Part shown: piece by piece, positions 1 to 64,000 of the stretch | How positions within the stretch are numbered: the first letter of the stretch is position 1 | Layout of the letters: each line of letters opens with the position of its first letter | NCBI GenBank assembly: GCA_937903605.1 | Contig: CALCZC010000007.1 | Location: 124,459-188,458 of the forward strand | From: an uncultured bacterium | Lineage (GTDB): Bacteria > Patescibacteriota > Patescibacteriia > Magasanikbacterales > GWA2-37-8 | Direction of reading: 5' to 3' | DNA length: 64,000 nt | Position numbers and translations under genes: made by a program | Notes under the pieces: model-generated | Database searches by the model: none | Told to the model about the DNA's origin: nothing | Seen by the model: only the letters and a program-made list of their open reading frames with translations

Positions 1-1293
1 CCTTTTTTACCGGTGACCGGAGCGATAATAATTTCCGGATCAACCAAACCGGTCGGACGGACGATTTGTTCCACCACTTGGTCGCTCAATTTCATTTCAT
101 AATCATCGGGAGTCGCGGAAACATAAATAACTTTCTTGGTACGAGCATCAAATTCTTCATAAGTAAGCGGACGATTATCGCGCGCGCTGGGTAATCTGAA
201 TCCGTGTTCAATCAAAGTGTCTTTGCGTGATCTGTCGCCGGCAAACATCCCGCGCAATTGCGGAATAGTTACGTGCGATTCATCAATCACGGTCAAGAAA
301 TCCCCTGCTCCGTAATTGAAATAATCTAGCAAGGTAAAGGCCGGTTCGCCGGCTTTTCGCTCTTCAAAAAATCTGGAATAATTTTCTATACCGTTGCAAT
401 AACCGATATGTTCAATGAGTTCCAGATCATAATTTGTTTTACGTTTCAATCTTTCCGCTTCCAACAATTTACCGCCCCGCATCAATTCTTCATATCTGAT
501 TTTCAATTCATCTCTGATAGCTTGCAAGGCATTATTTTTGGTTTCTTGCGATACCACATAATGTTTAGCCGGAAAAAGCCAAACATCTTTACTTTCCCCC
601 ACCCTCTTGCGAGTCAAAGCGTCAAAAATTTCAATAGAATCTATTTTGTCGCTAAGTCCGAAACGATAAATTTTTTCTTCATTCACCGGAACCAATTCCA
701 AAACTTGTCCACGTAACAAAAATGTTCCACGTTTGAGTTCTCCGTTTGTTCTTTCAAATTTCATTTCAACTAATTTTTCCATCAAACCCCGACGATCCAG
801 TTTATCTCCAACTTCCAAATGCAAAACCGTGCGTTCGTATTCTTTTGGTGAACCAAGATTATAAATTGCCGATACTGATGCCACGATTATTACGTCTTTA
901 CGAGTGAGTAAAGCTTGCGTGCAAGCGTGACGCAAACGGTCTATTTCTTCGTTTATCTGCGCTTCTTTTTCAATATAAGTGTCAGTGTGGGGCATGTATG
1001 CCTCGGGTTGGTAGTAATCGTAAAAAGAAACAAAATACTCCACCGCATTATCGGGAAAAAATTCACGAAATTCATTGCAAAGTTGCGCGGCTAAAGTTTT
1101 GTTATGTGCAATAACCAGCGTCGGCTTCTGGGTTTTTTCTATAACATTGGCAATGGTAAAAGTTTTACCCGAACCGGTCACGCCAAGCAAAGTTTGCCGA
1201 CGCATATCAGAAGATATACCATCTACTAATTTTGTGATGGCCTCTGGCTGATCGCCTGATGGCTTGTAATTTGACTTAAGCTTAAACTTCATT
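1..1293 (-). CDS. uvrB: Excinuclease ABC subunit B, N-terminal ~431 aa. The gene starts at ATG 1293 (minus) and runs off the window edge.
   Basis: Reverse-complement translation from 1293 gives MKFKLKSNYKPSGDQPEAITKLVDGI...LLGVTGSGKTFTIANVI...PTLVIAHNKTLAAQL...YFVSFYDYYQPEAY... A check near 300-420 gives ...GIENYSRFFEERKAGEPAFTLLDYF..., which matches the UvrB helicase core. It is absent from the ORF track because it is truncated by the window edge. Confidence 0.85.
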
Positions 1294-1310
1294 TTAAACA
1301 ATGTTATTTT

Positions 1311-1406
1311 GTCATTCTGAGCAAAGCGAAGAATCGCTTATAGTTTAACTTATTTCCTAAATCCTTGTTTAAGGGATCTTTCTCCGCCTAGGCGGATCAA
1401 GATGAC
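1311..1406. repeat. MITE-like interspersed element, family A (GTCATYCTGAGC...GAATC...GGATC...GATGAC). One of three copies.
   Basis: Near-identical copies at 8004-8092 (inverted) and 27111-27207. It has GTCAT/ATGAC termini and internal hairpins, and it is intergenic. Confidence 0.8.
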
Positions 1407-1448
1407 GCTTACATACTTAATACTTGATACTATATACTTAATACTATT

Positions 1449-2543
1449 TTAGTATTTCTTCTCCACCATACTTTCCACTATACCTATAAGCAATAGATTC
1501 ATCATTAATGATGAGCCTCCATAGCTCACAAACGGCAAAGTGACACCGGTGACTGGCAACAATCCGACATTGGCACCAATATTAATAAAAAACTGTGTAA
1601 AAAACAAGGCTACAACTCCCGACACGGTCAAAGCAATAAAATCATTTCCAGTTTTAGAAGCCAAAGATAATAATCGCCAAAAAATAATCAAGAAAAGTAT
1701 TAAAATGACACTAACTCCCAAAAAACCCATTTCCTCGGCAATCACAGAAAAAACAAAGTCAGTCTGTGTTTCTGGTAAAAATCTCAATTGACTTTGTGAA
1801 CCAAAACCCAAACCACGGCCAAATAAATTTCCAGATCCAACCGCGATTATAGATTGAGTAACGTTATAACCGGACCCCAATGGATCGTGCGCCGGATTTA
1901 TAAAAGTTAAAACCCTGTCTTTTTGATAATCCTTTAACAAGAAAAACCAACTGAAAACAGATAGAACTATAAAAAAAACAATAAAACCAAAAATCAGGGA
2001 TTTTTTGGCTCCGGTTAAAAACATCAAGATAAACCAGATAGCTCCCAAAAGTATTGCCGATCCCAAGTCCGGTTGACCCATCACAAAAAAAATCGGAGTT
2101 AAGGTTAAAAATAAAGTAAAAAAGAAAAATTTAGGTCTCTCAAATTGTCTCCCCGCATTGGAGATAACATAAGCCAACATCAAAATCAAACCGACTTTAG
2201 CCAACTCTACCGGTTGAAAAGAAAAACCGGCAAAATTAAACCAACCGGTGGTACCACGAATATTTTGTCCGAATAACAAAACTCCGATCAACAAAATAAC
2301 AGAAGCAAAGTAAAACCAGCGGGCATAAATCTTGAAGAAAGTATATTGCAAAGCACTGCTAAAAAACAAAATTATCAGTCCCAACGATAAGGCTAAAATT
2401 TGTCTTTTGAAATATATCAATTCACTGCCCCGAGATAAATCCACGCTGTAAATAGCCATCAATCCGAAAGCAACCAAAAAAAATACGGCCAAAAAAAGAA
2501 GCCAGTCAAAACTCCTCCCTGAGAATTTGGCCAAACTAAACAT
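1449..2543 (-). CDS. SEDS-family peptidoglycan glycosyltransferase (RodA/FtsW/SpoVE)
   Basis: 10-TM protein with the FtsW/RodA signature ...SGYNVTQSIIAVGSGNLFGRGLGFGSQSQLRFLPETQTDFVFSVIAEEMGFLG... Confidence 0.85.
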   Translation of the reverse strand: MFSLAKFSGRSFDWLLFLAVFFLVAFGLMAIYSVDLSRGSELIYFKRQILALSLGLIILFFSSALQYTFFKIYARWFYFASVILLIGVLLFGQNIRGTTGWFNFAGFSFQPVELAKVGLILMLAYVISNAGRQFERPKFFFFTLFLTLTPIFFVMGQPDLGSAILLGAIWFILMFLTGAKKSLIFGFIVFFIVLSVFSWFFLLKDYQKDRVLTFINPAHDPLGSGYNVTQSIIAVGSGNLFGRGLGFGSQSQLRFLPETQTDFVFSVIAEEMGFLGVSVILILFLIIFWRLLSLASKTGNDFIALTVSGVVALFFTQFFINIGANVGLLPVTGVTLPFVSYGGSSLMMNLLLIGIVESMVEKKY

Positions 2544-2544
2544 A

Positions 2545-3504
2545 CTATCTTACCGGTTCAAAATAAACACTTCTTTCAAAATAATTGATGGAAGGATAAA
2601 TGACAATTTCGTCAACAGAAAGATTATCAGCAAAACTGCGTAAATCTATATTTCTCCTTTGCAATGATTCAAATCTTTCCAAGCGTATTTCTGCCACTCC
2701 CGTGGTAAAACCACCACTTTTAAATTCTACTAAAAATGTCGGGTCCCAGTAGTGAAACGGGCTATTGTTTATAAGATCAAACTTGATAATATTGGCATTT
2801 GCTCCTTCCGGATGTAAAACACCTTTAAAATCAAAATTTTCGACTACAAATAGATTTCTCTGCATAATATAGCCAATCGGATCGGGAAATAAATGAGCAT
2901 TCAATCTTTTAAAGGAAATATTTTCCAAAATCAAACCCGAACCATAATTATCCTCCAAACCAAATTCAGCAAACAACTTTGTTTCTTGTGGTAAAAGAAA
3001 GCCTTTCTTTTTTTCTGTCAAAACACCGTTAAACGAAAAATAATAATCGAAATAAACCACATGATTGGCGTTGGGGTTGGAAATTTGAGCCACTGCATCA
3101 TATTTACCGACACCGGAAACAAAAATTTGTGTTTCATCCATTAATAAAGCTTGTGGAGCAAAAATAGAACGTATTCTTTCATAATCATCAGAACGAGTCA
3201 TCTGTTCAATAGTTTTGTTGTCACGAGGTATCTCTATAATAAAAATCCAAGCAATCCTAAGTACAGAATAAAAAATAGTAATAACAGAAAAAACAACCAA
3301 ACAGCCTACCAAAATACGATACAATAACATGCGATTTTCTACATACCAAGCGGAAAAATTCAATTGGCGATTACTAAACATTCCCGTCGGATCTTCGTAT
3401 TTTTTAAAACCGTTTTTTTTGAGACCTTTTAAATTCGGGATATCTTGACCCGCATTAACGATTTTTCTTTGGTCTAAATTATTTTTTTGCGAATAAAAAT
3501 CCAT
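2545..3504 (-). CDS. Hypothetical membrane-anchored protein (single N-terminal TM, ~250-aa extracytoplasmic domain), co-oriented with the SEDS gene and abutting it
   Basis: A 319-aa ORF ends 1 bp before the SEDS start. TM segment LLYRILVGCLVVFSVITIFYSVL. No recognisable transpeptidase motifs (no SXXK). Confidence 0.6.
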   Translation of the reverse strand: MDFYSQKNNLDQRKIVNAGQDIPNLKGLKKNGFKKYEDPTGMFSNRQLNFSAWYVENRMLLYRILVGCLVVFSVITIFYSVLRIAWIFIIEIPRDNKTIEQMTRSDDYERIRSIFAPQALLMDETQIFVSGVGKYDAVAQISNPNANHVVYFDYYFSFNGVLTEKKKGFLLPQETKLFAEFGLEDNYGSGLILENISFKRLNAHLFPDPIGYIMQRNLFVVENFDFKGVLHPEGANANIIKFDLINNSPFHYWDPTFLVEFKSGGFTTGVAEIRLERFESLQRRNIDLRSFADNLSVDEIVIYPSINYFERSVYFEPVR

Positions 3505-3659
3505 ACTTTTTAAAATTAGTTCATTTAAGATAATTTTATCATTGTTTGTCTTTTTTTACAACAAAAGACATTTCTCTTCTATCAGTAAACTATTGTTTTG
3601 ACAATTTTTTAATAAATCCTAAAAATAGACTAGATCGTCTTTTTTGAATTTTTATACAC

Positions 3660-5781
<2,122 letters not shown>

Positions 5782-5784
5782 TTG

Positions 5785-5813
5785 GACTTCGGACTACAGA
5801 CTACGGACTACTG
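5785..5813. repeat. Short tandem heptamer repeat (ggactac x4) followed by a partial family-A MITE 5' half at 5813-5848
   Basis: ggacttcggactacagactacggactact, then ctgtcattgcgagtgaaacgaaacaatcc. Confidence 0.6.
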
Positions 5814-5889
5814 TCATTGCGAGTGAAACGAAACAATCCCACTGATTTGAGAAATTGATAATTAATAATTAAAAATTGACAAAACAAAC

Positions 5890-5921
5890 AAAAAACTTCG
5901 CTGATTGGGCGAAGTTTTTTT
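5890..5921. terminator. Bidirectional rho-independent terminator shared by gyrB (+) and the convergent 5968-6864 gene (-)
   Basis: A-run, then hairpin cttcgctgattgggcgaag, then T-run. Almost the same hairpin sequence recurs at 24517-24548. Confidence 0.8.
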
Positions 5922-5967
5922 ATTTTTTAAATTACTTTATTTTTTTATAGAATTATATATTTAAAAA

Positions 5968-6864
5968 TTAATCAAAAGCTCGTACATGCAAATTTTTCAT
6001 AGTTGCAAATAATTTTCTTTCAAAATCAAAGAAAAAACGGTACATCTCTTTTCTTTCACCATCCTTTAGATAACCCCGTCCATCATCATCTAGCCAACTC
6101 CGAAAATTACCCAATTCTATCATTATTTGCTTACTAAGTAAATCCAAATTATTATAACTTTTTCCAAAAAGTCTTTCATCTTTTGAGAGTTTTTCTACAA
6201 CTTTTGTTAAAACATCATTATTAAAGTTATTAAAATTATTCATTTTCATGGTTTTTTCAATAAACTTAACATAACAATCTTCGATAGATAATTTTTCATC
6301 ATTTTCCGATAAACTTTGTGTTTCTAGTAAAATTTCTTTTATTAATTTTTGAGATCTAGCAAATAAATCTTTAATTTTTTCAAAACCCCCTAAAATGTAC
6401 GATTTTCGATATTGAAGTACTTGAAACCAACCAGGGGGATTTTCTTCAAGTTCACTTAACTTTTCCAAAAAAGGTTGAGTATTTATCAAATATTCATTAA
6501 AATTTTTAGCGTAAGTAGAATTATCGTTTATCTTTTCAGTGAGTAATTTAGCAAAATCTCCATAACTTTTTTTAACTAGTTCAGTGTCGAGAAAAAACTC
6601 TTTATCTTCTGGATTAAAACCTAATTCTTTCATTTTTTCTATTTGAGATTTTAATTCTTCAATTTCTTTTTTTAAAGATTTAATTTCCTCATCTTTTTCT
6701 ATATTTTTTATTTCTTCTTTCCCTTCTACTTTATTAAATCTTTCCATAACTTCTTCATGACTAGAAACACCAACTATCTCTTTTGCCTCTTCCAATTCTC
6801 CTGAATTTTTAATTTCTAAATCATATTCTTTATAAGCAGGATGAACATTTTTATTTTTTTCCAT
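5968..6864 (-). CDS. Hypothetical coiled-coil protein (Lys/Glu-rich N-terminal half), with no recognisable family
   Basis: A 298-aa ORF in a very AT-rich stretch bounded by MITE copies. It has heptad-like KEIEELKSQIEKMKEL repeats. Confidence 0.55.
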   Translation of the reverse strand: MEKNKNVHPAYKEYDLEIKNSGELEEAKEIVGVSSHEEVMERFNKVEGKEEIKNIEKDEEIKSLKKEIEELKSQIEKMKELGFNPEDKEFFLDTELVKKSYGDFAKLLTEKINDNSTYAKNFNEYLINTQPFLEKLSELEENPPGWFQVLQYRKSYILGGFEKIKDLFARSQKLIKEILLETQSLSENDEKLSIEDCYVKFIEKTMKMNNFNNFNNDVLTKVVEKLSKDERLFGKSYNNLDLLSKQIMIELGNFRSWLDDDGRGYLKDGERKEMYRFFFDFERKLFATMKNLHVRAFD

Positions 6865-6935
6865 ATTTTAAAAATTATTTTTTATATTTTATATTACGAT
6901 ACCAATTTTATTAAGTTTTTGTCAAACGAGTTGAG

Positions 6936-6955
6936 CCTGCCTGTCGGCAGACAGG
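6936..6955. repeat. GC-rich palindrome, variant of the CCTGCCTRCCGGCAGGCAGG family
   Basis: cctgcctgtcggcagacagg lies immediately 5' of a MITE family-B copy. Confidence 0.7.
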
Positions 6956-6960
6956 ATACT

Positions 6961-7034
6961 GTCATTCCTGCGAAGGCAGGAATCCAGTGGCTATCTTAAT
7001 TTTTCCTGAGGATCCCCGCCTTCGCGGGGATGAC
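6961..7034. repeat. MITE-like element, family B (GTCATTCCTGC-hairpin-GAATCCAGTGG...TTTCCTG-GGATCC-hairpin-GATGAC)
   Basis: Second copy at 9759-9875 with the same termini and spacer motifs but different internal hairpin arms. Confidence 0.75.
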
Positions 7035-7123
7035 AATTGGGACTATTTTTAAATATCTTAATATCCAATATCCCAATATCTTTTTGGCTACATTTAGCCA
7101 AAATCACCAGTGCACACCCAATC

Positions 7124-7152
7124 TTGACTAAATCCCCGACTTATGTTAATAT
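7124..7152 (+). promoter_or_regulatory. Sigma70-like promoter for secE-nusG (TTGACT-17-TAATAT)
   Basis: cttgactaaatccccgacttatgttaatat lies 45 bp upstream of the secE ATG. Confidence 0.55.
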
Positions 7153-7196
7153 ATTAGTATAAATCGGCTGACAGGCCGTTTTTAAATACAAAAAAT

Positions 7197-7385
7197 ATGA
7201 TCGAAAAAATGATCCAATATTTCAAGGATTCTTACGCCGAGATGAAAAAAGTCACTTGGCCGACAAAAAAACAAACCATCAACTACAGCGCTTTGGTTAT
7301 CGCCATGAGCGTCGGGATGGCGGTGTTTTTTTCTGTTTTGGACTACGTGTTCAACTTGGGTTTAACCAAACTCATCACTCAGTAA
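7197..7385 (+). CDS. secE: Preprotein translocase subunit SecE
   Basis: A 62-aa protein with a single C-terminal TM, and ...KKVTWPTKKQT..., in the conserved position upstream of nusG. Confidence 0.8.
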   Translation: MIEKMIQYFKDSYAEMKKVTWPTKKQTINYSALVIAMSVGMAVFFSVLDYVFNLGLTKLITQ

Positions 7386-7411
7386 TTTATCTTAACTAAG
7401 GAGAAAATAAT

Positions 7412-7957
7412 ATGGCTAAACAAACGATGAATCTCGGTCGTCGCTGGTATGTACTACATACTTATAGCGGTTACGAAGAAAATGTAAAACACAATTTGGA
7501 ACAAAGAATCGCTTCTTTTGATATGCAAGATAGAATTTTTAATATTTTGGTTCCTAAAGAAAAGAAAATTAAAATAAAAAATGGCAAACGCACCACTGTA
7601 GAAGAAAAGATTTTTCCTGGTTATGTGCTTTGTGAGATGATTGTAACAGATGATTCTTGGTATGTTGTTCGCAACACTCCAAACGTTACCGGCTTTGTTG
7701 GTTCCGGCACTACTCCAACTCCTATAGACCAAAAAGAAATAGAAAGTTTAATGAAAAGAGTGTCTGCAGAAAATACTCAACAAAAAATTGATATGGAAGT
7801 TAGTGATATCGTTCGTATTGTTGATGGTCCTTTCAAAAATTTCGAAGGTAAGGTCAGTCATGTTGATGAAGAACGCGGTAAAATCAAAGTCATGGTTACT
7901 ATGTTCGGTCGTGAAACACCGGTTGAATTGGATGCTTTACAAGCTAAAAAGATTTAA
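7412..7957 (+). CDS. nusG: Transcription termination/antitermination factor NusG
   Basis: NGN domain (WYVLHTYSGYEENV) plus a C-terminal KOW (IVRIVDGPFKNFEGKVSHVDEERGKIKVMVTMFGRETPVELD). SD taaggag. Confidence 0.9.
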   Translation: MAKQTMNLGRRWYVLHTYSGYEENVKHNLEQRIASFDMQDRIFNILVPKEKKIKIKNGKRTTVEEKIFPGYVLCEMIVTDDSWYVVRNTPNVTGFVGSGTTPTPIDQKEIESLMKRVSAENTQQKIDMEVSDIVRIVDGPFKNFEGKVSHVDEERGKIKVMVTMFGRETPVELDALQAKKI

Positions 7958-8003
7958 TAATCAAACTACTGCCCTGGCAACAGGGGCTTCTCAGTAGACA
8001 AAC

Positions 8004-8092
8004 GTCATCCTGAGCGTAGCGAAGGATCCCTTAAACAAGGATTTAGGAAATAAGTTAAACTATAAGCGATTCTTCGCTTCGCTCAGAATGAC
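8004..8092. repeat. MITE-like element, family A, inverted copy, occupying the nusG-rplK spacer
   Basis: Reverse complement of the 1311-1406 copy. It supplies an in-frame ATG (8088) that falsely extends the rplK ORF in the ORF track. Confidence 0.8.
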
Positions 8093-8120
8093 AAAATTAA
8101 AAATTAAAAATTGCTTTACT

Positions 8121-8546
8121 ATGGCAAAAAAATTACTTACTCAAATCAAATTGCAAATCATGGGTGGCGCCGCCAACCCAGCACCACCGGTTGGTCCGGC
8201 TTTGGGTCAACATGGGGTAAATATCGCCGGATTTTGTAAAGAATTCAACGATAAAACTCAAGATAAAAAAGGTGAAGTCGTACCAGTGGTTATCTCTGTA
8301 TACGATGATAGAAGTTTTTCTTTCATCATGAAAACTGCACCGGTTGCCGAACTTATCAAAAAAGCCGCTAAAATCAGTAAGGGTTCAGCCAAACCTTTAC
8401 AAGAAAAAGTTGGCAAATTGACTAAAGCTCAAGTTCGCGAAATCGCCGAGAAAAAACTTTCCGATTTAAACGCTAGTGATGTTGAAGCTGCCATGAAAAT
8501 GGTAGAAGGCACTGCCAGACAAATGGGTGTAACGATTGAGGGATAA
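8121..8546 (+). CDS. rplK: 50S ribosomal protein L11
   Basis: [43 protein letters not shown]... The start is set at the ATG giving the canonical MAKK N-terminus. The ORF-track start at 8088 lies inside the MITE. Confidence 0.9.
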
Positions 8547-8559
8547 AATAAATTCAACA

Positions 8560-8591
8560 AAAATAACGGTCTTACGACCGTTATTTTTTTG
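8560..8591 (+). terminator. Rho-independent terminator after rplK (no rplA follows)
   Basis: Hairpin aacggtcttacgaccgtt followed by a T-run. Confidence 0.75.
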
Positions 8592-8628
8592 TTCTATCAA
8601 TCTTTAAATCTTATAATCTTGAAATCTT

Positions 8629-9741
8629 TTAATATAGTAGCATTGCATCTCCAAAACTATAAAATCTATAGTCTTCTTTTACCGCTTCTTCATAACATTT
8701 GAGCATAAATTCTCGATCATCGGCAAAAGCGCAAACTAACATCAGCAAAGTGCTTTTTGGTAAATGAAAATTGGTAATCAAAGCATCAATCACTTGAAAT
8801 TTAAAACCTGGAATAATAAAAAGATTTATATCTCCTTGAAAAGATTTTATTAATCTTTTATCTTTAGAGTCTTTATTTATTTCTGCCAAACCTTCCAAAG
8901 TGCGGACTGTGGTGGTGCCCACGGCAATTATTCTCCTACCTTGTGCCTTGGCATCATTTATCAGACTGGCATTTTTATCAGTCACTTCTACCCATTCATG
9001 GTGCATTTTATGATTTTCCAATTTTTCAGTTTTAACCGGTTGAAAAGTACCTAAACCGACATGTAAAGTAACTTCAGCAAAATCTACACCCTTTTGTTTT
9101 ATTTTTTCAATCAATTCCGGTGTAAAATGAAAACCGGCTGTTGGTGCGGCTACCGAACCCTCATTTTTTGCATATACAGTTTGATATTTATCATTTAGTT
9201 CATCTTGGGTAATATTAATATTTTTGATATATGGCGGAGTTGGTACTTCACCATATTTATTGGCTTTGGCACGAACATTAAAATCACTGTCGTTAAAATC
9301 AACCAAAACAGTGCCATCCGTATCTTTGAGCAATACTTCGGCAACAAAATCCGTAGCAAAAACTATTTTCATTCCCAAACGTAGTCGCTTCCCCGGTTTA
9401 GCTAGCACTTTCCAAATACCTTCATTTTCCGAAGGTCTTAACAGAAAAACTTCTACTGGTTTCAAATTGAGAATTTTATTGGTTGACTTTCTGTCTTTGA
9501 GATTATCTGACCTCTGATCAAGCTTGATTTCTCCTTTTAACCTCGCTTTAAAAACTTTGGAATTGTTCCACACTACCAAATCTCCAGGTTGCAGGTAATC
9601 CAAAATATCAGTAAATTTTTTGTGTTCAACGGTTTTTTCTTCTTTATTAATTACCATCAAACGTGAAGAATCCCGAGGCTCTGCCGGAGCTTGAGCGATA
9701 TTTTTAACGGGCAGGTTGTAGTCGAAGTCGGAAGTATGCAT
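8629..9741 (-). CDS. queA: S-adenosylmethionine:tRNA ribosyltransferase-isomerase
   Basis: MHTSDFDYNLPVKNIAQAPAEPRDSSRLMV... and C-terminal ...TLLMLVCAFADDREFMLKCYEEAVKEDYRFYSFGDAMLL. Confidence 0.85.
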   Translation of the reverse strand: MHTSDFDYNLPVKNIAQAPAEPRDSSRLMVINKEEKTVEHKKFTDILDYLQPGDLVVWNNSKVFKARLKGEIKLDQRSDNLKDRKSTNKILNLKPVEVFLLRPSENEGIWKVLAKPGKRLRLGMKIVFATDFVAEVLLKDTDGTVLVDFNDSDFNVRAKANKYGEVPTPPYIKNINITQDELNDKYQTVYAKNEGSVAAPTAGFHFTPELIEKIKQKGVDFAEVTLHVGLGTFQPVKTEKLENHKMHHEWVEVTDKNASLINDAKAQGRRIIAVGTTTVRTLEGLAEINKDSKDKRLIKSFQGDINLFIIPGFKFQVIDALITNFHLPKSTLLMLVCAFADDREFMLKCYEEAVKEDYRFYSFGDAMLLY

Positions 9742-9758
9742 AAAAAGTTTTTTATTTT

Positions 9759-9875
9759 GTCATTCCTGCAGGCCAAAGGCCTCCCTTTGGGAAACGCGAA
9801 GAATCCAGTGGTTTTATTAAAATTTTCCTGGATCCCTGCTGTAGTTTATACCCGCTTGACGGGTGCAGGGATGAC
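9759..9875. repeat. MITE-like element, family B copy
   Basis: gtcattcctgcaggccaaaggcc...gaatccagtgg...ttttcctggatccctgc...gcagggatgac. Confidence 0.75.
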
Positions 9876-9890
9876 ACTTTATTTCAATTT

Positions 9891-10760
9891 TTACTTTAAA
9901 TATCTCACCTTATATATGTTATGTTGTTCTAGCGTTTTAGAGTAGTATATATTTCCATCATTATCGCTCAAAAAATACCAATAATCGTTTTTTTCCGGAT
10001 AAATTACCGCTTTTATAGCAGTTAAACTAGGGTTGGCTATAGGTCCTGGGGGTAAACCGCGATATTTGTAAGTATTATAAGGCGAATCTATCTGTGTGTC
10101 TGCAAGCGATACGGCCGGAGTGGTTTTGCCGGTAATATAATTGACTGTAGCACAAGATTGTAAAGCCCATTTCATATTGAGACGTCGCCAAAAAATATCT
10201 GCTACTTTGGCCATACTAGTAGCGTCCGGTGCTTCTTTTTCTACGATTGAAGCCATGGTCAAAATTTCAAAAAAAGTTTTATTTTGTCGTGTTATTTCTT
10301 CCCTCATTTCCGGAGTTATTTTCTTTTCCAAATTTTCAAAAATTTTTCTGAGTATTTCTTCCGGTTTGGCGTCTTTATAAATACGATAAGTATCAGGATA
10401 TATAAAACCCTCGTAAGAAGAGTTTTTTTCTTTTTCTTTTAAAATGGAAAAATCTGGAAAAAGCCCGGTAAGATCTGGAGCAGAGTTTCCCAATCCCCCG
10501 TATTTATGAGCCGGTTTTCCAAAAAGATTATAAATTTCTTCTTCGTTTTTAAACAATCCTTTAGATACCCAATCAGCGGCTACTTGTCGCAAAGTCCAGC
10601 CTGGAATAATGGTAATATTTATTTCCTCTCGTGGCGGAGCCATTTTTTTCTTTGCTTCCTCAGCTGCTTTGTGTTTTTGATAACCAAAAAAACCGACCGC
10701 TAAAGGCAGGCCAATAAGTATGAGTATAGAAATGCTTATTATTTTGTTATTGAAAGACAT
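9891..10760 (-). CDS. mltG: Endolytic murein transglycosylase MltG (YceG family)
   Basis: N-terminal TM plus a YceG-like domain ...DSPYNTYKYRGLPPGPIANPSLTAIKAVIYPEKNDYWYFLSDNDGNIYYSKTLEQH. Confidence 0.8.
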   Translation of the reverse strand: MSFNNKIISISILILIGLPLAVGFFGYQKHKAAEEAKKKMAPPREEINITIIPGWTLRQVAADWVSKGLFKNEEEIYNLFGKPAHKYGGLGNSAPDLTGLFPDFSILKEKEKNSSYEGFIYPDTYRIYKDAKPEEILRKIFENLEKKITPEMREEITRQNKTFFEILTMASIVEKEAPDATSMAKVADIFWRRLNMKWALQSCATVNYITGKTTPAVSLADTQIDSPYNTYKYRGLPPGPIANPSLTAIKAVIYPEKNDYWYFLSDNDGNIYYSKTLEQHNIYKVRYLK

Positions 10761-10765
10761 GAAAA

Positions 10766-10845
10766 TAAATATTAAATATTGGATATTGAATATTAAAAAA
10801 ATTTAAACGGTTTACTAATATTCAATATTTAATATTCAGTATTAT
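10766..10845. repeat. AT-rich inverted-repeat array (aatattgaatatt / aatattcaatatt), one of three
   Basis: Same motif arrays at 50321-50398 and 58624-58722. All are intergenic. Confidence 0.6.
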
Positions 10846-11537
10846 TCGTTCCAATTCTCTCTCGCCCATTCCAATCTCTCCGGTACGCCAATGTCTATCC
10901 AATCACCATCAAAAGTATAAACATCCAGCTCTTTCATCTTGGGAAAAACATCATATTCTACGCTAAAACTATTTAACTCTTTAGGAAAATGTTCGTGGGC
11001 TTTGTGTGTAAAAAGATAAATACCTCCATTTATATATCCAGGAATATTTTTACCTTCTTTTTCTTTAAATTCCAGCAGATTATTTTTTTCATCAAATAAT
11101 AAAGTACCATAAGTACTGGAATCTTCTACGCGAGCCCCGAGCAATAATCCTTCTTTATCCGGATTTAATCTGGTTAACATTTCTCGTAAATTTACTCCTG
11201 TTAAAATATCCCCGTTTAATACGAATGTCGGCAGATGTGGATCTTTTAAATGTGAGAAAGCGAATTTAATAGCACCACCAGTTCCTAAACGTTCTTTTTC
11301 TATCGCATAAATTAGTTTTACTCCATTTCTTTCTTCACCAACGGTATTTTTCAAAACTTCGGAAAGATGGCCTGCAGCCAAAACAACTTCATTTAGACCT
11401 ATTTCTTTAATTTTTTCCAACTGCCAATCTAAAACCGTTTTACCTTTTATTTCTAGTAAAACCTTAGGGATAGATTTGGTTATATCTTTTAGTCTAGTGG
11501 ATAATCCACCACAAAGGATGATTGCATTCATAATCAA
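10842..11537 (-). CDS. Sugar-phosphate nucleotidyltransferase (NTP_transferase family)
   Basis: AIILCGGLSTRLKDITKSIPKVLLEIKGKTVLDWQLE...GTGGAIKFA is a typical G-rich pyrophosphorylase signature. Confidence 0.75.
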   Translation of the reverse strand: MIMNAIILCGGLSTRLKDITKSIPKVLLEIKGKTVLDWQLEKIKEIGLNEVVLAAGHLSEVLKNTVGEERNGVKLIYAIEKERLGTGGAIKFAFSHLKDPHLPTFVLNGDILTGVNLREMLTRLNPDKEGLLLGARVEDSSTYGTLLFDEKNNLLEFKEKEGKNIPGYINGGIYLFTHKAHEHFPKELNSFSVEYDVFPKMKELDVYTFDGDWIDIGVPERLEWARENWNE

Positions 11538-11538
11538 G

Positions 11539-12075
11539 CTAAAAGGTAAAATTTAAAATAAACAAAAAATAATACATAATCAAACTGGAAACCAAGGCGG
11601 TTAAAAATCCAGCTAGGGCGTCCAATGGATAATGTACTCCACAATAAACCCTTCCCCAAACTACCCATAAAGCCAGAACAAACAAGCCGCTGATATAAGG
11701 TAATCCAAAAATTATAGCTAGAAAAAAAATAAGAAAAGCGGTCATAGCATGATCTGAAGGAAATGATTTCCAAGCCATCACTGGAGTAAACAGTTGTTTT
11801 ATTTCCGGCATTTGCACCTGGGGACGATTTTCTTTTATCAAAAAAGCTATTGCTAAATCCAGCAACCAGGCAAAAATCCAAGCTATAGGTAATGCTAATA
11901 ATCTAGTATACAACTTTTCTAAAGTCGAAGAACTGACCATAACAGATACAAAATACCAGCCGGCCATGGCAATAATAACAAATTCCGCCCCAGCTTTACC
12001 AAAAGAGTCCAGCCATTTATTTTTACCTATTAATTTGTTTATTTTTAGAAAAATTTTAGTATTTAAATCCATCAT
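11539..12075 (-). CDS. PAP2-family membrane phosphatase (phosphatidic acid / undecaprenyl-diphosphate phosphatase type)
   Basis: Multi-TM protein with PAP2 motifs KENRP...SFPSDHA...YCGVHYPLD. It abuts the nucleotidyltransferase gene and is co-oriented with it. Confidence 0.75.
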   Translation of the reverse strand: MMDLNTKIFLKINKLIGKNKWLDSFGKAGAEFVIIAMAGWYFVSVMVSSSTLEKLYTRLLALPIAWIFAWLLDLAIAFLIKENRPQVQMPEIKQLFTPVMAWKSFPSDHAMTAFLIFFLAIIFGLPYISGLFVLALWVVWGRVYCGVHYPLDALAGFLTALVSSLIMYYFLFILNFTF

Positions 12076-12087
12076 ATATTTTTTGCT

Positions 12088-12116
12088 ATTTTACCAATAA
12101 ATAAATGTTTTGGCAA
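12088..12116 (-). promoter_or_regulatory. Sigma70-like promoter (TTGCCA-17-TAAAAT) for the PAP2-nucleotidyltransferase unit
   Basis: Minus strand reads tttgccaaaacatttatttattggtaaaat. Confidence 0.5.
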
Positions 12117-12172
12117 ACTTGAAGACTACTTGCCAAAAAATAAAAAATACGCTAATATTTATTCACATTTAC

Positions 12173-12229
12173 GCGCCCATAGCCTGCCTGCCGGCAGGCA
12201 GGCTCAGTGGTTAGAGCACTGCCCTTATA
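12173..12229 (+). pseudogene. Degenerate 5' half of the downstream tRNA (through the anticodon loop), with a 21-bp palindrome inserted in the D-arm
   Basis: gcgcccatagc[ctgcctgccggcaggcaggct]cagtggttagagcactgcccttata, then divergent sequence. Compare the intact tRNA at 12272. Confidence 0.65.
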
Positions 12230-12271
12230 TTCGCTAAATGAGTAGTAAAACACAAATTTGCCGTGCGCCAA

Positions 12272-12344
12272 GCGCCCATAGCTCAGTGGTTAGAGCACTG
12301 CCCTTATAAGGCAGGGGTCGATGGTTCAAGTCCATCTGGGCGCA
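12272..12344 (+). tRNA. tRNA with anticodon UAU (reads AUA, Ile). Cloverleaf is intact and CCA is not encoded.
   Basis: Acceptor gcgccca/tgggcgc, D-stem gctc/gagc, anticodon stem ctgcc/ggcag with loop cttataa, T-arm gatgg-ttcaagt-ccatc, discriminator a. Confidence 0.75.
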
Positions 12345-12437
12345 CGACAAATTTGTATTTTCTGCGAATGGCGCGAATATATCATCTACGCTCGAAGAAA
12401 ATAAAAATAAATTTTTGCTTTACTTCTCGCTTGATGA

Positions 12438-12480
12438 TATAAGGCAAGGGTCGATGGTTCAATTCCATCTGGGCGCACCA
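12438..12480 (+). pseudogene. Degenerate 3' half-copy of the same tRNA (anticodon loop to CCA)
   Basis: tataaggcaagggtcgatggttcaattccatctgggcgcacca, with 3-4 mismatches to the intact gene and an encoded CCA. Confidence 0.65.
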
Positions 12481-12499
12481 AATAGTGTATAGAAAAGAT

Positions 12500-13465
12500 A
12501 TGGAAAAAATAAAAAAATTGATTGTCAAAAATACCGACGCTTATCAGCGTCTGGATTTGTTTTTAACGGAAAAATTGAACATTAGTCGCTCGCAAGTACA
12601 AAAAATGATTGAGAACAATCAAATTTTTATCAACGATATAGCCCCTAAAAAAACCGGTGAAAAAATTTCCACCAATGATATTGTTACTGTTTCAACCTTT
12701 AAAATCAGTAAACAAGAAAAAAAAGAAAACTTAATAAAAAAAGAAAGCGATGTTTCTTTACGTCCGGAAATAATCGCTGAAGAAAAAGATTTTTTAATAG
12801 TTAACAAACCATCCGGATTACTTACACATAACACGGAAAAAGAAGATTATTCGATGGCCGAATTTTTGGTTAAAAAATATCCAGAAATAAAACATGTCGG
12901 TGAAGATAAAAGCAGACCTGGCATAGTTCATCGCCTAGATAAAGAGGCTTCCGGTTTATTGGTTGTCGCACGCACTCAAGAAATGTTTGATTTTTTAAAA
13001 AAACAATTTCAAGACAGAACTATTGAAAAGGAATATTTTGTTTTGGTTCATGGGCAAGTTTCTGCCGATACTGCAATAATTGATTTTCCGCTTGAAAGAG
13101 GAAAAAACAATGAACGCATGGCCGCTTTACCTAAAATTGTCAAAGGAATAGAGAACGAAAAAGGAAAGGACGCTATAACAGAATTTTGGGTAGAAAAAAG
13201 ATTTGTCAATTTTTCTTTTCTAACCGTTAAAATTCACACCGGCCGTATGCATCAAATCCGCGCCCACTTTTTGGCCTATGATCATCCGGTAGTCGGAGAT
13301 ACTCTTTACTTTCAAAAAAAACAAAAACGAAAATGGGATGACGAACTTGGGAGATTATTTTTACACAGTTATAAATTGGAGTTTACGGATCTACAAGGCG
13401 AGAGAAAACATTATGAAATAGAGTTACCGGACGAATTAAAAGATTTTTTAAAGAAATTAAAATGA
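12500..13465 (+). CDS. RluA/RluD-family 23S rRNA pseudouridine synthase (S4 domain plus catalytic domain)
   Basis: HRLDKEASGLLVVARTQEMFDFLKKQFQDRTIEKEYFVLVHG contains the catalytic Asp motif. The start is set at ATG 12500 rather than the GTG at 12485 used by the ORF track. Confidence 0.8.
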   Translation: MEKIKKLIVKNTDAYQRLDLFLTEKLNISRSQVQKMIENNQIFINDIAPKKTGEKISTNDIVTVSTFKISKQEKKENLIKKESDVSLRPEIIAEEKDFLIVNKPSGLLTHNTEKEDYSMAEFLVKKYPEIKHVGEDKSRPGIVHRLDKEASGLLVVARTQEMFDFLKKQFQDRTIEKEYFVLVHGQVSADTAIIDFPLERGKNNERMAALPKIVKGIENEKGKDAITEFWVEKRFVNFSFLTVKIHTGRMHQIRAHFLAYDHPVVGDTLYFQKKQKRKWDDELGRLFLHSYKLEFTDLQGERKHYEIELPDELKDFLKKLK

Positions 13466-13470
13466 TACAA

Positions 13471-13593
13471 AAATCCCAATTCCCAAATCCCAATGACCAA
13501 TCAAATCCTAAATCCCAAACCCTAAAAATATTTGGTCATTTGAACATTAGTCATTCATTGGGCATTGGACATTGGGGCTTAGTCATTAAAAAC
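13471..13593. repeat. Interspersed element built from cccaat/tcccaaatccc direct repeats and ttggtcattgg / ccaatgaccaa inverted repeats
   Basis: A related copy at 25433-25570 also contains the GC palindrome. Confidence 0.6.
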
Positions 13594-13633
13594 ATTCCAA
13601 TTTAAAAAAACCAAATTATAAATTGATATTATT

Positions 13634-14209
13634 ATGACAAAAAAAGGTTTACTTGTGATTATTTCCGCCCCATCCGGCAACGGCAAAGACACTGTTATTG
13701 AAGCTCTCTTAAAAATTATTCCGAATTCCACCAGATTTATTACCACCACTTCTCGCCCACCGCGTCCCGGCAACCAGGAAGGTGTAGATTATTATTTTAT
13801 TTCCAAGGAAGAATTTGAAAACAAAATAAAAAATAATGAATTTCTGGAATATAATTTTTACGCCGGAAATTATTATGGCACGGAAAAAAAACGTTTAGAA
13901 GAAATGCTCTCGAATCACTCTGTTGTATTCTCCGCTATTGAAGTCAACGGCAAACATAATTTGGATAAAGCCAAAGTTAAAAACCTTTCTATTTTCCTAT
14001 TACCGGACAGCCTGGAAATTCTCAAAAATCGCATTCGTCAAAGGGGTGGAGTAAGTGAGGAGATAATAGAAGAAAGGATGAAAACAGCTAAATATGAAAT
14101 AGAAAATTCTCTAGACTATGACTACAGGATAGTCAACGAAAATGGTAAATTAGACGAAACTATTGATAAATTAGCCAAAATTATCCTTTCTGAAATCGCC
14201 AAAAGCTGA
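13634..14209 (+). CDS. gmk: Guanylate kinase
   Basis: P-loop SAPSGNGKDT, then ...TTTSRPPRPGNQEGVDYYFISKEEFE... Confidence 0.85.
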   Translation: MTKKGLLVIISAPSGNGKDTVIEALLKIIPNSTRFITTTSRPPRPGNQEGVDYYFISKEEFENKIKNNEFLEYNFYAGNYYGTEKKRLEEMLSNHSVVFSAIEVNGKHNLDKAKVKNLSIFLLPDSLEILKNRIRQRGGVSEEIIEERMKTAKYEIENSLDYDYRIVNENGKLDETIDKLAKIILSEIAKS

Positions 14210-14213
14210 AATA

Positions 14214-14242
14214 TTGACAAAAAAACAAATTTAGGCTAAGAT
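14214..14242 (+). promoter_or_regulatory. Sigma70-like promoter for rplS (TTGACA-17-TAAGAT)
   Basis: attgacaaaaaaacaaatttaggctaagat. Confidence 0.5.
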
Positions 14243-14276
14243 AATAGCACTTTATTAATTTTCAAACAGTTTTAAT

Positions 14277-14618
14277 ATGACTGAAGAAACCAAAAATACA
14301 GCCGCACCGGTAGAATATAAACCGGGAATGGTGGTAAAAGTTCACCAAAAAATTAAAGAAATGAATACCAAAGGAGAAGAAAAAGAACGTATTCAGATTT
14401 TTGAAGGTATTATTATTGCTGCTAAACATGGCAATGAAGCCGGAGCAACTATTACCGTTCGTAAAATTTCCGAAGGTATCGGTGTAGAAAAAATATTTCC
14501 TCTTCGAGCACCGGTAGTTGCTAAAATAGAAATTGTGAAACAAATGATTGTCCGCCGAGCAAAATTACATCATCTACGTGATCCGAAATTTAAAAGAAAA
14601 ATGAAAGAAATAAAGTAA
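14277..14618 (+). CDS. rplS: 50S ribosomal protein L19
   Basis: ...VVKVHQKIKEMNTKGEEKERIQIFEGIIIAAKHGNEAGATITVRKISEGIGVEKIFPLRAPV... Confidence 0.85.
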   Translation: MTEETKNTAAPVEYKPGMVVKVHQKIKEMNTKGEEKERIQIFEGIIIAAKHGNEAGATITVRKISEGIGVEKIFPLRAPVVAKIEIVKQMIVRRAKLHHLRDPKFKRKMKEIK

Positions 14619-14671
14619 GTTGAAAGTATAAAGTTGAAAGTTAAAAGTTATAGGATTTTTAAAAATAAACT

Positions 14672-14706
14672 AAAAAAGTTTCCTTTTTCAAAGGAAACTT
14701 TTTTAA
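14672..14706. terminator. Bidirectional terminator between rplS (+) and uvrA (-), embedded in a larger inverted repeat of gttgaaagt units
   Basis: aaaaaagtttcctttttcaaaggaaacttttttaa. Confidence 0.75.
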
Positions 14707-14759
14707 TATATAAATCTAGAAAACATCTAACTTTCTACTTTCTACTTTTGACTTTACAC

Positions 14760-17579
14760 TTACTTCAAATACTTCCCTGTCCAGCTTCTTTTATTTTTTA
14801 TAACATCTTGCACAGTTCCCGCCACGACCAATTCACCGCCTTTTTTTCCACCCTCTGGACCAAGTTCGATAACCCAATCTGAATTTTTGATAACATCCAA
14901 GTTGTGTTCAATTATCAAAACAGAATTCCCCTTTTCAACCAATTGTTTTAAAACCAGGAGCAGACGTTTAACATCTTCAAAGTGTAACCCAGTAGTCGGT
15001 TCGTCTAAAATATACAGGGTTTTTCCGGTAGAGGCCCGGGATAACTCTGTGGCTAATTTTATTCTTTGAGCCTCACCGCCAGAAAGTGTGGTGGCCGGTT
15101 GACCGAGTTCCAAATAACCCAACCCTACCTGACGTAAAACATTCAATTTGTCGGCAATTTGTCTTTGATCCACAAAAAATTTATACGCTTCTTCTATAGT
15201 CATTTTCAGAACTTCGGCAATGTTTTTACCATGATAATGAATATCCAGAGCTTCTTGGTTGTAACGAGAACCGTTGCAGTCGTTACATACTACAAAAACA
15301 TCGGCTAAAAATTGCATCGGGATACGAATATAGCCTTCGCCAGCACAAGTTTCACAACGACCGCCACCTTTAACGTTAAAACTAAATTTTCCAGCATCAT
15401 AACGACGCATTCGGCTTTCCGGTAAAGAAGCATAAAGATCACGAATAAGTGTAAAGACTCCTGTATAAGTTGCCGGATTACTGCGTGGTGTGCGACCAAT
15501 CGGACTTTGATCAATAGCAATAACTTTATCAATATTATCAACACCTTTTATTTCTTTATGAATTCCGGGTTCGTCTTTGGCACGATAAAAATATTTGGAT
15601 AAATATTTTCCCAAAATATCCACTATCAAGGTTGATTTACCCGAACCTGAAACACCGGTGACGCAAACCAATTTGGAAAGAGGAATTTCAACATTGATAT
15701 TTTTCAAATTAAAACCTTGAGCGCCGATAATGCTGATATTTTTCTGTTTTTCTTTTTTATTTTCTTTTTTCTTGCGTAAATCATCTTCAAAGTCATCTGA
15801 AACATCGGCTTTACCAAAAAGATAATCGGCGGTCAGAGAGTTTTTTGCTTTTTTTATTTCCGCCAAAGTTCCGGCCGCAATTATTTGTCCACCGTAAATA
15901 CCCGCTCCCGGACCAACATCTATCAAATAGTCGGCTTCTTTCATAATAGCCGCATCGTGCTCAACCACAATCACAGTATTGCCTAAATCTCTCAAATATT
16001 TCAGAGTGTCTATCAATTTTTGATTATCCCGGGAATGTAAGCCGACAGACGGTTCATCCAAAACGTAAATCACTCCGGTTAAACCCGAAGAAAGCTGAGT
16101 GGCCAATCTGACACGGGTCGCTTCTCCACCGGAAACCGTATTCATCGAACGTGTCAAACTCAAATAATCCAACCCAACTCGAGATAAGTTTTCTAATCTA
16201 ACCAAAATTTCTTTTACTACCGGCTCTATAATGTATTTTTTGGTTAAACCGTTTTTCTTGATTAAATTTCTAAAAAATACAATGCTGTCTTCAATATTCA
16301 TCTCGGATAATTGAGCAATATTAAAACCTTCAAATTTGACGGCTAACGAATCTTTTTTTAGTTTTCTACCAAAACATAGAGAACAAATCTGTTCTCTCAT
16401 ATATTGTTCTATTTCTTTTCGAATATAATCGGAATCGGTTTGCAAATGACGTTGACGTAAATCTTCTAAAACACCTGGGAAATTAATTTTTTTACCTTCT
16501 ATTTCATAAATCTCTTTTCCGGTCCCTTTCAAAATAATATCCATTGTCTTGGAAGACAGAGAAGATACTGGAATTTCAACAGAAAAACCATGTTTGTCAG
16601 CTACAGCCTTAAGTATTTTTTGATAATAACTTTGATTACCGGTGATACGCGTCCAAGGCTGTATTGCTCCTTCCAAGAGCGAAAGTCGCGGATTTGGTAT
16701 GACCAAAGCCGGATCAACTTCCATGGTAATACCAAGGCCCGTACAACGCGGACAAGCACCAAACGGACTGTTAAAGCTAAAATTACGGATATCTAGATCG
16801 GGCATTATCCTACCGCATTTCAAACAAAGTCCAGAAGTAGAAAAAAATTTATCTTCTTTGTCCGTACCAACATAAAGTAATCCATTGCTCAAATCAAGGG
16901 CTGTCTCCACCCACTTGGTCGGGTCTTGTTTTTTGATGTCATTTATTTTTCCGATAAGTAATTCTACTTGGTATTTTTTTTTCGGATCAAAAGCCAAAGC
17001 GGCTAATTCGTTTATTTTAATTACTTTTCCATTTACCCGCACATGGTCATATCCTGATTGTTCCACTTTTTCCAACAAAACTCTTGATTGTTCAACCGCT
17101 TCATTGCGTACCAAAGGAGATAAAATCAAAATTTCTTTATTTTTTCTACCTAAATCGCGGACTTGTTCCACAATCTCACCGGTGGTATAAGAAACAACTT
17201 CTTCTTCACATTCAGAGCAATATTGTTTTCCGGCTCGAGCAAAAAGCAAACGCAAAAAATCATAAATCTCCGTCACCGTACCGACGGTAGAACGAGGATT
17301 TTGGGTATTGATGCGTTGATCAATAGCAATAGTTGGTGACAAACCTTCTATTCCATCAATGTCGGGTTTGTCGCGAACTTCCATAAACTGACGCGCATAA
17401 GCAGATAGACTTTCCGCATAACGACGTTGACCTTCGGCATAAATAGTATCAAAAGCCAAACTGGACTTTCCCGAACCGGACAGACCGGTGATAACTACCA
17501 ATTTATTTTTCGGGATATTTATTGAAATGTTTTTGAGATTATGTACTCGAGCTCCTTTGATTTTAAGCATTTCCGGCAT
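14760..17579 (-). CDS. uvrA: Excinuclease ABC subunit A
   Basis: 939 aa with two ABC ATPase modules ([24 protein letters not shown]) and zinc-finger Cys clusters. Confidence 0.95.
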
Positions 17580-17596
17580 AAATATTTATTTTTATT

Positions 17597-19171
17597 TTAA
17601 TCACCTAAATGTTGGACATAAGTACCACCATCACAATAATAAACACCTGTTTCATTTGGCTGACGAAAACCAGTTTTAAAATTATTTTTAATAAATAAAC
17701 TCGTTAGGCTTTCATCTCCTTTGCAAACCCCTTGTTTTCCTTCAACAGGATAACTATTCTCGATACCTACACCCTGATAAAGACCAAGAAAACCATACAT
17801 AGCTTTCAGATCGGTTGTTTGATCAATCTTATATTCTAAACATGACCCATTGCTTCTTACAAAAGTATAACATCCTTTATAAAACCCTTGACTTTCGCAG
17901 TCTAAATTATTACTACAGGCGCCTCCACTCTGTGTTCCGCCTGTTCCACAAAAACCTATTGTAGAGGCCACTCTTACACATTTTAGAGGACTATTGCAGT
18001 TTGTATCTTCAACACAAGAAGATCCTGAGTTGCCATCGGTACATGCACTTAAATTACTAGCAACAGGGCGACACAAACAAGTGGCGCTAGTTTGTCTACA
18101 AGCAGCACAGTTACTATCGTCGTTACAAACCGCATTTAGCTTACCACTACTGCAAATACCTAAATCAGACCCTGTCCAACAACTTAAACCTGTAGTTGCA
18201 GGAACAACTAAACAAGCGAGTCCTTCAGCACATTTGGATTTTTTCCCGGTCGGATCGCAAAAAGAACCGGCAGACGCACTCTGATTCCCGATAACACAAA
18301 CACCCACTGGGGAAGTTTCAAGAAATTTATCTTGAGCATAAAGATAACCACCTATTTTTGCTACCGCGACTAATTTTCCACCAGACAATAATAAATTACC
18401 CACAACCGCTCCACCTGGAATAGGGGTTGCTAACACAGCTACATTGGCAGCAAGTTGTATAGAATTTCTAACTAATTTAGCACAAGGCCCCTCTAAACCG
18501 TCTGCTCCCAGTGCTTGGCAATAAGCATTTGGATTATTGTAATGAGCCTGACATTTACCATTTTCTTTTTCTCCTCCTTTTGGATCGCAACTAGCCAAAT
18601 TTTCCGAAGATACTGGTACTTCTCTTATCAGATATATTTGAGGTAAACGCAAATTTATTGTGTTTGGATTTATCATGTTTAAAATAGTATAGGACATGTA
18701 AGCCAAAGCTAGACCAATAATCGCTCCGGAAATTTTCTTTTTGGCACTACTTATCATTTCTTGACTACCAGCTGATCCTACATATTGTATGCCAGCTACA
18801 ATAATCATTATTGACGATAATATTGCCAAAATTACCAAAGCATAATTATAAATGGTTTTGATGTAATAACCAATATTGGAAAATTTAGCATTTCCACCAA
18901 AAGAAACTTGTGTTATTGTCGCTCCACCAGCCAAACATTTTCCCCATTTATAACTATCATTATTTTCTCTATCCTTTAAATAGCCGGGGCAAATTTCTGG
19001 ATCTAATACAAAAGCATCTTTATTGGCCCTATAATCTACACAATCTTTTTGAAGCCAACAAAGGGGATTTTTTTCCGGTGGTGTATCATCAGACCAAACA
19101 GTTTCTGAAAACAAAAAAACTCCCGACAAAAAAAGAGTTAGAAAAGAAACCAAAATTATTTTTTTATTCAT
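17597..19171 (-). CDS. Secreted/membrane Cys-rich protein: signal peptide, a small Cys-containing N-domain, two adjacent TM helices, then a ~350-aa extracytoplasmic domain of repeated C-x3-5-[DN]-C-x5-8-C modules
   Basis: 524 aa with at least 40 Cys. Repeated motifs include [59 protein letters not shown] and [18 protein letters not shown]. Confidence 0.7.
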
Positions 19172-19183
19172 ATCCCTAAAAAA

Positions 19184-19927
19184 TTAAGGGTTTAAAATGG
19201 AAGAAATCATATCCTCCCAACTATTTAAAGGTATATCACCTTGTATTTTATAACCATTTATAAAAAAGGTTGGGGTACCCATTACGCCATATTTATAACC
19301 TGTGGCGTAATCAAGATTAATCTCAATTTTAGTTTTATCTGAAATCAAACAAGAATTAAATTGTATACTGTCAGCACCAATATAATTAATAAAACTATTA
19401 ATAGTTTCAGCGGTTAAATTTTGTGTCAATTCATCTTGATGGGAAAAAATATAGTCATGAGCCAGCCAATAAAGTCCCTGTTCATGGGCACAATGTGCCA
19501 TTTCCGAAATTTTTGAGGCTCCCGGGTGCAATGATTCTATTGGAAAATTTCTCACTATAAATTTAATTCTTTGACCGTATTTATCAATTATTTGACGAAT
19601 GACAGGATCTTGTTGTTTACAAACCGGACATTTAAAATCAATAAATTCTACAATTACTATTTCCGCCTCAGAATTTCCCAAAAAAGGCCTATCTTTTTTT
19701 TCCAATTCTTCTCTGGTAGCCATAATCTGTAAATCTGATTGTTGATTGCCAAAAATCATTTTGCGCAATTCATCTCCATAGCCTTGTTTGATCAAACTCT
19801 GATAACGCCAAGTCAAAAGACCGATAGCTATAGAAAGAGAAACCAAAAGACAAGCAACAACTATAATTGTGACCCCCCACCACTGTTTATACCAGCTTTT
19901 TTTAGCTAAAAATTGGAAATTTTCCAT
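19184..19927 (-). CDS. DsbA-family thiol:disulfide oxidoreductase (membrane-anchored thioredoxin fold)
   Basis: N-terminal TM, active site FKCPVCKQ (CPVC), and a thioredoxin-like C-terminal part ...GVMGTPTFFINGYKIQG. It lies 12 bp downstream of the Cys-rich protein gene on the same strand. Confidence 0.8.
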   Translation of the reverse strand: MENFQFLAKKSWYKQWWGVTIIVVACLLVSLSIAIGLLTWRYQSLIKQGYGDELRKMIFGNQQSDLQIMATREELEKKDRPFLGNSEAEIVIVEFIDFKCPVCKQQDPVIRQIIDKYGQRIKFIVRNFPIESLHPGASKISEMAHCAHEQGLYWLAHDYIFSHQDELTQNLTAETINSFINYIGADSIQFNSCLISDKTKIEINLDYATGYKYGVMGTPTFFINGYKIQGDIPLNSWEDMISSILNP

Positions 19928-20046
19928 AAAAAATACTATGGTTTTATCCTACCACGAAATTCCAAACTAATCAAGAGTGACAAAGCAATACATCAGATTT
20001 TTCATTTTAGCTTAAAAAAGCTTAAAATTAACGATCGTCTTGATTA

Positions 20047-20075
20047 TTGACATAACCATCCTTTTGTGTTATAAT
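20047..20075 (+). promoter_or_regulatory. Consensus sigma70 promoter (TTGACA-17-TATAAT) for secG
   Basis: ttgacataaccatccttttgtgttataat. Confidence 0.6.
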
Positions 20076-20104
20076 TTCCAAAGACATTAAACTTCTTAAT
20101 TTTT

Positions 20105-20323
20105 ATGAAATCTCTAATTTTAAACATAATTCAGCTTGTTTTAGCCATTGTTTTGATTATTATTATTCTTTTACAGCAAAAAGGAACCGGTTTATCCGGA
20201 GTTTTTGGCGGATCTTCCAATGTCTATAGCACAAAACGAGGTATTGATAAGATACTTTTTTACGCTACCATAGTAGTTTCCATACTCTTCTTCGGTATTT
20301 CTTTTATCAGATTATTCTGGTAA
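20105..20323 (+). CDS. secG: Preprotein translocase subunit SecG
   Basis: A 72-aa protein with two TMs and ...LLQQKGTGLSGVFGGSSNVYSTKRG..., typical of SecG. Confidence 0.7.
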   Translation: MKSLILNIIQLVLAIVLIIIILLQQKGTGLSGVFGGSSNVYSTKRGIDKILFYATIVVSILFFGISFIRLFW

Positions 20324-20372
20324 AATAAAAAGGCTTCTTAAAATAATTTATCTTCTTTAAGTAACACCGAAA

Positions 20373-22322
20373 ATGAAATTACCGGACTTTTTTAAATTCA
20401 GCAAAAAGAAGACCGGCGTTTTATTGAAAGATTTTGATCAAACTTTGGTTAAAAAAATCAATAAAAAACGCTTCCCTTCTTGGGCACAAATCAAATACTT
20501 TTTTTATTTTTTAAATAAAAAAGAAAGAGCTGTTTTTTGGTCGGCTTTTTTATTGAGCTTAGTCACCGGTTTAATTTGGTTTATTTTTTATATTTTTTCT
20601 CATCTCTTTGTTTTACCAACCATTGGTGGAGAATATACGGAAGGATTGATTGGATCACCAAAATTGATAAATCCGATTTTTGAAACAGTCAATGATGTTG
20701 ATGGCGATATCTCATCTTTACTTTATGCCAAACTTTTTAAGCATGGAGAAAACAGACAAATATTCCCCGAATTAGTGGAAAGTTATGAACTTAGTGAAGA
20801 TAAAAAAATATACACTTTTAAATTAAGAGACGATGCTTATTGGAGTGACGGAAAAAAAATTACTTCAAATGACGTGGCTTTTACCATAGACTCTATTCAG
20901 AATCCGGAAGTTGGCAGTCCGCTTTTCGGATCATTTCAAGGAGTTTTGGTAGAAAAAATAGATGATTTAAAATTTTCCTTAACTTTAAAAGAGCCTTTTG
21001 CTCCTTTTTTAAACAGTTTGGTTTTTGGCCTTATCCCCGAACACATTTTTGGGCAAATGAATCCTGCTAATATTCGTTTAGCCAAAGACAATTTACAACC
21101 AGTGGTTGTTTCTGGACCTTACAAATTTACCAAGCTCTTAAAGGATAGCTCTACCAATAAAATTCAGACCTATACTCTGGAAAAAAATAATGAATATTTT
21201 GGAAACAAACCCTATCTAGAGACTATTATCTTCAAATTTTATGAGGACTTTGATTTAGCTTTAACTGATTTACGCAATCAAACTATTGACGGTTTGGGTT
21301 TTATCTCGGCTGAAAATAAAGAAAAGATAGCAAGTAAGAATTTCAATCTTTATGATTTACAATTACCTCAATATACCGCTTTATTTTTTAATCAAACAAA
21401 AGAGCCATTGCTAAAAGACGAAACCTTACGAACTTGTTTAGCTATGGGTATTGATAAAACAAAGATTTTGGAACAAGTTTTCAAAAATAACGCACAGACA
21501 GTTCATGCTCCAATATTAAAAAATGAATTGGGTTATTACCCGGATATCAAAAAAATATCTTTTGGTGTTGATGAGGCTAACGGCTTGCTTGATAAAAATT
21601 GGACCAGAGTGGAACCGGAAAAGTTTTTAGAAATCCGTCAAAATCAAATTCTAAAAACCTTGAGAGAAAAGTATCCTGTTACAACCTCAAGTGAAAACTC
21701 TGAAGAAATCACGGCTCCGATCATAAATTTGGAAGAAGAAACCCAAAAATTATTACAAGAAGAAATCGATTCTACCCAACCATTTTATCGAAAAGATAAA
21801 AATGAAAATATTTTGTCTCTGGTTATCACCACCGCGAATATTCCGGAGTATATAAACACCGCCAATATAATAGCTTCTTTTTGGAAGAATCTCGGAATCA
21901 AAACTACAGTAGAAATAATAGATAGTCAAAGAATAATCAAGGAAAATATTCGTGAAAGAAATTATTCCATTTTGCTTTTTGGCCAGGTTTTAGGCGGAGA
22001 TCCCGATCCTTACGCTTTTTGGCATTCCAGTCAAACCCAGTTTCCAGGCTTAAATCTAGCCCTATTTTCCGATAGAGATGCGGATAAATTACTTGAAGAT
22101 GCTCGGATAACGGATGATAAAACTAAACGCGAAGAGTCTTATAAAAAATTTCAAGATATTTTAGCCAAAAAAATTCCAGCTATATTTCTCTACACTCCGA
22201 CTTACAGCTACGCTGTAAATAAAAATATAAAAGGAGTCAGTATTGGACCAATTTTGACCCCGGCCGATCGTTTCACCTCTTTGAATAAATGGTATATTAA
22301 AACGGCTAAACAGTGGAAATAA
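20373..22322 (+). CDS. ABC-type solute-binding protein, family 5 (peptide/nickel-like), membrane-anchored, with no adjacent permease genes
   Basis: 649 aa with an N-terminal TM and an SBP_bac_5-like core (GPYKFTKLLKDSSTNKIQTYTLEKNNEYFG..., ...QVLGGDPDPYAFWHSSQ...). Confidence 0.7.
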   Translation: MKLPDFFKFSKKKTGVLLKDFDQTLVKKINKKRFPSWAQIKYFFYFLNKKERAVFWSAFLLSLVTGLIWFIFYIFSHLFVLPTIGGEYTEGLIGSPKLINPIFETVNDVDGDISSLLYAKLFKHGENRQIFPELVESYELSEDKKIYTFKLRDDAYWSDGKKITSNDVAFTIDSIQNPEVGSPLFGSFQGVLVEKIDDLKFSLTLKEPFAPFLNSLVFGLIPEHIFGQMNPANIRLAKDNLQPVVVSGPYKFTKLLKDSSTNKIQTYTLEKNNEYFGNKPYLETIIFKFYEDFDLALTDLRNQTIDGLGFISAENKEKIASKNFNLYDLQLPQYTALFFNQTKEPLLKDETLRTCLAMGIDKTKILEQVFKNNAQTVHAPILKNELGYYPDIKKISFGVDEANGLLDKNWTRVEPEKFLEIRQNQILKTLREKYPVTTSSENSEEITAPIINLEEETQKLLQEEIDSTQPFYRKDKNENILSLVITTANIPEYINTANIIASFWKNLGIKTTVEIIDSQRIIKENIRERNYSILLFGQVLGGDPDPYAFWHSSQTQFPGLNLALFSDRDADKLLEDARITDDKTKREESYKKFQDILAKKIPAIFLYTPTYSYAVNKNIKGVSIGPILTPADRFTSLNKWYIKTAKQWK

Positions 22323-22354
22323 AAGTAATCAGTATTTCAAAGTCCGACAAATAT

Positions 22355-22436
22355 GGGCGAGTGGCGGAATTGGTATACGCGTACGTCTCAGAAGCGTATG
22401 GGGAAACCCATGAGAGTTCAAATCTCTTCTCGCCCA
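22355..22436 (+). tRNA. tRNA-Leu (anticodon CAG) with a long variable arm
   Basis: Acceptor gggcgag/ctcgccc, anticodon stem tacgt/gcgta with loop ctcagaa, variable arm tggggaaacccat, T-arm gagag-ttcaaat-ctctt. The ORF-track ORF 22313-22555 across it is spurious. Confidence 0.8.
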
Positions 22437-22671
22437 CAACGCTAAGCGTTGTAATCGGGACGCTCAGCGTCCCACGTTTTCTTATTTATCAAAATTATTA
22501 TTCAAGACAGACTTCAAACAACTGTCTTGAGCAGTTTATAAATTTAACTTATTAATTTAAAATTCAAAAGTCAAAAATTAAAATTACAATTTAAAATTCA
22601 AAATAACAGAAAATTTTTATTGTTGAATTGAAATTTTGCATTTTACATTTTGACTTTTAACTTAATTACTT

Positions 22672-24477
22672 ATGATTTTTAACAAATCAAATCAACAAAC
22701 AAATAGACCGCCACAGAGAAGTGGTGGACAAAAATTCTACCGTCGAAACAGCGCGGCCAGACAAGGACATATAAACACTACGGCTCGTCCTTCTTTTGCG
22801 CGTTTTCGTACAGAAAATAAAAAGCTTCGTGTTATGGTTTTGGGAGGACTAGAAGAGGTCGGCCGAAATTGTACACTTTTTGAATATGGTGATGATATTA
22901 TTATCATTGACATGGGGTTACAATTTCCCGAAGAAGATATGCCTGGTATTGATTATATTATCCCAAACATGTCTTATCTAAAAGGTAAAGAAAAAAATAT
23001 CCGCGGTGTTATCATAACCCACGCTCACTATGATCATATCGGTGGTATCCCCCACCTTATACCGCTACTTAACTATCCACCAATTTTCGGATTACCTCTG
23101 ACCAATGCTATTATTAAAAAACGTCAAGAAGATTATAAAAATCTCAAACCACTCAATATTCACAACATTACTACCGAAGATAAGCTCCGTTTAGGTAGTT
23201 TTGAATTGGAGTTCTTTCATCTCAATCACAATATTCCTGATACCATGGGTATAGTGATAAAAACTCCAGAAGGTAATATCGTTCATACCGGTGACTGGAA
23301 ATTTGATCATCAGCCATCAGGCGAAAAACCAGCCGATTTACAACGTATCGCCAGAATAGGCTCTGAAGGGGTCTTGGCTTTAATGTCTGATTCTACCAAT
23401 GCTTCTCAACCCGGCAATCAAATGTCTGAATCTGAAATTCGCGGAAATTTGGATGAAATAGTTTCCAAAGCTCCAGGACGTCTCATCATTGGCACTTTTG
23501 CATCTCTGCTTTCTCGCATAAAACAGATCGTGGAAATTTGCGAAAAACATGGTAAGGTTATTGCTCTTGATGGTTTTTCTATGAAAAGCAACGTGGAAAT
23601 TGCCAAACAACTCGGCTATATGAAATTTTCACCAAAAACCCTGATTGATCTACGCCACGTCCATAACTATCCAAATAATAAAGTTGTAATAATGTGTACC
23701 GGTGCGCAAGGCGAAAAAAATGCTTCACTTATGCGTATTGCTAATGGTGAACATAATTTTGTCAAATTAATTCCCGGAGACACGGTCGTATTTTCTTCTT
23801 CAGTTATTCCCGGCAACGAACGCACGGTACAACGTCTCAAAGATACCTTATTTCGCAAAGGCGCCGAGGTTATTCATTATCAAATGATGGACGTTCATGC
23901 CGGCGGTCATGCCAAAGCTGATGATGTTAAATTGATGATCCGCTTGCTTAATCCAAAATATTTTATTCCGATTGAGGGTAATCACTTTTTATTGCATTAT
24001 AATGCCAGAGTAGCCACTTCCATGGGTTTCCCCAAAGAAAATTGTTTTATCGCTGATAATGGACAAGTTATGGAATTTTCCGCCGGAACCGGAAAACTTA
24101 CCAAAGAAAAAATCAACGCCGATTACGTCTTTGTGGATGGACTCGGAGTATCTGATGAAACAAATATTGTACTTCGTGATCGTCAGGTTTTGGCTGAAGA
24201 TGGTATGATCGTGGTTATCGCCACCGTGGACAGCAAAACCGGAAAACTTATTCAAAATCCGGATATTATCTCGCGTGGTTTTGTCTTCCTCAAAGAAAAT
24301 AAAGAAATGATCGAGGATCTGCGCCATCGCGTGAAAAAGATGGTTATAGACTCTGATCCGCTTTCTTGGGCCGATACCAATAATATACGCAATAAGATTC
24401 GCGATTATGTTGGACAGTTTCTCTATACAAAGACTGAAAAAAGACCGATGGTGTTGCCAGTGGTGATTGAAGTATAA
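22672..24477 (+). CDS. rnj: Ribonuclease J (metallo-beta-lactamase / beta-CASP family) with a basic N-terminal extension
   Basis: ...VIITHAHYDHIGGIPHL..., HTGDWKFD, and a beta-CASP plus C-terminal domain. 601 aa. Confidence 0.85.
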   Translation: MIFNKSNQQTNRPPQRSGGQKFYRRNSAARQGHINTTARPSFARFRTENKKLRVMVLGGLEEVGRNCTLFEYGDDIIIIDMGLQFPEEDMPGIDYIIPNMSYLKGKEKNIRGVIITHAHYDHIGGIPHLIPLLNYPPIFGLPLTNAIIKKRQEDYKNLKPLNIHNITTEDKLRLGSFELEFFHLNHNIPDTMGIVIKTPEGNIVHTGDWKFDHQPSGEKPADLQRIARIGSEGVLALMSDSTNASQPGNQMSESEIRGNLDEIVSKAPGRLIIGTFASLLSRIKQIVEICEKHGKVIALDGFSMKSNVEIAKQLGYMKFSPKTLIDLRHVHNYPNNKVVIMCTGAQGEKNASLMRIANGEHNFVKLIPGDTVVFSSSVIPGNERTVQRLKDTLFRKGAEVIHYQMMDVHAGGHAKADDVKLMIRLLNPKYFIPIEGNHFLLHYNARVATSMGFPKENCFIADNGQVMEFSAGTGKLTKEKINADYVFVDGLGVSDETNIVLRDRQVLAEDGMIVVIATVDSKTGKLIQNPDIISRGFVFLKENKEMIEDLRHRVKKMVIDSDPLSWADTNNIRNKIRDYVGQFLYTKTEKRPMVLPVVIEV

Positions 24478-24516
24478 AAGCAAATAAGCCGATAAGCTTA
24501 TAAGCTAGTAAGCAAC

Positions 24517-24548
24517 AAAAAACTTCGCTGATTAGGCGAAGTTTTTTA
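24517..24548. terminator. Bidirectional terminator (same hairpin sequence as 5890-5921)
   Basis: aaaaaacttcgctgattaggcgaagttttttaaa. Confidence 0.8.
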
Positions 24549-24558
24549 AATTTATTTT

Positions 24559-24774
24559 TTATTCTTCAGGATCACTATCCGGAGTATCTGCAAAATCTCT
24601 ATTTGATGCAAAATTTCCACTCATCTTTCTTTCTTTTGAAGTAGGCTTAATCTCGCCTCTTTCTACTTTTTTCTTATAATCTTCATAAAGCTTTCTTGAT
24701 TCTTCTTGTTCTTTAGGTGTTAAATCTGGCAAGGGCCTTTTTTCACCTCTCGAACCAAAACTAAAATTTCCCAT
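24559..24774 (-). CDS. Small (71 aa) charged hypothetical protein with its own consensus promoter
   Basis: MGNFSFGSRGEKRPLPDLTPKEQEESRKLYEDYKKKVERGEIKPTSKERK... It sits between a canonical promoter at 24817-24845 and the terminator at 24517-24548. Confidence 0.5.
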   Translation of the reverse strand: MGNFSFGSRGEKRPLPDLTPKEQEESRKLYEDYKKKVERGEIKPTSKERKMSGNFASNRDFADTPDSDPEE

Positions 24775-24816
24775 ATTTTTATATTTAAAAATTAAATATT
24801 TCTAAAATACCTGTAT

Positions 24817-24845
24817 ATTATAGCATAAAAAGGCGGTTTTGTCAA
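24817..24845 (-). promoter_or_regulatory. Consensus sigma70 promoter (TTGACA-17-TATAAT)
   Basis: Minus strand reads ttgacaaaaccgcctttttatgctataat. Confidence 0.6.
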
Positions 24846-24887
24846 TTTAAACAACAAAAGCACCCGTTTTGGGTACTTTTGTTATAT

Positions 24888-25356
24888 GTTTCGCTCAAAG
24901 CTATAAGCCGAATTTCGTCTACCCGTTTTTAAATTAAAAACGAGGAGATGGTCATTTATCTTGTCGGTCACATCACTGCGCCGATCTTTGCGAGCTAACT
25001 TTCTGAATTCCTGACTAAAAAGTCGGAAAACATTGCTCTTGCGCCAGGCAGGGTTTGGCACGTTTTGGCATTGCTGCCAATCGAGTATGATAGCCCATAT
25101 ATAAGACCTTCATACACTTTTCACCTTTGGCGAGGAAAAATCCTCGTTAGTATAGTCTCTGTGCCACTTTCCCTTTTACATTGTTACCAATGCAACGGCG
25201 GGTATTACCCGCTACCCCTTACCTTTCAGACAAACGAGACCTCTAAAAACCAAGAAATTCTTAATTTTTAGCCTGTCTATAATTGCTTGCCGATAGAGGC
25301 GTTCGGACTTTCCTCTCGGGTCGTATTCCGACCCAAGCGACCATCCGCTTTGAACC
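24888..25356 (-). ncRNA. rnpB: RNase P RNA (bacterial type A-like)
   Basis: Minus strand contains the P4 5' strand GAGGAAAGUCCGAAC, then GGUAAUACCCGCC, AAGGUGAAA, ACCCUGCCUGGCGCAAG (E. coli has ACUCCACCCGGAGCAAG), and the P4 3' strand ACGAAAUUCGGCUUAUAG. A P1 pairing guucaaagc/gcuuugagc closes the molecule. The region is about 50% GC in an AT-rich context and has no protein ORF. Confidence 0.75.
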
Positions 25357-25432
25357 TTACCACTATATCATAATTTTTTACTTTTGTCAAGAGTGTTGGG
25401 TTTTATTTGTGCTAACTATAGCAAAAAATATA

Positions 25433-25570
25433 AAATCCCAATGTCCAAATCCCAATTCCCAATCAAGGCCCAATGCCTAAATGATCAAATATTTTTAAGA
25501 TTTTGGGCTTAGGATTTGACCTGCCTACCGGCAGGCAGGTTGGTCATTGGTCATTAGGGTTTGGTCATTT
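25433..25570. repeat. Second copy of the cccaat/ttggtcattgg element, here with the GC palindrome ACCTGCCTACCGGCAGGCAGGT (25518-25539) embedded
   Basis: aaaatcccaatgtccaaatcccaattcccaat...acctgcctaccggcaggcaggttggtcattggtcatt. Confidence 0.6.
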
Positions 25571-25643
25571 GAGCTCTTTGACTTTATGTGATTTTTGTAA
25601 TAAAATATCATTAACTTGATTTATTTATTTTTCTTCATTTTGT

Positions 25644-27062
25644 ATGAAGCGTTTCGAACTTTTTTTTACCTTTCTCCAGCTTCCTATTGATTATCTTATG
25701 ATAGTTTTGGCCGGATTTTCCGCCTATAGTCTTCGTTATACCGAATTTATCAAAAGCATTCGCCCGATAATGTTTGATCTGACTTGGCACACTTATTGGC
25801 CTATAGTTCTTCTGGTTGCCGGAGTTTGGATAATCATCTTTGCTTTTTCCGGACTTTATCATGCCGATCCCAATCGTCGCTTACTCAAAGACATTAATCG
25901 CATCTTCTTTGCCTGCGCCACCGGATTTGCCGGTATCACAATCTATGTATTTTTTACTTTGCAAAAATTTGATTCTCGTTTTCTGGTTTTGATGGGATGG
26001 ATTTTGGCGGTTGTTTATGTGATTTTTGCTCGTGCCATTATTCGCGGTCTAAAAATATTTTTATACAGTCGCGGTTTTGGTTTACGCAAAACCGTGATTA
26101 TAGGAGCTCAAAATATCGCTCTTCGCTTAATGGAAAATATAAATAATCAACCGATGCTTGGTTATAAACTGGTCGGTAATTTTGAAACTTTTAATGAAGA
26201 AATTGCCAATAAAATAAAAAATCTCAAACCTGATGATATTATTTTTGCCGATCCTAAGGCCAATCAAGAAGAAGCTCTCTCAGCCATAGATTTTGCCAAC
26301 GAACACCATCTATCTTTCAAATATTCCGCTGATCTACTTGATACCATTACCTCCAACATTTCACTTAGTACAATTGACGACATACCGATTATTGAACTTC
26401 GTCGAACCAGACTAAATGTCTGGGGTAGAATTTTCAAACGAATTTTGGATATTATTGGTAGTTTGATTTTAATAATAATTTTTTCTCCAATTTATCTAGT
26501 TGTTTCTTTGATAATACTCATAGAAACCGGGCGACCGATAATTTATAAAAACGAAAGAGTCGGACAAAAAGGAATTTTATTTTTTACTTACAAATTTCGT
26601 TCCATGTATCAGAAATATTGCACCGGCAAACAGTTTGGCTCTCAAGGTCAAGAAGCTTTGGAAAAAGAAAAAGAACTGATAAAAGAATTGAACACCAAAA
26701 AAGGCCCGGTTTACAAAATAGAAAACGATCCGCGTGTCACACCTTTTGGCCGTTTTATCCGTCGCTGGAGTTTGGATGAATTTCCTCAATTTTTCAATGT
26801 TTTTATCGGCAATATGAGCTTAGTCGGACCTCGTCCGCACCAACCGCGCGAAGTGGAAAAATATAAAAAACATCACAAAATAGTTTTGGCTATCAAACCT
26901 GGCATTACCGGTCTGGCACAAATTTCCGGACGCAGCGACCTGAGTTTTGAAGACGAAATCAAACTGGATACTTTTTATATTGAAAACTGGAGGTTGCTGC
27001 TAGACTTTATTATTCTAATTAAAACACCCTTTGTAGTTTTGAGTCGCAAGGGAGCGAAATAA
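25644..27062 (+). CDS. Polyprenyl-phosphate glycosylphosphotransferase (WbaP/CpsE-type initiating sugar transferase)
   Basis: N-terminal TMs plus a C-terminal bacterial sugar transferase domain ...PIIYKNERVGQKGILFFTYKFRSM...LDEFPQFFNVFIGNMSLVGPRPHQP... Confidence 0.85.
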   Translation: MKRFELFFTFLQLPIDYLMIVLAGFSAYSLRYTEFIKSIRPIMFDLTWHTYWPIVLLVAGVWIIIFAFSGLYHADPNRRLLKDINRIFFACATGFAGITIYVFFTLQKFDSRFLVLMGWILAVVYVIFARAIIRGLKIFLYSRGFGLRKTVIIGAQNIALRLMENINNQPMLGYKLVGNFETFNEEIANKIKNLKPDDIIFADPKANQEEALSAIDFANEHHLSFKYSADLLDTITSNISLSTIDDIPIIELRRTRLNVWGRIFKRILDIIGSLILIIIFSPIYLVVSLIILIETGRPIIYKNERVGQKGILFFTYKFRSMYQKYCTGKQFGSQGQEALEKEKELIKELNTKKGPVYKIENDPRVTPFGRFIRRWSLDEFPQFFNVFIGNMSLVGPRPHQPREVEKYKKHHKIVLAIKPGITGLAQISGRSDLSFEDEIKLDTFYIENWRLLLDFIILIKTPFVVLSRKGAK

Positions 27063-27110
27063 AAAAATTTTAGATTTAAGATTTTTGATTTTAGATTACG
27101 AACAAAGACC

Positions 27111-27207
27111 GTCATCCTGATCCTGCCTAGGCGGAGAAGGATCCCTTAAACAAGGCTTTAAGAAATAAGTTAAACTATACGGGATTCTTCGTTTCACTCA
27201 GAATGAC
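27111..27207. repeat. MITE-like element, family A, third copy
   Basis: gtcatcctgatcctgcctaggcggagaaggatcccttaaacaagg...cactcagaatgac. Confidence 0.8.
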
Positions 27208-27234
27208 GAGCTGTTCATCGGATTATAATATTTT

Positions 27235-28353
27235 ATGAACATCGCATTAGTCCATGATTATTTAGCGCAAGACGGGGGCGCAGAAAAAGTTTTGAAAGCC
27301 CTCCACGAAATTTGGCCGGAGGCGCCAATTTTTGTTTTATTTCATGATGAAAAAAAACTAGAGCAATTTAAAAAAGAACAAGTTAAAGAAAGTTTTTTGA
27401 AAAACTTTCCTTTTATTCACTCTCATTATCAATGGTATCTGCCTTTTATGCCAATAGCGATAGAACGATTGGATCTAAAAAATTTTGATTTGGTAATTTC
27501 CAGCACTTCTCTCTTTGCCAAAGGAGTAATAACAACCCCGTCCACTCTACACATTTCTTATTGTCACACTCCTCCTCGATTTTTGTGGTCAGATACTCAT
27601 AAGTATCTCAGTGATTTTCGTTATAATTTTTTTATAAAACTTTTTTCTCCCAATTTTATTCATCGCTTACGTTTGTGGGATAAAATGAGTGCTGACCGTG
27701 TGGATGAGTTTATCGCCAATTCTTTTACTGTCGCCAAACGTATTCAAAAATTTTACCGCCGTGAAGCAACCATTATTAATCCACCGGTGGAAACAGAAAA
27801 ATTCAAAATTTCTCCTACTCTTGGTGATTATTATCTTTGCGGGGGCAGATTGGTGCCTTACAAAAAAATAGATTTGGTCATCAAGGTCTTTAATCGCCTG
27901 GGAAAACCCTTAAAAATATTTGGTGACGGACCTGAATTAAAACATTTAAAAAAGGTAGCTAAATCAAATATTGAATTCCTGGGTCGCATTACCGAAGATC
28001 AAAAAACAGATTTGATGAGTAAAGCCTTGGCTTTTATCAACCCTCAATTGGAGGATTTTGGCATTACCGCGATAGAAAGCATGGCTGCCGGAAGACCGGT
28101 CATAGCTTATGGTGTTGGTGGGGCGGGAGAAACTGTTATCGATGGTGAAACCGGCATTCTTATTAAAAACCAGACTTGGGAAAGTCTTTTTGACACCATT
28201 TTAAATTTTCATCCCGAAAATTGGGACAGTGCCAGGATTCGTGCACATGCGGAAAAATTTAGTGAAGAAATTTTTAAAGAAAAAATGCAACGATTTGTGA
28301 CTGATAAGTATGAGGAATTTAAGAAAGGACTCATCCAAAATAAACTATTTTAA
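27235..28353 (+). CDS. GT4-family glycosyltransferase
   Basis: MNIALVHDYLAQDGGAEKVL... plus the C-terminal EDFGITAIESMAAGRPVIA motif. Confidence 0.8.
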   Translation: MNIALVHDYLAQDGGAEKVLKALHEIWPEAPIFVLFHDEKKLEQFKKEQVKESFLKNFPFIHSHYQWYLPFMPIAIERLDLKNFDLVISSTSLFAKGVITTPSTLHISYCHTPPRFLWSDTHKYLSDFRYNFFIKLFSPNFIHRLRLWDKMSADRVDEFIANSFTVAKRIQKFYRREATIINPPVETEKFKISPTLGDYYLCGGRLVPYKKIDLVIKVFNRLGKPLKIFGDGPELKHLKKVAKSNIEFLGRITEDQKTDLMSKALAFINPQLEDFGITAIESMAAGRPVIAYGVGGAGETVIDGETGILIKNQTWESLFDTILNFHPENWDSARIRAHAEKFSEEIFKEKMQRFVTDKYEEFKKGLIQNKLF

Positions 28354-28361
28354 AATTACCT

Positions 28362-29492
28362 ATGAATATAGGTGTTGATATCCGCCCGCTCCTGTCCCCT
28401 GTTCGTACCGGAGTCGGCGAATATACATTTGAGCTTCTCAACGCAATATTCCAAATTGATAAACAAAATCAATATTTTTTATTTTATAATTCTTATAAAG
28501 ACTTGGATAAATATTTACCAAGCTGGAAATACGAAAATGTCCGTTTTATAAAAAAAAATTGGTCAAACAAGCTTTTCAATTTTTGCCAAAAATTTCTAAA
28601 CTGGCCAAAAATAGATCTTTTTGTAGCCAAAGAATTCTCTTTGGAAAAACTGGATTATTTTTTTTCTCCTAATCTAAATTTTACTGCTTTGAGTAAAAAA
28701 CCCAAGAAAATTCTAACTATCCACGATCTCTCTTTTGATTTTTTTCCAGAATATCTTTCTTTTAAACAAAAACTTTGGCACCTCTTTATCAACCCTAAAA
28801 AGCAATGTTTTGGCGCCGACATAATACTGGCCCCGAGCAAAAACACCAAAAGAGATCTAATAGATTTTTATAATCTGTCTGAAAACAAAATCCGCACAAT
28901 TTATCCGGGGCTTTCTTCTATTTTTCAAAATATCACTGAAAACAAAAAAAATTTGAATTTGCCGGACAATTATATTTTATTTTTGGGAGCTCTCGAACCT
29001 CGCAAAAATATCCTAGGAGTTATTGAAGCTTATGAAAAAGCTTTTACTCGCTTATCTCTCCCGTATCATTTGGTAATTGCCGGCGCACCTGGATGGAAAA
29101 ATAAAGAAATCTTTGAAAAAATAGAGGGTTCTCCGTTAAAACAAAAAATAACTTTCATCGGTTATGTGAAAAACGAAGATAAACCGGAACTTTATCGTCG
29201 AGCGAGTATTTTTGTTTATCCTTCATTTTATGAGGGTTTTGGTTTTCCTGTTTTAGAAGCTATGTATTGTCATGTTCCAGTCATAACAAGCAATGTATCC
29301 TCTCTGGTAGAAATAACTTCAAAAAACGCTTACTTGGTAGATCCTAATAAACCGGAGCAGATATCTGACGGCTTAATCAAAATACTTAATAAACAAAATA
29401 TAAAAAATAATTTAATATCAAAAGCTAAAATCCGATCTGAAAAATTTTCTTGGAGCTCATCAGCAAAAGATTTTTTGAATATTTTAAAATAA
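28362..29492 (+). CDS. GT4-family glycosyltransferase
   Basis: ...YVKNEDKPELYRRASIFVYPSFYEGFGFPVLEAMYCHVPVITSN... Confidence 0.8.
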   Translation: MNIGVDIRPLLSPVRTGVGEYTFELLNAIFQIDKQNQYFLFYNSYKDLDKYLPSWKYENVRFIKKNWSNKLFNFCQKFLNWPKIDLFVAKEFSLEKLDYFFSPNLNFTALSKKPKKILTIHDLSFDFFPEYLSFKQKLWHLFINPKKQCFGADIILAPSKNTKRDLIDFYNLSENKIRTIYPGLSSIFQNITENKKNLNLPDNYILFLGALEPRKNILGVIEAYEKAFTRLSLPYHLVIAGAPGWKNKEIFEKIEGSPLKQKITFIGYVKNEDKPELYRRASIFVYPSFYEGFGFPVLEAMYCHVPVITSNVSSLVEITSKNAYLVDPNKPEQISDGLIKILNKQNIKNNLISKAKIRSEKFSWSSSAKDFLNILK

Positions 29493-29526
29493 AATAAGAC
29501 CCTTGGTAAAGGGTCTTTGTTTTTAG
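29492..29526. terminator. Bidirectional terminator
   Basis: aaaataagacccttggtaaagggtctttgtttttag. Confidence 0.75.
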
Positions 29527-29537
29527 TAGCTACAAGG

Positions 29538-29768
29538 CTACATTTCTTTTATGACAAAACCTTCCATTATTTTGTCTTCTTCTTTGCTATTGACCGGTTC
29601 CTGGCTGATGACTCCGCATGTTTTACAATTCATTTTCCTCCACAATGTCCCCACACACATAGCATAATAGGCTACATGGGGAACGGGTTTTTTTTCTTTA
29701 CCACTGCATTGACCGCAAATACGATCAACTTCTTCAGTTTCCTTTTTCTTCAAAAGAGGTTTGGTCAT
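29538..29768 (-). CDS. Small zinc-ribbon protein (76 aa), antisense-embedded between glycosyltransferase genes. It belongs to the same C-x2-C...W-[NR]...C-x2-C family as 43279 and 43618.
   Basis: MTKPLLKKKETEEVDRICGQCSGKEKKPVPHVAYYAMCVGTLWRKMNCKTCGV... The start is set at the internal Met of the 176-aa track ORF because that ORF overlaps the GT start. A strong SD (ttggaggcgccaATG) and a canonical promoter at 29821-29849 support this start. Confidence 0.5.
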   Translation of the reverse strand: MTKPLLKKKETEEVDRICGQCSGKEKKPVPHVAYYAMCVGTLWRKMNCKTCGVISQEPVNSKEEDKIMEGFVIKEM

Positions 29769-29820
29769 TGGCGCCTCCAAAGACAGGTTGGGTGATTTGT
29801 CGAAAGAACAAGAAGAAACT

Positions 29821-29849
29821 ATTTTATCCCTCTTTTTTTTGTTTGTCAA
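29821..29849 (-). promoter_or_regulatory. Consensus sigma70 promoter (TTGACA-17-TAAAAT) driving the antisense zinc-ribbon gene
   Basis: Minus strand reads ttgacaaacaaaaaaaagagggataaaat. Confidence 0.55.
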
Positions 29850-29917
29850 ATTTATCCAATCAATCAATTCGGAAAAAACTTGGCTTAACCAAAAATTTAC
29901 ATTATACTTAAAACAAT

Positions 29918-31093
29918 ATGAAAATAGGGATAGATGCGCGCCTATACGGTCCAAAACAGGGCGGCTTAGGACGATATCTACAACAATTGATAGAAGGACT
30001 AGAAAAAACGGATTTGCAAAACGATTACGTAGTTTTTTTGCGTCAAGAAAATTTTTTCGCCTATACACCCGTCAATCCTCGTTTCAAAAAGGCACTGGCC
30101 GATATCCCATGGTATGGCTGGCAAGAGCAAATTTTACTGCCTAGAATTTTGAAAAAAGAAAATTGTGATTTTGTCCATTTTCCCCACTGGAATATCCCTG
30201 TTTTTTATAACAAAAAATTTATAGTCACCATTCACGATCTAATTTTGTTCCATTATCCAAGTCGCCAATCCAGCACCTTGGGACCGTTGAAATATTTTTT
30301 TAAAAATCTCGCCTATAGATTTATTTTGCGTCATGCGGTTAAAAAAGCCACTCAAATAATAACCCCAAGTAATTTTACCAAACAGGATGTAACTAAAAAC
30401 CTACACGTTCCGGAAGAAAAAATCACCGTAACATATCTTGCCCCTGTCTTAAAAAATAATATCCAATATCCAACCTTGCCTACCGGCAGGCAGGTATCCA
30501 ATACTAACAACCAACAAAATAATGATAAAAACCAAAAAATCCTTCAAAAACATGGGATAACCAAAAATTACCTGTTATATGTCGGTGTTGCTTATCCTCA
30601 CAAAAACCTGGAACGTCTGGTTAGAGCTTGGAAAATGTTTGAGAAACAAAACAAAAATTTTCAACTTGTTCTGGTTGGCAAAAAAAATTATTTTTACGAT
30701 CGCTTGATAAATTCCGAAATTTTCAAAAGTTGTAAAGATGTCATTTTTACCGATTTTATTCTTGATGAGAATCTAGTTGATATTTACAAAAACTCCAGCG
30801 CTTATATTTTTCCGTCTTTATACGAAGGTTTCGGACTACCGCCGCTTGAAGCTATGCAATATGGCATCCCGGTTATTTCTTCAAATAAAACCTGTCTCCC
30901 AGAAATTTTGGGAGATGTCGCTTTATATTTTGAGCCGCAAAATGAACAAGATATTTGTTCAAAAATCAATCTTATTTTAACCGATTCAGATACACGCCAA
31001 AAACTTATCAACAACATACCGGATATTTTGTCTAAATATAGCCAAAAAAATACCGCTGAAACTACTTTATCGGTTTATAAAAAAATGGTATAA
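29918..31093 (+). CDS. GT4-family glycosyltransferase carrying an in-frame palindromic-repeat insertion
   Basis: MKIGIDARLYGPKQGGLGRY... and ...SLYEGFGLPPLEAMQYGIPVISSN. The insert YPTLPTGRQVSNTNNQQNNDKNQ is encoded partly by accttgcctaccggcaggcaggt (30473-30495). Confidence 0.8.
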   Translation: MKIGIDARLYGPKQGGLGRYLQQLIEGLEKTDLQNDYVVFLRQENFFAYTPVNPRFKKALADIPWYGWQEQILLPRILKKENCDFVHFPHWNIPVFYNKKFIVTIHDLILFHYPSRQSSTLGPLKYFFKNLAYRFILRHAVKKATQIITPSNFTKQDVTKNLHVPEEKITVTYLAPVLKNNIQYPTLPTGRQVSNTNNQQNNDKNQKILQKHGITKNYLLYVGVAYPHKNLERLVRAWKMFEKQNKNFQLVLVGKKNYFYDRLINSEIFKSCKDVIFTDFILDENLVDIYKNSSAYIFPSLYEGFGLPPLEAMQYGIPVISSNKTCLPEILGDVALYFEPQNEQDICSKINLILTDSDTRQKLINNIPDILSKYSQKNTAETTLSVYKKMV

Positions 31094-31168
31094 TAAATAA
31101 AATAATAAATTCAAAATCACAAATCCCAAATTTTGTGAATTTTTTTCGGATTTCAAAAAATTTTAGTC

Positions 31169-33751
31169 ATGAAAGATAAAAAAAGAATTCAACTTCGACG
31201 TTGCCACTTTTGCAACAAACCCGGACACAACAAAGCCACTTGCCCGGAATTTTTGGCTTTGCAAAAAAATACTAAAACTCAACCTCTTCAAAAAATAGAC
31301 AGAAAAGTTCGCATTTTTTACCATCCACCGGAACAAAAAAATTCCGATACTGTTTCCGTCCATTTACTCAATCTCAAAAAACAAAACAGTTATTGGCAAA
31401 AAACCGAAACCGCTTCTCCTGAAAATATTACTAATGAATGGGAAAAATTTTATGAAGACATAAAAAAAGAGAAACAAATTCCGGTTTATAAACCAGAAGA
31501 AGTGTTTATTTTACCAAAAAAAGAAAGATTGGTAGTGGCGGACAAACAAACAGAGGTGACAGACAAACAAACAAAAGAAAAAAACAAAGAGGAGCTCCTT
31601 AGTTTTGAAAAATTTATTGACGAAATAAAAAAAGAAAATAGTAAAAAATACCTGCAAAAAATACAAAAAATAAAATTACCCAAAAAAGAAACTACAAAAA
31701 AAGAAGTTAGTTATAATTTTCAATCTTTATTCTATTTTCCTTCACTAGAAAAAATAAATTGGCGAAAATCTTTATCCACAGCGATGATTGTTTTGACAAT
31801 TTTGGCCTTGCCTTTACAAACAAAAACTTTTTATAAAAATATTAAAGTTAGTACCGATAAAATAACCGCCAATAGTACCGAAGGATTTATGGCTTTGCAA
31901 GATTCTACCGCTGCTATTATAACTGCTGATTTGCCAAATGCCCAATATTCCATAACCGAAGCTTTAAACAAGTTTAACGAGGCTATCGAAGAAATCCAGG
32001 ATCATAAAATTTTACAAGCTATCGCTAAAAATGTGCCTTTGATTAAAAACGAAGTTCAAAGTCGTCAAAATATAGTCATGGCGGGACAAAAAATAGCTCT
32101 TGGTAACACGTATCTTATAAAAGGAATTACAGAAGCTAACAACACTGAATTATCGCCTTTGGATAGACTTAACACTCTCACAGAACATCTCAAATTTGCC
32201 GTACCCAACTACGAGCAAGCTTTTGATGATCTAGAGGGGGTTGATTTAAAAGTGTTGCCTTTTGAATATCAAGCACCTTTTAAGGATTTTAAATTTATTT
32301 TTAGCGGATTGCTTTATGATCTAAAAAATATTGCTGAGATTAGCCGAAATATCAATGAAATTTTTGGTGGTCACGGATCACGTCGTTATCTTTTAGTTTT
32401 TCAAAACGAAGCGGAATTACGTCCAACCGGCGGTTTTTTGGGTAGTTTCGCCGTTATGGAAATCAAAGATGGTAATATAACAAACTTAGAAATTCCCCCT
32501 GGCGGTTCTTATGATTTACAAGGTCAGCTTTCTGTATTAATCGAACCCCCTACGCCTTTGCTTTTATCCAATAAAAAATGGGAGTTTCAAGACGCTAACT
32601 GGTTCCCCGATTTTAAAACTTCAGCTGAAAAAATGCTTTGGTTTTATCGTCATAGTCGCAACATAACTCTTGATGGGGTTATAGCTATAAACTCTTCTGT
32701 TTTGACTAGGTTATTATCTTTAATCGGACCGATTTCAGACGAACAAAGAAACTTAGTTTTAAATGAAAAAAATATTTTATTTTCTTTACAAAAAGTGGTA
32801 GAGGAGGGAGAAGAAAAAGAACTAAACAAACCAAAACAAATATTATCGGATATTGGACCGCAAATTTTATCGTCTCTATTATCTTTACGTCCGGAAAATA
32901 CTCTACCCTTACTTTTTAACCTCAATGAAGCTTTGACTCAAAAAGAAATTCAGGCTTATTTTACCAGCCCTTCTACCCAAAAGGCTGTAGAATCTTTTAA
33001 TTGGGCGGGTAAAATTATACAAACCCCTGATGATCGAGATTACCTAATGGTTGTAAACACCAATATTCAAGGACAAAAAAGCGATTCTCAAATAAAACAA
33101 AGGATTCAACATCAGGCCCTTGTCCAAGAAGATGGTACGGTGCTCAATAGTGTGACTATCACCAAAACACACGAGGGTCAAGCGGGACAAAAATTTTACG
33201 GTCAAACAAATATTGATTATATCCGTATCTATGTTCCGGAAGGTTCACAGCTGATTTCCGCCCAAGGATTTACTTGGCCGGATGAAAAATATTTCCGCGC
33301 TCCGATCAAAGGCGCGACAAAAGATGAAGATTTGAAAAATATTGAACAGGAAATGGGTTTTGATGAAGCTTCCGGCACTAGAATTACCAATGAATTTGGA
33401 AAAACCGCTTTTGGAAATTGGCTTATCACCGAACCCGGATCTGTAAATACGGTACAATTTATCTACCGTTTACCTTTTCGTGTTTTCTCTCCGGAAAAAA
33501 ATCCAAACAAAAATAATATTTTTACTTCTATCTTAAATTCCGATAAAACTGTTTCTCAATACCAACTATTGGTTCAGAGACAGTCCGGGAGTCGCAGTAC
33601 TTTCGAATCTCAAGTGGTTTATCCGGCCGGTTTTGAATCTGTATGGAGTGATGGTGAAAATAGCAACTTGGCTCTAAATGGACATTTTGTCACGGAATCG
33701 CCGCTAAAAAAGGACAAAATTTGGAGTTTGATAATGGAAAAAAATAATTAA
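31169..33751 (+). CDS. Large membrane protein with an N-terminal CCHC zinc knuckle (CHFCNKPGHNKATC), a Lys/Glu-rich linker, one TM and a ~650-aa extracytoplasmic domain (DUF4012-like?)
   Basis: 860 aa with C-x2-C-x4-H-x4-C at residues 12-25 and TM AMIVLTILALPL. The conserved block is LLVFQNEAELRPTGGFLGSFAVMEIKDGNIT. Confidence 0.65.
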   Translation: MKDKKRIQLRRCHFCNKPGHNKATCPEFLALQKNTKTQPLQKIDRKVRIFYHPPEQKNSDTVSVHLLNLKKQNSYWQKTETASPENITNEWEKFYEDIKKEKQIPVYKPEEVFILPKKERLVVADKQTEVTDKQTKEKNKEELLSFEKFIDEIKKENSKKYLQKIQKIKLPKKETTKKEVSYNFQSLFYFPSLEKINWRKSLSTAMIVLTILALPLQTKTFYKNIKVSTDKITANSTEGFMALQDSTAAIITADLPNAQYSITEALNKFNEAIEEIQDHKILQAIAKNVPLIKNEVQSRQNIVMAGQKIALGNTYLIKGITEANNTELSPLDRLNTLTEHLKFAVPNYEQAFDDLEGVDLKVLPFEYQAPFKDFKFIFSGLLYDLKNIAEISRNINEIFGGHGSRRYLLVFQNEAELRPTGGFLGSFAVMEIKDGNITNLEIPPGGSYDLQGQLSVLIEPPTPLLLSNKKWEFQDANWFPDFKTSAEKMLWFYRHSRNITLDGVIAINSSVLTRLLSLIGPISDEQRNLVLNEKNILFSLQKVVEEGEEKELNKPKQILSDIGPQILSSLLSLRPENTLPLLFNLNEALTQKEIQAYFTSPSTQKAVESFNWAGKIIQTPDDRDYLMVVNTNIQGQKSDSQIKQRIQHQALVQEDGTVLNSVTITKTHEGQAGQKFYGQTNIDYIRIYVPEGSQLISAQGFTWPDEKYFRAPIKGATKDEDLKNIEQEMGFDEASGTRITNEFGKTAFGNWLITEPGSVNTVQFIYRLPFRVFSPEKNPNKNNIFTSILNSDKTVSQYQLLVQRQSGSRSTFESQVVYPAGFESVWSDGENSNLALNGHFVTESPLKKDKIWSLIMEKNN

Positions 33752-33761
33752 ATTTATAATT

Positions 33762-35654
33762 ATGCCGGAGAAAAAAAATATCCTTGCTGCTTCTCGTCCC
33801 CAAAGAAAAAAACCGGATTATTTTGATAAAGAAATAGGTTCAGACAAACAAAAAGAAATAGCGGATAAAATCGCAAAAATTTATACCGACCAAGACGGTA
33901 AAATTCCGGAAATGCATAAAATAAAACTCAAGAACAAAAATCCCCTCCTCCGATTTGCCGTCTTTCTTCTCTTTTTAACTTCTTTGATGGCTTTTTTTTC
34001 TTGGGCTGGATTTCTTTATTTTCCACAAGGAGAAAAATTTTCCGAAGAAAAAATAAGTTTAATTATAGACGGACCTTCGCAAGTACAATTGGGCGGAACT
34101 AGTACTTATAAAATCATAATAAAAAATAACTTAAACGTTCCGTTAGAAAAAATGACGCTTAACACCAATTATCCGGACGGATTTGTCTTTTTACAAAGTG
34201 ATAAACCGGCGCAAAACCTGGGAAATACTGAATGGTCATTGCCGGATTTGGACGGTTTAAGTGAAGCAGAATTGATTATTACCGGAAAAACTTATGGTTC
34301 TTTGGAACAACAAGGCTCTTGGCGAGTTTTTCTTTCTTATCAACCAAGCAGTCTCAATTCCCAAATGCAAAAAATAGCAACCCTAAACACTCAGGTTTCT
34401 TTGACCCCATTTGTTCTCACCGCCAAAACTCCGGAAAAAGTGGCTTATGGTACTGAAACAGAAATTATTTATACTTTGGAAAATAAAAATGGTTATCTAC
34501 CAGAAAAAATGTATTTATCTTTGAAAATGCCGGAAAAGTTTTCTATTACTTCAAGTAGCCCGGCTCTGGATAAAGAAAACCGCTGGATCATAACCCCCAG
34601 CAGTACCGATTATTTCCCAAAAAATTTCAAAGTTAGCGGTCGTTTTACCGGAGAATTGGAAACACAAGAAACAATACAGGCTTTCTTGGAACTACCTATT
34701 TTGGCTGCTCGTCAAACCTATACTATCGGACAAATTGAAAATAAAATTTCTCTTTCAAGAACTGCTTATTTAATGGCTATGGCTGTCAATGGTAGTATAA
34801 GTGACTTAAGTGTTAAACCTGGAGATCCTTTGAACATTACTTTTAATTTTAAAAACGCCGGAAAAGAATCTTTAAAAAATGCTATTATTAAAATGAGGTT
34901 TGATGCCCCTTCTTATAATAAAAGTAGTATTTTGGATTGGTCAGAGCTCTCCGATATATTAGACGGTACCATTGTTGGTAAACAAGTAAGTGATACTATC
35001 CGTAACGGAACCATCACCTGGGATAAAAATAAATTAAAAGACTTAGCTGAAATAAAAACCAATCAAGAAGTGAATATGGATTTACGTCTTCCCATAAAAG
35101 ACAGTGGTAAAATATCACTCTCTGAATTAAAAGAATATGAAATTTCCATTTTGACTGAAATTTCTTTTGTTGATGAAAATAAAAATCAAAAAACTATTGC
35201 CGGTAGTCCTATAAAATTAACTCTTAATTCTGATTTTAGTTTTGAGAAAAGAGTTGTTGTAGCCCAAAACAACAACGGTAAAGATCAGCGAGATTTCACT
35301 TGGATTTTAAAAAATACTTTTCACCCGCTAAAAAATATAGAACTTTCCGCCGAGATCTACGGCGATGTTACTTTAACAACATCTACCATTCCGGCTGGCA
35401 AAATAACTTACGATTCTACAGAAAAAATCATCACTTGGACTATCGATGAAATGCCTGAAAATCTAGATATTTTGGCCTTACCGTTTACTTTGACAGTTAA
35501 CAAAAAGAATCCCACCCAACAAGTTCTTTTGTCTAAAATCAAAATTAAAGCTGAAGACACTGTTACCTCACAATTGATAACTTTCATGGGAAGCGAGACT
35601 CTCCTTTTTGAAGAAAAAATAGAAGAAGAGGAAGAAGATCCTTTTGCCAGATAA
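33762..35654 (+). CDS. Large N-in membrane-anchored surface protein of unknown function (630 aa, beta-rich C-terminal region)
   Basis: Cytoplasmic N-terminal ~60 aa, TM LLRFAVFLLFLTSLMAFFSWAGFLYF, then a long extracytoplasmic region. It starts 11 bp after the previous gene. Confidence 0.6.
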   Translation: MPEKKNILAASRPQRKKPDYFDKEIGSDKQKEIADKIAKIYTDQDGKIPEMHKIKLKNKNPLLRFAVFLLFLTSLMAFFSWAGFLYFPQGEKFSEEKISLIIDGPSQVQLGGTSTYKIIIKNNLNVPLEKMTLNTNYPDGFVFLQSDKPAQNLGNTEWSLPDLDGLSEAELIITGKTYGSLEQQGSWRVFLSYQPSSLNSQMQKIATLNTQVSLTPFVLTAKTPEKVAYGTETEIIYTLENKNGYLPEKMYLSLKMPEKFSITSSSPALDKENRWIITPSSTDYFPKNFKVSGRFTGELETQETIQAFLELPILAARQTYTIGQIENKISLSRTAYLMAMAVNGSISDLSVKPGDPLNITFNFKNAGKESLKNAIIKMRFDAPSYNKSSILDWSELSDILDGTIVGKQVSDTIRNGTITWDKNKLKDLAEIKTNQEVNMDLRLPIKDSGKISLSELKEYEISILTEISFVDENKNQKTIAGSPIKLTLNSDFSFEKRVVVAQNNNGKDQRDFTWILKNTFHPLKNIELSAEIYGDVTLTTSTIPAGKITYDSTEKIITWTIDEMPENLDILALPFTLTVNKKNPTQQVLLSKIKIKAEDTVTSQLITFMGSETLLFEEKIEEEEEDPFAR

Positions 35655-35694
35655 AATAAATAAAAAAACAGACTCGACAACCGAGCCTGTTTTT

Positions 35695-36630
35695 TTATTT
35701 CAAAAATTCGTCTATTTTCTTTTCTGCCTGTTTCTCATTTTCTATCCAAACTATTTTTTCGTCTTTTTTGAACCACGTCATCTGTCGTTTGGCATAATGC
35801 CGAGTATCCATTTGAAGCCATTCTATCGCTTCCTCCAAAGTCATCTTACCCTCAATATAATCACGCATTTGTCTATAACCGATACCACTCATACTGGGCA
35901 ACTCCCAAGAATATTTTTGCGCTAACCTTTTAGCTTCTTGGATTAAACCGGCTTCAATCATTTTTTCACAACGCTTGTTTATTCTTTCGTATAAATTTTC
36001 TTTATCAACTTTTATCCCCAGCTGTAAAACATTAAAAAGAGACTTGCCTTTCTTTTGTTGTTTCAAAAACGATTCTCCGGTACTTAGCACCACTTCAAGC
36101 GCTCGAATAACCCGGCGCGGATTTTGTATGTCTATTTTTTCATAAGTTTCCGGATCAATTTCTTTGAGCATTTTGACCCTTTCCTCCAGACTTTTACTTT
36201 CTAATTCTCTGCGCAAAACCAAATCCGGTTCAACTCTCGGGATTTCCAGATTATCTACAATCGCTTTGATATAAAGACCGGTTCCACCGACCAAAAAAGG
36301 AATTTTTCCTTTTTTGATAATTTCTTTGATTGTTTTTTGAGCTTGATCTTTATAATCGCTGAGTGTAAAATTTTCATCCGGACTTATCATATCCAACAAA
36401 TAATGTTTAACCCCGTCAATAATATATTCATCCGTACTTGTCACTTGTAACTTGTCACTTGTAACTTTCAATGGCTTTGCCGTTGCAATATCCATTTCTT
36501 TATAAATTTGTCGAGAATCGGCATTGACTATTTCACCGTTAAATTTTTTGGCTAATACAATAGCCAAATCAGTTTTACCACTGGCGGTCGGACCGCAAAC
36601 AACGATTAATTTTGGAAGTTTATTTTTCAT
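35695..36630 (-). CDS. miaA: tRNA dimethylallyltransferase, with a small in-frame tandem insertion
   Basis: P-loop VVCGPTASGKTDLAIVLAKKFNGEIVNADSRQIY... The tandem repeat gtcacttgtaacttgtcacttgtaactt (36438-36465) encodes KVTSDKLQVTSTDE. Confidence 0.85.
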   Translation of the reverse strand: MKNKLPKLIVVCGPTASGKTDLAIVLAKKFNGEIVNADSRQIYKEMDIATAKPLKVTSDKLQVTSTDEYIIDGVKHYLLDMISPDENFTLSDYKDQAQKTIKEIIKKGKIPFLVGGTGLYIKAIVDNLEIPRVEPDLVLRRELESKSLEERVKMLKEIDPETYEKIDIQNPRRVIRALEVVLSTGESFLKQQKKGKSLFNVLQLGIKVDKENLYERINKRCEKMIEAGLIQEAKRLAQKYSWELPSMSGIGYRQMRDYIEGKMTLEEAIEWLQMDTRHYAKRQMTWFKKDEKIVWIENEKQAEKKIDEFLK

Positions 36631-36697
36631 AATGATTACATTATACCAATTATATTTTTTTCGTCAAAAAACCGACCCTGTAGAAGGACCGGTTTTG

Positions 36698-37090
36698 TTA
36701 TTCTTTGTAAATACTGCTGAGAAAAATCGCTTCGGCATTGGTTGGGTCTTTTTCTTTGAGCATTTCCCATGCTTGCCGGCGATAATCTTCACAATGGCGG
36801 ATAATGAGCGACAGATTATCTCTGGTAGGAAAATCCATCAATAGGCGTTTGGCCGCTTTTTTACGCATTTCTTTGGGAGAATAACGCAAGATATGACGGA
36901 GCGAAATCTCATCACAATCTTCTCGTGATAAAATTTCTTCCGCCACTCTTCTAAGCTTGAAAATCAACTCATCGGATAAAGCGATCAGTTCATCTATAGA
37001 AAGATCGTTTATCGCGAGATCTCTTATTCGACTTTCAAAAATAGCAAACTTTTTCTTTCCTTTAGTAGCTTTTCTGATGATACTACCCAT
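36698..37090 (-). CDS. Hypothetical helical protein (130 aa)
   Basis: Intact ORF with a downstream hairpin terminator (ccggtccttctacagggtcgg then T-run on the minus strand). It shows a possible weak similarity (IRHCEDYRRQAWEML vs IRSQFYRRGMQNFL) to the 43988 protein. Confidence 0.45.
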   Translation of the reverse strand: MGSIIRKATKGKKKFAIFESRIRDLAINDLSIDELIALSDELIFKLRRVAEEILSREDCDEISLRHILRYSPKEMRKKAAKRLLMDFPTRDNLSLIIRHCEDYRRQAWEMLKEKDPTNAEAIFLSSIYKE

Positions 37091-37221
37091 GTTTTTTCTC
37101 CTTATTGTTTAATGTACTATCAAAACAGTAGCATAAAAAAACACTTTGGTCAACGACGCATCCTTGATTAAAAAGCGTCAAAAGAATATACTAAATTTAT
37201 AATTAATTTATCAAATAACTT

Positions 37222-37857
37222 ATGAGAAAAACATCTTTCTTCGTTTTACTTTTATCCGCATTTTTTATCGCCGGGTGTTTTAGACTAACAGTTGAAAAAC
37301 CCTATCCGCTACCGGGGGTTATAGAACAACAATATTATGAAACCGCGGATTTGAAAATAATCCTTTTGGAACCCTTTACAATAAAAGACGAGAATGGGAC
37401 CGTAACTCTTTCTCATACGGTAGAAACTTTTCTTCATACTGATTTTTGCGATTTCAAGGGCGATTCTCTGCCAACTACTACTTTTCACGACCTTACTATC
37501 AAATTTTCTTTTACTACTCTATCGCTTGATAGAGCTCTGACAAAATTTGGCGGAGAATATCTAAAAGAGTTTGTAAATACCGACGGCACTATAAAAGAAG
37601 AAACAGGATTTTTGGAAAAAACAAAAATCGGAGACCGCGAGGGATATAAACTGACACAAGGAGTTGAAGGGTGTGGCCACGACCAATATTATTTTTCAAC
37701 TGAAAACGGTGTTTTGATAGTTCAAAAAAACTTTGTTCCCGAACTAACCGACCTTAATCCGCAAAAAGAAAAATTTTCTTCTATCCCCGGGGTTATCTTG
37801 CCCGACGAGGCTAATGAATTGTTTGAAAAAACAGTGAGATTTACCGGGGTGAAATAA
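37222..37857 (+). CDS. Hypothetical lipoprotein
   Basis: Signal peptide with lipobox LSAFFIAGC. 211 aa. Confidence 0.6.
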   Translation: MRKTSFFVLLLSAFFIAGCFRLTVEKPYPLPGVIEQQYYETADLKIILLEPFTIKDENGTVTLSHTVETFLHTDFCDFKGDSLPTTTFHDLTIKFSFTTLSLDRALTKFGGEYLKEFVNTDGTIKEETGFLEKTKIGDREGYKLTQGVEGCGHDQYYFSTENGVLIVQKNFVPELTDLNPQKEKFSSIPGVILPDEANELFEKTVRFTGVK

Positions 37858-37882
37858 AAAAGGCCCTTTTCAGGGCCAAAAT
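37855..37882. terminator. Bidirectional terminator
   Basis: aaaaaggcccttttcagggccaaaatc. Confidence 0.7.
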
Positions 37883-38745
37883 CAATATTTATTATAGAAC
37901 TCTTTTAGCTTTGGATGGTATTCTGTTCCACCATTGTATTGAGTTCCACATTTTTGAATATTACTGGGCGACAGGGCCAAACATTCTTCGCTTTTTTTGT
38001 CTTTTTCAAGCCAATAAGCGATAAAAAGTTTAACACTGTTTTTAGGAGACAATATAACATCCCCTTCGCTCAGGCGTAAATTCATCCTGGCTGTAAAACC
38101 CGGATTGCCTTTTCCCATCAGAACATGAAAGTAGGAAAAGGAGTATGCTTTATACTTTTTTTCCCAACGATTTAAAGCATACACACCGAGCTCGCTTTCG
38201 GCCATGGCGTAGGCATAAGCAGATCTTTTAACGTCCTCTTTTGAGACGGTTTTCATAAATCCACTAAACCTTTTGCCATATTTGGGAGTTTTCTTCATTT
38301 CTTCTATGGCTTCATCAGTCTCAGCAAGAAATTTTTCTTTACTAGTAATCCTCTTACTTTTTTCTATCGGAATTGCCAATAAAAAACCCGGGTGTATGAC
38401 AGTGCCTGGGATATTGAATCCAAAAACACCTTGGTACTCCCTATAGTTCAGGTACTCAAACTTTGGGCCACAAGATTTTTTTATCTTGTCGACAATCGTT
38501 GTCAGATTGTCATTGTTCTGAACACGATAGAAAAAAATATCGTGTTTTTTCTCTTTTTTCAGAGAAAATTTTCCATTGCAGTCATGATATTCAAAGATAT
38601 CAATTTCCTTGGCTAATTCTTCATTCTGAATTTCCTCTTCAGCAGCCACCTCTTTTTCTCTTTTTTCTTTCACAACCTTCTGAATCGCAATAACTACCAA
38701 AACGATAGTTACAATGACGACTATTGCTTCAAAGCTTTTTCTCAT
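37882..38745 (-). CDS. Hypothetical N-terminally membrane-anchored protein (287 aa)
   Basis: TM AIVVIVTIVLVVIAI, strong SD (gggaggcgtatcATG) and a canonical promoter at 38792-38820. Confidence 0.6.
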   Translation of the reverse strand: MRKSFEAIVVIVTIVLVVIAIQKVVKEKREKEVAAEEEIQNEELAKEIDIFEYHDCNGKFSLKKEKKHDIFFYRVQNNDNLTTIVDKIKKSCGPKFEYLNYREYQGVFGFNIPGTVIHPGFLLAIPIEKSKRITSKEKFLAETDEAIEEMKKTPKYGKRFSGFMKTVSKEDVKRSAYAYAMAESELGVYALNRWEKKYKAYSFSYFHVLMGKGNPGFTARMNLRLSEGDVILSPKNSVKLFIAYWLEKDKKSEECLALSPSNIQKCGTQYNGGTEYHPKLKEFYNKY

Positions 38746-38791
38746 GATACGCCTCCCTAAGCGTTATGTTATTAATGAACTAAAACGGTAT

Positions 38792-38820
38792 ATTATAACA
38801 TATTTTAACGATTTTGTCAA
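38792..38820 (-). promoter_or_regulatory. Consensus sigma70 promoter cassette (TTGACAAAATCGTTAAAATATGTTATAAT)
   Basis: Nearly identical to the cassette at 39891-39919 and similar to 53604-53632. Confidence 0.65.
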
Positions 38821-38894
38821 TACCCTAATTTGGCTAAAATAAGCAAAAATAAAAAATCCCCGTCCAGGCTTTTTCAAGCTTGAACGGGGGTGTA

Positions 38895-39839
38895 TTAAAA
38901 GAGCGTTGGTAGTGCGTCTACGGCTGGGGTAAACCCCTTTGGCACTGACGGCACATACCGCACTTGGGTTTTCCTCTGTCGGAACCCCTCCTCCAAAGAC
39001 ACCTTGTTTTTCTTTGACAGTTTTACCGGACCATCAAAGTAGTCTTTGGCAGCCTGGACATCCTCTTCTTCAGTAGCCTTCTTCCAACTGTCATTCTCAC
39101 TTAAAAGATATGACAGATAAGAATTAAAGGTTGTTTCAGAAGTCGGGAAAAGTAGTCCCAGATAATTGACCGAACTAGATTGATCATATCTTATGACGGT
39201 ATAAATCTCTTCACTGGTCAGTCCTCTGGAGGGATTTTTCAAACCCACTTTTCCAGCCATTAGTGTGTAGTCCTTATCATCGGTTTTTATCCAAACCGCT
39301 TTTAAACCCCACACCGGCAGTCTGGAAACTTTTCCCTCTGCCACAACAACAAGGGTCATATACAGATCTTCTCCGGATGGAGATGCCCAATTCGGAATCT
39401 TTTCCGGTATGTTTTGGGTCTCGGTATATTCCCGGAGCCACATACCATGAAGCAAAGCCGTGTCTTTATATATCAAGACATCGTCTTTGTAAAACTCCGA
39501 TCTTCCTTGACCGGGGAAATTCACGAGTCGTTCACCAAAAATTTCCTTTTCGGTTACCGTCTCCGTGACTGAGCATTTTTCTTCATCAAAAGACATGGTG
39601 TGTCTCTCAAATCCGATTTTCTGCCCATCTACCCCGTTGATGATCTTCGTATAAACAGCCGATTGAGTGTCGACTTTTTTTACGAAGCCATCCTTGTCAG
39701 GAAGCTTGGTGACGATGTCACAGGTTTCCTGGACCACAACCACTTCTTCCTCAGCACCGTCGCTGAAAATGAAGTAAAGGGAAACAAGAATCAGCGCTAT
39801 CGCAACTACGATAAGCGCGCTTTTGGAATGCTTTTTCAT
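38895..39839 (-). CDS. Hypothetical N-terminally membrane-anchored protein (about 314 aa)
   Basis: The start is set at MKKHSK (ATG 39839), which is preceded by SD taggagggcaatcATG. The ORF-track start at 39884 would sit at or before the predicted transcription start. Confidence 0.55.
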   Translation of the reverse strand: MKKHSKSALIVVAIALILVSLYFIFSDGAEEEVVVVQETCDIVTKLPDKDGFVKKVDTQSAVYTKIINGVDGQKIGFERHTMSFDEEKCSVTETVTEKEIFGERLVNFPGQGRSEFYKDDVLIYKDTALLHGMWLREYTETQNIPEKIPNWASPSGEDLYMTLVVVAEGKVSRLPVWGLKAVWIKTDDKDYTLMAGKVGLKNPSRGLTSEEIYTVIRYDQSSSVNYLGLLFPTSETTFNSYLSYLLSENDSWKKATEEEDVQAAKDYFDGPVKLSKKNKVSLEEGFRQRKTQVRYVPSVPKGFTPAVDALPTLF

Positions 39840-39890
39840 GATTGCCCTCCTATAGGCAAAGTTAATAAATTTCCAAGGAACCAACGAAGC

Positions 39891-39919
39891 ATTATATCAT
39901 ATTTTAATGATTTTGTCAA
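39891..39919 (-). promoter_or_regulatory. Consensus sigma70 promoter cassette (TTGACAAAATCATTAAAATATGATATAAT)
   Basis: Minus strand reads ttgacaaaatcattaaaatatgatataat. Confidence 0.65.
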
Positions 39920-40062
39920 CCCCTAAAATATCTTTTTGGCCAATATTAGCTAAAATATAATGTTTTTATCAAAATTTACTCTAATTTTAGGTAAAATATA
40001 ATTTGGATAAAAGTTGGCTAATATTAAATAAAAAACCGCGGACTGAGCCGCGGATTAACTTT

Positions 40063-40425
40063 TTAGCCATGGTGTTTTTCTATTACCTCCTCCAGGGCAT
40101 AGAAATTTTTATGCTTGGAAATAAAATCTTTGACTTTTTCGTCAAATTCTTTTTCCCCGCATTTATCAACTACAACTATCTCGTTTTTTTCATATTCGGA
40201 AAGAATCTTTTCTGCCATTTCCAAGGGTATGGTCTCCCCGCTTTTTAATTTAGGAAGCCCAAGCTGGTTCACGGCAAAAACCGGTTCAAAATTTTCTTTG
40301 ACATTTGAAAGATGAAAACGACCTTCCAAAACTTCAAAGAATTTTTTTCTTCCGGCTTGAAACCTATCTTCTTTCCAAAAACATTCGGTTCCGACCTCAA
40401 AAGTGATAAAAATTACTTTTGTCAT
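40063..40425 (-). CDS. Small cytoplasmic hypothetical protein, paralog A of a three-gene array
   Basis: MTKVIFITFEVGTECFWKEDRFQAGRKKFFEVLEGRF... Own promoter (40471-40499), SD gggggtgacaaATG and a ccgcgg-type hairpin terminator. Confidence 0.55.
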   Translation of the reverse strand: MTKVIFITFEVGTECFWKEDRFQAGRKKFFEVLEGRFHLSNVKENFEPVFAVNQLGLPKLKSGETIPLEMAEKILSEYEKNEIVVVDKCGEKEFDEKVKDFISKHKNFYALEEVIEKHHG

Positions 40426-40470
40426 TTGTCACCCCCTATGAAAAAATTTTTATCAAAAGAACAGACTACT

Positions 40471-40499
40471 AATTTACTCCTTCACAATATTTTTGTCAA
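40471..40499 (-). promoter_or_regulatory. Consensus-like promoter (TTGACA-17-TAAATT) for paralog A
   Basis: Minus strand reads ttgacaaaaatattgtgaaggagtaaatt. Confidence 0.5.
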
Positions 40500-40527
40500 A
40501 AACAAAGCCCCGACAAAATCGCGGGGC

Positions 40528-40917
40528 TTACAGCTCTTCACCTTCCATTTTCCCCTTAAAAATAGATTTCAACAGAAGTGTGGTTCTATTTTCAAAGTAG
40601 AAAATTTCTATTGGGTGATCATCCTCTCTCATGATGTCCGCCATAAAAAGAATTTTCTGGTTTATTTCCAGGGATTCATGAGCTTGGACAACTACACCAA
40701 CAATTTCCGGATTCCTATCTCGGAAATAATCTCCAAGAACCTTGGAAGGCGGAATGTCTGGAGGAAGATCGATGTGTCTGATAACAATTTCAATATCCTC
40801 CTTCACTCCAAACCTGGCTTTTATCCTTTCCAAAAAATACTTGATAAACTCGCGATATCGCGAACTATACCAAGTATTTGTCGGATCGGAAAAGGTAATC
40901 AGAATTAGCCTTCTCAT
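40528..40917 (-). CDS. Small cytoplasmic hypothetical protein, paralog B
   Basis: MRRLILITFSDPTNTWYSSRYREFIKYFLERIKARF... aligns with paralog A across the first ~40 residues. Own promoter, SD aaaggaggataagATG and a hairpin terminator gccccgacaaaatcgcggggc. Confidence 0.55.
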   Translation of the reverse strand: MRRLILITFSDPTNTWYSSRYREFIKYFLERIKARFGVKEDIEIVIRHIDLPPDIPPSKVLGDYFRDRNPEIVGVVVQAHESLEINQKILFMADIMREDDHPIEIFYFENRTTLLLKSIFKGKMEGEEL

Positions 40918-40967
40918 CTTATCCTCCTTTTATTTTTATTATTAATGTACTAATTAAATTACATCAT

Positions 40968-40996
40968 AATATAGCACAAAAAGCCAATTTTGTCAA
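40968..40996 (-). promoter_or_regulatory. Consensus-like promoter (TTGACA-17-TATATT) for paralog B
   Basis: Minus strand reads ttgacaaaattggctttttgtgctatatt. Confidence 0.5.
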
Positions 40997-41097
40997 TCGG
41001 TCTTCGTCCGCCAGATAGCGGACTACGCCCGACAAGTCCTCTAAATAAAAAACCGCGGATTTTAACCGCGGAAGTAAAATCTATTTTGAAATAAACT

Positions 41098-41652
41098 TTA
41101 CATAAACTTTTTTGGCGGACCAATTATCTCTGACGCGCTTTCGCAAATTTTCTGAAACCCTATCTTTGCTTTTGTAATTTCTTTCTCATGTTTAGGAGAA
41201 TTGATCTTTTCTTCTTTTTCAGGAAAAATAACTTCTTCCCCTTCAAAATAACTTTTCCTGATCCCTGTAACTTTTACAAAACCTTTTTCGGTTTTATAAA
41301 GCATGGTGGCGTTTTCAGGAAACCGACTTACCTGTTTCCATATTTCTTCATCAATTTCCTTTTTACCACAAGCCATGATGAAAAAATCATCTGGCTCTTC
41401 TTTTTTGATGTTTTCCTCCAAAAGGGATTCTAAATGAAGATTCGGGTTTTTTATCCTTGCTTCGTCACTTGGAAATAAAGAGCCGATTGTCAGAATCTTT
41501 CTTTCTACATTATGATATTTCATAATACCATCATCACCAAGATTACAAATAAAATTGAACGATGTGCTTTTGACTACAACTTCATAAAATCCTTCGTCTT
41601 CAATGCTTTTCCCTTCAAAATACTCTCTAAAAAAAACAACGATTGCTTTCAT
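41098..41652 (-). CDS. Cytoplasmic hypothetical protein, paralog C (184 aa, longer C-terminal tail)
   Basis: MKAIVVFFREYFEGKSIEDEGFYEVVVK... has an N-terminal M-[KR]-x-[IL]-[IV]-x-[IF]-[TF] strand like A and B. SD aaaaggagaaggaaaATG and terminator ccgcggattttaaccgcgg. Confidence 0.5.
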   Translation of the reverse strand: MKAIVVFFREYFEGKSIEDEGFYEVVVKSTSFNFICNLGDDGIMKYHNVERKILTIGSLFPSDEARIKNPNLHLESLLEENIKKEEPDDFFIMACGKKEIDEEIWKQVSRFPENATMLYKTEKGFVKVTGIRKSYFEGEEVIFPEKEEKINSPKHEKEITKAKIGFQKICESASEIIGPPKKFM

Positions 41653-41786
41653 TTTCCTTCTCCTTTTTATATAAATTGATAAAGATCTACCTTTAAACTA
41701 ACATAAACAATCAAAAAAGTCAATTACCAAAACCCCGCCAAAAGCAGGGTTTTAATCTTTTAAATTTCTTGAATCTCTTAAATCTA

Positions 41787-43160
41787 TTAAATTATTTCTC
41801 CCTTGAGTATCCACTTCTCCGCAAAATTTATTTTCACTTTTACCAACTTCCCAATCATTTTTTTATTTCCCAAAAATTGCACCATTTTCATTTCGTTTGA
41901 ATTTCCTGTACAAATCTCCCTCTCCACCCCATCCTCCTCTCGGGCAGAGGAGGGAGACTGACAATCATCCACCAATACTTCTACAGTTTGTCCTAAATAT
42001 TTTTGATTTTTACGCAAAACTATTTCTTCCATCAAATCCTGCAATATACGCCAACGACGTTTTTTTTCTTCCATTAAAACATCGTCTTTGTAAATTTTCG
42101 CCGCTACCGTCCCACTGCGCTGACTGTACATAGCAAGATACGCAATATCAAAATCACATTGTTTATACAAATCAACCGTTTGTTCAAATTGTTTTTTAGT
42201 TTCCGAGCAAAAACCAACAATAATATCCGTACCAATGGCAATCTCGGGTTTTTGCGCGCGAATTTTTTTGATTAATTTTATAAATTGTTCGCGCGTATAT
42301 TTGCGATTCATTTTCTTGAGTATTTCATTATCCCCCGCTTGCACCGGTAAATGAATATAATTGACCATTTTGGGCAAACTCAACGCTTTAACTTGATAAT
42401 CATCAAAATGTTGAGGGTCGGGTGCGGTATAAAATACACGAAAATCGCCCGGCAATTTATTTATTTCCCAAAGTAAGGCGGCAAAATCGTTTTTTTGAAT
42501 TGCTGGATAAAAAAGATTTTTCTTATTATAATTTTCCGGATCTGGCGCGCGATAATTATTGACTACTTGCCCAAGTAAGGTGATTTCTTTGGCGCCTTTT
42601 TTCACCGCTTTTTTTATTTCTTGCAAAACATCTTTCACTGGTCTGTTTTTTTCTCTACCCCGAGCATAAGGCACTACGCAATATGAACAAAAATTATTGC
42701 AACCGATTTGAATAGTGACAAAAGCTTTATAATCATGTTCACGCTTAGGATCTATATTCCAATATTGTCCAACATCTTCAAATTTCAGTTTAAACCAATC
42801 AGGTCGAAGTTCTCGCAACCATATCGATAACTTTGGAAGATCAATAATCGGAAAAAATAGATCCGCACTGGGAATTTTTTTTCGCAATCGTCCATCCGTA
42901 TCTCGTCCAGGCATGCAACCGGTCACAGCAAAAATCAAATTTGGTTTTTGTTTTTTTAATTTTAAAATTTTTCTGTTTATTCCGCTGGTTCTGTCTTCGG
43001 CCATTTGACGCACACTGCAGGTGTTTACCAGCACCAAATCCGCCTTTTCCAATACCGGCGTTTCTTTCATACCAAGAGACACTAAAAGCGCCCCGGCGCG
43101 CTCTGAGTCGTTTTTATTCATCTGACAGCCAAAAGTGATAAGGTGATAGTATTTAGGCAT
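41787..43160 (-). CDS. Radical-SAM methylthiotransferase (MiaB/RimO family) with a GC-rich palindromic insertion in the C-terminal TRAM region
   Basis: MTTase N-domain ...HLITFGCQMNKNDSERAGALL...VNTCSVRQMAEDR, and the radical SAM motif CNNFCSYCVVP. The palindrome ctccctc...gagggag (41897-41960) encodes ...SPSSAREEDGVEREICTGN... Confidence 0.8.
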   Translation of the reverse strand: MPKYYHLITFGCQMNKNDSERAGALLVSLGMKETPVLEKADLVLVNTCSVRQMAEDRTSGINRKILKLKKQKPNLIFAVTGCMPGRDTDGRLRKKIPSADLFFPIIDLPKLSIWLRELRPDWFKLKFEDVGQYWNIDPKREHDYKAFVTIQIGCNNFCSYCVVPYARGREKNRPVKDVLQEIKKAVKKGAKEITLLGQVVNNYRAPDPENYNKKNLFYPAIQKNDFAALLWEINKLPGDFRVFYTAPDPQHFDDYQVKALSLPKMVNYIHLPVQAGDNEILKKMNRKYTREQFIKLIKKIRAQKPEIAIGTDIIVGFCSETKKQFEQTVDLYKQCDFDIAYLAMYSQRSGTVAAKIYKDDVLMEEKKRRWRILQDLMEEIVLRKNQKYLGQTVEVLVDDCQSPSSAREEDGVEREICTGNSNEMKMVQFLGNKKMIGKLVKVKINFAEKWILKGEII

Positions 43161-43278
43161 AATCTAGGGCATTTTAACGGTTTTTTGACGTTTTGGCAAC
43201 TACCAATGAAATTGACATAACTTTCAATAAACACTAGGATATAATTAGTACATTATACATAAATAAAAGGAGAATGAA

Positions 43279-43506
43279 ATGAAAACACAAAAGCTGAACT
43301 TCTCTTTTAACAAGAAGGACAAGCAGGAGTCTTATTGCAAAAAATGCGGGATGCACACTACTCACCACACTGGACTGGCGTGGAATCATGATGCCGGTTT
43401 GTATCTGAGCGTTTTCCGCTGTGAAAAATGCAAAAAAACTCTTAAGAAAAAGATTGATTATGAATCTTTCAAAGAAGCAAAGACTCTCGCTGAGCTTCCT
43501 TCCTAA
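43279..43506 (+). CDS. Small zinc-ribbon protein (75 aa)
   Basis: Strong SD aaaaggagaatgaaATG. CKKCGMHTTHHTGLAWNHDAGLYLSVFRCEKCKKT. Terminator at 43504-43529. Confidence 0.6.
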   Translation: MKTQKLNFSFNKKDKQESYCKKCGMHTTHHTGLAWNHDAGLYLSVFRCEKCKKTLKKKIDYESFKEAKTLAELPS

Positions 43507-43545
43507 CCGCCCTCTGTGGGCGGTTTTTTAATATATTAGATATTC

Positions 43546-43574
43546 TTGACAATTTTATTTTTTTATTGTATAAT
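43546..43574 (+). promoter_or_regulatory. Consensus sigma70 promoter (TTGACA-17-TATAAT) for the second zinc-ribbon gene
   Basis: ttgacaattttatttttttattgtataat. Confidence 0.6.
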
Positions 43575-43617
43575 CTTCCTGGTCCTTTTTTATAAAATAT
43601 TTTTCCGGGAGGAAAAA

Positions 43618-43857
43618 ATGCACAACAACAATGAATATCGTTATCCACCGTCTGCTTCTTATCAAAGTCTCGGGGTAATAAAAAAATTCTGCAAAGGCCG
43701 TTGCCAGATGGAAACAGATCATTTTGAAGGTGTTTCTTGGAACAAGGGTGTTAGCGAAAGAAAGATAACCTGTGTTGTCTGTCAACGCATAGAAACAGAG
43801 AATATATCTTGGGAAAAGTGCATACAGTTGGCTCCCAGAGCCGCTTTGGACACATAA
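43618..43857 (+). CDS. Small zinc-ribbon protein (79 aa), a paralog of the 43279 gene
   Basis: SD gggaggaaaaaATG. CKGRCQMETDHFEGVSWNKGVSERKITCVVCQRIE has the same C..C-x-[ME]T-x-H-x-G-[LV]-[AS]-WN...C-x2-C pattern. The ORF-track start at 43546 lies inside the promoter, so the start is reset to 43618. Confidence 0.6.
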   Translation: MHNNNEYRYPPSASYQSLGVIKKFCKGRCQMETDHFEGVSWNKGVSERKITCVVCQRIETENISWEKCIQLAPRAALDT

Positions 43858-43917
43858 ACCAAGTTCTTTTTATTTTAGTCCGCCCTTTTTAGGGCGGATT
43901 TTTTAATTCCCCCAAAC

Positions 43918-43945
43918 CTTGACATTTGAAATAAAAGAAGTAAAA
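43918..43945 (+). promoter_or_regulatory. Consensus sigma70 promoter (TTGACA-16-TAAAAT)
   Basis: ttgacatttgaaataaaagaagtaaaat. Confidence 0.55.
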
Positions 43946-43987
43946 TTCATGTGTTCTTTAAAAACAACTTCCTTAATGGAGCCGTGA

Positions 43988-44434
43988 ATGCCGAAAGAAA
44001 AACAAACAAAGCTTTTCGATCAGGAAAAAGCTCGCCAAGAAAGAGAAAAAGAAACGCTTTTGTTGGAACTTTCCAAAAAGAATCCCGACCTAATGCTGTT
44101 AAAAAAAGCCAACACCTATCTCTTTGGTCTTTTATCTGAAACAGAAAAAGAAAAAATCTGGAAAATCATCAAAGATGATATTGAATGTTTGCTTCATCTT
44201 ATTCGCCCAGAGTCTAACCGTGGCGATGTTTTTCCGGAAAAAGCCTTTTGTTTCGATACGCTCAATGTTATTTTTACCAACGGAGACTCAAACATTGTTG
44301 AATTTTTTATCCGCTCGCAATTTTACCGGAGAGGCATGCAAAACTTCTTGCTTTCTCTGAAGAAAAACCCCCGTCTCATCACGGAAAAAATAGGTAAAAA
44401 GACCTATCAAAAATTTCTGAAAGAAATCAAATAA
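43988..44434 (+). CDS. Hypothetical helical protein (148 aa)
   Basis: An intact ORF lies between the promoter and the convergent terminator before thrS. Confidence 0.5.
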   Translation: MPKEKQTKLFDQEKARQEREKETLLLELSKKNPDLMLLKKANTYLFGLLSETEKEKIWKIIKDDIECLLHLIRPESNRGDVFPEKAFCFDTLNVIFTNGDSNIVEFFIRSQFYRRGMQNFLLSLKKNPRLITEKIGKKTYQKFLKEIK

Positions 44435-44483
44435 AGGAAGGTGCTTACAAAACCGCCCCGACTATATGTCGAGGCGTTTTTTA

Positions 44484-46319
44484 TTAAACTCTATCTTTTA
44501 TTTCTCCCAAAATCTTTTCAACAAATTTTTCTTTACTCATTTTTTCTTGTTTTTCCACTCCCCTTATTCTGATCATCCATTCTTCACCACTCAATTCTTT
44601 ATCACCTACCGCGACGATATAAGGTACTTTTTGTTTTACAGCTTTGCGAACTTTGTTACCAAGTGTTTCATCCGCTTCATCGCTTTCCACTCGTAAACCA
44701 AGATCAATCAACTCGGTTCTGATTTTTCTCGCGCCTTCTACATGTTTTTCACTCACCGGTACGAGCATAATTTGTGTCGGTGCCAACCAAACTGGAAAAG
44801 CTCCGGCATAATGTTCTATGAGCAAGCCGATAAATCTTTCAAACGAACCAAATAACGCGCGATGTAACATATAAGGACGTTCTTGTTCGCCTTTATTATT
44901 GACGAAATTCATATCAAAGCGTTCCGGAATATTAAAATCAAACTGCAAAGTAGAGCATTGCCATAAACGGCCCAAACAATCTTTAATTTTGAAATCCAAT
45001 TTCGGACCGTAAAAAGCGGCTTCACCAAGTTCTTCGGTAAAGTTTAATTTCTTTTCTTTGGCAACTTTACGCAAAACACTTTCCGTCAATTCCCAACCCT
45101 CGTCGCTACCAACATATTTTTCTTTATCATTTGGATCACGCAAAGATAAGAATACTTGTACATCATCAATGTTGAAACCAAACGATTTATAAATAAACAA
45201 AATAAAATCTATCACTCTTTTGAGCTCTTCTTCTACTTGTTCTTTGGAACAAATAATATGCGCATCATCTTGAGTAAAACCGCGCACGCGAGTCAAACCC
45301 GATAACTGACCTTTTTTCTCATGACGATAAACTGTGCCACATTCCGCCCAACGCAGAGGAAGTTCGCGATAAGAATATGGACGATTTTTGAAAATCTGCA
45401 CATGAAACGGACAGTTCATGGGTTTGAGCAAATAAGTTTCATGCTCTTTGGCTTCTTGATTGTTTTGACTTTCTTTGAGTGTTTGCCCGACCTCCAGTGG
45501 CGGATACATACTATCATTATAAAATCCCCAATGTCCGCTAGTTTCCCAAAGCGCTTTGTTACCAATGTGCGGAGTACGCACTAATTCATAACCTCCAAGC
45601 AAATGATGCTTGTACCAAAATTCTTCAATCACTCGCCAGACTATCGCGCCCTTGGGATGCCACAGGGGCAAACCCAAACCAACCATCTCATCAATATGAA
45701 ATAGATCCAACTCCTTGCCCAGTTTGCGATGATCGCGTTTTTCCGCTTCTTCCAATAAAAATAGATAATCATCCAACTCCTTTTGTTTGGCAAAACAAAC
45801 GCCATAAACTCTGGTCAACTGCGGATTTTCGCTTTTACCGCGCCAATAAGCACCAGCCAGTTTAGTTAACTTGAAAACACCGATATCTTTGGTGGATTCC
45901 AAATGAGGACCGCGACAAAGGTCTATAAAATTACCGGTTTGATAGATAGTGACTTTATCTATATTTCCGCCAATCTCGACCAATTCTTCATCATTAACTT
46001 TGGTCGTGCCTTTTGTTTTCAAATCATTTAACAGCTCTACTTTGTAATCTTGGCCCATTTGTGCAAACTGTTCCATAGCTTTGTCAATGGTCACCTCTTG
46101 ACGGGAAAATGGCAAATCTTGTTTTTGCAATTCTTTGGCTTTATACTCTATTTTTTGTAAATCATCTTCTGTTACCGGCACACCAAAATCAATATCATAA
46201 TAAAACCCGTTTTCAACAGTCGGACCTACACCAAATTTAGCTTTAGGATAAAGCTCGGCTACGGCTGCAGCCACCAAATGCGCACAACTATGACGCATAA
46301 TTGAAATATCTAATTTCAT
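44484..46319 (-). CDS. thrS: Threonyl-tRNA synthetase (no N-terminal TGS domain)
   Basis: It starts in the second additional domain (MRHSCAHLVAAAVAELYP), then has the class II catalytic core and a C-terminal anticodon-binding domain. 611 aa. Confidence 0.9.
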   Translation of the reverse strand: MKLDISIMRHSCAHLVAAAVAELYPKAKFGVGPTVENGFYYDIDFGVPVTEDDLQKIEYKAKELQKQDLPFSRQEVTIDKAMEQFAQMGQDYKVELLNDLKTKGTTKVNDEELVEIGGNIDKVTIYQTGNFIDLCRGPHLESTKDIGVFKLTKLAGAYWRGKSENPQLTRVYGVCFAKQKELDDYLFLLEEAEKRDHRKLGKELDLFHIDEMVGLGLPLWHPKGAIVWRVIEEFWYKHHLLGGYELVRTPHIGNKALWETSGHWGFYNDSMYPPLEVGQTLKESQNNQEAKEHETYLLKPMNCPFHVQIFKNRPYSYRELPLRWAECGTVYRHEKKGQLSGLTRVRGFTQDDAHIICSKEQVEEELKRVIDFILFIYKSFGFNIDDVQVFLSLRDPNDKEKYVGSDEGWELTESVLRKVAKEKKLNFTEELGEAAFYGPKLDFKIKDCLGRLWQCSTLQFDFNIPERFDMNFVNNKGEQERPYMLHRALFGSFERFIGLLIEHYAGAFPVWLAPTQIMLVPVSEKHVEGARKIRTELIDLGLRVESDEADETLGNKVRKAVKQKVPYIVAVGDKELSGEEWMIRIRGVEKQEKMSKEKFVEKILGEIKDRV

Positions 46320-46695
46320 ATGTGAATATTATTTAATTTATACTAATATACGAATTGTACTAATTATACGAATGGAATACGAATATATTCGTATTGAGTA
46401 TTAGTATAGCATTAGTATCATTCGTACCATTAGTATATTGGTATGTTTTAAAATAAAAAACCGATACCTCAAAAACAAAGATATCGGGGTCCTTAAAAAT
46501 TTAGGACGGTTCCACCCGTATTTTTCACTTTTTATAAATTGTCATTTCTCCAAAGAGTGGTACCATAACGTCAATGCGTCTGGGCTGGTTCTTTTGACTA
46601 GCAATCAAAATTATAACAATTCCCCAAAAAAAGTCAACCACAAAACAAAAAGTAATAAAAAAACCGCCTTGTTTAAGGGCGGCTATAAAAACATT

Positions 46696-47324
46696 TCAGA
46701 GAAGCTCTTCTTCGACAAATCCCCGAAGAACAGCGGCGGCGTTGTAGTGATGGTGTTTTTCGTAATCGGTCACAAAAGATTCAAAACAGCCTTTGAACCC
46801 CTTGAGATCCACACCGAACTTTTCCGCCAGCATTTTGAAATTACACAAAGTTCTCTTGGTGCTTTCGGAAGATCTGGTAACTTCTTCACGAAAACGTTCT
46901 GTATATTTGACCATCAATTCAAAAGCTTCCGGAGAACCCGGCTTGATTTCCAAGTTGCGTAAAAGACCAAGCAAGTCCTCAAGAGCAATCTCATCGCAGA
47001 AATTCTGTTGAACCAGGGCGTTTAAAACCGCCTTGTTGACCGAGAAATCGTCAAACTCTTTTTTGAAAAAAGCCGGAGAAGTTCATTGGCCTTGGACAGA
47101 TCGTTTTCCGGTTCCAGTAAAATAATACATTCCAGGGACCAGGAAAGAAACTCTTTTTCTTCTGCCGGAGTAAACCGGTAATGCTTGTCCAGATAAGCCT
47201 TTATGTTTTCTCTTTTAAAAAAAGGAAAGACATTGAGGCTCGGAAGAGAGTTCGGATCATGCTTTTCAAACAGTTGCCGCGCGCCAAAATAAAGCGCGAT
47301 TTGGGAAGTCATTCTTTGTTCCAT
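46696..47324 (-). pseudogene. Hypothetical gene split by a +1/-2 frameshift in the homopolymer cttttttcaaaaaag (about 47058-47070). The two track ORFs (47022-47324 and 46696-46974) are one reading frame if a single base is added or removed.
   Basis: The upstream ORF ends ...KANELLRLFSKKSLTISRSTRRF*. In the shifted frame it continues ...LFFKKEFDDFSVNKAVLNALVQQNFCDEIALEDLLGLLRNLEIKPG..., which is the downstream ORF. The plus-strand ORF 46438-46962 across it is spurious. Confidence 0.6.
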
Positions 47325-47395
47325 TTTTTCCTCCGAAAAAACGTTAATAAATCATCTAATATTTAAAGAACCTTATCTTTGAAAAAAGACATTTT

Positions 47396-47424
47396 ATTTT
47401 AGCCAAAAAAATACTTTTTGTCAA
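47396..47424 (-). promoter_or_regulatory. Consensus sigma70 promoter (TTGACA-17-TAAAAT) for the frameshifted gene
   Basis: Minus strand reads ttgacaaaaagtatttttttggctaaaat. Confidence 0.55.
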
Positions 47425-47604
47425 CACAAACCCCATGTTGATAATTTAACCACAAAAATTTCCCCATTTTAGCCAAAATATGCTATAATAATATAGTCTA
47501 ATTCCGATAGGATTTTTTTGGGAAAATTGTTTAGGTTATTTATTTTATTATTTACTAACTTATAAGCTCGTTGGCTTATTTACTTTAAAAATTTTTACTT
47601 TAAT

Positions 47605-48570
47605 ATGTATTCCCCTTCTTATCGCGAAGCTTTAAAAAATTCTTTTATTTTAATTTGGAAAAATAAATCTTTTTGGATTTTCGGTATTCTTGCCGCTCTT
47701 TTTGTCAGCCCTTTTGGCATGGGCGGTTTTTTTGGTCAAATAATTTTAACCGGTAGTGAAACTTTACCGTTGAGCTATTTTCCTTGGGGCGGTTTTTTCA
47801 AATTTTTAGCCAATAGCGATCCGACAAATTTTGTTTCTGCGGTTTGGTTGCTCGAAATTATTTTGGCGATCTTTATAATTGTAGTTTTTGTTTCTGTTTG
47901 CGCGCAAACTTCTTTGATTATCAACACTTGTGAATATTATAAAAAGAAAACACACTCCAAGCTGTCCGATACTTGGCACAAAAGTTACAAATATTTTTGG
48001 AAAATACTTGGTTTTGATTTAATCCGCAAAATAACCTTGGTTTTATTAATAGCTTTTAGCTCCGCCCTTTGGTTTATAGCAACTAACAACGATTTTTGGA
48101 CAAAATTATTTTTAATTTTATCTTTTATAATCGTTATTTTTTTAATGTTAGTGATTTCCGCTATAACTATTTATGCTTCCGGATACGCGGTTATTGATAA
48201 TGAAAATTTTTGGGCTAGCTTCAAAAAAGGCGCTCTACTGTTCAAAGATCATTTTTTGGTTTCTTTTGAAATAAGCTTGATAATGTTGGTGTTGGATTTG
48301 ATACTGGCTTCTTTTATTTCTACCGCGATTGTTTTGTCTTTTATTCCAGCAACTCTGTTATGGTTTTTGGCCGGATTGGCTAATAGCTTATTTTTATTAA
48401 ATTTGGCACTTGTTTTAAGCCTTTTGATTATAACTTTCCTGATAATTATTATCGGCGGTTTTTATAATGCTTTCAATACCGGGACTTGGATGTATTTATT
48501 CATGAAAATGCATCACAAAGGCATCTTTTCCCGAATTGGCCATCTTTTTATTAAACTTTTTCAAAAATAA
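47605..48570 (+). CDS. Polytopic integral membrane protein (~8 TM), hypothetical
   Basis: 321 aa, almost entirely hydrophobic. It ends 3 bp before the PilB-like gene. Confidence 0.6.
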   Translation: MYSPSYREALKNSFILIWKNKSFWIFGILAALFVSPFGMGGFFGQIILTGSETLPLSYFPWGGFFKFLANSDPTNFVSAVWLLEIILAIFIIVVFVSVCAQTSLIINTCEYYKKKTHSKLSDTWHKSYKYFWKILGFDLIRKITLVLLIAFSSALWFIATNNDFWTKLFLILSFIIVIFLMLVISAITIYASGYAVIDNENFWASFKKGALLFKDHFLVSFEISLIMLVLDLILASFISTAIVLSFIPATLLWFLAGLANSLFLLNLALVLSLLIITFLIIIIGGFYNAFNTGTWMYLFMKMHHKGIFSRIGHLFIKLFQK

Positions 48571-48572
48571 TT

Positions 48573-50276
48573 ATGTCCGATTTTCAATCCATCAACGAAT
48601 TGATGAAAAAGGGGGGCACTAAGAAAAAAAGCGATGATGTCCAGGAACAATTAACCCAACAGATAAAAAATATCCGTCAAAAAGGCAAAGAGGAAGACAC
48701 AGAAAAGAAGGCTAAAGAACTTAGTTTGCCTTATATTAATCTTTATGGATTCCCTGTTTCCGCCGAATCATTGCGCGTTATTCCTGAAGCGCAAGCTCGC
48801 GAAAAAAACATTATCTGCTTTTATTCCGCACCGGATAAAATAAAGTTAGCCTCTACGGAAATAAACGAAGAAATCAAAGAACTGGCTTATCAGCTGGGAG
48901 AAAAAAACCATGCTGAATCGGAATTGTATTTAGTTTCCGCAAATAGTCTGGATTATGTTATGAAACTTTATGCCAACCTTCCGATCATCAAACCGGTTAG
49001 TAAAGAGATTAATATTACCGAGGAAGAACTCAATAAATATCAGGTAGAAATGAATAATATTCAATCTCTAGAAGAAAAGTTTAAGAATATCAATATTACA
49101 GATATTTTAACTTTGATCATTGCTTCCGCGCTCAAACTCAATAGCTCCGATATTCATGTTGAAGCCGAAGAAAAAGGTATTGCCGTACGTTATCGTATTG
49201 ATGGGGTGCTCCACGATGTTGCTAATTTACCTATAGAACAATGGAAACGTTTTGTATCGCGTATCAAGCTCTTGGCTGCTCTAAAAATAAATATTGATGA
49301 CAAGCCACAAGATGGTCGGGTAACTTTGAAACTTCCTTCTGGTAATATTGATGTACGTGTTTCCACCATGCCGACAACTTATGGCGAGAGCGTGGTGATG
49401 AGAATTTTGTTTTCCGGTAGCAAGGGGGTTACTTTTGACGATCTGGGTTTTTATGGTGATTCTTACAATAAATTAAAACGAGAAATAGAACGTCCAAACG
49501 GGATGATTATTACTACCGGTCCGACAGGTTCCGGTAAAACTACTACGCTTTATGCTATTTTGCGTACTCTCAACAAACCCGGAGTAAAGATCATTACTTT
49601 GGAAGATCCGGTGGAAATCAAAATGGAAGGTGTCAACCAAAGTCAGGTTGACCCGAGCCGCGATTATACTTTTGCCAAAGGTTTGCGTAGTATCTTACGC
49701 CAAGATCCTGATATTTGTATGGTTGGGGAAATCCGTGATTTAGAAACCGCTGAAATTGCTATTCAGGCCGCCCTTACCGGTCACTTAATGCTTTCTACTA
49801 TCCATACCAACAGCGCTTCTGGAGCTTTACCTCGTTTCCTTTCTATGGGTGTTAAGCCTTTTTTACTGGCCCCTTCTCTAAACGCTATCATTGGTCAACG
49901 CTTGGTTCGTCGTACTTGTCCTAAATGTATTGAGGAAGAAAAAATAGACGATGAAAAAATGGCTAGAGTTAAAGAACAGTTGGAAAAACTACCTCTGGGC
50001 GAAAAAGAAAAAATAGATTTCAATAATCTTAAATTTTATCGTGGCAAAGGTTGTGAAGCTTGTTCGGGTTTGGGTTATAAAGGCCGTATCGGTATTTACG
50101 AAATATTTACCATGAACAAAGAAATAGAAGAGATCATTTTAACCGGTCAAACCAGTGAATATGCTATCCAAGAAATCGCGGTAAAAAATGGGATGGTTAC
50201 GATGGTGCAGGACGGTTTACTCAAAGCACTCAATAAGGTCACTACTGTGGAAGAAGTATTCCGTGTAACTGAATAA
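48573..50276 (+). CDS. Type II/IV secretion-system ATPase (GspE/PilB family)
   Basis: N-terminal T2SSE_N-like domain, Walker A TGPTGSGKTTTLYAIL, and the tetracysteine motif CPKC...CEAC. Confidence 0.85.
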   Translation: MSDFQSINELMKKGGTKKKSDDVQEQLTQQIKNIRQKGKEEDTEKKAKELSLPYINLYGFPVSAESLRVIPEAQAREKNIICFYSAPDKIKLASTEINEEIKELAYQLGEKNHAESELYLVSANSLDYVMKLYANLPIIKPVSKEINITEEELNKYQVEMNNIQSLEEKFKNINITDILTLIIASALKLNSSDIHVEAEEKGIAVRYRIDGVLHDVANLPIEQWKRFVSRIKLLAALKINIDDKPQDGRVTLKLPSGNIDVRVSTMPTTYGESVVMRILFSGSKGVTFDDLGFYGDSYNKLKREIERPNGMIITTGPTGSGKTTTLYAILRTLNKPGVKIITLEDPVEIKMEGVNQSQVDPSRDYTFAKGLRSILRQDPDICMVGEIRDLETAEIAIQAALTGHLMLSTIHTNSASGALPRFLSMGVKPFLLAPSLNAIIGQRLVRRTCPKCIEEEKIDDEKMARVKEQLEKLPLGEKEKIDFNNLKFYRGKGCEACSGLGYKGRIGIYEIFTMNKEIEEIILTGQTSEYAIQEIAVKNGMVTMVQDGLLKALNKVTTVEEVFRVTE

Positions 50277-50320
50277 AAAGTAGTCACAAATCTATAAAAA
50301 TGGTATAATGGACTTAATCA

Positions 50321-50398
50321 AAAGTACTGAATATTGAATATTGAATATTGTTTTTATTTTACACAATATTTAATATCTAATATTCAATATTTAATTTT
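50321..50398. repeat. AT-rich inverted-repeat array (aatattgaatatt family)
   Basis: tactgaatattgaatattgaatattg...caatatttaatatctaatattcaatatttaa. Confidence 0.6.
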
Positions 50399-50403
50399 TA
50401 CTT

Positions 50404-51552
50404 ATGTACGCTCATCGCCTTTCTACCAAACCGGCTCATGAACCGCCGGTTAAAACTTATCGAGTTATCGCTTTCTCCTTTTTAGCATTAACCGTGGTAT
50501 TGTTGGCTATTGTTATTTTTTCCGCTTTGAAAAAAACCGAAATTACCATTATCGCCAAAGAAAGTAACAAGGCTATTACCTTATCATTGAATGCAATAAA
50601 AGAAAAAGGTGTTGAAAATTCAGTTGTTTCTATCGTTACTACAACTAAATTTTACTTAAGTGAAAATTATACTCCGACCGGCGCTAAAACCGTAGAAGGA
50701 ATTTCCAAAGGCGAAGTGATTTTATATAATGATACTTCCGAAGTACAAATTTTGGTTAAAACTACCAGATTATTATCTCCTGAAAATGTTTTATTTCGTT
50801 TGGAAGATAGAGTTACTATCCCCGCTCGAGGACAAACAAACGCCAAGGTTTATGCCGATCAAAACGGAGCCGCTAGTGATATCGGACCGACCAAATTTAC
50901 CATTCCCGGACTATCTGCTGATAAACAAAAAGTGGTTTATGCACAGAGTTCCAAACCCATGGCCGGTGGTAGCGGTAAAATAGGTATTGTTTCGGAAAAC
51001 GACATTACTGCCGCTAAAAATGATTTTAAAGAAAAAGTTAAACAAGCCTATCTCAAACAAATCGGAGAAGTTGAACTTTGGGCTGACATGAAAATAATAA
51101 CTGTAACCGATAATAATCCTGTTTCCTCGCATAAAGCCGGTGATGAAACTGGCGCTTTCACTATCTCTGGCACTTCCACCGTGGTTGGTGTTTTCTTTGC
51201 TAAAAAAGATTTGGAAGAAATATTAAACAAAGAAATCGGCAAATCGGTTGATAATAATTCCGAAAAAATACTTTCTTTTTCCGGAGAACCAACAGTCACT
51301 ATAGCCTCTACCGACTTGGTTAATCAATCTGCACAACTAAACATATCTCAAGAAACTTTGGTTACTCTCAATGCCGAAGCTCAGAGTCTAGAAAAATCAA
51401 ATTTTGTTGGTAAAGAGAAAAGTGAAATAGAAAGATATGTTGTCGGTTTACCCCATGTCACAGGAGTCAATGTAAAGTTCTCCCCTTCCTGGAGTGACAC
51501 CGCACCTAGCTCGGCGGATAAGATTAAAGTGGTGGTAAAAAATGTGAAGTAA
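50404..51552 (+). CDS. Hypothetical membrane-anchored extracytoplasmic protein (382 aa) downstream of the PilB-like ATPase
   Basis: Single TM VIAFSFLALTVVLLAIVIFSAL, and the remainder is beta-rich and S/T-rich. Confidence 0.55.
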   Translation: MYAHRLSTKPAHEPPVKTYRVIAFSFLALTVVLLAIVIFSALKKTEITIIAKESNKAITLSLNAIKEKGVENSVVSIVTTTKFYLSENYTPTGAKTVEGISKGEVILYNDTSEVQILVKTTRLLSPENVLFRLEDRVTIPARGQTNAKVYADQNGAASDIGPTKFTIPGLSADKQKVVYAQSSKPMAGGSGKIGIVSENDITAAKNDFKEKVKQAYLKQIGEVELWADMKIITVTDNNPVSSHKAGDETGAFTISGTSTVVGVFFAKKDLEEILNKEIGKSVDNNSEKILSFSGEPTVTIASTDLVNQSAQLNISQETLVTLNAEAQSLEKSNFVGKEKSEIERYVVGLPHVTGVNVKFSPSWSDTAPSSADKIKVVVKNVK

Positions 51553-51644
51553 AAAATATTTAAAATATTAGAATATTAAAAAATCCGACCAAATTGGCCG
51601 GATTTTTATTTATTTTTATCTTTACAATTTTACTATTTACAAGC

Positions 51645-53471
51645 TTATCCGAGTATCTCTTTTATTTCTTCCTGTTCAATTGTTTCTTTTTCCAAAAGCA
51701 CGGCGACCATTTCTTCCAATTTATCTCTTTTACTTTCCAAAATTTCTCGCGCTTTGTTTTGCGCTTCATTTATAATTTTGATAACTTCTTCATCTATTTT
51801 TTCCGCAGTCTTGTCACTGTAATCTTGTTGCTCATGAATTTCTTTACCCAAGAATATCATCTCTTCTCTTTCACCAAAAGTTCGCGGACCAAGTTCACTC
51901 ATACCATAACGAGTTACCATGTCTTTGGCCACTTTAGTGGCATTTTTCAAATCCGATGAAGGACCGGTTGAAATCTGATCTTCACCATAGATCATCTTTT
52001 CTACTACATAACCACCCAAAGTCATCGCGAGTTCATCTTTAAACTGCGCCAGAGTATAGTAATGTTTATCCTCAGTCGGCATCTTGAGCGTATACCCTCC
52101 GGCTTGTCCGCGAGAAATGATAGAAACCTTTCTAACCGGATCACAATTTGACAAAGAATGACCAACAATGGCATGTCCGGCTTCGTGATAAGCGGTCATC
52201 TTTTTGTCTTTATCACTTATCACCCTACTTTTGCGTTCCGGTCCAAGCATTACTTTTTCAATACTTTCCAAGATTTCTGTTTCTGTAATTTTTTTGAGAT
52301 TACGACGCACAGTCAAAATAGCCGCTTCGTTTAACAAGCTTTCCAAATCTGCTCCGGAAAATCCAGGAGTGCGTTCGGCAACTTTACGCAAAGAAACATC
52401 TTTGATGAGCGGTTTGTTTTTAGCATGAATTTTGAGAATTTCTTCTCTATCTTTGATGTCAGGCATATTCAAAACTACGCGACGATCAAAACGACCAGGG
52501 CGAAGTAGCGCCGGATCCAAAACATCCGGACGATTGGTAGCAGCCATTACAATAACACCGCTGTTTGGTTCAAAACCATCCATTTCCACTAAAATTTGAT
52601 TGAGTGTTTGTTCACGTTCATCATGACCTCCGCCAAGGCCTGTACCACGTCTGCGACCCACAGCATCTATTTCATCAATAAACACGATGGCTGGAGCGGC
52701 TTTTTTGGCTTTGGCAAATAAATCACGCACCCGAGAGGCTCCCACCCCTACAAACATCTCTACAAACTCAGATCCTGACATATGGAAAAACGGCACATTG
52801 GCTTCACCGGCTACTGATTTGGCTAATAGTGTTTTACCGGTACCTGGAGCACCCATCAAAAGTACACCTTTGGGAATTTTGGCACCCATATCGGAAAACT
52901 TTTTTGGACTTTTTAAGAATTCCACTATTTCTTGTAACTCTTCTTTGGCTTCACCGGCTCCGGCAACATCCGCAAATGTTTTACGATTTTTATCACGCGG
53001 ATTTACCATGCGAGCGCTACTTTGTCCAAAACCCATAGCTTTATTATTTACCCCCTGCACCCCGCGACTCATGAAATAAAAAAATCCGATGATGATAAGC
53101 AGTGGCAATAATATCGGTAAAATGAAGTTTATCGCCCAAAATTTGACCGAGCTTTCATCTTTGATTTCCACTTCCAAACCAGCTTTGGCTTCTTCGCTGA
53201 CACTGTAATTTTTCAAAATATCACCAAACGATTCTCCAGCTTCTTTTTTTACTTCTTGCGGTCTGGCATTTTCATCCTTTAGTTCTATCTTGAGCAAATT
53301 TCCTTCTACCACTACTTTTTTAACCTGACCTTGATTTATCTGCTCAATCAAACGACCTATCCCGATTGTTTCCGGTTTTTTACTTTCCTCTTGTTGGACA
53401 AAACTCAAAACCGCGGCCACAACCAACAAACAACAAAAAATAATAATAAAATTTTTGAAAAAATCCTTCAT
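51645..53471 (-). CDS. ftsH: ATP-dependent zinc metalloprotease FtsH
   Basis: AAA module [31 protein letters not shown], and the zinc motif HEAGHAIVG. Confidence 0.95.
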
Positions 53472-53603
53472 AAATAAACGTTTTTAATATAATTTAGAGT
53501 AAATTAATTTTACAATATATATAAGAAAAAATCAACTCTGTTTAATTTAACAGTGTTTTTAATATATCAAAAATCAAAATTAAACTAATTTTGGCTAAGG
53601 CTA

Positions 53604-53632
53604 TTGACAAAATCGCTAAAACATGTTAAAGT
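53604..53632 (+). promoter_or_regulatory. Sigma70-like promoter (TTGACAAAATCGCTAAAACATGTTAAAGT), the same cassette as 38792 and 39891
   Basis: It is followed in the 5' UTR by a perfect palindrome ttcccctat-gaattata-tatagggaa (about 53640-53668) and the SD taggaga. Confidence 0.55.
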
Positions 53633-53715
53633 ATTCTGTTTTGTTCCCCTATGAATTATATATAGGGAACCGAACTTTTTTTGTACTTTAAAAACACAAC
53701 ATAGGAGAATGCACA

Positions 53716-54948
53716 ATGAAAGATCCTTTTATTTTTGAAAAGTCAATCTTGGAAAATGGATTGACGGTCGTGAGTAAACAAATCCCCGGTAAAAAAAGAG
53801 TTGATGTGGGTTTCGTGATTCACGCCGGTGCTTACCAAGACCCTGTCGGTAAAAGCGGCTTGGCACATTTCGTGGAACATTTAGCCCCACACAATTCCGG
53901 ACTTTCGATCTCACAGATTCTGAAAAATTTCGACTTGGCCGGTGGTTTTGCCGAACTTGGCGAAACCAGGTTTTTTGACACTTCGTATCAATTCTGTTGT
54001 CCGCTTGAAAATTTCGAAGATAGCCTTGACTTCTTTGGTAAATTCCTGATGGAGGCTTTGTTTGACAAAAAAGCCGTTCTCAACGAGAAACCAATAATCA
54101 TCAATGAGTTCGGAGAAAAGTACGCTTGCGATCGTGATTACAAAAAACACATGATTCAACTGCAAGAGCTCTATCGCGATACTATACTCGCCAAAATCAA
54201 AGGGGTTGTCGGTTCGAAAAAAGACATCAGAAATATCACTCATCATGATCTTCAAGAATTCTATAATACCTACTATACTCCGCAAAACATGAGTGTCGTC
54301 GTTTTGAGCAGTTTCAAAAAGGAAGATCTTTTGAAAAAAATAAGCTCCAGTCCTTTGGGGAAAAAGAAGTCGGGAAAAAGAATTGTCTTACCCGAACCGG
54401 CTGATTTTGAGAATATCTTGCCCTCGGATTATACGGAAAGGAGACGTAATAGGGTTTCATCCGGGATGATACAAGTGAATCATCTGTTGCCGAAAAAATT
54501 CCCCCGTGGAACAGTCCAGATATTTGAAAAACTTGTTTCTGATCTGTTGTTTAACAAAATCCGAGAAGAAAAGAGGATAGCTTACCAAGCCAATCTGGAT
54601 ATAATCGACCATGTTTCGTTTTACGAATCCATCATTTATATTCCTAGTTTCGAACTGAAAAGTAAAAACATTATCTGGAGGATAATAATGGAAACGATAG
54701 AACAAGTGGCTGACAATGAAGAATTTTTTGACGAGGTGAAAAAGATCACGATAAACAAGTTCAATCTGTATGAACACAGTGCCGAGGGCATACTTTCAAG
54801 TGCCATGGAAATGCTTTCCTTTAACCATATTACCTTCAGTAAAAAGGAATTGCGGGATGTGTTAAAGAAAACGACTTTCCAAGACATGATAGAAATATCA
54901 GCCTGTTACAAAAATGGCAGATCTTTCTGCATTTTGGAAACTCCTTAA
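53716..54948 (+). CDS. M16-family (pitrilysin/insulinase-like) zinc peptidase
   Basis: Inverted zinc motif HFVEHL (HxxEH) near the N-terminus. 410 aa. Confidence 0.75.
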   Translation: MKDPFIFEKSILENGLTVVSKQIPGKKRVDVGFVIHAGAYQDPVGKSGLAHFVEHLAPHNSGLSISQILKNFDLAGGFAELGETRFFDTSYQFCCPLENFEDSLDFFGKFLMEALFDKKAVLNEKPIIINEFGEKYACDRDYKKHMIQLQELYRDTILAKIKGVVGSKKDIRNITHHDLQEFYNTYYTPQNMSVVVLSSFKKEDLLKKISSSPLGKKKSGKRIVLPEPADFENILPSDYTERRRNRVSSGMIQVNHLLPKKFPRGTVQIFEKLVSDLLFNKIREEKRIAYQANLDIIDHVSFYESIIYIPSFELKSKNIIWRIIMETIEQVADNEEFFDEVKKITINKFNLYEHSAEGILSSAMEMLSFNHITFSKKELRDVLKKTTFQDMIEISACYKNGRSFCILETP

Positions 54949-55042
54949 ACACAAAAAACGTTCTTTACACCGGCCTCCTCTTTGGAGGCCTTTTTATTTA
55001 CAAAAAAATAACGCCGTTATCGGCGTTATTTTTAAAAAAGTT

Positions 55043-56242
55043 TTATTCTTCTTTTTTATCTTCTTTTTCTTCCTTGTGCTTTTTTTCTTTTTTCTCTGCT
55101 TTTTCTGACTTCACCGCTTTTTCTTCTTTTCCTGGTTTTTCATCTTTCTTTTCTTCCTTTTTAGCCTTACCTTTTACTCCAGCCACGCGCAAACCAAGAC
55201 GATGTTCGGTCGGTTCTAGAGATACGACAGTAAAGTCCATTTCCGTACCAACTTGAAATTTACTTTGAATATTGGCAATCGGTTCATCGGATAATTCAGA
55301 AACATGGGCTAAACCATGGATATCTTTATCCAAACCGATCATCAAACCAAACGGTTCAATTTTCAAAATTTTACCTTTAACCGTATCGCCAATTTTATAT
55401 TTTTCCTTAACCACTTTCCACGGATCTTCAACTAAACGTTTCATGGAAAGATAAATTTTGGAATGATCAAGTTGAATAATTTGAGCTTGAACTCTATCAC
55501 CAACTCTGAGTAGATCTTTCGGATGATCAATACGTTGCCAAGCAATTTCGGAAATATGGATAAGACCTTCAAGTCCTTGACCAAATTTGATGAAAGCACC
55601 AAAAGAAGTGAGAGCAGAAACTTCACCGTCAACCGTATCGCCGACTTTATAAGCTTCCAATACCGCCTTTTGAGCATCATCCCAAACACTTTTTTCAGAA
55701 ACTATCAATTTTTCTTCATTTTCATCAACGTCAATAACTTTAACTTCCAAATCCTTACCAATAAGCTCCTGAAGTTTTTCCAAAATTCTATTTTTATCTC
55801 CACCCATCACTCGAGGATAATGATCCGGGTTAAGTTGAGAAACAGGCATAAAACCGGCTACAGCGCCGACCTGCATCATAACTCCACCTTTGTTGGCAGC
55901 CAAAACTTTGGCTTTAACCGTTATGCCGTCTTTCATCCATTTGCGTAGATTATCCCAAACACGTTGCATGCCAGCAACTTTGAAAGAAAGCTCCATTTCG
56001 CCGTTTTCGTTTTCCAAATCAATAACCGTACCTTCTACTTCATTGCCCGGTTTTAAATTGGCATATTCTTGAGATTCAGTAAACATTTCCGCACCTCGAA
56101 CAATGGCGGTTGTTAAGCCTTCTATCTCTAAACGAATTTCTCCTTTATCGACATATATAACTTTGCCTTTGACAATGTCTCCCAATTTAGGAAAATTGAC
56201 TAAATTTTCAGCTAATAATGTCTTAAAATCTTTGTTAGACAT
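55043..56242 (-). CDS. rpsA: 30S ribosomal protein S1 (four S1 domains) with a Lys/Glu-rich C-terminal tail
   Basis: Repeated S1-domain motifs (GKV...GAFV/FIKF...GLIHISE). C-terminal tail KKEEKKDEKPGKEEKAVKSEKAEKKEKKHKEEKEDKKEE. Confidence 0.85.
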   Translation of the reverse strand: MSNKDFKTLLAENLVNFPKLGDIVKGKVIYVDKGEIRLEIEGLTTAIVRGAEMFTESQEYANLKPGNEVEGTVIDLENENGEMELSFKVAGMQRVWDNLRKWMKDGITVKAKVLAANKGGVMMQVGAVAGFMPVSQLNPDHYPRVMGGDKNRILEKLQELIGKDLEVKVIDVDENEEKLIVSEKSVWDDAQKAVLEAYKVGDTVDGEVSALTSFGAFIKFGQGLEGLIHISEIAWQRIDHPKDLLRVGDRVQAQIIQLDHSKIYLSMKRLVEDPWKVVKEKYKIGDTVKGKILKIEPFGLMIGLDKDIHGLAHVSELSDEPIANIQSKFQVGTEMDFTVVSLEPTEHRLGLRVAGVKGKAKKEEKKDEKPGKEEKAVKSEKAEKKEKKHKEEKEDKKEE

Positions 56243-56335
56243 ATATATAAAACAAAAAAATTCTCTTAACCCTCCGCCTCTGGCGGATGAGTGCTTACCA
56301 CTAAAACGGGTAAGCTTAATAGCTAATTTTTAATC

Positions 56336-56364
56336 ATTATACACAGGTCTCTAATACTTGTCAA
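56336..56364 (-). promoter_or_regulatory. Consensus sigma70 promoter (TTGACA-17-TATAAT) for rpsA, with a ~115-nt structured leader
   Basis: Minus strand reads cttgacaagtattagagacctgtgtataat. The leader hairpins are gcttacccgttttagtggtaagc and ccgccagaggcgg. Confidence 0.6.
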
Positions 56365-56369
56365 GAGTT

Positions 56370-57353
56370 TGTACAGTACACCTTCAAGGGTTACACTTGT
56401 GGATAATTGCTAAGCTAAGATATTTCTCGTAAGGAGTAAGCCCATTCATGCCTTTACCTTCATGTGGTCTTTGATGGTTGTACCAATAAGTATAAGCTTG
56501 TAGTTTGTTCCAAGGACGATTTTCATTTAAATAATATTCATCATCAATACTTCTGTTAGCTCTTTCTACTTTACCATTCCAAGGAGCAGATCTTTTAGGA
56601 ATATATCTATGAATTATGTTTTTGTTGTTTAAATATTTGTGGAACACCCCTCTAAATTCCGAACCATTATCTGTTTGAATACCTACAATTAGAAAAGGAA
56701 AATATCTTTTAGCTTGTTGGTATGCCCAGATAGTGGAAAAAGCATCTTTGCTTTTTGTTTCTATGGCAAATTGTAGATTGGTAACTGTGTCTAAAAATCT
56801 ATATTGATAACTCCAAGTTAAATCTTCTCCTGGTACGTATTTTACGTCTAATTGCACGTTTTCTCCGGGTATTAGGGCTATATATGGTTTTTTCAAAGGA
56901 GCATACCAAGACTGCTTCTTCTGTGGTTTTCTAATTAAATGTCTTTTTTTATAGTATTTATATATTGTATTGGCAGATATTTTTAATTTGTAATTTTTTT
57001 CTAAAAACAGTTTCATTTTATTAGGTCCAAAATTATATTTAATTTTGTTTTCATAAATAATAACCTTGAACTTCGTTGTTAATTTTGTTTGAGGATGAAT
57101 CTCTCTTCTTTTGGAGTTTCTAAATACTAAATGATGGTCCAAATTATACCATTTGTAATATGTCTTTCGACTAATACCAAAGACATTACAAATCTCTTTA
57201 ACTGTCTTTCCATATTTATCAACTTGTAGATACCAACGAGCTCTCATTTCAGAAGGAGCGCTTAAAGGTGTACCTGCCATATTTTTATTTACTAAGGATT
57301 AAAAGTGTTACCCTTAGTTTAGCAGAGTGTTACCTTTTATGGTGTACTATACA
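56370..57353. mobile_element. Complete insertion sequence (~984 bp) with imperfect terminal inverted repeats and a 5-6 bp target-site duplication (a)GAGTT
   Basis: Left end TGTACAGTACACC-6-GGTTACACT. The reverse complement of the right end is TGTATAGTACACC-6-GGTAACACT, with a second GGTAACACT copy. Flanks are ...caagagtt|IS|gagttgg. It carries a single DDE transposase ORF. Confidence 0.8.
56384..57280 (-). CDS. IS transposase (N-terminal HTH plus rve/DDE integrase core; IS481/IS3-like)
   Basis: ...IQTDNGSEFRGVFHKYLNNKNIIHRYIPKRSAPWNGKVERANRSIDDEYY...YNHQRPHEG... is typical of a DDE integrase catalytic domain. Confidence 0.8.
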   Translation of the reverse strand: MAGTPLSAPSEMRARWYLQVDKYGKTVKEICNVFGISRKTYYKWYNLDHHLVFRNSKRREIHPQTKLTTKFKVIIYENKIKYNFGPNKMKLFLEKNYKLKISANTIYKYYKKRHLIRKPQKKQSWYAPLKKPYIALIPGENVQLDVKYVPGEDLTWSYQYRFLDTVTNLQFAIETKSKDAFSTIWAYQQAKRYFPFLIVGIQTDNGSEFRGVFHKYLNNKNIIHRYIPKRSAPWNGKVERANRSIDDEYYLNENRPWNKLQAYTYWYNHQRPHEGKGMNGLTPYEKYLSLAIIHKCNP

Positions 57354-57533
57354 GAGTTGGCTAATTTTAGCTGTTTTTTAATCACATTTTCCCCTTGCGG
57401 AGAACCTAGGTTTATGTTAAAATATAGTCGTTATTAAATCTAAAAATCAGAAGCTAAAATATAAATAAACTCGCCCCGCTTGACGGAAAAACGAGATTTT
57501 ACCTTTTGATTTTTGACTTTTGAATTTTTTAAT

Positions 57534-58154
57534 ATGCATATCAATTGGCTTGGACAAACTTGTGTTAAAATACAAACCAAAAATCTCAAAGACGAAGATA
57601 TCGTGATTATTATTGATCCCTATAAACCGGAAAAAGGTGATTTTCCTCGTAACTTTTCTCCAGACGTAGTTTTATATAGTAAAACCGCAAAAGATTCGGT
57701 CACTATTTCCGATTCCGCTTTTGTCGTGGAAACACTTGGTGAATATGAAGTTAAAGATAATATGATTTATGCTATTGACGCCAATGAAAAAGAAATGATT
57801 TTCAAAATTTCAGCCGAAGGAATGAACATTGTTCATCTGGGCAATGTCAAAGAGAAAATTTCTGAAAGTGTTATAGAAAAACTAGGCACTCCTGATATTC
57901 TCTTTTTACCGATCGGTAACGGAGAAAAATCTCTTGATCCTAAAAAGGCTCGGGAAGCTGTTTCTATACTTGAACCACGTGTTATAATTCCAATAGCTTA
58001 TAAATGTGATACTGACCCGGAAGCATTGCCTTTGGAAAATTTTCTTAAAGAAATCGGGATAAAACCGGAAACAACGGATAAAAAAATAATTATCAAGAAA
58101 AAAGATCTTCCTCAAGAAGATACTAAAATTTTTGTTTTGGAAAAAAATTATTAA
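57534..58154 (+). CDS. Small MBL-fold metal-dependent hydrolase (UPF0173-like)
   Basis: MHINWLGQTCVKIQ...IIIDPY... The start is set at ATG 57534 because the ORF track uses a TTG at 57513. Confidence 0.6.
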   Translation: MHINWLGQTCVKIQTKNLKDEDIVIIIDPYKPEKGDFPRNFSPDVVLYSKTAKDSVTISDSAFVVETLGEYEVKDNMIYAIDANEKEMIFKISAEGMNIVHLGNVKEKISESVIEKLGTPDILFLPIGNGEKSLDPKKAREAVSILEPRVIIPIAYKCDTDPEALPLENFLKEIGIKPETTDKKIIIKKKDLPQEDTKIFVLEKNY

Positions 58155-58157
58155 AGT

Positions 58158-58610
58158 ATGGCCAAGAAGAAAAATTTTGCAAAACAACCGCCGGAAAAAG
58201 AACCTTCCACTAACCTGGAAAAATTTGCTATTTTTTTTGAACAACAAAACTCCAAAGATTCTGCTAGAAAACTTATGTGGAGCGGGGTTGTTTTAATTTT
58301 CGCCGGAATTTTATTTTTTGTAATTTTCGCCGCCAAAATGCAGATAAGTGCTTTTACTTGGGACCAAGAAACTCTAAAAATCAAAGATTCTGCACAACAA
58401 AGCTGGTCAGAATCGTTTGCTAAACAAGAAAAAGAAAAAGGGGTCAATGATATTAAAAAACAAGTTTCTGAATTTTTACAGCAAATTGCCAGTACTACCG
58501 CTATCAGCACAACCACTGTGTCTTCAACAATTACGTCTACGACATCTCCTATCATTACAAACACCACCACAGTAAGTTCATCTATCAAAAATAATATAAT
58601 AAAAAAATAA
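58158..58610 (+). CDS. Hypothetical membrane-anchored protein with a Ser/Thr-rich C-terminus
   Basis: TM LMWSGVVLIFAGILFFVIFAA. C-terminal STTAISTTTVSSTITSTTSPIITNTTTVSSS. Confidence 0.55.
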   Translation: MAKKKNFAKQPPEKEPSTNLEKFAIFFEQQNSKDSARKLMWSGVVLIFAGILFFVIFAAKMQISAFTWDQETLKIKDSAQQSWSESFAKQEKEKGVNDIKKQVSEFLQQIASTTAISTTTVSSTITSTTSPIITNTTTVSSSIKNNIIKK

Positions 58611-58623
58611 CTTGTCTTCAGCT

Positions 58624-58722
58624 TAACTGACAAGTATTTAATATTTAATATTCAATATTTTTGGCATAACTATTTTTTTAAATAACCAATATTGAATAAT
58701 AAATATTGAATAATAAAAAATA
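58624..58722. repeat. AT-rich inverted-repeat array (aatattgaatatt family) upstream of gyrA
   Basis: taatatttaatattcaatattttt...accaatattgaataataaatattgaataat. Confidence 0.6.
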
Positions 58723-58731
58723 TAATAATGT

Positions 58732-61221
58732 ATGGCTCAAGAAAAAATGAAATTAGTAAAAGGAGATATTGGCAAAATTACAGACGCTTCACTTTCGCAA
58801 GAAGTTAAACAAGCTTATTTGGAATATGCGATGAGCGTTATCGTGTCTCGCGCGCTACCGGATGTTCGTGACGGTCTCAAACCTGTTCACAGACGCATTC
58901 TTTATGCTATGTGGGATATCGGTCTGAAACATAATGCCAAATTCCGCAAATCCGCTCACGTGGTCGGTGAGGTGATGGCCAAATACCACCCTCACGGCGA
59001 TGCTGCAATTTATGATTCTATGGTGCGCATGGCCCAAGATTTTTCAATGCGCCATCAACTAGTCAATGGTCAGGGAAACTTCGGCTCTATGGACGGAGAC
59101 AGTGCGGCCGCTATGCGTTATACTGAAGCCAAGCTCCAAGCAATTGCCGAGGAAATGCTTACTGATATTGAAAAAAATACCGTTAATTTCAATCCTACTT
59201 ACGATGGCTCTCACAATGAGCCGGCTGTATTACCAACAAAGGTACCAAACCTCCTTTTAAACGGTACCATGGGTATTGCTGTCGGCATGGCGACTTCTAT
59301 CGCCCCTCATAATTTAGGTGAACTTTGCGACGGTATTACAAAATTGATTGAGGACCCAGAAACTTCTTTGGAAGATTTATGTGAAGTAGTCAAAGGTCCG
59401 GATTTTCCAACTGGCGGTATAATCTATAATAAAAAAGATATTTTTACCGCTCTAGCAACCGGCAAAGGCGGTGTGGTATTACGCGCCAAGGCTGATATTG
59501 AAGAACCAAAAGCCGGACATTTTCAAATTATTGTTACTGAAGTCCCCTATCAAATCAACAAAGCTACTCTTTTGGAAAAAATAGCAAATTTAGTTCAAGA
59601 AAAAAGAATTGAAGGCATCAAAGATTTACGTGATGAAAGTAATAAAGATGGTGTCCGTGTTGTTATTGAGCTCAAAAAAGATGCTTATCCCAAAAAAGTT
59701 CTCAATCAACTTTATAATCTCACGGAATTGCAGACCACATTTCACACCAACATGTTAGCATTGGTTGATGGTATTCAGCCTCGTGTTTTGAACCTCAAAA
59801 CTGTTTTGGAAGAATTTATTAAACACAGACAAGAAGTAATAAAAAGACGAACAGAATTTGATTTGGAAAAGGCCAAAGATCGCGCCCATATTTTAGAAGG
59901 TCTCAAAATGGCGCTGGATAAAATCGATCTTATCATCAAAACTATCAAGGCCAGTAAAGATAAGGAAGAGGCACGTAAAAATTTGATGGGCAAGTTTAAA
60001 TTTACTGAACGACAAACAGTGGCTATTTTGGAAATGAAATTACAACAATTAGCTAACCTGGAAGCGAAAAAAATTGAAGATGAACTTAAAGAAAAATTAA
60101 CTTTGATAAAAGAACTGGAAAGTATTCTGGCCTCTAAAACCAAAATTCTCAAAATCATCAAGGATGAAACTGTAGAGATAAAAGAAAAGTTTGCACAACC
60201 TCGTCGCACTCAAATAATTGCTCATGGCATCAAGGATTTCACTGTGGAAGATCTGATTCCCAACGAACCAACTATGATCCTTATTACTTCCGATGGTTAT
60301 ATCAAACGTATGCCGCCGGATACTTTCCGTCAACAAAGCCGAGGTGGCAAAGGTGTTATCGGCATGACCACCAAAGAAGAAGAGGCGGTGGAACAAATCC
60401 AATCAACCAATACCCATGATAATATTTTGTTTTTTACCAATCGCGGACGATGTTTCCAGCTGATGGCTTATGATATTCCGCAAGCTTCTCGCACCGCCAA
60501 AGGCCAAGCTTTGGTAAACTTCTTGCAATTAGCGCCAAATGAAAAAGTAACCGCCTTCCTTGCTATGTCAGATATGGAAAAAATAAAATATTTAGTCATG
60601 GTTACCACTAAAGGTGTTATCAAAAAAACTCCGCTGAATGATTTTGCCAATGTACGCAAAAGCGGTTTGATAGCTCTAAAAATCCGTCCTGAAGACAATC
60701 TGGAGTGGGTCAAACCAAGCACCGGCAAAGACGAAATCATGATCGCTACCAAAGAAGGACAATCTATCCGTTTTGAAGAAGAAGATGTCCGTTCTATGGG
60801 CAGAACAGCCTCGGGTGTCAAAGGCGTAAGATTACACGATAAAGATGAAGTTATTGGTATGGATATCGTCAACCCAGAAAGCAAAAACCTAAAATTTTTA
60901 ACCGTGGGTGAAAATGGTTTGGGCAAACTCACTCCGCTAAATGAATATAAAGTTCAAGGACGTGCCGGCAGCGGTATCAAAACCGCCAAAGTTACAGAGA
61001 AAACCGGCTATATCATTCACGCCAGTGTGATTGATCCGGAATTATCCGCTAATCAAGATATTATACTGATGTCCGCCAAAGGCCAAGTAATTCGCATGCC
61101 TTTCAAAACCATTCCAACCACCGGCCGAGCTACTCAAGGTGTTCGTCTGATGCGTTTCAAAGAAGAGGGTGATAAGGTTGTATCTGTCGCTATGGTATTA
61201 CAAGAAACAGAAAAGGAATAA
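58732..61221 (+). CDS. gyrA: DNA gyrase subunit A
   Basis: ...[29 protein letters not shown]... (active-site Tyr region) plus the C-terminal beta-pinwheel repeats. Confidence 0.95.
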
Positions 61222-61235
61222 AAAATAAATAAAAA

Positions 61236-61267
61236 GAACACCCCTTAAATAAGGGTGTTCTTTTTTA
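61236..61267 (+). terminator. Rho-independent terminator after gyrA
   Basis: gaacaccccttaaataagggtgttc followed by a T-run. Confidence 0.8.
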
Positions 61268-61564
61268 TTATTATTCCTTACACAAGTGAAGAACCCCGTT
61301 TTTGATCCAACATCTTTTAACACACCCCTCAAATAAACAGACAAGCAATGCTATTTTTTGAGATGTTTAAAATATTTGGAACGAAATTCTTCGCTTTTGT
61401 ATGAAATAATAATTTTATCTAATCATTTTTGAGCAACTTATGATTATATCAGAATTCTATATTTTTGTCAATATTGTTATAATATTTTTTAAACACTTTT
61501 ATCTTTAATCTTAAAAATAAGGTCTAAATTAGCTAAAATAAACCAAATTATTGTCAAAAAAAAC

Positions 61565-61593
61565 TTGACAAAATTAATAAATTATGCTATATT
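61565..61593 (+). promoter_or_regulatory. Consensus-like sigma70 promoter (TTGACA-17-TATATT)
   Basis: ttgacaaaattaataaattatgctatatt. Confidence 0.55.
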
Positions 61594-61627
61594 AACCTTA
61601 TATTAAAAATTCTTAATCAAAGAATAT

Positions 61628-62389
61628 ATGCATGAAGATTTGCTTTTATCTTTAGGTTTAAATAAAAATGAGGCTGAAATTTATGAAATTTTACTTACTA
61701 GTGGAAAATCTATGGTTAAGGACGTTCTTAAAAAAACCAAGATTCAAAGAAGTAATGTGTATAACATTTTAAATACACTAAAGGATAAAGGGCTGATTCA
61801 AGAAACACAAAACCGACGCGGTTTATCGATGTATTTCTGTGAAAATCCGGAAAAACTAGAAATGCTAGTTTTAAAAGAACAAGAACGACTAGAAGAGACG
61901 GCGGAAAAATTAAAAAAACATTTGCGTGAATTAAAAAAAATATACATTGAAAAACAAGAAAGACCTGTGGTAAGCTATGTTCAGGGCTTTGAAGATTATA
62001 AAAAAATATATGAATTAGTCTTTGATTCTCCCGAAAAAGAATCTTTGGTTTTTAGTTCAACTTTTGGCAATACGATATTGGATAATTATCTTACTGAATA
62101 CGGAAAAAGAAAATCAGAGGCTGGAATTACAACAAAAATATTTTCTTCTAAAAAACCAATCCCCTCTCTTCTCAAAAGTGATGCTGAATTTAAAAGAATA
62201 CGCCGTTACATGGGAGAAGATCTCCCAGCTGAAATTTTAATTTACGGAAAAAATACCATGGCTTTTCTCTGTTATCAAAAAGAACCTTTTGGGGTGGTAA
62301 TTGAAAACGAAGAAATAGTTCAAACATTAACTAAACTATTTAATTTTGTCTGGAAAGCAACTCCTTCCCCCTATCAAGATAATAAGTAA
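61628..62389 (+). CDS. TrmB-family-like winged-HTH transcriptional regulator
   Basis: N-terminal LGLNKNEAEIYEILLTSGKSMVKDVLKKTKIQRSNVYNILNTLKDKGLI, with a coiled segment and a C-terminal domain. Confidence 0.55.
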   Translation: MHEDLLLSLGLNKNEAEIYEILLTSGKSMVKDVLKKTKIQRSNVYNILNTLKDKGLIQETQNRRGLSMYFCENPEKLEMLVLKEQERLEETAEKLKKHLRELKKIYIEKQERPVVSYVQGFEDYKKIYELVFDSPEKESLVFSSTFGNTILDNYLTEYGKRKSEAGITTKIFSSKKPIPSLLKSDAEFKRIRRYMGEDLPAEILIYGKNTMAFLCYQKEPFGVVIENEEIVQTLTKLFNFVWKATPSPYQDNK

Positions 62390-62403
62390 TAAATTATTAA
62401 AAT

Positions 62404-63057
62404 ATGCGTGAAAATTCTTCTACTCACTCTGAAATAAATATTAATAATCCGGATATCGCAAAAAATAAAGAGTCTATAAAACCGTTTTATTTTGATAAAA
62501 ATAAAAACAAAGTTTTTATTTCTGAAAAAACACGGGAACATTTATTAGCTCACCCCGATGTAATCCAATATCTCCAAGAAGCTATAGGAAAAGCTGATTT
62601 ATCTGAAATTGAAAAAATTTTTAAAATAGAAATAAATTTAGAAAAAAATATTGGGAAATCATATTGTATTCCCGCTGAACCTTTGAGGGGAAAGACCAAA
62701 GCTCTGTTTGCTAAAAGAAAAAATAGATTGGGGCCATCGCGAGTAGTTTATGGTCAAGGAGTAGATTGTAATAGCATAACCTTGTTAGGGGCCAGAAGTA
62801 TTTATGAACCTGATAATTTTGTTCTTTTTACCGCTTATATTGGCCATTTAGCGGACATGGAACCATGGGATATCAACATCAAAGATGGCGAAACGATGAA
62901 AAAAGCTTACGATTTTTGGCGTACTCATGCTCTAGTTTATGATTCAGATGACACAAGCACTTCTTTTATAGAAGAACCCCAAGAAAAAACTTGGGAACAG
63001 GTAATGCAAGAAATGCAACCGATTTATAAAAAACTTGATGAAGAAAGAAATAAATAA
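62404..63057 (+). CDS. Hypothetical protein (217 aa)
   Basis: An intact ORF with a terminator hairpin at 63064-63091. No recognisable motifs. Confidence 0.5.
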   Translation: MRENSSTHSEININNPDIAKNKESIKPFYFDKNKNKVFISEKTREHLLAHPDVIQYLQEAIGKADLSEIEKIFKIEINLEKNIGKSYCIPAEPLRGKTKALFAKRKNRLGPSRVVYGQGVDCNSITLLGARSIYEPDNFVLFTAYIGHLADMEPWDINIKDGETMKKAYDFWRTHALVYDSDDTSTSFIEEPQEKTWEQVMQEMQPIYKKLDEERNK

Positions 63058-63133
63058 AATAAAACACCTCGGAAAAACCGTGGTGTTTTTTAAAAAAACA
63101 AAAGGGGTCTTCGCAAAGAACCCCTAGGAACGG

Positions 63134-63196
63134 CTATGTAATCCGGACAGGCCTGCCGTTGAGATTGCCTGTCCGGTTTTTCATCACCTTTTTCAT
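63134..63196 (-). CDS. Speculative 20-aa ORF directly downstream of the GC-rich gene, with a perfect SD
   Basis: Minus strand reads aacaaggaggaaaaATGaaaaaggtgatgaaaaaccggacaggcaatctcaacggcaggcctgtccggattacatag, which gives MKKVMKNRTGNLNGRPVRIT. It overlaps a GC hairpin and is followed by a minus-strand terminator, ggggttctttgcgaagacccc then T-run. Confidence 0.25.
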   Translation of the reverse strand: MKKVMKNRTGNLNGRPVRIT

Positions 63197-63210
63197 TTTT
63201 CCTCCTTGTT

Positions 63211-63543
63211 TTATTTTTTTATCAGGTTGCCTATACTGTTCTTCAGGTGCTGCGGTTTGGGTTTAGCTACGGATTCAGATACCTTGTTCTCAATATGCAG
63301 GTTTTTGAAGAGTATGGGATAATTCGGGTTTTCATACTGCAGATTGCCCTTTTCTCCGTTTTCCTTCAGAAATGCAATCAGGAGTTCCAGGTTGTCCTCA
63401 TTCATAGTCGCCTTCCCTTCCACCTTGCGGTTGTCGGTTCTAACTTTTGCGTTCTGAGATCCCTCCAGCATCTCTGCCACCTGTCCTGCTGCCATGAAAC
63501 CCTTCATTCTCATAGAGATTCTTACTTCAAAACTCTTTGTCAT
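63211..63543 (-). CDS. Hypothetical protein (110 aa) in a GC-rich, compositionally foreign segment
   Basis: SD ataaggagcttatcATG. Codon usage (ctg, cag, aag, ggc) is unlike the rest of the window. A ~200-nt GC-rich structured leader lies upstream at 63544-63760. The plus-strand ORF 63247-63807 is antisense and spurious. Confidence 0.55.
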   Translation of the reverse strand: MTKSFEVRISMRMKGFMAAGQVAEMLEGSQNAKVRTDNRKVEGKATMNEDNLELLIAFLKENGEKGNLQYENPNYPILFKNLHIENKVSESVAKPKPQHLKNSIGNLIKK

Positions 63544-64000
63544 GATAAGCTCCTTATAAAAAATATTAATAAAACACGGAATATTTCTGATGATTTTTTA
63601 AAGAACAATTTTTTCGTTAGGGATGACCCTTTACTGGCGCTCGCTTTTGAATTGCGAACCGAGGTGTCATCCCTACCGAAGACTTGGTACGAATCCCCTT
63701 TACGGTCGCCTCAACTTCCGGTTGGGCCGAGGTGGTCTTCCCAAGTTTTTAATCGAAATTATTTTCGACATTCCTATTTCCTTGTAATCCAACTCACAAA
63801 GAAATAGAGTGTTGAAGATATTGTGAAACAAGCTTTATACGAATTACCAATTTATTTGTTTATTTTCTCTCTCCCTTGAAAACAAACTTTACTGCTGTTT
63901 TTAAGGAACAATGGAAAAGGTTGTAAAAACCATATATTATTTAATTAACTTTTTTAATTTACTTGTTTGGTCTTTTTTAACCAACAGCATAATGTAGCAT

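Follow-up and report, generated by a model that had tools for sequence, protein, structure and literature searches.

The 20-nt perfect palindrome CCTGCCTGCCGGCAGGCAGG, here named P, is probably a discrete, non-autonomous mobile hairpin and the cognate DNA partner of a family of Ssn-like GIY-YIG nucleases. P occurs in the window, the 64-kb stretch of DNA analysed here, and its unit size, its clean insertion, its spread across phyla and its physical coupling to a nuclease gene and to tRNA genes are matters of direct observation. No description of this pairing of P, GIY-YIG gene and tRNA was found in the literature; the pairing resembles the Ssn system (Chenal et al. 2025).

The window holds four copies matching CCTGCCTRCCGGCAGGCAGG, where none is expected, and a dinucleotide-preserving shuffle of the window gave 0 matches to the 20-mer in 100 trials. 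A fifth copy lies just beyond the window. A preliminary description had placed four palindromes at four sites, and all were located there; the size it gave, 22-24 bp, gives way to a unit of exactly 20 nt that inserts without target-site duplication. Occurrence at chance frequency, which it had named as a ground for refutation, does not apply, the motif being far above chance. As single-stranded DNA, perfect P folds at -12 kcal/mol (z = -4.2), and the decayed copies 1 and 4 fold at -6 and -5.3 kcal/mol, respectively. The copies and the features around them are as follows.

6936-6955, no strand assigned: P copy 1, a decayed variant CCTGCCTGTCGGCAGACAGG with 2 mismatches, intergenic
6961-7034, no strand assigned: inverted pair of Ssn-related hairpin motifs (SRM/NTS-like), found by motif scan, GTCATTCCTGCGAAGGCAGGAATC on the plus strand and GTCATCCCCGCGAAGGCGGGGATC on the minus strand
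12173-12229, plus strand: orphan 5' half of tRNA-Ile(TAT), ending in the anticodon loop, its D-arm split by P copy 2
12183-12202, no strand assigned: P copy 2, perfect, within that 5' half
12272-12345, plus strand: intact tRNA-Ile(TAT), the 'empty-site' twin (ARAGORN; Rfam 76.8 bits)
12438-12478, plus strand: orphan 3' half of the same tRNA (family D18), starting in the anticodon loop, 95% identical to the intact gene
25520-25539, no strand assigned: P copy 3, the asymmetric A variant CCTGCCTACCGGCAGGCAGG, within an oligo-repeat ('cccaat') palindromic element
30474-30494, plus strand: P copy 4 insert, 21 nt, in frame, CCTTGCCTACCGGCAGGCAGG, the A variant plus one T
30475-30494, within that insert: the 20-mer part of P copy 4, CTTGCCTACCGGCAGGCAGG
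40998-41039, no strand assigned: GC-rich hairpin insert, 42 nt, gtccgccagatagcggac core, intergenic, missing from the related locus L127
41927-41962, minus strand: GC-rich insert in miaB, 36 nt, in frame, SPSSAREEDGVERE, of another sequence family than P

The tRNA-Ile site shows the insertion most directly. Set against the intact tRNA at 12272-12345, copy 2 adds exactly 20 nt at ATAG^CTCAG and duplicates no target bases. It had been described as a perfect 24-mer in the D-arm of a tRNA; the location stands and the unit does not, because the tRNA bases AG^CT at the insertion edges happen to lengthen the palindrome to an apparent 24-mer at 12181-12204. From its layout, we read the 5' half with its P as the probable relic of a GIY-YIG/tRNA cassette whose ORF was lost, and a matching architecture with the ORF retained is found at L058/L180, L099, L174 and about 27 further loci.

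At copy 4, the 21-nt insert codes for PTGRQVS, which falls in the linker between domains of a GT4 glycosyltransferase (29918-31093), and the one extra T beyond the 20-mer keeps the reading frame. DNA alignment shows the site empty in the two closest syntenic relatives, L127 (84% identical) and L130 (78%), and occupied in L129 (75%) by an identical 21-mer, 21/21, in a gene that has diverged by 25%. The preliminary description was thus right that this copy is in frame and too generous in its extent (30473-30495), and the comparison of orthologues that it had proposed was run and shows that the insert is not conserved in all relatives. Copy 3, the A variant, lies within the cccaat element as had been claimed; this element lies between the gene for RNase P RNA and one for a sugar transferase, and the orthologous site carries other inserts in relatives. 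Copy 1 precedes an Ssn-related hairpin motif by 5 nt, and its variant is also present in other genomes (L149, L197, L208, L240). What had been called a MITE beside this copy is the inverted pair of Ssn-related motifs at 6961-6984 and 7011-7034. The P copies of the window are all solitary or relic: a tRNA-Ile cassette relic, the neighbour of an SRM pair, a part of an oligo-repeat element and an in-frame insert in GT4. The separate GC palindrome reported in miaB was likewise borne out as a 36-nt insert that is missing from the syntenic miaB of L127, and to judge from sequence it behaves like P, though of another family. L127 in turn carries P at a site where the window has none.

Beyond the window, the exact 20-mer occurs, among the matches listed, in more than 120 genome stretches with unrelated flanks, in Patescibacteria, Bacteroidota (including isolates), Omnitrophota, Planctomycetota, Gammaproteobacteria, Nitrospirota and others; by our own arithmetic, assuming uniform composition, chance would give about 2 occurrences in 596 Gb. 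The exact 20-mer was also found in 48 viral stretches. Among 62 P copies at GIY-YIG loci, 44 have an uninterrupted, 'empty' tRNA twin at the same locus, in which the joined flanks are contiguous in an intact tRNA. No signal of target-site duplication emerged across 124 P copies, and assignment to MITEs, i.e. DDE-transposon derivatives with terminal inverted repeats and target-site duplications, was rejected on finding no duplication in 46 filled-versus-empty comparisons. P also enters other structured sequences. In about 10 cases one P sits in the middle of another, and two independent genomes have P within an SRM, at GGGAA^TCCAG. An SRM-like motif is no more than 120 nt away from P in 9/184 cases versus 0.3% of control positions. 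For predicted hairpin loops in general, insertion showed no preference (24% versus 26% of controls). The flanks of P are not conserved, the sole trend being a bias against T at -1; 39 of 43 gene-linked copies have A at -1, and base +1 is C in 43 of 57 oriented asymmetric copies. Long ORFs hold 12% of P copies versus 60% of random positions, and in-frame copies in protein linkers are occasional, with LPAGRQ as the usual reading. The idea that the palindrome is a mobile element is thus upheld by clean insertion against empty sites, by presence and absence among relatives, by nesting and by spread across phyla.

The link to a nuclease comes from 80 metagenome loci selected solely for encoding a stand-alone GIY-YIG nuclease of 77-88 aa. 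P, with up to 3 mismatches, is present in 56 of them, where about 0.005 is expected, and in 45/80 its start lies 31-85 nt upstream of the GIY-YIG ORF. It usually sits in the loop of an orphan tRNA fragment with the intact tRNA adjacent, a tRNA being adjacent at 62/80 loci, and its position marks the cassette edge at the tRNA junction; three loci (L251, L193, L181) carry tandem cassettes. Conversely, when loci were chosen for carrying P, 8 of the 10 GIY-YIG ORFs in them lay directly against P; for about 95% of the P copies in such loci, the 8 kb covered per locus contains no nuclease gene. Near 120 other P copies, again with 8 kb per locus, GIY-YIG was the one enriched protein family. The presence of P tracks the nuclease phylogeny (nearest-neighbour concordance 0.76 versus 0.57 permuted, p = 0.0005), with one clade P-positive at 30/32. 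SRM-type motifs occur at only 5/80 of these A4-type (P-linked) loci; therefore, each of the two nuclease families has its own partner, which is what cognate pairs would show.

The P-linked protein belongs to a very large family with the motif ...YVG.T.D..RR...HN.G.NKTTKP..P........ARKREKYLKSGxGKEFLK. GIY-YIG is its sole Pfam match, and the AlphaFold2 model (pLDDT 93.7) is a single domain whose best fold matches are UPF0213 and Slx1, UPF0213 proteins being the nearest solved structures. Alignment by hhalign with the SsnA-like family of SRM-gene-SRM architecture gave a probability of 98.7%, with 35% identity over 69 columns, and on this sequence comparison the P-linked family appears to be the sister of the Ssn ssDNA hairpin nucleases, yet separable from the SsnA-like family. 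Ssn proteins bind ssDNA at a hairpin and cleave next to this structure, and the C that directly follows it on the 3' side is critical (PMC11893778). The earlier suggestion that the palindrome is a nuclease recognition site is supported by the tight coupling of P to the GIY-YIG gene and by this sister family, which experiments show to be hairpin-specific for ssDNA (PMC11893778), with P itself as the presumed site.

In the mechanism that we favour, the nuclease genes would be selfish cassettes of ~300 nt residing in partial tRNA gene duplications, mostly of tRNA-Arg and tRNA-Leu, in which one tRNA copy stays intact and the orphan fragment has a loop with P, which typically precedes the start codon by 11-65 nt. 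P would also spread alone as a non-autonomous element, leaving no target duplication, with a preference for sites 3' of an A and for structured targets, among them the arms of tRNAs, Ssn-related hairpins and existing P copies. We infer that the nuclease binds the P hairpin in ssDNA and cuts beside it, and such cutting may drive both cassette homing and P dispersal. GIY-YIG enzymes are hydrolytic and cut DNA without a covalent intermediate, and consequently cut-and-paste or copy-and-paste would need an extra ligation or repair activity.

The partnership could also be indirect, P merely favouring orphan tRNA fragments. P might be mobile with a preference for structured DNA, and the mover might be a resident SsnA-type enzyme, a phage function or host repair and not the adjacent GIY-YIG protein; the adjacency would then arise solely because the cassettes make neutral orphan tRNA fragments where P insertions survive. 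This fits the finding of P in the variable loops of otherwise complete tRNAs as well as in SRMs, and the distance of most copies from any nuclease gene. It also fits the window genome, where the only nearby GIY-YIG gene is SsnA-like with SRM flanks, 3.7 kb past the window end (141.8 bits on the SsnA-like profile versus 49.7 on the P-linked profile), and where no P-linked, A4-type gene was found in the window or ~14 kb past its ends (~78 kb examined). We nevertheless regard another mover as unlikely: occupancy of the orphan fragments is very high at 56/80, higher still if nested derivatives count, P follows the nuclease clades, and the scarcity of SRM-type motifs at A4 loci points to distinct partners. 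It is decidedly improbable that P has no mobility of its own and that solitary copies are scars of deleted GIY-YIG cassettes, or first bases copied in abortive homing. The position of P at the cassette edge, the tandem cassettes and copy 2 of the window, exactly such a relic, are what scars would look like, but the 21 nt are the sole difference between the filled and the empty GT4 site, where neither tRNA nor cassette has left a remnant, and tRNA-like flanks accompany just 8 of about 180 solitary copies. P nested in the centres of P copies and inside SRMs, and a tandem array with a 21-nt unit in L177, tell against scars as well.

Retention of P by selection, for instance as a terminator, a stem that stabilises mRNA or a binding site for a protein, is very improbable. 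P does form a strong hairpin, gene-linked copies immediately precede the ribosome-binding region, a position at which a 5' stem might make the nuclease mRNA more stable, and the GT4 copy is unchanged in a gene that is not. Against this, no T-tract follows P, it interrupts pseudo-tRNA fragments and is read in frame within coding sequence, relatives differ by the presence or absence of exactly these 20 nt, and an origin in situ cannot explain one identical sequence in unrelated contexts and phyla. That P is a REP-like element moved by a Y1 transposase (RAYT or IS200/IS605 TnpA) we consider scarcely credible. Its hairpin, its lack of target duplication and its mostly extragenic location would suit such an element; however, the window has neither a Y1 transposase nor TnpB, so that the IS200/IS605 partner once proposed finds no counterpart there, nor is one enriched near the 120 other copies, a weak test at 8 kb per locus. 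P also lacks a GTAG or CGTC tag.

Among known systems, REP/REPIN elements and their RAYTs are alike in being short, GC-rich, extragenic, non-autonomous palindromes that depend on one trans-acting enzyme gene and make no target duplication. They differ in using an HUH Y1 transposase rather than a hydrolytic GIY-YIG enzyme, and REPs are species-specific and present in hundreds of copies, whereas P is identical across phyla and usually low-copy (PMC3733652, PMC2817692). Membership was rejected, as no GTAG/CGTC stands at the palindrome end and no Y1 (HUH) gene is in the window or enriched in the 120 P loci (8 kb each, a weak test). Rickettsia palindromic elements (RPEs) and the GC clusters and hairpin elements of yeast and sponge mitochondria are likewise GC-rich hairpins that have invaded AT-rich genomes, where RNA genes and, in frame, protein-coding genes tolerate them. 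RPEs are 100-150 bp long and lineage-restricted, and the mitochondrial elements are not known to have an enzyme; P differs from both in its 20-nt size, its many phyla and its candidate enzyme, and RPE membership was rejected on size and phyletic spread despite the in-frame copy in GT4. T4 SegB, a free-standing GIY-YIG homing endonuclease in a tRNA gene cluster (PMC2330249), is alike as a selfish GIY-YIG gene among tRNA genes; for the P-linked cassette, spread by break repair is plausible. Seg enzymes and I-TevI, however, cut double-stranded DNA and are built of modules, the DNA-binding domain being separate, whereas the P-linked proteins are bare catalytic domains of 77-88 aa with a dedicated hairpin repeat; a modular homing endonuclease was rejected on the GIY-YIG-only Pfam match and the single-domain model.

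In the Ssn system (Chenal et al. 2025, Nat Commun, PMC11893778), a tiny single-domain GIY-YIG nuclease (cd10448 clade, SsnA-like, about 94 aa) cleaves ssDNA only, site-specifically and beside a hairpin, and a hairpin repeat of 20-50 nt lies by the gene and is dispersed genome-wide; the paper mentions neither tRNA nor the P motif. P is such a dispersed repeat (20 nt, with 4 copies in 64 kb and the fifth outside), and it flanks a single-domain GIY-YIG gene in other genomes, not in this window. Both systems occur in many phyla and have homologous protein families (hhalign 98.7%), the favoured 3' C after P parallels the critical C of SsnA, and the window genome itself has SRM repeats and, shortly beyond the window, an SsnA-like gene with SRM flanks. 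The systems differ in that P has no sequence likeness to the SRM/NTS consensus CGTCATTCCCGCGMAVGCGGGAATCYRG (PMC11893778) and is a perfect symmetric palindrome with no oriented 5' flank, in protein length (77-88 aa versus about 94-98 aa) and C-terminus (REKYLKSGxGKEFLK versus REKQLKxWxRxWK), and in the rarity of SRM-like motifs at P-linked loci (5/80). They also differ in architecture: the Ssn gene stands between two SRMs, whereas the P-linked gene lies inside tRNA gene duplications, usually with one P upstream.

A search of the window for the 20-nt GC-rich palindrome CCTGCCTRCCGGCAGGCAGG (hereafter P), allowing up to 3 mismatches, returned exactly the four sites named in the preliminary description, and 100 dinucleotide-preserving shuffles of the window gave no match at the same threshold. 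A fifth copy lies in the adjoining DNA of the same genome (L263).

Copies of P in and beside the window
6936-6955: copy 1, intergenic, 2 mismatches
12183-12202: copy 2, in a tRNA-Ile half-copy, perfect match
25520-25539: copy 3, in the cccaat element, A variant (the asymmetric form of P)
30475-30494: copy 4, in the GT4 gene, 1 mismatch
L263 13478-13497: fifth copy, perfect, about 0.9 kb left of the window start, inside an Ssn-related hairpin motif (SRM) at GGGAA^TCCAG

The window has a G+C content of about 36%, and its GT4 homologues place it in a Candidatus Magasanikbacteria-like member of the Patescibacteria. As single-stranded DNA, perfect P forms a strong predicted hairpin (-12 kcal/mol, z = -4.2), and the hairpins of copies 1 and 4 are decayed under the same folding; no Rfam family covers P. 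The palindrome is a real feature, and its initial interpretation as a mobile palindromic element or a nuclease or recombinase site was essentially right. The IS200/IS605 TnpB-like partner proposed for it found no counterpart, the Pfam map of the window comprising housekeeping genes and one weak rve-type transposase-like ORF, with no Y1 transposase, TnpB or GIY-YIG gene. The four copies are therefore solitary, and no P-type nuclease gene occurs in the roughly 9 kb before the window's start or the 5 kb past its end. The sole transposase-like gene of the window, an ORF at 56384-57280 (minus strand, 298 aa) whose matches to HTH and rve (DDE integrase core) are weak and fall slightly under the Pfam cut-off, is unrelated to P.

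Comparison with the intact gene 70 nt downstream established copy 2 as an exact 20-nt insertion at ATAG^CTCAG in a 5' half-copy of tRNA-Ile(TAT), with no base duplicated and none lost. The palindrome had been described there as a 24-mer; the palindrome stands and the length does not, as AG/CT flanks extend the 20-mer by coincidence.

The tRNA-Ile locus
12173-12229: orphan 5' half of tRNA-Ile (UAU anticodon), ending in the anticodon loop
12272-12345: intact tRNA-Ile (UAU anticodon), between both orphan halves
12438-12478: orphan 3' half of tRNA-Ile, 95% identical, starting in the anticodon loop

Joined, the orphan halves would form another complete tRNA, divided by 209 nt in which the intact gene lies. 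Copy 2 is most readily understood as the remains of a tRNA-Ile cassette, a unit of about 300 nt in which a GIY-YIG ORF sits inside a partial tRNA gene duplication, minus its ORF.

Beyond this genome, the exact 20-mer occurs in at least 120 stretches of a species-representative genome collection, where by our own arithmetic about 2 chance occurrences would be expected in 596 Gb at uniform base composition, and in 48 stretches of viral contigs. Its hosts include Patescibacteria, Saccharibacteria and Bacteroidota (among them cultured Winogradskyella, Olivibacter and Flagellimonas), as well as Omnitrophota, Planctomycetota, gammaproteobacterial MAGs, Bdellovibrionales, Nitrospirota and Chloroflexota. 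Across these genomes the flanks of P copies have nothing in common and reveal no longer element, and neither target-site duplication nor extension of the palindrome by its flanks rises above chance. Copies fall in long ORFs at 12%, against 60% of random positions, and 11 of 15 coding copies use the LPAGRQ frame. The asymmetric variant TACCGGCA accounts for one third of copies and allows P to be oriented: the +1 base is C in 43 of 57 cases, and the -1 base is never T. About 10 copies are nested exactly at the centre of another P. A preference for predicted hairpin loops in general is unsupported; the only structured targets that stand out are tRNA arms, SRMs and P itself. In the viral contig IMGVR_UViG_3300025106_000007 (L177 3916-4142), a head-to-tail array of at least 10 units of 21 nt (CATGCCTACCGGCAGGCAGG + C) runs to the end of the stretch, its period being that of P with the favoured C on its 3' side. 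P or a P-like palindrome also occupies the variable loop of otherwise complete tRNAs (L163 2239-2330; the upstream tRNA-Gly of L221); since ARAGORN still calls the L163 gene a 92-nt tRNA-Met, the insert may act as an artificial long variable arm that the tRNA tolerates.

Close relatives can be compared at copy 4. DNA alignment shows the GT4 site to be empty in the two closest syntenic relatives, L127 (84% identical) and L130 (78%), and the more distant L129 (75% identical) carries 21 nt identical to those of the window, in which a single T added to the 20-mer restores the frame. By our own arithmetic, 21 unchanged bases in a gene diverged by 25% have a probability of 0.75^21, or about 0.002; such 21/21 identity is unlikely if the insert is neutral. 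The pattern of presence and absence is at odds with the overall similarity of the relatives, and the insert either is constrained and was precisely lost more than once, or has moved between lineages. The linker around residue 186 of GT4 (29918-31093) is a hot spot that holds other GC-rich inserts in other orthologues, with RLHPESVGTADGQV in protein P0007 and PLNPAKPEFRDERNYLTGVNP in P0011 representing further GC-rich insert families. GC-rich hairpin inserts make up three of the four small window-specific indels in the 18 kb common to L127: P itself, a 42-mer, and a 36-mer in miaB, where a separate GC palindrome had already been noticed.

GC-rich hairpin inserts other than P
40998-41039: 42-nt hairpin insert, intergenic, absent from syntenic L127
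41927-41962: 36-nt in-frame insert in miaB, without counterpart in L127

The core of the 42-mer, gtccgccagatagcggac, resembles TCCGCCAGCTGGCGGA, which adjoins P in a gammaproteobacterial MAG (L020) and a Saccharibacteria MAG (L028). Larger segments at 37861-40070 and 41067-41722 are also absent from L127; their ORFs (37882-38745, 38895-39884 and 41098-41652) have no Pfam match. In the window's own genome, uvrB carries a P-like 20-mer, CCCGCCTGCCGGAAGGCAGG (L263 12552-12571; 3 mismatches), which is in frame, encodes RLPEGR and may be an old coding insertion. Each of three relatives has a different insert, of hairpin or oligo-repeat type, at the orthologous intergenic site that separates the RNase P RNA gene from a sugar transferase gene.

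Inserts at the RNase P-proximal site
Window 25432-25580: cccaat oligo-repeat palindrome with P
L130 640-760: tatgtattatgta oligo-repeat palindrome
L129 780-900: SRM pair with P

The first of these is one of two imperfect cccaat palindromes in opposite orientation (13470-13590 and 25432-25580; 75-nt arms, 77% complementary), and short oligo-repeat tracts of this kind flank P in many other phyla. The neighbouring RNase P RNA (24888-25356, minus strand; class A, 140.7 bits, 469 nt) has insertions of its own, with 107 nt where the model has 15 nt and 20 nt where it has 4.

The link between P and a nuclease came from the tRNA contexts of P copies in unrelated genomes, in which one architecture recurs: an orphan tRNA 5' fragment with P in its D-arm, an ORF of about 80 aa encoding a GIY-YIG protein, and an intact tRNA of the same identity. 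When ORFs of at least 90 aa near 120 P copies were clustered, the largest family comprised only 8 loci, and short GIY-YIG ORFs formed a 4-locus cluster; in P-selected loci, the GIY-YIG ORF abuts P in 8 of 10 detected. For the reverse test, 80 metagenome loci were picked solely by similarity to the P-linked protein, at least 517 relatives being confirmed. P (up to 3 mismatches) is present in 56 of the 80, against about 0.005 occurrences expected in 181 kb by our own arithmetic, and most of the P-'negative' loci have a visibly derived P in which one base is deleted or another hairpin is nested. In 45 loci the start of P is 31-85 nt upstream of the ORF, and about 12 have P 21-57 nt downstream; between P and the start codon there are 11-65 nt (median 27), and the base before P on the ORF strand is A in 39 of 43. 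A tRNA, mostly Arg or Leu, is adjacent in 62 of the 80 loci. Among the 60 loci complete on both sides, an intact tRNA starts at or overlaps the ORF end in 40, with P in the upstream orphan 5' fragment in 27 of these; other loci show the mirror arrangement, with the intact tRNA upstream and an orphan 3' fragment downstream carrying P in its T-loop. Joining the flanks (10+8 nt) of a P copy gives, in 44 of 62 cases, a sequence that runs unbroken through the intact tRNA of that locus; these are 44 further independent demonstrations of a clean 20-nt insertion. Tandem cassettes occur in three loci (L181, L193 and L251). In a viral contig (L174 480-1420), a cassette whose P lies in an orphan tRNA-Lys half is followed directly by a second copy of the tRNA, and a group I intron (Rfam, 86 bits) carrying an HNH-type ORF interrupts the anticodon loop of that copy; one tRNA gene thus bears two stacked selfish elements. 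In two loci beside tRNA-Glu (L217 and L243), a nuclease subgroup lacks P and has other hairpins in its place (CGCGTCAAACGCG, GCACGTCTGACGTGC), which suggests further nuclease/hairpin pairs.

The P-linked family is very large, comprising no fewer than 7,950 clusters at the 90% identity level (E <= 0.001), with sources in Patescibacteria, Omnitrophota and Bacteroidota isolates that name it only 'GIY-YIG nuclease family protein' or 'putative endonuclease'. The protein is the catalytic domain alone, in which Tyr, Tyr, Arg, His and Glu are invariant at their usual positions, and its confident AlphaFold2 model (pLDDT 93.7) best matches the fold of the UPF0213 proteins 1ZG2 and 1YWL and of the structure-specific nuclease Slx1.

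A known family offers a close parallel. The Ssn proteins are single-domain GIY-YIG proteins (SsnA, 94 aa, cd10448) that bind the hairpin repeat NTS/SRM, CGTCATTCCCGCGMAVGCGGGAATCYRG, only as single-stranded DNA and cut just upstream; the C immediately 3' of the hairpin is the base most critical for binding, and copies of the repeat typically flank ssn genes (Chenal et al. 2025, PMC11893778). That study mentions neither tRNA nor a CCTGCC motif. An SsnA-like family collected here (about 95 aa, REKQLKxWxRxWK, SRM-gene-SRM arrangement) is a separate homologue of the P-linked family (hhalign 98.7%, core identity 35%), and SRM-like motifs occur in only 5 of the 80 P-linked loci, so that P and its nuclease look like a second, parallel hairpin/nuclease pair. 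The window's genome contains elements of the Ssn type as well.

SRM-like motifs (GTCATYC...GRATC) and SsnA-like gene
1311-1335: motif, plus strand
6961-6984: motif, plus strand
7011-7034: motif, minus strand
8004-8028: motif, plus strand
8068-8092: motif, minus strand
27183-27207: motif, minus strand
L264 15287-15583, minus strand: SsnA-like GIY-YIG gene, 98 aa, about 3.7 kb beyond the window's right end

The SsnA-like gene is flanked by inverted SRM hairpins, each with a nested extra hairpin. Three of the window's motifs end a repeat family of 72-83 nt (1306-1393, 8021-8097 and 27125-27207). The repeat next to copy 1, previously taken for a MITE, is indeed present, its identity being an inverted pair of SRM-like motifs. 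Two independent P copies occupy the same SRM position, GGGAA^TCCAG (L263 13478-13497 and L129 811-830), and a distance of at most 120 nt to an SRM-like motif is 15 times as frequent for P as for control positions.

P is a discrete element of 20 nt whose insertion leaves no duplication and which comes and goes between close relatives; it is coupled physically and phylogenetically to one nuclease family whose cassette lives in tRNA gene duplications. Several origins for such a unit can be set aside. A transposon with 10-bp terminal repeats that leaves P on excision is contradicted by the lack of separated half-sites in the window, where the only extra half-site match is ordinary RNase P RNA sequence. 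De novo origin from a (CCTG)n foldback does not fit complete 20-mers at sites without a CCTG seed, nor the rarity of longer versions. An adapter or assembly artefact is excluded because P turns up in genomes of isolates and in independent assemblies, and reads in frame within conserved genes of two species; P is not known to match any common sequencing adapter.

By analogy with Ssn, the nuclease would recognise the hairpin of P in single-stranded DNA, whether at replication forks, in incoming DNA or in the R-loops that highly transcribed tRNA genes form, and cut beside it; the resulting breaks might both let the cassette home into tRNA genes and disperse P. It is enticing to speculate that P in the orphan fragment breaks up a direct repeat that would otherwise delete the cassette, or protects the cut site. 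The main rival readings are that adjacency of P and nuclease is indirect, P merely surviving in neutral orphan tRNA fragments, and that solitary copies are mere scars of cassettes. The presence of P tracks the nuclease phylogeny, with a nearest-neighbour concordance of 0.76 versus 0.57 when permuted (p = 0.0005), and one nuclease clade is P-positive in 30 of 32 cases. That P and the GIY-YIG gene form an unrecognised kind of mobile system, in which a hydrolytic single-domain ssDNA nuclease mobilises a 20-nt hairpin and a selfish cassette of about 300 nt colonises tRNA genes by partial duplication, is a tentative proposal that we hold to be possible but rather doubtful. Under nuclease mobilisation, the use of universally conserved tRNA arms as targets would explain an identical 20-mer from Patescibacteria to Bacteroidota, Planctomycetota and phages, and no discrete mobile DNA unit known in bacteria would be smaller than P.

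If correct, the proposal would explain concretely why AT-rich genomes of uncultivated bacteria contain GC-rich hairpin inserts, and would account for the in-frame LPAGRQ peptide inserts and disrupted pseudo-tRNAs that confuse annotation. tRNA genes would be the home of a minimal selfish cassette across phyla, and the P-linked family a ready candidate for a new site-specific ssDNA nuclease tool. It also raises the question of how a hydrolytic nuclease could insert exactly 20 nt, and apparently also remove them exactly, with no duplication of the target. The Ssn concept would be widened to a second nuclease family of very large size, with a different hairpin whose sequence is exactly known. No description of the motif or of the GIY-YIG/tRNA/palindrome cassette was found in the full-text literature covered, which leaves out most subscription journals. 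P belongs among the nuclease-associated hairpin repeats, grouped with Ssn/SRM and REP/RAYT, as a novel variant whose uncommon traits are its perfect 20-nt palindrome, its identity across phyla, its home in tRNA genes and its in-frame tolerance in proteins.

Follow-up and report, generated by a model that had tools for sequence, protein, structure and literature searches.

An intact tRNA-Ile(UAU) gene nested between the halves of an older copy at a hypervariable locus of Patescibacteria genomes

Introduction

How does an intact tRNA gene come to lie between a copy of its own 5' half and a copy of its own 3' half, with only about 0.2 kb of non-coding DNA separating the two pieces? tRNA genes are classic landing sites of mobile DNA, where the incoming element repairs the displaced 3' end and brings an integrase and cargo. 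It was in these terms that such an arrangement was interpreted in a sequence-only reading of 64,000 nucleotides of DNA from an uncultured bacterium (this whole stretch is referred to as the window): the half-copies were taken for scars of integrase-mediated insertion followed by excision, or for the mark of a recurrent integration hotspot. Canonical tRNA-targeting islands displace the 3' fragment only (PMC4383910), and the literature covers both tRNA-gene att sites (Islander, PMC4383910) and tRNA gene fragments (PMC9897764). In Patescibacteria, moreover, the anticodon loops of tRNA genes can harbour group I introns (PMC13011429). In this study, we compared the locus with about 20 related loci and found that it is best described as a live tRNA gene in a dead predecessor, at a hypervariable spot of CPR genomes.

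Results

Genomic setting of the tRNA locus

The window belongs to a 35% GC genome of the Patescibacteria (CPR), and its nearest named relatives are Candidatus Magasanikbacteria MAGs. The tRNA locus is located between a PAP2 phosphatase gene (11539-12075, minus strand) on one side and an RluA/RluD-type pseudouridine synthase gene (12500-13465) on the other. Its sequence recurs identically in five independent assemblies, three from ENA and two from Logan, and is therefore not an assembly artefact, an explanation that is also ruled out by the orthologous layout of the related locus L019. The other tRNA gene of the window, Leu-CAG (22355), has no partial copies as judged by BLAST against the 64-kb window. 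Elsewhere in the window, five consecutive ORFs of 184-329 aa (37222-41652) have no Pfam match at E<=1e-3.

The live gene and the outer halves

ARAGORN calls a tRNA-Ile(tat) gene at 12272-12345 (plus strand), which has no encoded CCA and is matched by the Rfam tRNA model over 12272-12344 (76.8 bits, E 6e-17); we refer to it as the live gene. On the same strand, a copy of tRNA nt 1-37 ending in CTTATA lies upstream (12173-12229), and a copy of nt 34-74 beginning with TATAAGG and followed by the ancestral trailer lies downstream (12438-12478). ARAGORN, Rfam and sequence identity thus confirm what had been noticed at the outset, an intact UAU tRNA between a 5' and a 3' half-copy, and the pieces are genuine half-copies whose breaks lie in the anticodon loop. 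The gaps between the live gene and the outer 5' and 3' halves measure 42 nt and 92 nt, respectively, instead of the 43 bp and ~95 bp first given.

The outer 5' half had been called degenerate, but it is actually an exact copy of the live gene (37/37) with a 20-bp palindrome (PAL) inserted: 12173-12182 corresponds to nt 1-10 and 12203-12229 to nt 11-37, and a 28-nt block of this half matches the live gene with a BLAST E of 5.6e-11 in the 64-kb window. The outer 3' half is identical to the live gene at 39 of 41 positions (E 5.8e-14, same search). Its two mismatches are at 12447, where G43A breaks the 27:43 pair, and at 12463, in the T loop (nt 59); G43A is common to the window and the related locus L027. 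The bases CA directly after this half give GCGCA-CCA, so that a CCA does read there, as had been noted. Relatives, however, have cac|Taaatag (CTA) at this position; the CCA of the window is therefore a chance T-to-C difference, and an encoded CCA was rejected as a mark of function.

The two outer halves overlap by 4 nt, TATA, which corresponds to nt 34-37 (the anticodon and nt 37). When joined in silico without PAL, they fold as tRNA-Ile(tat) with a single C27:A43 mismatch, whereas the Ile call of ARAGORN is lost when PAL is kept. Upstream of the dead 5' half is a sigma-70-like promoter, TTGCCA-17-TAATAT (12130-12158, plus strand), the sole plus-strand promoter match within 12000-12560, and the leader that precedes the 5' half (about 12100-12172) is kept in relatives.

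Structure of the insert

The DNA between the outer halves is a non-coding insert of ~208 bp, composed of a 148-bp unit and a 56-bp palindrome and carrying the live gene. The earlier statement that no cargo remains is thus misleading, since this DNA is the cargo. In the 148-bp unit (12230-12377), imperfect inverted arms of ~43 nt (TTCGC.../...GCGAA) enclose the live tRNA. On the left is the 42-nt spacer SPA (12230-12271, plus strand), an inverted copy of the last 7 nt of the live tRNA and of TR36; TR36 (12346-12381, plus strand) is the trailer of the live tRNA, ends in GCGAA-TATA and forms the right arm. TATA plus SPA matches the reverse complement of 12339-12381 at 35 of 43 positions, including a 26-nt stretch at 88%, and the SPA homologue present in L019 gives the same 35/43. 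That the spacer on the left repeats the trailer on the right in inverted form marks both as parts of one unit and not as two unrelated island remnants. The 56-bp part, INS56 (12382-12437), is an imperfect palindrome, TCATC...GATGA, with TATA on both sides and a fold as a single hairpin; its halves match at 21 of 28 positions. Terminal inverted repeats, a feature of MITEs, are present in both parts of the insert, as the arms of the unit and as the halves of INS56.

TATA occurs three times on the plus strand (12226-12229, 12378-12381 and 12438-12441), once at each boundary of the insert parts, and deletion of 12230-12381 and 12382-12441, each part with one TATA, restores CTTATAAGG and an intact anticodon loop. 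Direct repeats of similar kind bound two inserts of the related loci, ATAA at INS2 and TATAA at a 66-nt insert of L006. Because TATA is self-complementary, a target-site duplication is indistinguishable from inverted-arm ends for the two palindromic parts. A reading of the whole as one circularly permuted palindrome (56/73 identity) is not independent evidence, as such identity is automatic for two palindromes that share TATA.

The differences between the arms of the window and those of L019 are not compensatory in this comparison of two sequences, so that the hairpin looks like a relic; a selected RNA helix of leader and trailer was rejected on the same ground. A search of the 64-kb window and about 150 kb of related DNA placed SPA, TR36, INS56, INS2 and the GC hairpin inserts at this locus alone, which counts against mobility of these modules as a multicopy element.

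Variability among related loci

About 20 related loci were gathered through the adjacent RluD and PAP2 genes and through one DNA pattern, and their modules were mapped by BLAST. Several of the contigs compared are short, come from Logan or metagenomes and end in the repeats, and some "alleles" (L026, L032) could be repeat-induced mis-joins. Contigs start or end inside tRNA pieces in L004, L005, L016-L018, L022, L024-L026 and L013; repeats routinely break public assemblies here.

In three loci (L023, L008 and L009) the leader is followed by a single tRNA, which suggests that the single-gene state is ancestral. L019 has the same order as the window, namely 5' half, SPA, tRNA, TR36, INS56 and 3' half, without PAL and with one additional old 3' fragment, in flanks that are 78% identical. 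L029 consists of the leader, an intact tRNA, TR36, INS56, the 3' half, a spacer and an older 3' fragment, and has no 5' half. L027, whose PAP2 protein is 97% identical to that of the window, contains the window's PAL and, in the D loop, a further GC hairpin; a 13-nt spacer takes the place of SPA, an additional INS2 of ~110 nt precedes the 3' half, and that half holds two hairpin inserts. An interrupted 5' half and other spacers precede the intact tRNA in L021, L013 and L007, and the intact tRNA is followed by a remnant 5' piece, INS2 and the 3' half in L006 and L014. Despite these many arrangements, from a single tRNA to stacked and nested fragments, the breakpoints fall at tRNA nt 34-39 in all ~20 loci, and every locus readable across its length has one intact tRNA copy. 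The proposal of a recurrent hotspot is thus well founded; a layout that did not vary among relatives would have spoken against it, and the layouts do vary.

L019 also bears on the origin of the pieces. Its outer halves carry GCGCCTG.../...CAGGCGC, which pair with each other, and its inner gene carries GCGCCCA/TGGGCGC. A single older gene therefore gave rise to both outer halves, and the inner gene is of different origin. Joined, the outer halves of L019 form a perfect cloverleaf, and their allele is that of the single tRNA of L009.

Filled and empty sites, another feature of MITEs, were found in three pairs of relatives, on contigs that are short: L025/L026, L014/L006 and, for INS2, the window and L027, the latter being filled and the equivalent site of the window empty. 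L025 and L026 agree at all of the 2348 nt that lead up to tRNA nt 34 (100% identity); beyond this point they differ, one having an intact gene and the other TR36'-INS56'. Differences between such near-identical strains fall right at the breakpoints of the anticodon loop. The TATAA-bounded 66-nt insert of L006 is missing from L014. In a similar manner, L013 and L014 part at nt 21, with 98.5% identity before it.

The modules are far better conserved than their surroundings. TR36 of the window is 35/35 identical in L025 and L026 (flanks about 73%) and 32/32 identical in L014, with flanks merely 73-81% identical across these comparisons, and all positions of INS2 (106/106) agree between L006 and L014 despite a flank identity of 81.6%; such conservation fits lateral spread or exchange at the locus. 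INS56 was found in L019, L025, L027 and L029 and is missing after TR36 in L026 and L014. In L025, the inner TR36 is 88% identical to a downstream TR36 on the same contig. Other 5'-half alleles have unrelated spacers (SPB, 24 nt and 13 nt), so one element type does not explain every allele.

INS2 itself, ~110 nt long and non-coding, is rich in hairpins, includes a terminator-like stem and T-run, and is located at 2802-2907 in L006, 11052-11157 in L014, 1-54 in L022 and about 210-100 on the minus strand of L027. It behaves like a recently spreading mini-element.

GC-rich hairpin inserts occur in the D and T loops of the halves of other relatives. One of them, the D-loop insert on the minus strand of L027, is 33/33 identical to L013 14072-14104, and a 22-nt insert after tRNA nt 64 is 22/22 identical in L014, L024, L025, L026 and L027. 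Insert sites are shared by the dead tRNA pieces of divergent genomes: in the D loop after GGTTA, in the T loop after GGTT, and after TCCAT. Shared descent with conversion, lateral exchange and site-specific insertion are candidate explanations for the identical inserts. In L032 (minus strand, 322-1), an interrupted 5' half with a 36-nt spacer occurs twice in tandem before the contig ends, representing either a true duplication or an assembler loop on a 21-nt repeat.

A gene of ~379 aa, with a signal-peptide-like N-terminus and no Pfam family, lies between the tRNA locus and RluD in L019 (2823-3962) and is also present in L021, L023, L024, L025, L026, L020 and L007; it is absent from the window, L006, L022 and L029. 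This gene is a second presence/absence polymorphism beside the hotspot.

PAL and other dispersed palindromes

PAL, CCTGCCTGCCGGCAGGCAGG, is a perfect GC-rich palindrome at 12183-12202, between G10 and C11 in the D stem of the outer 5' half. It is missing from the orthologous 5' half of L019 and occurs at the same site in L027. Four copies with at most 2 mismatches are present in the 64 kb, compared with 0 expected from 100 shuffles, and with several near-identical palindromic copies PAL is a dispersed palindromic repeat of the REP-like type. The family, CCTGCCTRCCGGCAGGCAGG, consists of perfect or near-perfect palindromes in an AT-rich genome (window 6936-6955, 12183-12202, 25520-25539 and 30475-30494), and PAL-like matches were further found in L009, L015 and L022. 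The copy at 30475 lies inside a glycosyltransferase ORF (29918-31093) with TATCCAA on either side. The copy at 6936 is followed by a cluster of GC-rich hairpins, gtcattcctgcgaaggcaggaatcc and ggatccccgccttcgcggggatgaca (6936-7035), the first motif of which recurs in L013 (8496 and 1842); these hairpins resemble a further family of short dispersed repeats, of a kind typical for these genomes.

Searches for an integrase, cargo, an intron and a nuclease

A tyrosine integrase, which the integration reading would lead one to look for, was not found among the 52 window ORFs of at least 90 aa: 51 were scanned directly against Pfam, with no Phage_integrase match, and the remaining RluD-like ORF was covered by annotation. 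Nor was an integrase found among the available called-gene annotations of the relatives' contigs. The sole recognisable mobile-element gene in the 64 kb, 44 kb from the locus, is an ORF with HTH and rve (DDE integrase core) domains (56384-57280, minus strand), which is IS481/IS3-type transposase-like. An island between the halves, also looked for in the ~20 loci, is not seen either; the largest distance between tRNA pieces is ~250 nt, all of it non-coding, and no kb-scale cargo is present. Pattern scans of IMG/VR with the halves, TR36 and the whole 308 bp gave no match, and BLAST searches of phage and plasmid sequences with the halves and flanks returned generic tRNA similarity only. Of the features of an island or prophage scar, a 3' direct repeat downstream of the intact tRNA is present (12438-12478). 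Displacement is not confined to a 3' fragment as it is with islands, because the promoter-attached 5' half (12173-12229) also lies displaced, upstream of the intact gene. These findings do not support the proposed integrase-mediated insertion and excision.

A cmscan of 11900-12800 against all Rfam families gave no group I or group II intron match at E<=10. ARAGORN, when permitted introns of 0-400 nt, reports the inner gene only, so the fragments are not called as an independent or intron-containing tRNA; a call of that kind had been named as a finding that would refute the integration reading. As flanking exons of a functional tRNA, the outer halves fail in the window, where PAL is in the D stem and C27:A43 is mispaired, and would be intact in L019.

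L009 has an ORF of 221 aa (2127-2792, plus strand), lying between its PAP2 gene and its single tRNA-Ile(UAU), with an N-terminal helix-turn-helix and a LVAGLFLYWGEG motif recalling LAGLIDADG endonucleases. Its only matches in Pfam, NCBIfam and PDB are weak HTH matches. From its sequence, the protein is a candidate nuclease that may act at the locus.

Discussion

At this locus, an intact tRNA gene is nested within an older one that was split in two and, in L019, differs from it in allele; the layout is extremely variable among relatives, and integrase and cargo are absent. We consider it about evenly balanced whether the full account that we favour is correct: a working tRNA-Ile(UAU) sits in the wreck of an older copy, the insert having arrived by small insertion or break repair and having spread by recombination. 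The older gene would have been broken in the anticodon loop at TATA, with its 5' half keeping the promoter and leader and its 3' half keeping the original trailer. A small insertion, or repair of a break, at the TATA(A) of the loop may have put the tRNA-bearing inverted-repeat unit into the resident gene, and the unit may then have spread between lineages by recombination, the conserved tRNA halves serving as arms of homology. The splitting of an essential, apparently single-copy gene would be tolerated because a tRNA comes with the insert.

The redundant halves would subsequently have decayed and gathered hairpin inserts, and once they had decayed the insert could presumably no longer be lost. 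The outer halves of the window are probably dead, given the palindrome in the D stem and the loss of an anticodon-stem pair through G43A, and transcripts of the live gene presumably start at the old promoter and run through the dead 5' half. The repeats may also have been reshuffled by deletion and gene conversion, and deletion between the 37-nt direct repeats could regenerate layouts like that of L029. The same layout, which has no 5' half, also fits a stepwise history in which the 3' half was displaced first and the 5' half was duplicated later.

In a bolder version, the insert would be a non-coding, palindrome-built mobile module of ~0.2 kb with a complete tRNA-Ile(UAU), which enters the anticodon loop of the resident gene, makes good the function it destroys, is fixed in place when the old halves have decayed, and spreads without an integrase among Magasanikbacteria, alongside other TATA(A)-seeking mini-inserts. 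We regard this version as unlikely.

Alternatively, the locus may have been rearranged in situ without any mobile DNA. In a highly transcribed gene, the anticodon-loop TATA would be the site of a break or a stalled fork, followed by microhomology template switching or fold-back synthesis, giving inverted and direct partial duplications that gene conversion keeps similar. Much of the fine structure is what such a process would leave: SPA, as an inverted tRNA 3' end plus TR36, joins the 5' half exactly at the self-complementary TATA, the switch back occurs at GCGCC, an acceptor-stem microhomology, INS56 is itself a fold-back palindrome ending at TATA, and the arms, with no compensatory change between the window and L019, are relic-like. 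The half copies of the window, 100% and 95% identical to the live gene, are also as conversion would give. However, the mutually pairing allele that the outer halves of L019 share, unlike that of the inner gene, needs extra steps, and TR36 and INS56 are missing from the simple loci and so were not local raw material. Moreover, the inner TR36 of L025, at 88% identity to its own downstream TR36, would have been imported and not locally copied. We therefore doubt that rearrangement in situ accounts for the locus.

The classical explanation invokes one or two tyrosine-integrase elements (an island, prophage or plasmid) that entered at the anticodon loop and supplied replacement tRNA parts, and whose bodies were later deleted to tens of nt, leaving attL/attR-like half copies. 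The anticodon loop, in which the breakpoints gather, is a known integrase sublocation (PMC4383910), and 3' fragments stacked downstream of an intact gene, as in L029, L019, L014 and L025, form the classical pattern; replacement of the 3' half may also have been viable, as the hybrid acceptor stem GCGCCTG/TGGGCGC would pair via two G-U wobbles. Against this, the window has no integrase, none of the ~20 loci has more than ~250 nt of cargo between fragments, and a matching attP was not found in the viral, phage and plasmid collections. The displaced 5' half is unlike canonical elements, the junctions share only TATA and no anticodon-stem-like core on the insert side, and the supposed left and right remnants are mutually inverted copies, which is unexpected for the ends of an island. 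This combination makes the classical explanation quite improbable.

Least probable by far is that the outer halves are exons of a functional tRNA, with 12230-12437 as an intron (a degenerate group I intron or a new type) that holds a second tRNA, or that the halves are RNA processing signals: the insert does lie in the anticodon loop, the site of Patescibacteria tRNA group I introns (position 35/36; PMC13011429), the modules are unusually conserved and the outer halves of L019 still give a perfect cloverleaf, but neither an Intron_gpI or group II match at E<=10 nor an intron-permitting ARAGORN call was obtained, the 5' "exon" of the window has a 20-bp palindrome in its D stem and the 3' "exon" a C27:A43 mismatch, L029 lacks the 5' partner half and L007 and L021 the 3' one, and the halves of other relatives have GC-rich hairpin inserts in their D and T loops.

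The favoured account, a live gene in the wreck of its predecessor, shares features with several known systems. MITEs and small palindromic repeats that insert into genes include Correia elements and Rickettsia palindromic elements. Like MITEs, the inserts of this locus are short, non-coding and hairpin-forming, some of them have terminal inverted repeats, filled/empty polymorphism and what may be a short AT-rich junction duplication, and PAL is dispersed. Unlike MITEs, no insert apart from PAL has a copy at another site in the 64-kb window and about 150 kb of related DNA, and we know of no MITE described as carrying a complete functional tRNA and landing in the same tRNA gene. Archaea have split and intron-containing tRNA genes, including the split tRNAs of Nanoarchaeum, with a canonical site at 37/38. 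Like those, the halves described here are parted at the anticodon loop, near 37/38; unlike those, they are in a bacterium, with an intact copy between degenerating halves and no sign of a bulge-helix-bulge or of a trans-splicing leader.

Integrase islands and prophages have in common with this locus the tRNA target, the break in the anticodon loop, the restoration of the gene by incoming DNA and the displaced 3' fragment at the far end. In contrast to them, the locus of the window has no integrase or cargo, the incoming DNA is ~0.2 kb with a whole tRNA instead of the 3' part only, the 5' half is displaced too, the ends of the insert are inverted repeats and identity to the target is limited to TATA. 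The tRNA group I introns of Patescibacteria are found in the same phylum and the same loop, and likewise split a tRNA gene by an insertion of ~200 nt (PMC13011429), whereas the insert of the window has no covariance-model match, a third of it is a complete tRNA, and the "exons" are decaying in the window and unpaired in several relatives.

In summary, the locus is a variant, so far new, of target-restoring insertion at tRNA genes, with the target-restoring logic stripped to a minimum: ~200 bp of non-coding DNA with a whole tRNA inside the old gene. Its host is a genome-reduced CPR bacterium in which neutral DNA is scarce, and yet this 300-bp stretch varies by several indels between strains whose PAP2 proteins are 97% identical. 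If it is only repair debris, it would still mark the anticodon-loop TATA as fragile in a gene that is apparently essential and single-copy, with repeats at which contigs break for assemblers and fragments that can mislead tRNA annotators. True mobility of the insert would make it a target-restoring element of a new, minimal form, through which recombination and horizontal exchange could be approached in uncultivated Patescibacteria. The locus would become considerably more interesting if the 0.2-kb unit proves to be autonomous or mobilised in trans, and if the reading as a palindrome-built module is true, ultra-small CPR genomes would harbour a self-rescuing, gene-in-gene selfish element.

Follow-up and report, generated by a model that had tools for sequence, protein, structure and literature searches.

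The locus at 17597-19927 of the window (the whole 64-kb stretch of DNA that was analysed) raises the question of what a 524-residue, cysteine-rich and apparently exported protein does beside a thioredoxin-fold protein, and whether the second serves to fold the first.

Gene order and its conservation

Two co-oriented open reading frames, both on the minus strand, exactly span 17597-19927, and the ORF listing here bears out the preliminary description, which had two genes on one strand filling this interval. That description had also called the thioredoxin-fold gene downstream; given that strand it is in fact the upstream (5′) gene, and the cluster runs from the thioredoxin-fold gene (19927→19184) through the 524-aa pilin gene (19171→17597) to uvrA. 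Its attribution of the DNA to a CPR bacterium is supported by homologues that carry the name Candidatus Magasanikbacteria. The features of the locus are as follows.

14669..14707, minus strand: terminator-like hairpin after uvrA (consensus scan)
14760..17579, minus strand: uvrA, third co-oriented gene (conserved neighbour of the pilin gene)
17597..19171, minus strand: second cluster gene, modular VirB2-like (PF18895) pilin of 524 aa with a predicted disulfide-rich ectodomain (profile matches, cysteine conservation)
19184..19927, minus strand: first cluster gene, membrane-anchored DsbA/MdbA/BdbD-like thiol-disulfide oxidoreductase of 247 aa (Pfam domains, solved relatives, orthologue position)
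19928..20104, no strand: intergenic region separating the divergent oxidoreductase and secG genes (consensus scan)

The stop of the thioredoxin-fold gene is separated from the pilin gene by 12 bp and the pilin stop from uvrA by 17 bp, an AGGGA Shine-Dalgarno-like sequence precedes the pilin gene, and a consensus scan found no terminator-like site between the three genes. The three are probably co-transcribed, and the probable inclusion of uvrA in the transcript does not imply a functional link. The hairpin at 14669..14707 is the probable 3′ end of this transcription unit and 19928..20104 its probable promoter region; within the latter the sigma-70 consensus is perfect on the plus strand, for secG, and the minus strand holds a weak match (9/12) that gives the cluster promoter no confident location.

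The order thioredoxin-fold gene, pilin gene or genes, uvrA is found in 75/75 informative metagenome loci, the scan having used the A2 profile as query (A5, with 40 sequences, was too diverse), and recurs in 13 GTDB genomes from Magasanikbacteria, Uhrbacteria and other Patescibacteria. The thioredoxin-fold gene also lies directly upstream of the pilin gene in 6/6 homologue contigs, and the two stay adjacent at loci with a changed upstream flank (L009, L011, L012). Every informative locus pairs the two genes. The preliminary description had named a DsbA-like gene regularly lacking its Cys-rich partner as refuting the pair; DsbA-like genes are widely found alone, but members of the orthologous clade never are, and the pair withstands that check. 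The linkage of uvrA to the pilin gene is as tight as that of the thioredoxin-fold gene, so that little can be concluded about function from adjacency alone, which may partly reflect frozen synteny. We saw no virB4, virB6 or virD4 within the 64-kb window, nor within 8-10 kb around the gene in the contigs of six relatives, and neither the window nor any of the pilin loci has a VKOR-like ORF; neither DsbB, which was sought without a dedicated model, nor a second DsbA was seen in the window.

A pilin hairpin between two cysteine-bearing domains

The 524-aa protein can be divided into the following segments.

19091..19171, minus strand: Sec-type signal peptide, ~aa 1-27, with a putative cleavage site at ...TVWS|DD (hydropathy and sequence)
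18872..19090, minus strand: N-terminal ectodomain, aa 28-100, with four near-invariant Cys at 38, 44, 61 and 79 (alignments, AlphaFold2)
18668..18871, minus strand: pilin helical hairpin, aa 101-168, two TM helices and a Lys-rich, predicted cytoplasmic loop (Pfam, NCBIfam, AlphaFold2)
18299..18667, minus strand: post-hairpin segment, aa 169-291, a 4-Cys cluster (195, 207, 218, 230) followed by a linker (Cys positions, alignment, AlphaFold2)
17840..18298, minus strand: Cys-rich module region, aa 292-444, 20 Cys (Cys positions, invariant columns)
17600..17839, minus strand: C-terminal tail, aa 445-524, two Cys (483, 513), poorly conserved (Cys positions, alignment, AlphaFold2)

The proposed topology of a signal peptide, a small cysteine-containing ectodomain and two closely spaced TM helices resembling a pilin hairpin stands in each of its parts. 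A hydropathy scan places a signal-peptide-like segment at aa 2-25 and the helices at ~aa 104-135 and 149-167 (100-132 and 137-166 in the AlphaFold2 model), and the small ectodomain between them and the signal peptide holds four cysteines (C38, C44, C61, C79) that are predicted to form two disulfides. These cysteines are invariant in alignments A1 and A2 and conserved to at least 90% in A5, exactly four are present in the N-domain of 60/79 non-redundant family members, and AlphaFold2 models the domain as a small alpha/beta fold with pLDDT of 83-91 over aa 31-80 and 66-67 over aa 81-100.

The hairpin is a genuine match to the Pfam T4SS_pilin family, PF18895. With 26.2 bits (E 8.7e-6, aa 104-166, profile positions 9-70 of 71) the window protein falls 0.4 bits below the gathering threshold of 26.6 bits; its orthologues exceed that threshold, which was reached by 5/6 relatives tested (30.2-37.9 bits), with precomputed PF18895 matches on 24/30 homologues. 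The homologues bear the name 'pilin' in their source records, and the NCBIfam Mbov_0395 pilin-like model matches the window protein at E 7.7e-5, under its cut-off. The PF18895-type layout, in which a signal peptide is followed by two TM helices with a short positive loop, is present in the window protein: the loop is positively charged and Lys-rich (SAKKKISG), and a conserved exit motif, NP..NLRLPQ, lies just past the hairpin. By this topology the N-terminal and C-terminal cysteine-bearing domains would both be outside the cell. PF04956, the family of classical VirB2/TrbC/TraA pilins, was not listed for the window protein at E <= 1, the family profile gave 0 matches at E <= 1 against PDB sequences, and Foldseek of the full-length AlphaFold2 model (mean pLDDT 58) against the PDB returned only generic helical hairpins at E > 1, with no likeness to a solved pilin.

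The 345-aa C-terminal ectodomain is less extravagant than it was said to be. In place of more than 40 cysteines the protein has 30, 26 of them past the hairpin; in place of at least eight modules about four 4-Cys modules can be made out by eye (305-331, 349-377, 386-408, 419-444), and the motif C-x3-5-[DN]-C-x5-8-C, offered as the repeated unit, occurs twice. The modules instead follow the tandem pattern C-x5-8-C-x5-9-C-x9-11-C, each after x-[DS]-G-x3-5-[GS]-x2. An Uhrbacteria relative (L028), with 48 Cys and ~8 modules, does fit the numbers given. At 5.7% (30/524) the cysteine content is nonetheless well above the 0.71% of the window's other ORFs (binomial p 7e-18), and the pilin is the sole Cys-rich exported protein of the 64 kb, the other exported proteins having 0-4 Cys. 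The count of cysteines in the mature protein is even in 72/77 non-redundant family members (p 3e-16) and almost every Cys column is fixed in homologues that share 33-64% identity, both of which argue for disulfides and favour the heavy disulfide bonding earlier supposed.

The domain itself appears to be confined to this family. Neither Pfam nor NCBIfam gave a family match to the C-terminal region of the window protein, Pfam gave none in five relatives, and the suggested comparison with knottin and EGF-like families brought no match by profile or fold to these or to other known small disulfide-rich domains, LDLa and Dickkopf-like among them. Exhaustive phmmer found the Cys-rich domain only in this architecture, with 6 true matches among 1.84 billion representatives, and a word-indexed search with profile A5 (40 sequences) added no protein to those known. 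One further phmmer match (P0031, 2,240 aa, 23 stretches) was discarded as spurious, being a repeat protein that matches only the Gly/Ala/Val-rich linker. This linker, at ~aa 235-285, is of low AlphaFold2 confidence and is replaced by a ~100-aa insert in P0005-P0007. A third TM helix at the hydrophobic segment aa 244-262 was weighed and rejected for want of conservation, since the segment is missing in P0004-P0007, with the insert standing there in P0005-P0007. AlphaFold2 confidence over the module region is low to moderate: modelled alone (aa 286-450, 8-sequence alignment) the Cys-rich region reached a mean pLDDT of 56.8, and Foldseek of this low-confidence model against the PDB gave three matches at E ~9 and no fold assignment.

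The ectodomain is hypervariable and diverges far faster than the pilin core. Between relatives its identity is 20-30%, as against 48-69% for the core, 36-70% for the enzyme partner and 69-88% for UvrA. Tandem duplication of the pilin is occasional (L032, L103, L121, L139), and the resulting paralogues retain 63-92% identity in the core versus 23-41% in the ectodomain. Such hypervariability matches the expectation for a contact surface.

The thioredoxin-fold partner and its active site

The neighbouring gene encodes, as the preliminary description held, a membrane-anchored thioredoxin-fold protein; it is 247 aa long, has a single TM segment near its N-terminus and carries CPVC at aa 100-103.

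19802..19885, minus strand: single N-terminal TM anchor, aa 15-42 (hydropathy scan; conserved in orthologues)
19619..19630, minus strand: active site CPVC, aa 100-103 (read from the translation)

Pfam Thioredoxin_4 (E 2.5e-23, 83.5 bits) and DSBA (E 2.1e-14, 54.2 bits) both match above their cut-offs. The nearest solved relatives are 3gyk, ScsC (4gxz), BdbD (3eu3, the third-best) and the C. diphtheriae structures 4pwo/4pwp, which carry the depositor name 'DsbA' and which we take to be MdbA. Scores for the TraF and TrbB families fall far below their cut-offs (Pfam TraF 17 bits against 23; NCBIfam TrbB 14.5-15.6 against 132-199). The loop GTPTFF, whose Pro is presumably in the cis conformation, is invariant in A3; no linked orthologue has lost the Pro, and its flanks vary slightly. 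An extra cysteine pair, C146/C193, is invariant. With the TM anchor ahead of the domain, the enzyme is predicted to be extracytoplasmic. Unlinked homologues differ in their neighbours: those from Patescibacteria adjoin VKOR (L044, L051 and L060 among them) or Lgt, and a Magasanikbacteria DsbA-like gene (L068) stands beside lspA, in a MAG different from any shown to have a pilin-linked copy.

The second active-site cysteine is not a fixed feature of the pilin-linked orthologues. It is Ser or Thr in 39 of ~95 (~41%), with CxxC in ~56, whereas only 1/76 unlinked homologues has CxxS/T (p 4e-11). At least 17 switches between CxxC and CxxS/T fall on the tree, and CxxS/T orthologues, some of them 89-91% identical to CxxC copies, have no compensating cysteine. 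With Ser or Thr at the second position an active-site disulfide is impossible in those orthologues, and as ~40% of linked partners are of this kind the conserved chemistry is not simple DsbA-type oxidation. Retention of CxxC shows no correlation with the cysteine richness of the pilin: pilins with 48 Cys (L028) and 28 Cys (L097) have CxxS partners, and no odd pilin cysteine count able to pair with monothiol partners was seen. That CxxS/T partners stand beside even the most Cys-rich pilins counts against the model below, which does not account for the oxidising equivalents.

A model for the pair, its alternatives and related systems

We propose a model in which the two genes encode an enzyme and its client, the client being a pilin hairpin whose hypervariable, disulfide-rich outer domain is displayed on a filament or on the cell surface, and we put the chance that this is correct at about even. 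The 524-aa protein would be exported by Sec and its signal peptide removed, leaving a mature protein embedded through its VirB2-type hairpin in the cytoplasmic membrane, the Lys-rich loop facing inwards and the 4-Cys N-domain and 345-aa ectodomain both outside. The MdbA/BdbD-like neighbour, anchored on the same side of the membrane, would form or reshuffle disulfides as the chain emerges, until ~15 intramolecular disulfides rigidify the outer domains. Across the family the first active-site Cys alone would be indispensable, making the conserved step thiolate attack and formation of a mixed disulfide, the chemistry of an isomerase or covalent chaperone; the CPVC copy of the window could be an oxidase as well. 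The hairpin and N-domain, judging from their strong conservation, may dock to conserved machinery, most likely a Patescibacterial VirB4-type system encoded elsewhere, or to each other, and the hypervariable domain would then serve on the filament or cell surface as the determinant of binding or specificity for a host or substrate. It is plausible that the pair forms a host-contact module. A bolder extension, which we consider unlikely to hold in full, is that Magasanikbacteria and Uhrbacteria build a new surface filament, in which VirB2-type hairpins carry flagellin-like hypervariable, disulfide-knotted domains that provide the Patescibacterial T4SS with its 'missing adhesin' and govern host specificity, matured by an operon-encoded thioredoxin-fold partner that, having repeatedly lost its resolving cysteine, works as a single-Cys isomerase or covalent pilin chaperone and not as a DsbA oxidase.

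Several other readings of the same observations deserve consideration. The hairpin may be a mere anchor and the protein, still matured by the adjacent oxidoreductase, a static monomeric or oligomeric part of the envelope with a receptor, adhesive or structural role. The large domains at both ends, which set it apart from small VirB2 pilins, a usually single-copy gene in a housekeeping block beside uvrA, secG and rplS, and the lack of T4SS genes near any locus inspected all make this possible, although somewhat doubtful. A simple anchor would not need a hairpin and NP..NLRLPQ motif so conserved (core 48-69%, on a par with or above the enzyme partner at 36-70%), Pfam assigns the hairpin to a T4SS pilin family, and VirB2-like pilins are often away from virB4 in Patescibacteria (813/1,948; PMC12102498). 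That the Cys-rich region is instead a cytoplasmic or metal-binding domain, holding zinc or an iron-sulfur cluster, we regard as very improbable: cysteine density taken alone is compatible with metal clusters, but the signal peptide and the hairpin with its Lys-rich loop place the domain outside, the cysteines are biased to even numbers, no CxxCH motif or zinc-finger family above noise is present, and the linkage to an extracytoplasmic thioredoxin-fold protein is constant. Small Cys-rich ORFs at 43279-43857 were considered separately as further DsbA clients and rejected, as their CxxC...CxxC spacing is zinc-ribbon-like and they have no credible export signal; Rfam gave no match there.

The nature of the partner and the meaning of the adjacency have alternatives of their own. 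Strict linkage, the CPVC, cis-Pro loop and DSBA-type domain of the window copy, and the absence of any other Cys-rich exported protein from the 64 kb would all suit a DsbA-type oxidase introducing disulfides into the pilin alone. We think this unlikely given the 39/~95 linked orthologues with CxxS/T and no compensating Cys and the lack of VKOR or DsbB in the window or pilin loci, so that of the 'dedicated DsbA-like oxidoreductase' of the preliminary description the strict pairing stands and the oxidase is too simple. It is less probable still that the adjacency is coincidental and the thioredoxin-fold protein a general housekeeping MdbA in a slowly rearranging core-genome block. The adjacency outlives the change of upstream flank, holds over Magasanikbacteria and Uhrbacteria at 31-40% enzyme identity, and extends to duplicated pilins, which remain behind the same thioredoxin-fold gene; the active-site evolution of the linked clade is distinctive and missing from unlinked homologues, and the lspA-adjacent gene gives one Magasanikbacteria genome a DsbA-like protein at another locus, if in a different MAG. 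Coincidence is favoured by uvrA, secG, the SBP_bac_5 gene, RNase J, rplS and gmk being likewise syntenic across loci, by the generality of MdbA-like proteins in CPR (PMC6744442) and by no second DsbA having been seen in the window.

Under our enzyme-client model the gene pair is a variation on the known pairing of a pilin with an MdbA/BdbD-like foldase. DsbA-family enzymes that a specific pilin or fimbrial client requires, or that are encoded next to it, include BdbD/BdbC with the ComGC competence pseudopilin of Bacillus subtilis, SrgA with PefA in Salmonella and TcpG with TCP in Vibrio cholerae; those clients are type IV or chaperone-usher pilins with one or a few disulfides, and the enzymes keep CxxC. 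Characterised VirB2-type pilins are small, and we know of no precedent for a pilin subunit with 345 extra residues.

In Patescibacteria VirB4 is present in 2,417/3,035 assemblies and VirB2-like pilins in 1,948, away from virB4 in 813, and the phylum-wide T4SS survey that reported them found no adhesin (PMC12102498). Those pilins, which include the arrays of Ca. Southlakia epibionticum and Nanosynbacter lyticus, share with the window family the Pfam model, the signal peptide and hairpin, CPR hosts, and occasional tandem duplication with rapid divergence (PMC12102498). They are described as small and often beside virB4, and disulfides and DsbA are unmentioned in that paper (PMC12102498); the window pilin differs from them in its 75-aa N-domain, its 345-aa C-domain, an invariable thioredoxin-fold gene ahead and no T4SS genes near in the loci inspected. 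The F-plasmid T4SS likewise dedicates thioredoxin-fold proteins to a conjugative-type pilus, TrbB as a disulfide isomerase/chaperone and TraF as a thioredoxin fold without CxxC, but both come from diderms, are DsbC/DsbG-like and soluble in the periplasm, and have as clients Cys-rich machinery proteins and not the pilin (PMC11315126). PilB of Streptococcus sanguinis (PMC8179133) and the hypervariable outer domains of flagellin (PMC7018530) similarly join a conserved polymerisation module to a variable exposed one; their protein families and assembly machines are unrelated to the window pilin and the analogy is one of design only.

A conserved pilin core with a fast-evolving, disulfide-stabilised domain offers a candidate for host recognition or attachment in CPR/Patescibacteria outside Saccharibacteria. 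It occurs throughout a sizeable clade and is traceable in metagenomes by its position between the thioredoxin-fold gene and uvrA. A close parallel to the enzyme is MdbA of Actinomyces oris and Corynebacterium diphtheriae and the CPR family fam000318, likewise membrane-anchored DsbA-like proteins that fold exported pilins in a monoderm envelope (PMC5478893, PMC6744442). Pilin folding has already been suggested as a role for an MdbA-like family that is enriched in CPR (PMC6744442), and this general idea here becomes a specific and testable enzyme-client pair. MdbA is general, unlinked and VKOR-recycled, with sortase-assembled pilins as clients (PMC5478893, PMC6744442), whereas the window-type enzyme is in a probable operon with one VirB2-type client and has no VKOR nearby. 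Recurrent change from CxxC to CxxS/T provides a natural experiment on oxidase against isomerase or chaperone function in organisms that are often without quinone-linked re-oxidation; CxxC is missing from 41% of the linked orthologues, as compared with the 11% reported for CPR overall (PMC5478893, PMC6744442).

An enzyme-client model for the 17597-19927 gene pair

We propose a model, in which we place about even confidence, for the two ORFs at 17597-19927, both on the minus strand, as an enzyme-client pair encoded in one operon. The membrane-anchored, MdbA/BdbD-like thioredoxin-fold protein would act on a modular, Cys-rich pilin of VirB2 type, forming or reshuffling some 15 disulfides in its outer domains. 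The conserved core of the pilin (its N-terminal domain and a helical hairpin) would dock to machinery encoded elsewhere or self-assemble, while its hypervariable C-terminal ectodomain would be exposed as a surface for binding or specificity.

Features of the probable transcription unit
19927→19184, minus strand: gene 1, thioredoxin-fold enzyme, 247 aa
19171→17597, minus strand: gene 2, Cys-rich pilin, 524 aa
17579→14760, minus strand: uvrA, starting 17 bp past gene 2
14707-14669, minus strand: terminator-like site 3′ of uvrA (consensus scan)

As both genes are read on the minus strand in this order, the thioredoxin-fold gene lies upstream of the Cys-rich gene, and not downstream as a preliminary description had placed it. 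Gene 2 starts 12 bp past the gene 1 stop behind an AGGGA Shine-Dalgarno-like sequence, and the consensus scan found no terminator-like site between gene 1, gene 2 and uvrA. The pilin-to-uvrA spacing is 3-25 bp in six homologue contigs and at most about 400 bp in almost all other loci with sufficient downstream sequence, and the DNA-repair gene uvrA and the surface-protein pair apparently share one transcription unit.

The order thioredoxin-fold gene, pilin, uvrA is found in all six homologue contigs, and the thioredoxin-fold gene lies directly upstream of the pilin in 75/75 metagenome loci with enough upstream DNA (80 loci, five cut off by contig ends). A scan based on the enzyme, with each GTDB species represented by a single genome, gave a further set of 80 loci, in 13 of which a pilin of the family immediately follows the enzyme gene (Magasanikbacteria, Uhrbacteria and unclassified Patescibacteria), one of these, L032, with two tandem pilins. 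Among these 80 loci the remaining enzyme homologues, from other Patescibacteria, archaea and diverse bacteria, have no pilin neighbour; in other Patescibacteria the homologue stands beside VKOR (L044, L051, L060) or beside a second DsbA and Lgt (L022, L023, L025). A DsbA-like gene lacking the partner is thus commonplace, but the orthologous clade was never without the pilin in the loci examined, so that the proposed pairing survives the preliminary description's own concern that the DsbA-like gene might be universal without it. A DsbA-like CPFS gene lies away from the pilin, beside signal peptidase II (lspA), in a Magasanikbacteria MAG (UBA10197; L068:371-1713), so that two or more such enzymes may be present in the clade. 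Several MAGs labelled 'uncultured Gammaproteobacteria' (L011, L012, L020, L021, L031, L037) resemble Patescibacteria in gene content, L011 and L012 having the full Magasanikbacteria-type cluster, and these labels are probably wrong.

A probably disulfide-rich pilin with a fast-evolving ectodomain

The pilin begins with a hydrophobic segment (aa 2-25, ending TVWS before DD), followed by a small ectodomain with four Cys (38, 44, 61, 79) and by helices at 100-132 and 137-166 (AlphaFold2) linked by a Lys-rich loop, SAKKKISG. The sequence and the AlphaFold2 model thus bear out the signal-peptide-like start, small Cys ectodomain and two close helices described earlier. The cysteines had been overcounted, with 30 present where more than 40 were claimed, and the supposed eight or more copies of C-x3-5-[DN]-C-x5-8-C reduce to two motif matches. 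Read by eye, residues 305-444 instead hold about four tandem 4-Cys modules, C-x5-8-C-x5-9-C-x9-11-C, with x-[DS]-G-x3-5-[GS] ahead of each. Cys makes up 5.7% of the pilin against 0.71% for the rest of the window's ORFs (binomial p 7e-18), and each other exported or membrane protein there has 0-4.

T4SS_pilin (PF18895) matches aa 104-166 (E 8.7e-6). The score of 26.2 bits falls narrowly short of the Pfam cut-off of 26.6 bits, which is passed by five of six relatives tested (30-38 bits), and several homologues carry the source-database name 'pilin [Candidatus Magasanikbacteria]'. On these scores and names, then, the hairpin is by sequence family a CPR VirB2-like pilin. The Mycoplasma ICE pilin-like family Mbov_0395 (NCBIfam) gave a sub-threshold match. 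PF18895 membership holds at the level of the family, and the enzyme belongs to the DsbA superfamily. Similarity of the pilin to experimentally solved pilins was detected neither by sequence profile nor by fold search, and none to classical VirB2/TrbC was found. The 64-kb window contains no virB4, virB6 or virD4, and thus no linkage of the pilin to T4SS genes.

In the conserved N-domain (aa 28-100), aa 31-80 are modelled confidently (pLDDT 83-91) and the four Cys are invariant or near-invariant across alignments of homologues. For the C-terminal ectodomain, neither Pfam nor NCBIfam gave a family match in the window protein or in five relatives, and no known Cys-rich domain family was found for it; its models are of low confidence, and fold searches with them returned nothing. 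When aa 180-524 were searched exhaustively with phmmer in 1.84 billion representatives, seven matches were obtained, six with the same architecture; the seventh, a 2,240-aa repeat protein, is spurious and caused by a Gly/Ala/Val-rich stretch of the pilin. This stretch is hydrophobic and spans aa 235-285 (18317-18469, minus strand), where model confidence is very low. In some homologues it comes close to the TM cut-off, and in others an insert of about 100 aa stands in its place; it is possibly a linker or a membrane-associated segment.

Several observations suggest that the cysteines form disulfides. The signal peptide followed by a hairpin with a Lys-rich loop gives a predicted topology with both Cys-bearing domains outside the membrane. 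In an eight-homologue alignment (33-64% identity) nearly all Cys columns are invariant against a mean column identity of 50%. Furthermore, of 77 complete, non-redundant family members, 72 have an even number of Cys downstream of the hydrophobic part of the signal peptide (p 3e-16); in two of the other five, the cut overlooked a Cys within the signal peptide. The most frequent count is 12 (the N-domain four plus eight) and the maximum 48 (L028), the window pilin being among the richest.

Identity of window proteins to syntenic orthologues in L004, L007 and L008
UvrA: 69-88%
Thioredoxin-fold enzyme: 36-70%
Pilin core: 48-69%
Pilin ectodomain: 20-30%

The same disparity is seen between tandem paralogues within a genome, where the core is 63-92% identical against 23-41% for the ectodomain (92% against 27% in L139), which suggests ectodomain diversification or swapping.

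Tandem pilin duplicates behind a single thioredoxin-fold gene
L032:4440-7180
L103:3501-6507
L121:3501-6770
L139:3-2855

At L105:3483-4880 the pilin is split into ORFs of 106 and 355 aa, likely a frameshift, pseudogene or assembly error.

The partner active site and competing explanations

The enzyme has one TM segment (aa 15-42), CPVC at aa 100-103 and the Pfam domains Thioredoxin_4 (E 2.5e-23) and DSBA (E 2e-14), as expected of the membrane-anchored thioredoxin-fold protein first described. In an alignment of about 95 pilin-linked enzymes, 56 are CxxC (CPNC 21, CPYC 10, CPIC 9, CPVC 7, CPFC 7, CSNC 2), the seven CPVC including the window and L002/L003, other contigs with an identical pilin. 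The second Cys is replaced by Ser or Thr in 39 (CPNS 13, CPYS 10, CPNT 8, CPYT 5, CSAS 1, CGYS 1, CVYS 1).

Loci with a CxxS/T partner
L010, L014-L016, L018, L019, L028, L030, L038, L097, L100, L103, L104, L106
L108-L110, L112, L113, L117-L121, L123, L124, L127, L129, L132, L137
L143, L145, L148, L149, L152, L158, L159, L166, L167

The first active-site Cys and the C146/C193 pair are invariant throughout, and the Pro of the GTPT (cis-Pro) loop is always kept, its flanking positions varying in a few copies. Each CxxS/T protein inspected contains three Cys in total, so no new Cys compensates. Parsimony on a neighbour-joining tree of 79 unique sequences requires at least 17 switches between CxxC and CxxS/T, and pairs that are 89-91% identical differ at the second position (L112 and L013, L166 and L164). 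Whole clades carry S/T, which rules out sequencing error. At pilin-less loci, 74 of 76 DsbA-like ORFs are CxxC, with one CPFS and one CPYG (CxxS/T in linked versus unlinked, Fisher's exact p 4e-11). Monothiol partners also stand beside very Cys-rich pilins (L028, 48 Cys; L097, 28 Cys). A DsbA-type oxidase donates an active-site disulfide, which a CxxS protein cannot hold; such a protein can attack and reshuffle disulfides or bind a client by mixed disulfide, as do the CxxS variants of PDI, Eug1p and ERp44. Given this chemistry and the frequency of CxxS/T among linked partners, the conserved function across the family would be better described as that of an isomerase or covalent chaperone, and the window's CPVC copy could also oxidise.

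The alternatives concern different parts of the model, and our estimates for them are not meant to sum to one. That the hairpin is only an anchor, without a filament, is possible but doubtful, since both the hairpin and its NP..NLRLPQ exit motif are conserved beyond the needs of a plain membrane anchor, which argues for docking to conserved machinery or self-assembly. A plain dedicated oxidase, as the preliminary description proposed, is unlikely as the partner's role: it sits poorly with the 39 CxxS/T partners, and neither VKOR as a nearby re-oxidant nor a second DsbA was found within the window or any pilin locus. The pair might also be frozen synteny with a general housekeeping enzyme. Indeed uvrA downstream is as constant as the enzyme gene upstream and the surrounding housekeeping block is largely syntenic, and thus adjacency alone is weak evidence of function; we nonetheless judge this explanation rather improbable, as adjacency outlasts both a different upstream flank (L009, L011, L012) and pilin duplication. 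A metal-binding or cytoplasmic Cys-rich region is very improbable in view of the predicted external topology, the even Cys counts and the lack of CxxCH or any other metal-site signature in the pilin.

Known systems and the surrounding window

The proposed enzyme-client pair would be functionally like MdbA with sortase pilins, BdbD with ComGC and SrgA with PefA, as well as the thioredoxin-fold TrbB and TraF of the F-plasmid T4SS, and the design of the pilin resembles modular type IV pilins and flagellin. In Patescibacteria, VirB4 is present in 2,417 of 3,035 assemblies and VirB2-like pilins in 1,948, near virB4 in 1,135; pilin arrays occur, and that survey did not identify an adhesin (PMC12102498). 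A CPR-enriched MdbA-like family, CxxC in 89% of members and with VKOR adjacent in 88 of 750 genomes, has been proposed to fold type IV pilins (PMC6744442). We found no publication that connects the VirB2-type pilins of Patescibacteria with DsbA-like genes. That a foldase may go with a pilin is in general an established idea; what is new is, first, a VirB2-type pilin that is giant, hypervariable and rich in predicted disulfides and, second, the recurrent loss of the resolving cysteine in the clade of its partner. The pair should be useful, and somewhat surprising, to specialists in CPR biology and oxidative folding.

Elsewhere in the window, a type IV pilus/type II secretion-like ATPase (T2SSE; 48573-50276, plus strand) belongs to a system different from the VirB2-like pilin; on either side of it are encoded a multi-TM protein (47605-48570) and a single-TM protein of 382 aa without a Pfam match (region 47605-51552, plus strand). 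A tRNA-Ile with anticodon TAT (UAU) lies at 12272-12345 (plus strand); in most bacteria AUA is read by a lysidine-modified CAU tRNA. Two adjoining ORFs of 75 and 103 aa at 43279-43857 (plus strand), a region without an Rfam match, each have CxxC...CxxC spacing typical of zinc ribbons and are possibly small paralogous zinc-ribbon proteins. A transposase-like gene of integrase-core (rve, just under the Pfam threshold) and HTH type at 56384-57280 (minus strand) suggests an insertion sequence within an otherwise housekeeping region. Finally, a surface-polysaccharide/envelope cluster spans 25644-35654 (plus strand).

Within the 25644-35654 cluster, plus strand
Bac_transf sugar transferase
860-aa DUF4012 protein
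630-aa DUF11-like protein, zero Cys
27235-28353, 28362-29492 and 29918-31093: three GT4 glycosyltransferases, the first two from precomputed Pfam hits

What the first reader, a model, noticed from the sequence alone, without database searches (positions are those of the whole stretch)
36698..47424. Accessory island of singly transcribed small genes between miaA and thrS (carrying miaB), each with a textbook promoter, strong SD and hairpin terminator
Between miaA and thrS lie about a dozen short genes on both strands. Each has its own TTGACA-17-TATAAT-type promoter, an unusually strong SD (GGAGG or GGGGG, whereas housekeeping genes here have weak SDs) and its own hairpin terminator. They include a lipoprotein, two membrane-anchored proteins, three cytoplasmic paralogs, two zinc-ribbon paralogs, a frameshifted gene and two possibly related helical proteins at the island edges (36698-37090 and 43988-44434). 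None has a recognisable catalytic motif. Two promoter cassettes (38792 and 39891) are about 90% identical to each other and to the one driving the M16 peptidase at 53604, which suggests module duplication. Insulated one-gene transcription units of unknown small proteins are a hallmark of variable accessory regions such as defence or immunity or host-interaction cassettes.
Basis: partly seen in the sequence, partly recalled or inferred. Interest (0 to 1): 0.7.

Follow-up and report, generated by a model that had tools for sequence, protein, structure and literature searches.

The report
Variable small-gene cassette islet in CPR
In one genus of the tiny uncultured Magasanikbacteria, an otherwise conserved gene trio (thrS, miaB, miaA) has been pried apart by about a dozen self-contained one-gene expression cassettes, which encode genus-only small proteins and are swapped, duplicated and lost between close relatives; their function is mostly unknown.

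Summary
Window 36698-47424 holds 10 intact small genes and one frameshifted gene around miaB and thrS. Nearly all have a sigma-70-like promoter, a 35-70 nt leader, a strong Shine-Dalgarno (SD) site and a hairpin terminator. An SD is present on 11 of 12 island ORFs, against 2 of 40 other genes in the window and 7-10% of large ORFs in relatives.

Comparison with 80 related genomes shows that miaB and miaA normally abut (median gap 33 nt). Only the window's genus carries the inserts, and their content differs between species. Indel breakpoints fall exactly at terminator tails. Synonymous divergence varies from 0 to saturation between neighbouring genes, which indicates cassette-wise recombination. 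dN/dS of 0.05-0.28 shows these are real, constrained genes.

The accessory and variable nature is supported. A defence role is not. The paralogy claims are only partly right. A divergent Thr T-box leader precedes thrS.

The parts
35695..36667 (-). Backbone gene miaA with a near-leaderless promoter (TTGACG-16-TATAAT at 36640-36667; the -10 ends 9 nt before ATG). No SD.
   Evidence: Pfam IPPT annotation on the same gene in L001. Promoter; it is conserved in L007, L009 and L010.
36666..37153 (-). Cassette H1: promoter TTGACC-17-TACTGT (37125-37153), leader motif GTACATTAA (37117), SD AGGAG, 130-aa helical protein (36698-37090), terminator (36666-36693).
   Evidence: An ortholog exists only in L007/L096 (65% identity) and L090 (100% over 61 aa). 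L008 and L010 carry an unrelated 84-aa gene in this slot.
37164..37881 (+). Lipoprotein g37222 (211 aa, lipobox FIAGC; no SD; promoter TTGATT-17-TATACT). Predicted PsbP/Mog1/Tsi3-type fold. Bidirectional terminator 37858-37881 shared with g37882.
37882..38820 (-). Cassette g37882: 12/12 promoter with TG (38792-38820), leader motif GTTCATTAA, SD GGAGG, 287-aa signal-anchored protein. The C-terminal domain is tentatively lysozyme-like (invariant E183-S184).
38851..39919 (-). Cassette g38895: 12/12 promoter (39891-39919, 27/29 identical to 38792-38820), SD AGGAGG, 314-aa membrane-anchored protein of unknown fold, terminator (38851-38890).
   Evidence: 82% ortholog in L088 in the same order. Absent, together with g37882, from L007, L008, L009, L010 and L091. 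The indel is bounded by TTTTTTATTT terminator tails.
40030..40499 (-). Cassette B (g40063): promoter TTGACA-17-TAAATT, SD GGGGG, 120-aa cytoplasmic protein, terminator CCGCGG...CCGCGG-T6.
   Evidence: Orthologs in L007 (96%), L009 (71%) and L088. Weak paralogy to A.
40498..40996 (-). Cassette A (g40528): promoter TTGACA-17-TATATT with TG, leader motif GTACATTAA, SD AGGAGG, 129-aa cytoplasmic protein, terminator.
   Evidence: Present in every genus member whose miaB-miaA interval is held. Six proteins in the word-indexed search and 3 representatives of 1.84e9 in the exhaustive HMMER search.
41047..41723 (-). Cassette C (g41098): weak promoter TTGACT-17-TAGTTT, SD AGGAG, 184-aa cytoplasmic protein, terminator CCGCGG...CCGCGG-T6. 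It starts directly after the miaB terminator.
   Evidence: 99% identical with dS = 0 against L007. 33% in L010. Two tandem paralogs in L091. Absent from L008 and L009.
41729..43199 (-). Backbone gene miaB with a near-leaderless promoter (TTGCCA-17-TAAAAT; the -10 ends 10 nt before ATG) and its own terminator.
   Evidence: Pfam UPF0004, Radical_SAM and TRAM on the same gene..
43212..43529 (+). Cassette Zn1: promoter, leader GTACATTAT, SD AGGAG, 75-aa four-Cys zinc ribbon, terminator.
   Evidence: Paralog of Zn2. Orthologs in L007, L009, L011 and L091. Absent from L008.
43546..43904 (+). Cassette Zn2: 12/12 promoter, SD GGAGG, 79-aa zinc ribbon (start ATG 43618), terminator.
   Evidence: The gene call in L001 is 79 aa. 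Identity is 58% to L007 and 82% to L009. The L010 copy is frameshifted.
43919..44482 (+). Cassette H2 (g43988): promoter TTGACA-16-TAAAAT, leader motif GTTCTTTAA, SD GGAG, 148-aa helical protein. Bidirectional terminator shared with thrS.
   Evidence: Present in every genus member whose thrS-miaB interval is held, but identity is non-phylogenetic: 35-38% to L007 (where thrS is 96-97%) and 65% to L009.
44484..46319 (-). Backbone gene thrS.
   Evidence: Pfam tRNA_SAD, tRNA-synt_2b and HGTP_anticodon.
46455..46637 (-). thrS leader, a divergent Thr T-box-like riboswitch: promoter 46610-46637; ACC triplets in AAAAGAACCAGCCCAG (46580-46595) and in GGUACCAC; T-box AAAUACGGGUGGAACCGUCC (46504-46523); terminator 46455-46487.
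   Evidence: Rfam T-box scores only 11 bits.
46657..47424 (-). Cassette FS: promoter TTGACA-17-TAAAAT (47396-47424), leader motif GTTCTTTAA, SD GGAGG, and an ORF of about 208 aa broken by a +2 frameshift in a T run (47065-47074) into 100-aa and 92-aa pieces. Terminator 46657-46683.

Best explanation
This is a genus-specific flexible islet. The ancestral thrS-miaB-miaA backbone of Magasanikbacteria has accreted self-contained expression cassettes in the thrS-miaB gap, the miaB-miaA gap and just upstream of the thrS leader.

Each cassette consists of:
- a sigma-70-type promoter, often with an extended -10;
- an AU-rich, unstructured leader that usually carries GT[A/T]C[A/T]TTAA;
- a strong Shine-Dalgarno site;
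- one small ORF;
- an intrinsic terminator.

This gives the genes SD-dependent, individually controlled expression in a genome whose ordinary genes are SD-less or near-leaderless.

Cassettes turn over as units in four ways:
- insertion or deletion at terminator tails;
- tandem duplication followed by divergence (A/B, Zn1/Zn2, C/C' in L091, and the g37882/g38895 promoters);
- decay by frameshift;
- allele replacement by homologous recombination among genus members.

The products are constrained, genus-restricted proteins. Three are exposed at the envelope: a PsbP/Tsi3-fold lipoprotein, a probably lysozyme-like signal-anchored protein, and a second anchored protein. The rest are small cytoplasmic proteins (alpha/beta, zinc ribbon or helical).

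SHOWN: the architecture, the variability, the restriction to one genus, purifying selection and mosaic divergence.

INFERRED: independent transcription, the SD-dependent translation regime, and the role. I consider the most likely role to be strain-specific cell-envelope or host-interface functions, possibly a wall hydrolase kept in check by the lipoprotein, accompanied by small cytoplasmic accessory or regulatory proteins.
For: - Synteny. The miaB-miaA gap is 150 nt or less in 58 of 70 non-genus loci (median 33 nt), against 1.7-5.2 kb in the window's genus.
- Restriction to the genus. Profile HMMs of all 10 families find no member in 75 non-genus loci.
- Content differs in W, L007, L008, L009, L010, L011, L088 and L091.
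- Breakpoints. The g38895+g37882 unit is bounded by TTTTTTATTT terminator tails, and C starts directly after the miaB terminator.
- Signals. Promoter, leader and SD are conserved in orthologs. SD is present on 11/12 island ORFs against 2/40 others, with a 7-10% background. Six of the 8 occurrences of the leader motif in the window lie in SD-gene leaders (P about 2e-11).
- Selection and recombination. dN/dS is 0.05-0.28. Between the window and L007, dS ranges from 0.00 (C) through 0.15 (thrS) to saturated (H2). H1 is 100% identical on a contig where the adjacent lipoprotein is 56% identical.
- Composition. GC3 is 0.389 in island genes against 0.296 elsewhere.
- Orphan status.
- Folds.
- The interval is seen in at least 6 independent assemblies.
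Against: - There are no transcription data, so promoters and terminators are consensus matches only.
- SD is not exclusive to the islet: nusG and the M16 peptidase also have one.
- The lipoprotein lacks the cassette signals and has distant homologs elsewhere. It may be an older resident rather than cargo.
- The lipoprotein, A and H2 are present in every genus member that covers their interval, so part of the interval behaves as genus-core.
- The PsbP/Mog1 fold is a generic scaffold.
- The lipoprotein occurs without g37882 in most relatives, and distant homologs of the two are not neighbours.
- Seven of the ten proteins have no functional lead at all.
Confidence: 0.8

Rival explanations
1. Antagonism and immunity module. 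g37882 is a surface-anchored muramidase used against host or competitor cell walls. The Tsi3-fold lipoprotein g37222 is its cognate, and elsewhere orphan, immunity protein. The small cytoplasmic proteins are further orphan immunity or anti-toxin proteins kept for protection against relatives.
For: - The two genes are convergent and share a terminator, in the same order in L088.
- Retention of immunity genes without the effector, and mosaic allele exchange, are typical of such systems (from general knowledge).
Against: - There is no sequence homology to any effector or immunity family.
- The fold is shared with many non-immunity proteins (PsbP, Mog1, LpqN, DcrB).
- Foldseek does not support the lysozyme call.
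- The two genes are separately transcribed and are not co-inherited: the lipoprotein is in every genus member that covers its interval, while g37882 is in only two lineages.
- Distant homologs of the lipoprotein are not next to hydrolases.
- No toxin domain is seen anywhere in the interval.
Confidence: 0.2
2. Known-type anti-phage defence island or remnant of a mobile element or prophage (true morons).
For: - The promoter-ORF-terminator units inserted between conserved genes look exactly like phage morons.
- GC3 is modestly shifted.
- Content is variable.
Against: - No PADLOC hit for 10 proteins, and only chance-level PHROG hits.
- No relatives in IMG/VR for four families or in INPHARED for g37882.
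- No integrase, tRNA or att-like repeats.
- Promoters, the leader motif and terminator style are native to this genome and shared with the M16 peptidase gene.
Confidence: 0.07
3. Ordinary genus-specific core genes. The interval is simply a set of lineage-specific housekeeping or structural small proteins, and the apparent variability reflects normal divergence and incomplete MAGs.
For: - The lipoprotein, A and H2 are present in every genus locus that covers their interval.
- Purifying selection.
- Conserved order and conserved regulatory regions.
Against: - Presence and absence are seen inside contiguous contigs with precise breakpoints, so assembly gaps are not the cause.
- dS varies from 0 to saturation between adjacent genes in the same genome pair.
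- Slots are filled by unrelated genes, for example H1 against H1b, and four novel ORFs in L091.
- Two decayed copies exist.
Confidence: 0.12

Closest known systems
Flexible (hypervariable) genomic islands or islets at fixed chromosomal positions, as described for marine and other free-living bacteria (general knowledge, not a tool result)
   Same: The position is fixed between conserved flanks. Gene content differs between close relatives, and alleles are replaced by recombination. The content is enriched in envelope-exposed proteins, and composition is modestly deviant.
   Different: The islet is very small (about 7 kb of inserts) and lacks tRNA and integrase. It is made of single-gene transcription units of genus-restricted orphans, and it is marked by a translation signal (strong SD) that the rest of the genome hardly uses.
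Phage 'morons': one ORF with its own promoter and terminator, inserted between conserved phage genes (general knowledge)
   Same: The anatomy is identical (promoter, ORF, factor-independent terminator). Presence or absence occurs between otherwise collinear relatives, with breakpoints at unit borders.
   Different: The units are chromosomal and sit between housekeeping genes of a CPR bacterium. There are no phage genes nearby and no homologs in viral collections.
Tse3-Tsi3 type muramidase effector and immunity pair of type VI secretion (PDB 4luq)
   Different: There is no sequence similarity. No secretion system is linked. The genes are separately transcribed and not co-inherited. The fold is also that of PsbP, Mog1, DcrB and LpqN.
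T-box riboswitch (Rfam RF00230), for the thrS leader only
   Same: ACC (Thr) triplets in a short stem I. The T-box sequence GGGUGGAACCG. An antiterminator with a 7-nt UGGAACC bulge and a covarying upper helix. An overlapping terminator. The position upstream of an aminoacyl-tRNA synthetase gene is conserved in 33 of 44 relatives.
   Different: Stem I is strongly reduced in this genus. Rfam scores it at only 11 bits, and no gathering-level hit was found in 7 relatives' loci.

Membership tests
Flexible genomic island / variable accessory islet | Same chromosomal position between conserved flanking genes in related genomes | tested here: met
   thrS-miaB-miaA flanks in W, L007-L011 and L091.
Flexible genomic island / variable accessory islet | Gene content differs between close relatives and is absent from more distant ones | tested here: met
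   Eight different contents. miaB and miaA abut in 58 of 70 distant loci. Family HMMs are absent outside the genus.
Flexible genomic island / variable accessory islet | Signs of horizontal exchange (mosaic divergence, deviant composition) | tested here: met
   dS ranges from 0.00 to saturated within one genome pair. GC3 is 0.389 against 0.296, p<0.001.
Flexible genomic island / variable accessory islet | Mobility hallmarks (integrase, tRNA target, flanking att repeats). Typical of classical islands, not required for islets. | tested here: not met
   There is no tRNA in the interval, no integrase-like Pfam hit, and no long direct repeats.
Phage moron | Single ORF flanked by its own promoter and intrinsic terminator | tested here: met
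   Consensus scans and manual reading. Transcription itself was not tested.
Phage moron | Resides in a phage or prophage genome | tested here: not met
   The neighbours are miaA, miaB and thrS. No viral relatives were found.
Known anti-phage defence systems (PADLOC-DB) | At least one protein matches a defence-system HMM | tested here: not met
   0 families for all 10 proteins at E<=0.1.
Muramidase effector and immunity pair (Tse3-Tsi3-like) | Effector has a lysozyme or muramidase catalytic domain | tested here: inconclusive
Muramidase effector and immunity pair (Tse3-Tsi3-like) | Adjacent periplasmic or lipoprotein immunity protein of Tsi3 type | tested here: inconclusive
Muramidase effector and immunity pair (Tse3-Tsi3-like) | Effector and immunity genes co-occur, and a dedicated secretion system is present | tested here: not met
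   The lipoprotein is present without g37882 in L007-L010 and L091. No T6SS genes are in the window. Only a T2SSE/pilus-type ATPase is nearby.
Integron cassette array | intI integrase, attC sites at cassette ends, mostly promoterless cassettes | tested here: not met
   Each unit has its own promoter. The 3' hairpins are GC stems followed by a T run, which are intrinsic terminators. No integrase was found.
T-box riboswitch (thrS leader) | T-box sequence with an antiterminator bulge UGGN, and a competing terminator | tested here: met
   CGGG[UGGAACC]GUCC...GGACCCCG with a covarying upper helix and an overlapping terminator, in about 30 relatives.
T-box riboswitch (thrS leader) | Specifier codon matching the regulated synthetase, in a stem I internal loop | tested here: inconclusive
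   ACC triplets are present on both sides of a short stem I. Which one is read, and whether tRNA binds, were not tested.
T-box riboswitch (thrS leader) | Match to the Rfam RF00230 covariance model at gathering score | tested here: not met
   11 bits against a gathering score of 93. No hit in 7 relatives' loci.

The most novel reading that the evidence does not exclude
The cassettes mark a distinct, co-regulated expression class in an SD-poor CPR genome. The class is defined by strong SD sites plus a shared leader element (GT[A/T]C[A/T]TTAA), and it also covers the M16 peptidase. On this reading the miaB locus acts as a recombination-driven 'nursery' where genus-specific small proteins are born, duplicated and exchanged. 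These would include a surface muramidase with a Tsi3-like lipoprotein guard, used in the episymbiotic attack on, or attachment to, host cells.
Probability: 0.2. Interest if true: 0.75.

Novelty: new variant of a known kind. Interest (0 to 1): 0.5.

Why it matters
CPR/Patescibacteria genomes are small, and roughly half of their genes have no known function. How these organisms diversify the genes used at the host interface is an open question.

This locus offers a compact and well-delimited example of gene-by-gene turnover in such a genome:
- a conserved backbone;
- precise cassette borders;
- clear evidence of recombination and purifying selection;
- a translation signal (strong SD plus a leader motif) that sets the accessory genes apart from SD-less or leaderless housekeeping genes.

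If the SD-led class turns out to be a regulon, or the hydrolase and lipoprotein a working pair, it would give testable handles on CPR surface biology. If not, it remains a tidy but ordinary flexible islet of orphan genes.

Tried and rejected
- **Family searches.** Pfam, PADLOC, PHROG and NCBIfam scans of all 10 proteins gave only chance-level hits.
- **Profile searches against PDB sequences** for seven families (g37882, A, H2, lipoprotein, g38895, FS, C) found nothing significant.
- **Viral origin.** Four IMG/VR scans and one tblastn against INPHARED found no relatives.
- **SD sequestration or a riboswitch-like structure in the cassette leaders.** Ten leaders were folded and z-scores ranged from -1.5 to +0.6, so there is no systematic structure.
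- **Paralogy of H1 with H2, of C with A or B, and of FS with H1 or H2.** hhalign probability was 2.5% or less.
- **LysM-like segment in g37882.** I suspected this from the sequence, but Pfam does not support it and the model is of low confidence there. I dropped it.
- **Conserved neighbourhood of the lipoprotein and a hydrolase in distant lineages.** The contexts of P0026, P0028, P0029, P0030 and L103-L108 show no linkage.
- **Integron-like attC sites or long repeats.** None were found. The recurring TTTTTTATTT tail is the general terminator tail of this genome.
- **Rfam hits in the interval** (Histone3 stem-loop at 37857, and others) are chance matches to terminator hairpins.
- **The AFDB fold library** was unavailable.

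Full report
**What is there**

The window comes from a Candidatus Magasanikbacteria (Patescibacteria/CPR) genome. miaB relatives at 82-92% identity carry that label or 'Patescibacteria', and the same interval is found with 100% identical proteins in at least six independent ENA and Logan assemblies.

Between miaA (35695-36630, -) and the far side of thrS lie the following genes:
- H1 (130 aa)
- a lipoprotein (211 aa, on the + strand)
- two signal-anchored proteins, g37882 (287 aa) and g38895 (314 aa)
- three small cytoplasmic proteins, B (120 aa), A (129 aa) and C (184 aa)
- miaB
- two zinc ribbons, Zn1 (75 aa) and Zn2 (79 aa)
- H2 (148 aa)
- thrS
- a gene split into 100-aa and 92-aa ORFs

**The signals are real and unusual for this genome**

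The consensus scan of 35500-48000 finds 47 promoter-like sites against 31.4 +/- 4.4 in shuffles, and 25 terminator-like sites against 10.8 +/- 3.9. Three promoters are perfect 12/12 matches and five are 11/12; one of the five drives miaA and another drives the thrS leader. Reading the intergenic DNA places a promoter, a 35-70 nt leader, a GGAG(G) or GGGGG site 5-7 nt before the ATG, and a GC hairpin with a T run around almost every small gene.

The sharpest contrast is in translation signals. Eleven of 12 island ORFs have an SD, against 2 of 40 other genes in the window (nusG and an M16 peptidase). Fisher p = 1.5e-8. Across 80 related loci only 7-10% of ORFs of 200 aa or more have an SD-like motif, against 4.4% by chance. 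miaA and miaB instead have a -10 box ending 9-10 nt before the ATG, so they are near-leaderless, and this is conserved in relatives.

The leaders are not structured. However, 6 of the 8 occurrences of GT[AT]C[AT]TTAA in the whole window, counting both strands, sit in sense orientation in leaders of SD-led genes, including the M16 peptidase (expected 0.05). Degenerate copies occur in the other leaders and in all orthologous leaders.

- The lipoprotein has no SD and only a 9/12 promoter.
- The C promoter is weak (8/12).
- The promoter and terminator at 46455-46637 belong to the thrS leader.

**Is the interval variable?**

Yes. I fetched 80 miaB loci from species-representative genomes. In 58 of 70 loci outside the window's genus, miaA starts within 150 nt of the miaB stop (median 33 nt). 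A few lineages have unrelated insertions there. Only the five genomes with 82-92% miaB identity, plus metagenomic relatives L088 and L091, carry the small genes. Profile HMMs of all ten families find nothing in the other 75 loci.

Content differs within the genus:

| Genome | Gene order |
|---|---|
| Window | miaB, C, A, B, g38895, g37882, lipoprotein, H1, miaA |
| L007 | as the window, but lacks g38895 and g37882 |
| L009 | A, B, lipoprotein only |
| L008, L010 | an unrelated 84-aa gene in the H1 slot |
| L091 | two tandem C paralogs and four further novel ORFs |

Zn1 and Zn2 are absent from L008, and one zinc-ribbon gene is frameshifted in L010.

The g38895+g37882 indel is bounded on both sides by the terminator tail TTTTTTATTT. 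The C cassette begins directly after the miaB terminator. Units are therefore gained or lost whole.

**Real genes, exchanged piecemeal**

dN/dS is 0.05-0.28 for every family tested, the same range as miaA, miaB and thrS. Synonymous divergence between the window and L007, however, varies widely by gene:

| Gene | dS (window vs L007) |
|---|---|
| C | 0.00 |
| thrS, lipoprotein, B | about 0.16 |
| miaA, miaB | 0.36-0.39 |
| Zn1 | 0.75 |
| A, Zn2 | about 1.0 |
| H1 | 2.1 |
| H2 | saturated |

H2 is 35-38% identical to the L007 copy but 65% to the more distant L009 copy. On contig L090, H1 is 100% identical to the window while the adjacent lipoprotein is 56% identical. This mosaic points to allele replacement by recombination rather than uniformly fast evolution. 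GC3 of island genes is modestly higher than that of other genes (0.389 against 0.296).

**Paralogy and decay**
- Zn1 and Zn2 are paralogs (hhalign 97%).
- A and B are probably distant paralogs (75%, E 2.5e-5, N-terminal 47 residues).
- C is unrelated to A or B by sequence, and H1 is unrelated to H2.
- The promoters of g37882 and g38895 are 27/29 identical, and the M16 promoter is 25/29 identical to the first.
- In L091 the two C paralogs share about 100 nt of near-identical upstream sequence.
- The split gene is a true +2 frameshift in a T run. It is T6 here against T4 in relatives, is also present in two independent assemblies, and the gene is intact in four relatives.

**What the proteins are**

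None of the ten hits Pfam, PADLOC, PHROGs or NCBIfam above chance. Family A has 6 relatives among 5.8 billion proteins and 3 representatives among 1.84 billion in an exhaustive HMMER search. g37882 has 4 relatives and the lipoprotein 19. There are no relatives in viral collections.

Two structures were predicted.

The two genes are convergent and share a terminator, which suggests a hydrolase and inhibitor relationship. Against this, the lipoprotein occurs without g37882 in most relatives, and distant homologs show no linkage.

**Interpretation**

The best-supported reading is a genus-specific flexible islet built from moron-like, individually expressed cassettes. These turn over by insertion or deletion at terminators, tandem duplication, decay and recombination, and they encode constrained orphan proteins, three of them at the envelope.

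A defence-system reading is not supported. An antagonism and immunity reading is possible but rests on fold similarity alone. An 'ordinary genus-core genes' reading fits the lipoprotein, A and H2, but not the indels, the slot replacements or the dS mosaic.

**Side finding**

The thrS leader (46455-46637, -) is a divergent threonine T-box. Its features are:
- the T-box sequence GGGUGGAACCG;
- an antiterminator CGGG[UGGAACC]GUCC...GGACCCCG with a covarying upper helix;
- an overlapping terminator;
- ACC triplets in a shortened stem I.

The GGGUGGAACCG motif is conserved upstream of thrS in 33 of 44 relatives, and the antiterminator and terminator were seen in the alignment of about 30 of those leaders. 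Rfam nevertheless scores the window's leader at 11 bits and finds nothing at gathering level in 7 relatives' loci.

Noticed in passing
window 46455-46637 (-), upstream of thrS: Divergent Thr T-box-like leader. It has a promoter at 46610-46637, ACC triplets in a very short stem I, the T-box AAAUACGGGUGGAACCGUCC, an antiterminator with a UGGAACC bulge and a covarying helix, and a terminator at 46455-46487. GGGTGGAACCG lies upstream of thrS in 33 of 44 related loci. Rfam RF00230 gives only 11 bits here and no gathering-level hit in 7 relatives' loci. A full-text search found no paper that links T-box riboswitches and the Candidate Phyla Radiation.
   Followed up: partly
window 37117(-), 38780(-), 40950(-), 43953(+), 47371(-), 53683(+): The leader motif GT[AT]C[AT]TTAA occurs 8 times in the window counting both strands. 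Six of these are in sense orientation in 5' leaders of SD-led genes (H1, g37882, A, H2, FS, M16 peptidase), 7-28 nt upstream of the SD. It is conserved in orthologous leaders of relatives. Its function is unknown; it could be a TSS region, a processing site or a regulator site.
   Followed up: partly
whole window; e.g. 35695-36667, 41787-43199, 11539-12075, 29918-31093: Most genes lack any SD. Several (miaA, miaB and others) have a -10 box ending 9-12 nt before the ATG, which implies leaderless or near-leaderless mRNAs. SD-like motifs precede only 7-10% of large ORFs in 80 Magasanikbacteria-related loci.
   Followed up: partly
window 38830, 40014, 47399, 47469, 53591 and 11 further sites: The octamer TTAGCCAA/TTGGCTAA occurs 16 times against 2.5 expected from shuffles. 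Several copies lie just upstream of, or inside, the promoters of g37882, g38895, FS and the M16 peptidase. It may be a regulator site or an UP-like element.
   Followed up: no
window 53604-54948 (+): The M16 peptidase gene shares the island-type expression signals: a promoter 25/29 identical to that of g37882, the leader motif GTACTTTAA, SD AGGAG, and a higher GC3 of 0.44.
   Followed up: partly
L091:2004-5385 (JGI 3300010352, 58-kb contig): A relative of the same genus has an expanded islet with seven cassettes between the lipoprotein and miaB. Two are tandem C-family paralogs with near-identical upstream cassettes, and four ORFs (146, 68, 131 and 70 aa) have no counterpart in the window.
   Followed up: partly
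window 46320-46454 (-), between the thrS leader terminator and the thrS ATG: An AT-rich stretch of about 135 nt contains short repeated words (TACGAAT, ATACTAAT, TTCGTAT). It is identical in L007 but replaced by unrelated sequence in L009 and L010. Its purpose is unknown.
   Followed up: no
window 24888-25356 (-); 12272-12345 (+); 22355-22437 (+): RNase P RNA (class A, 140.7 bits), tRNA-Ile(TAT) and tRNA-Leu(CAG) are present elsewhere in the window. There is no tRNA next to the islet.
   Followed up: no
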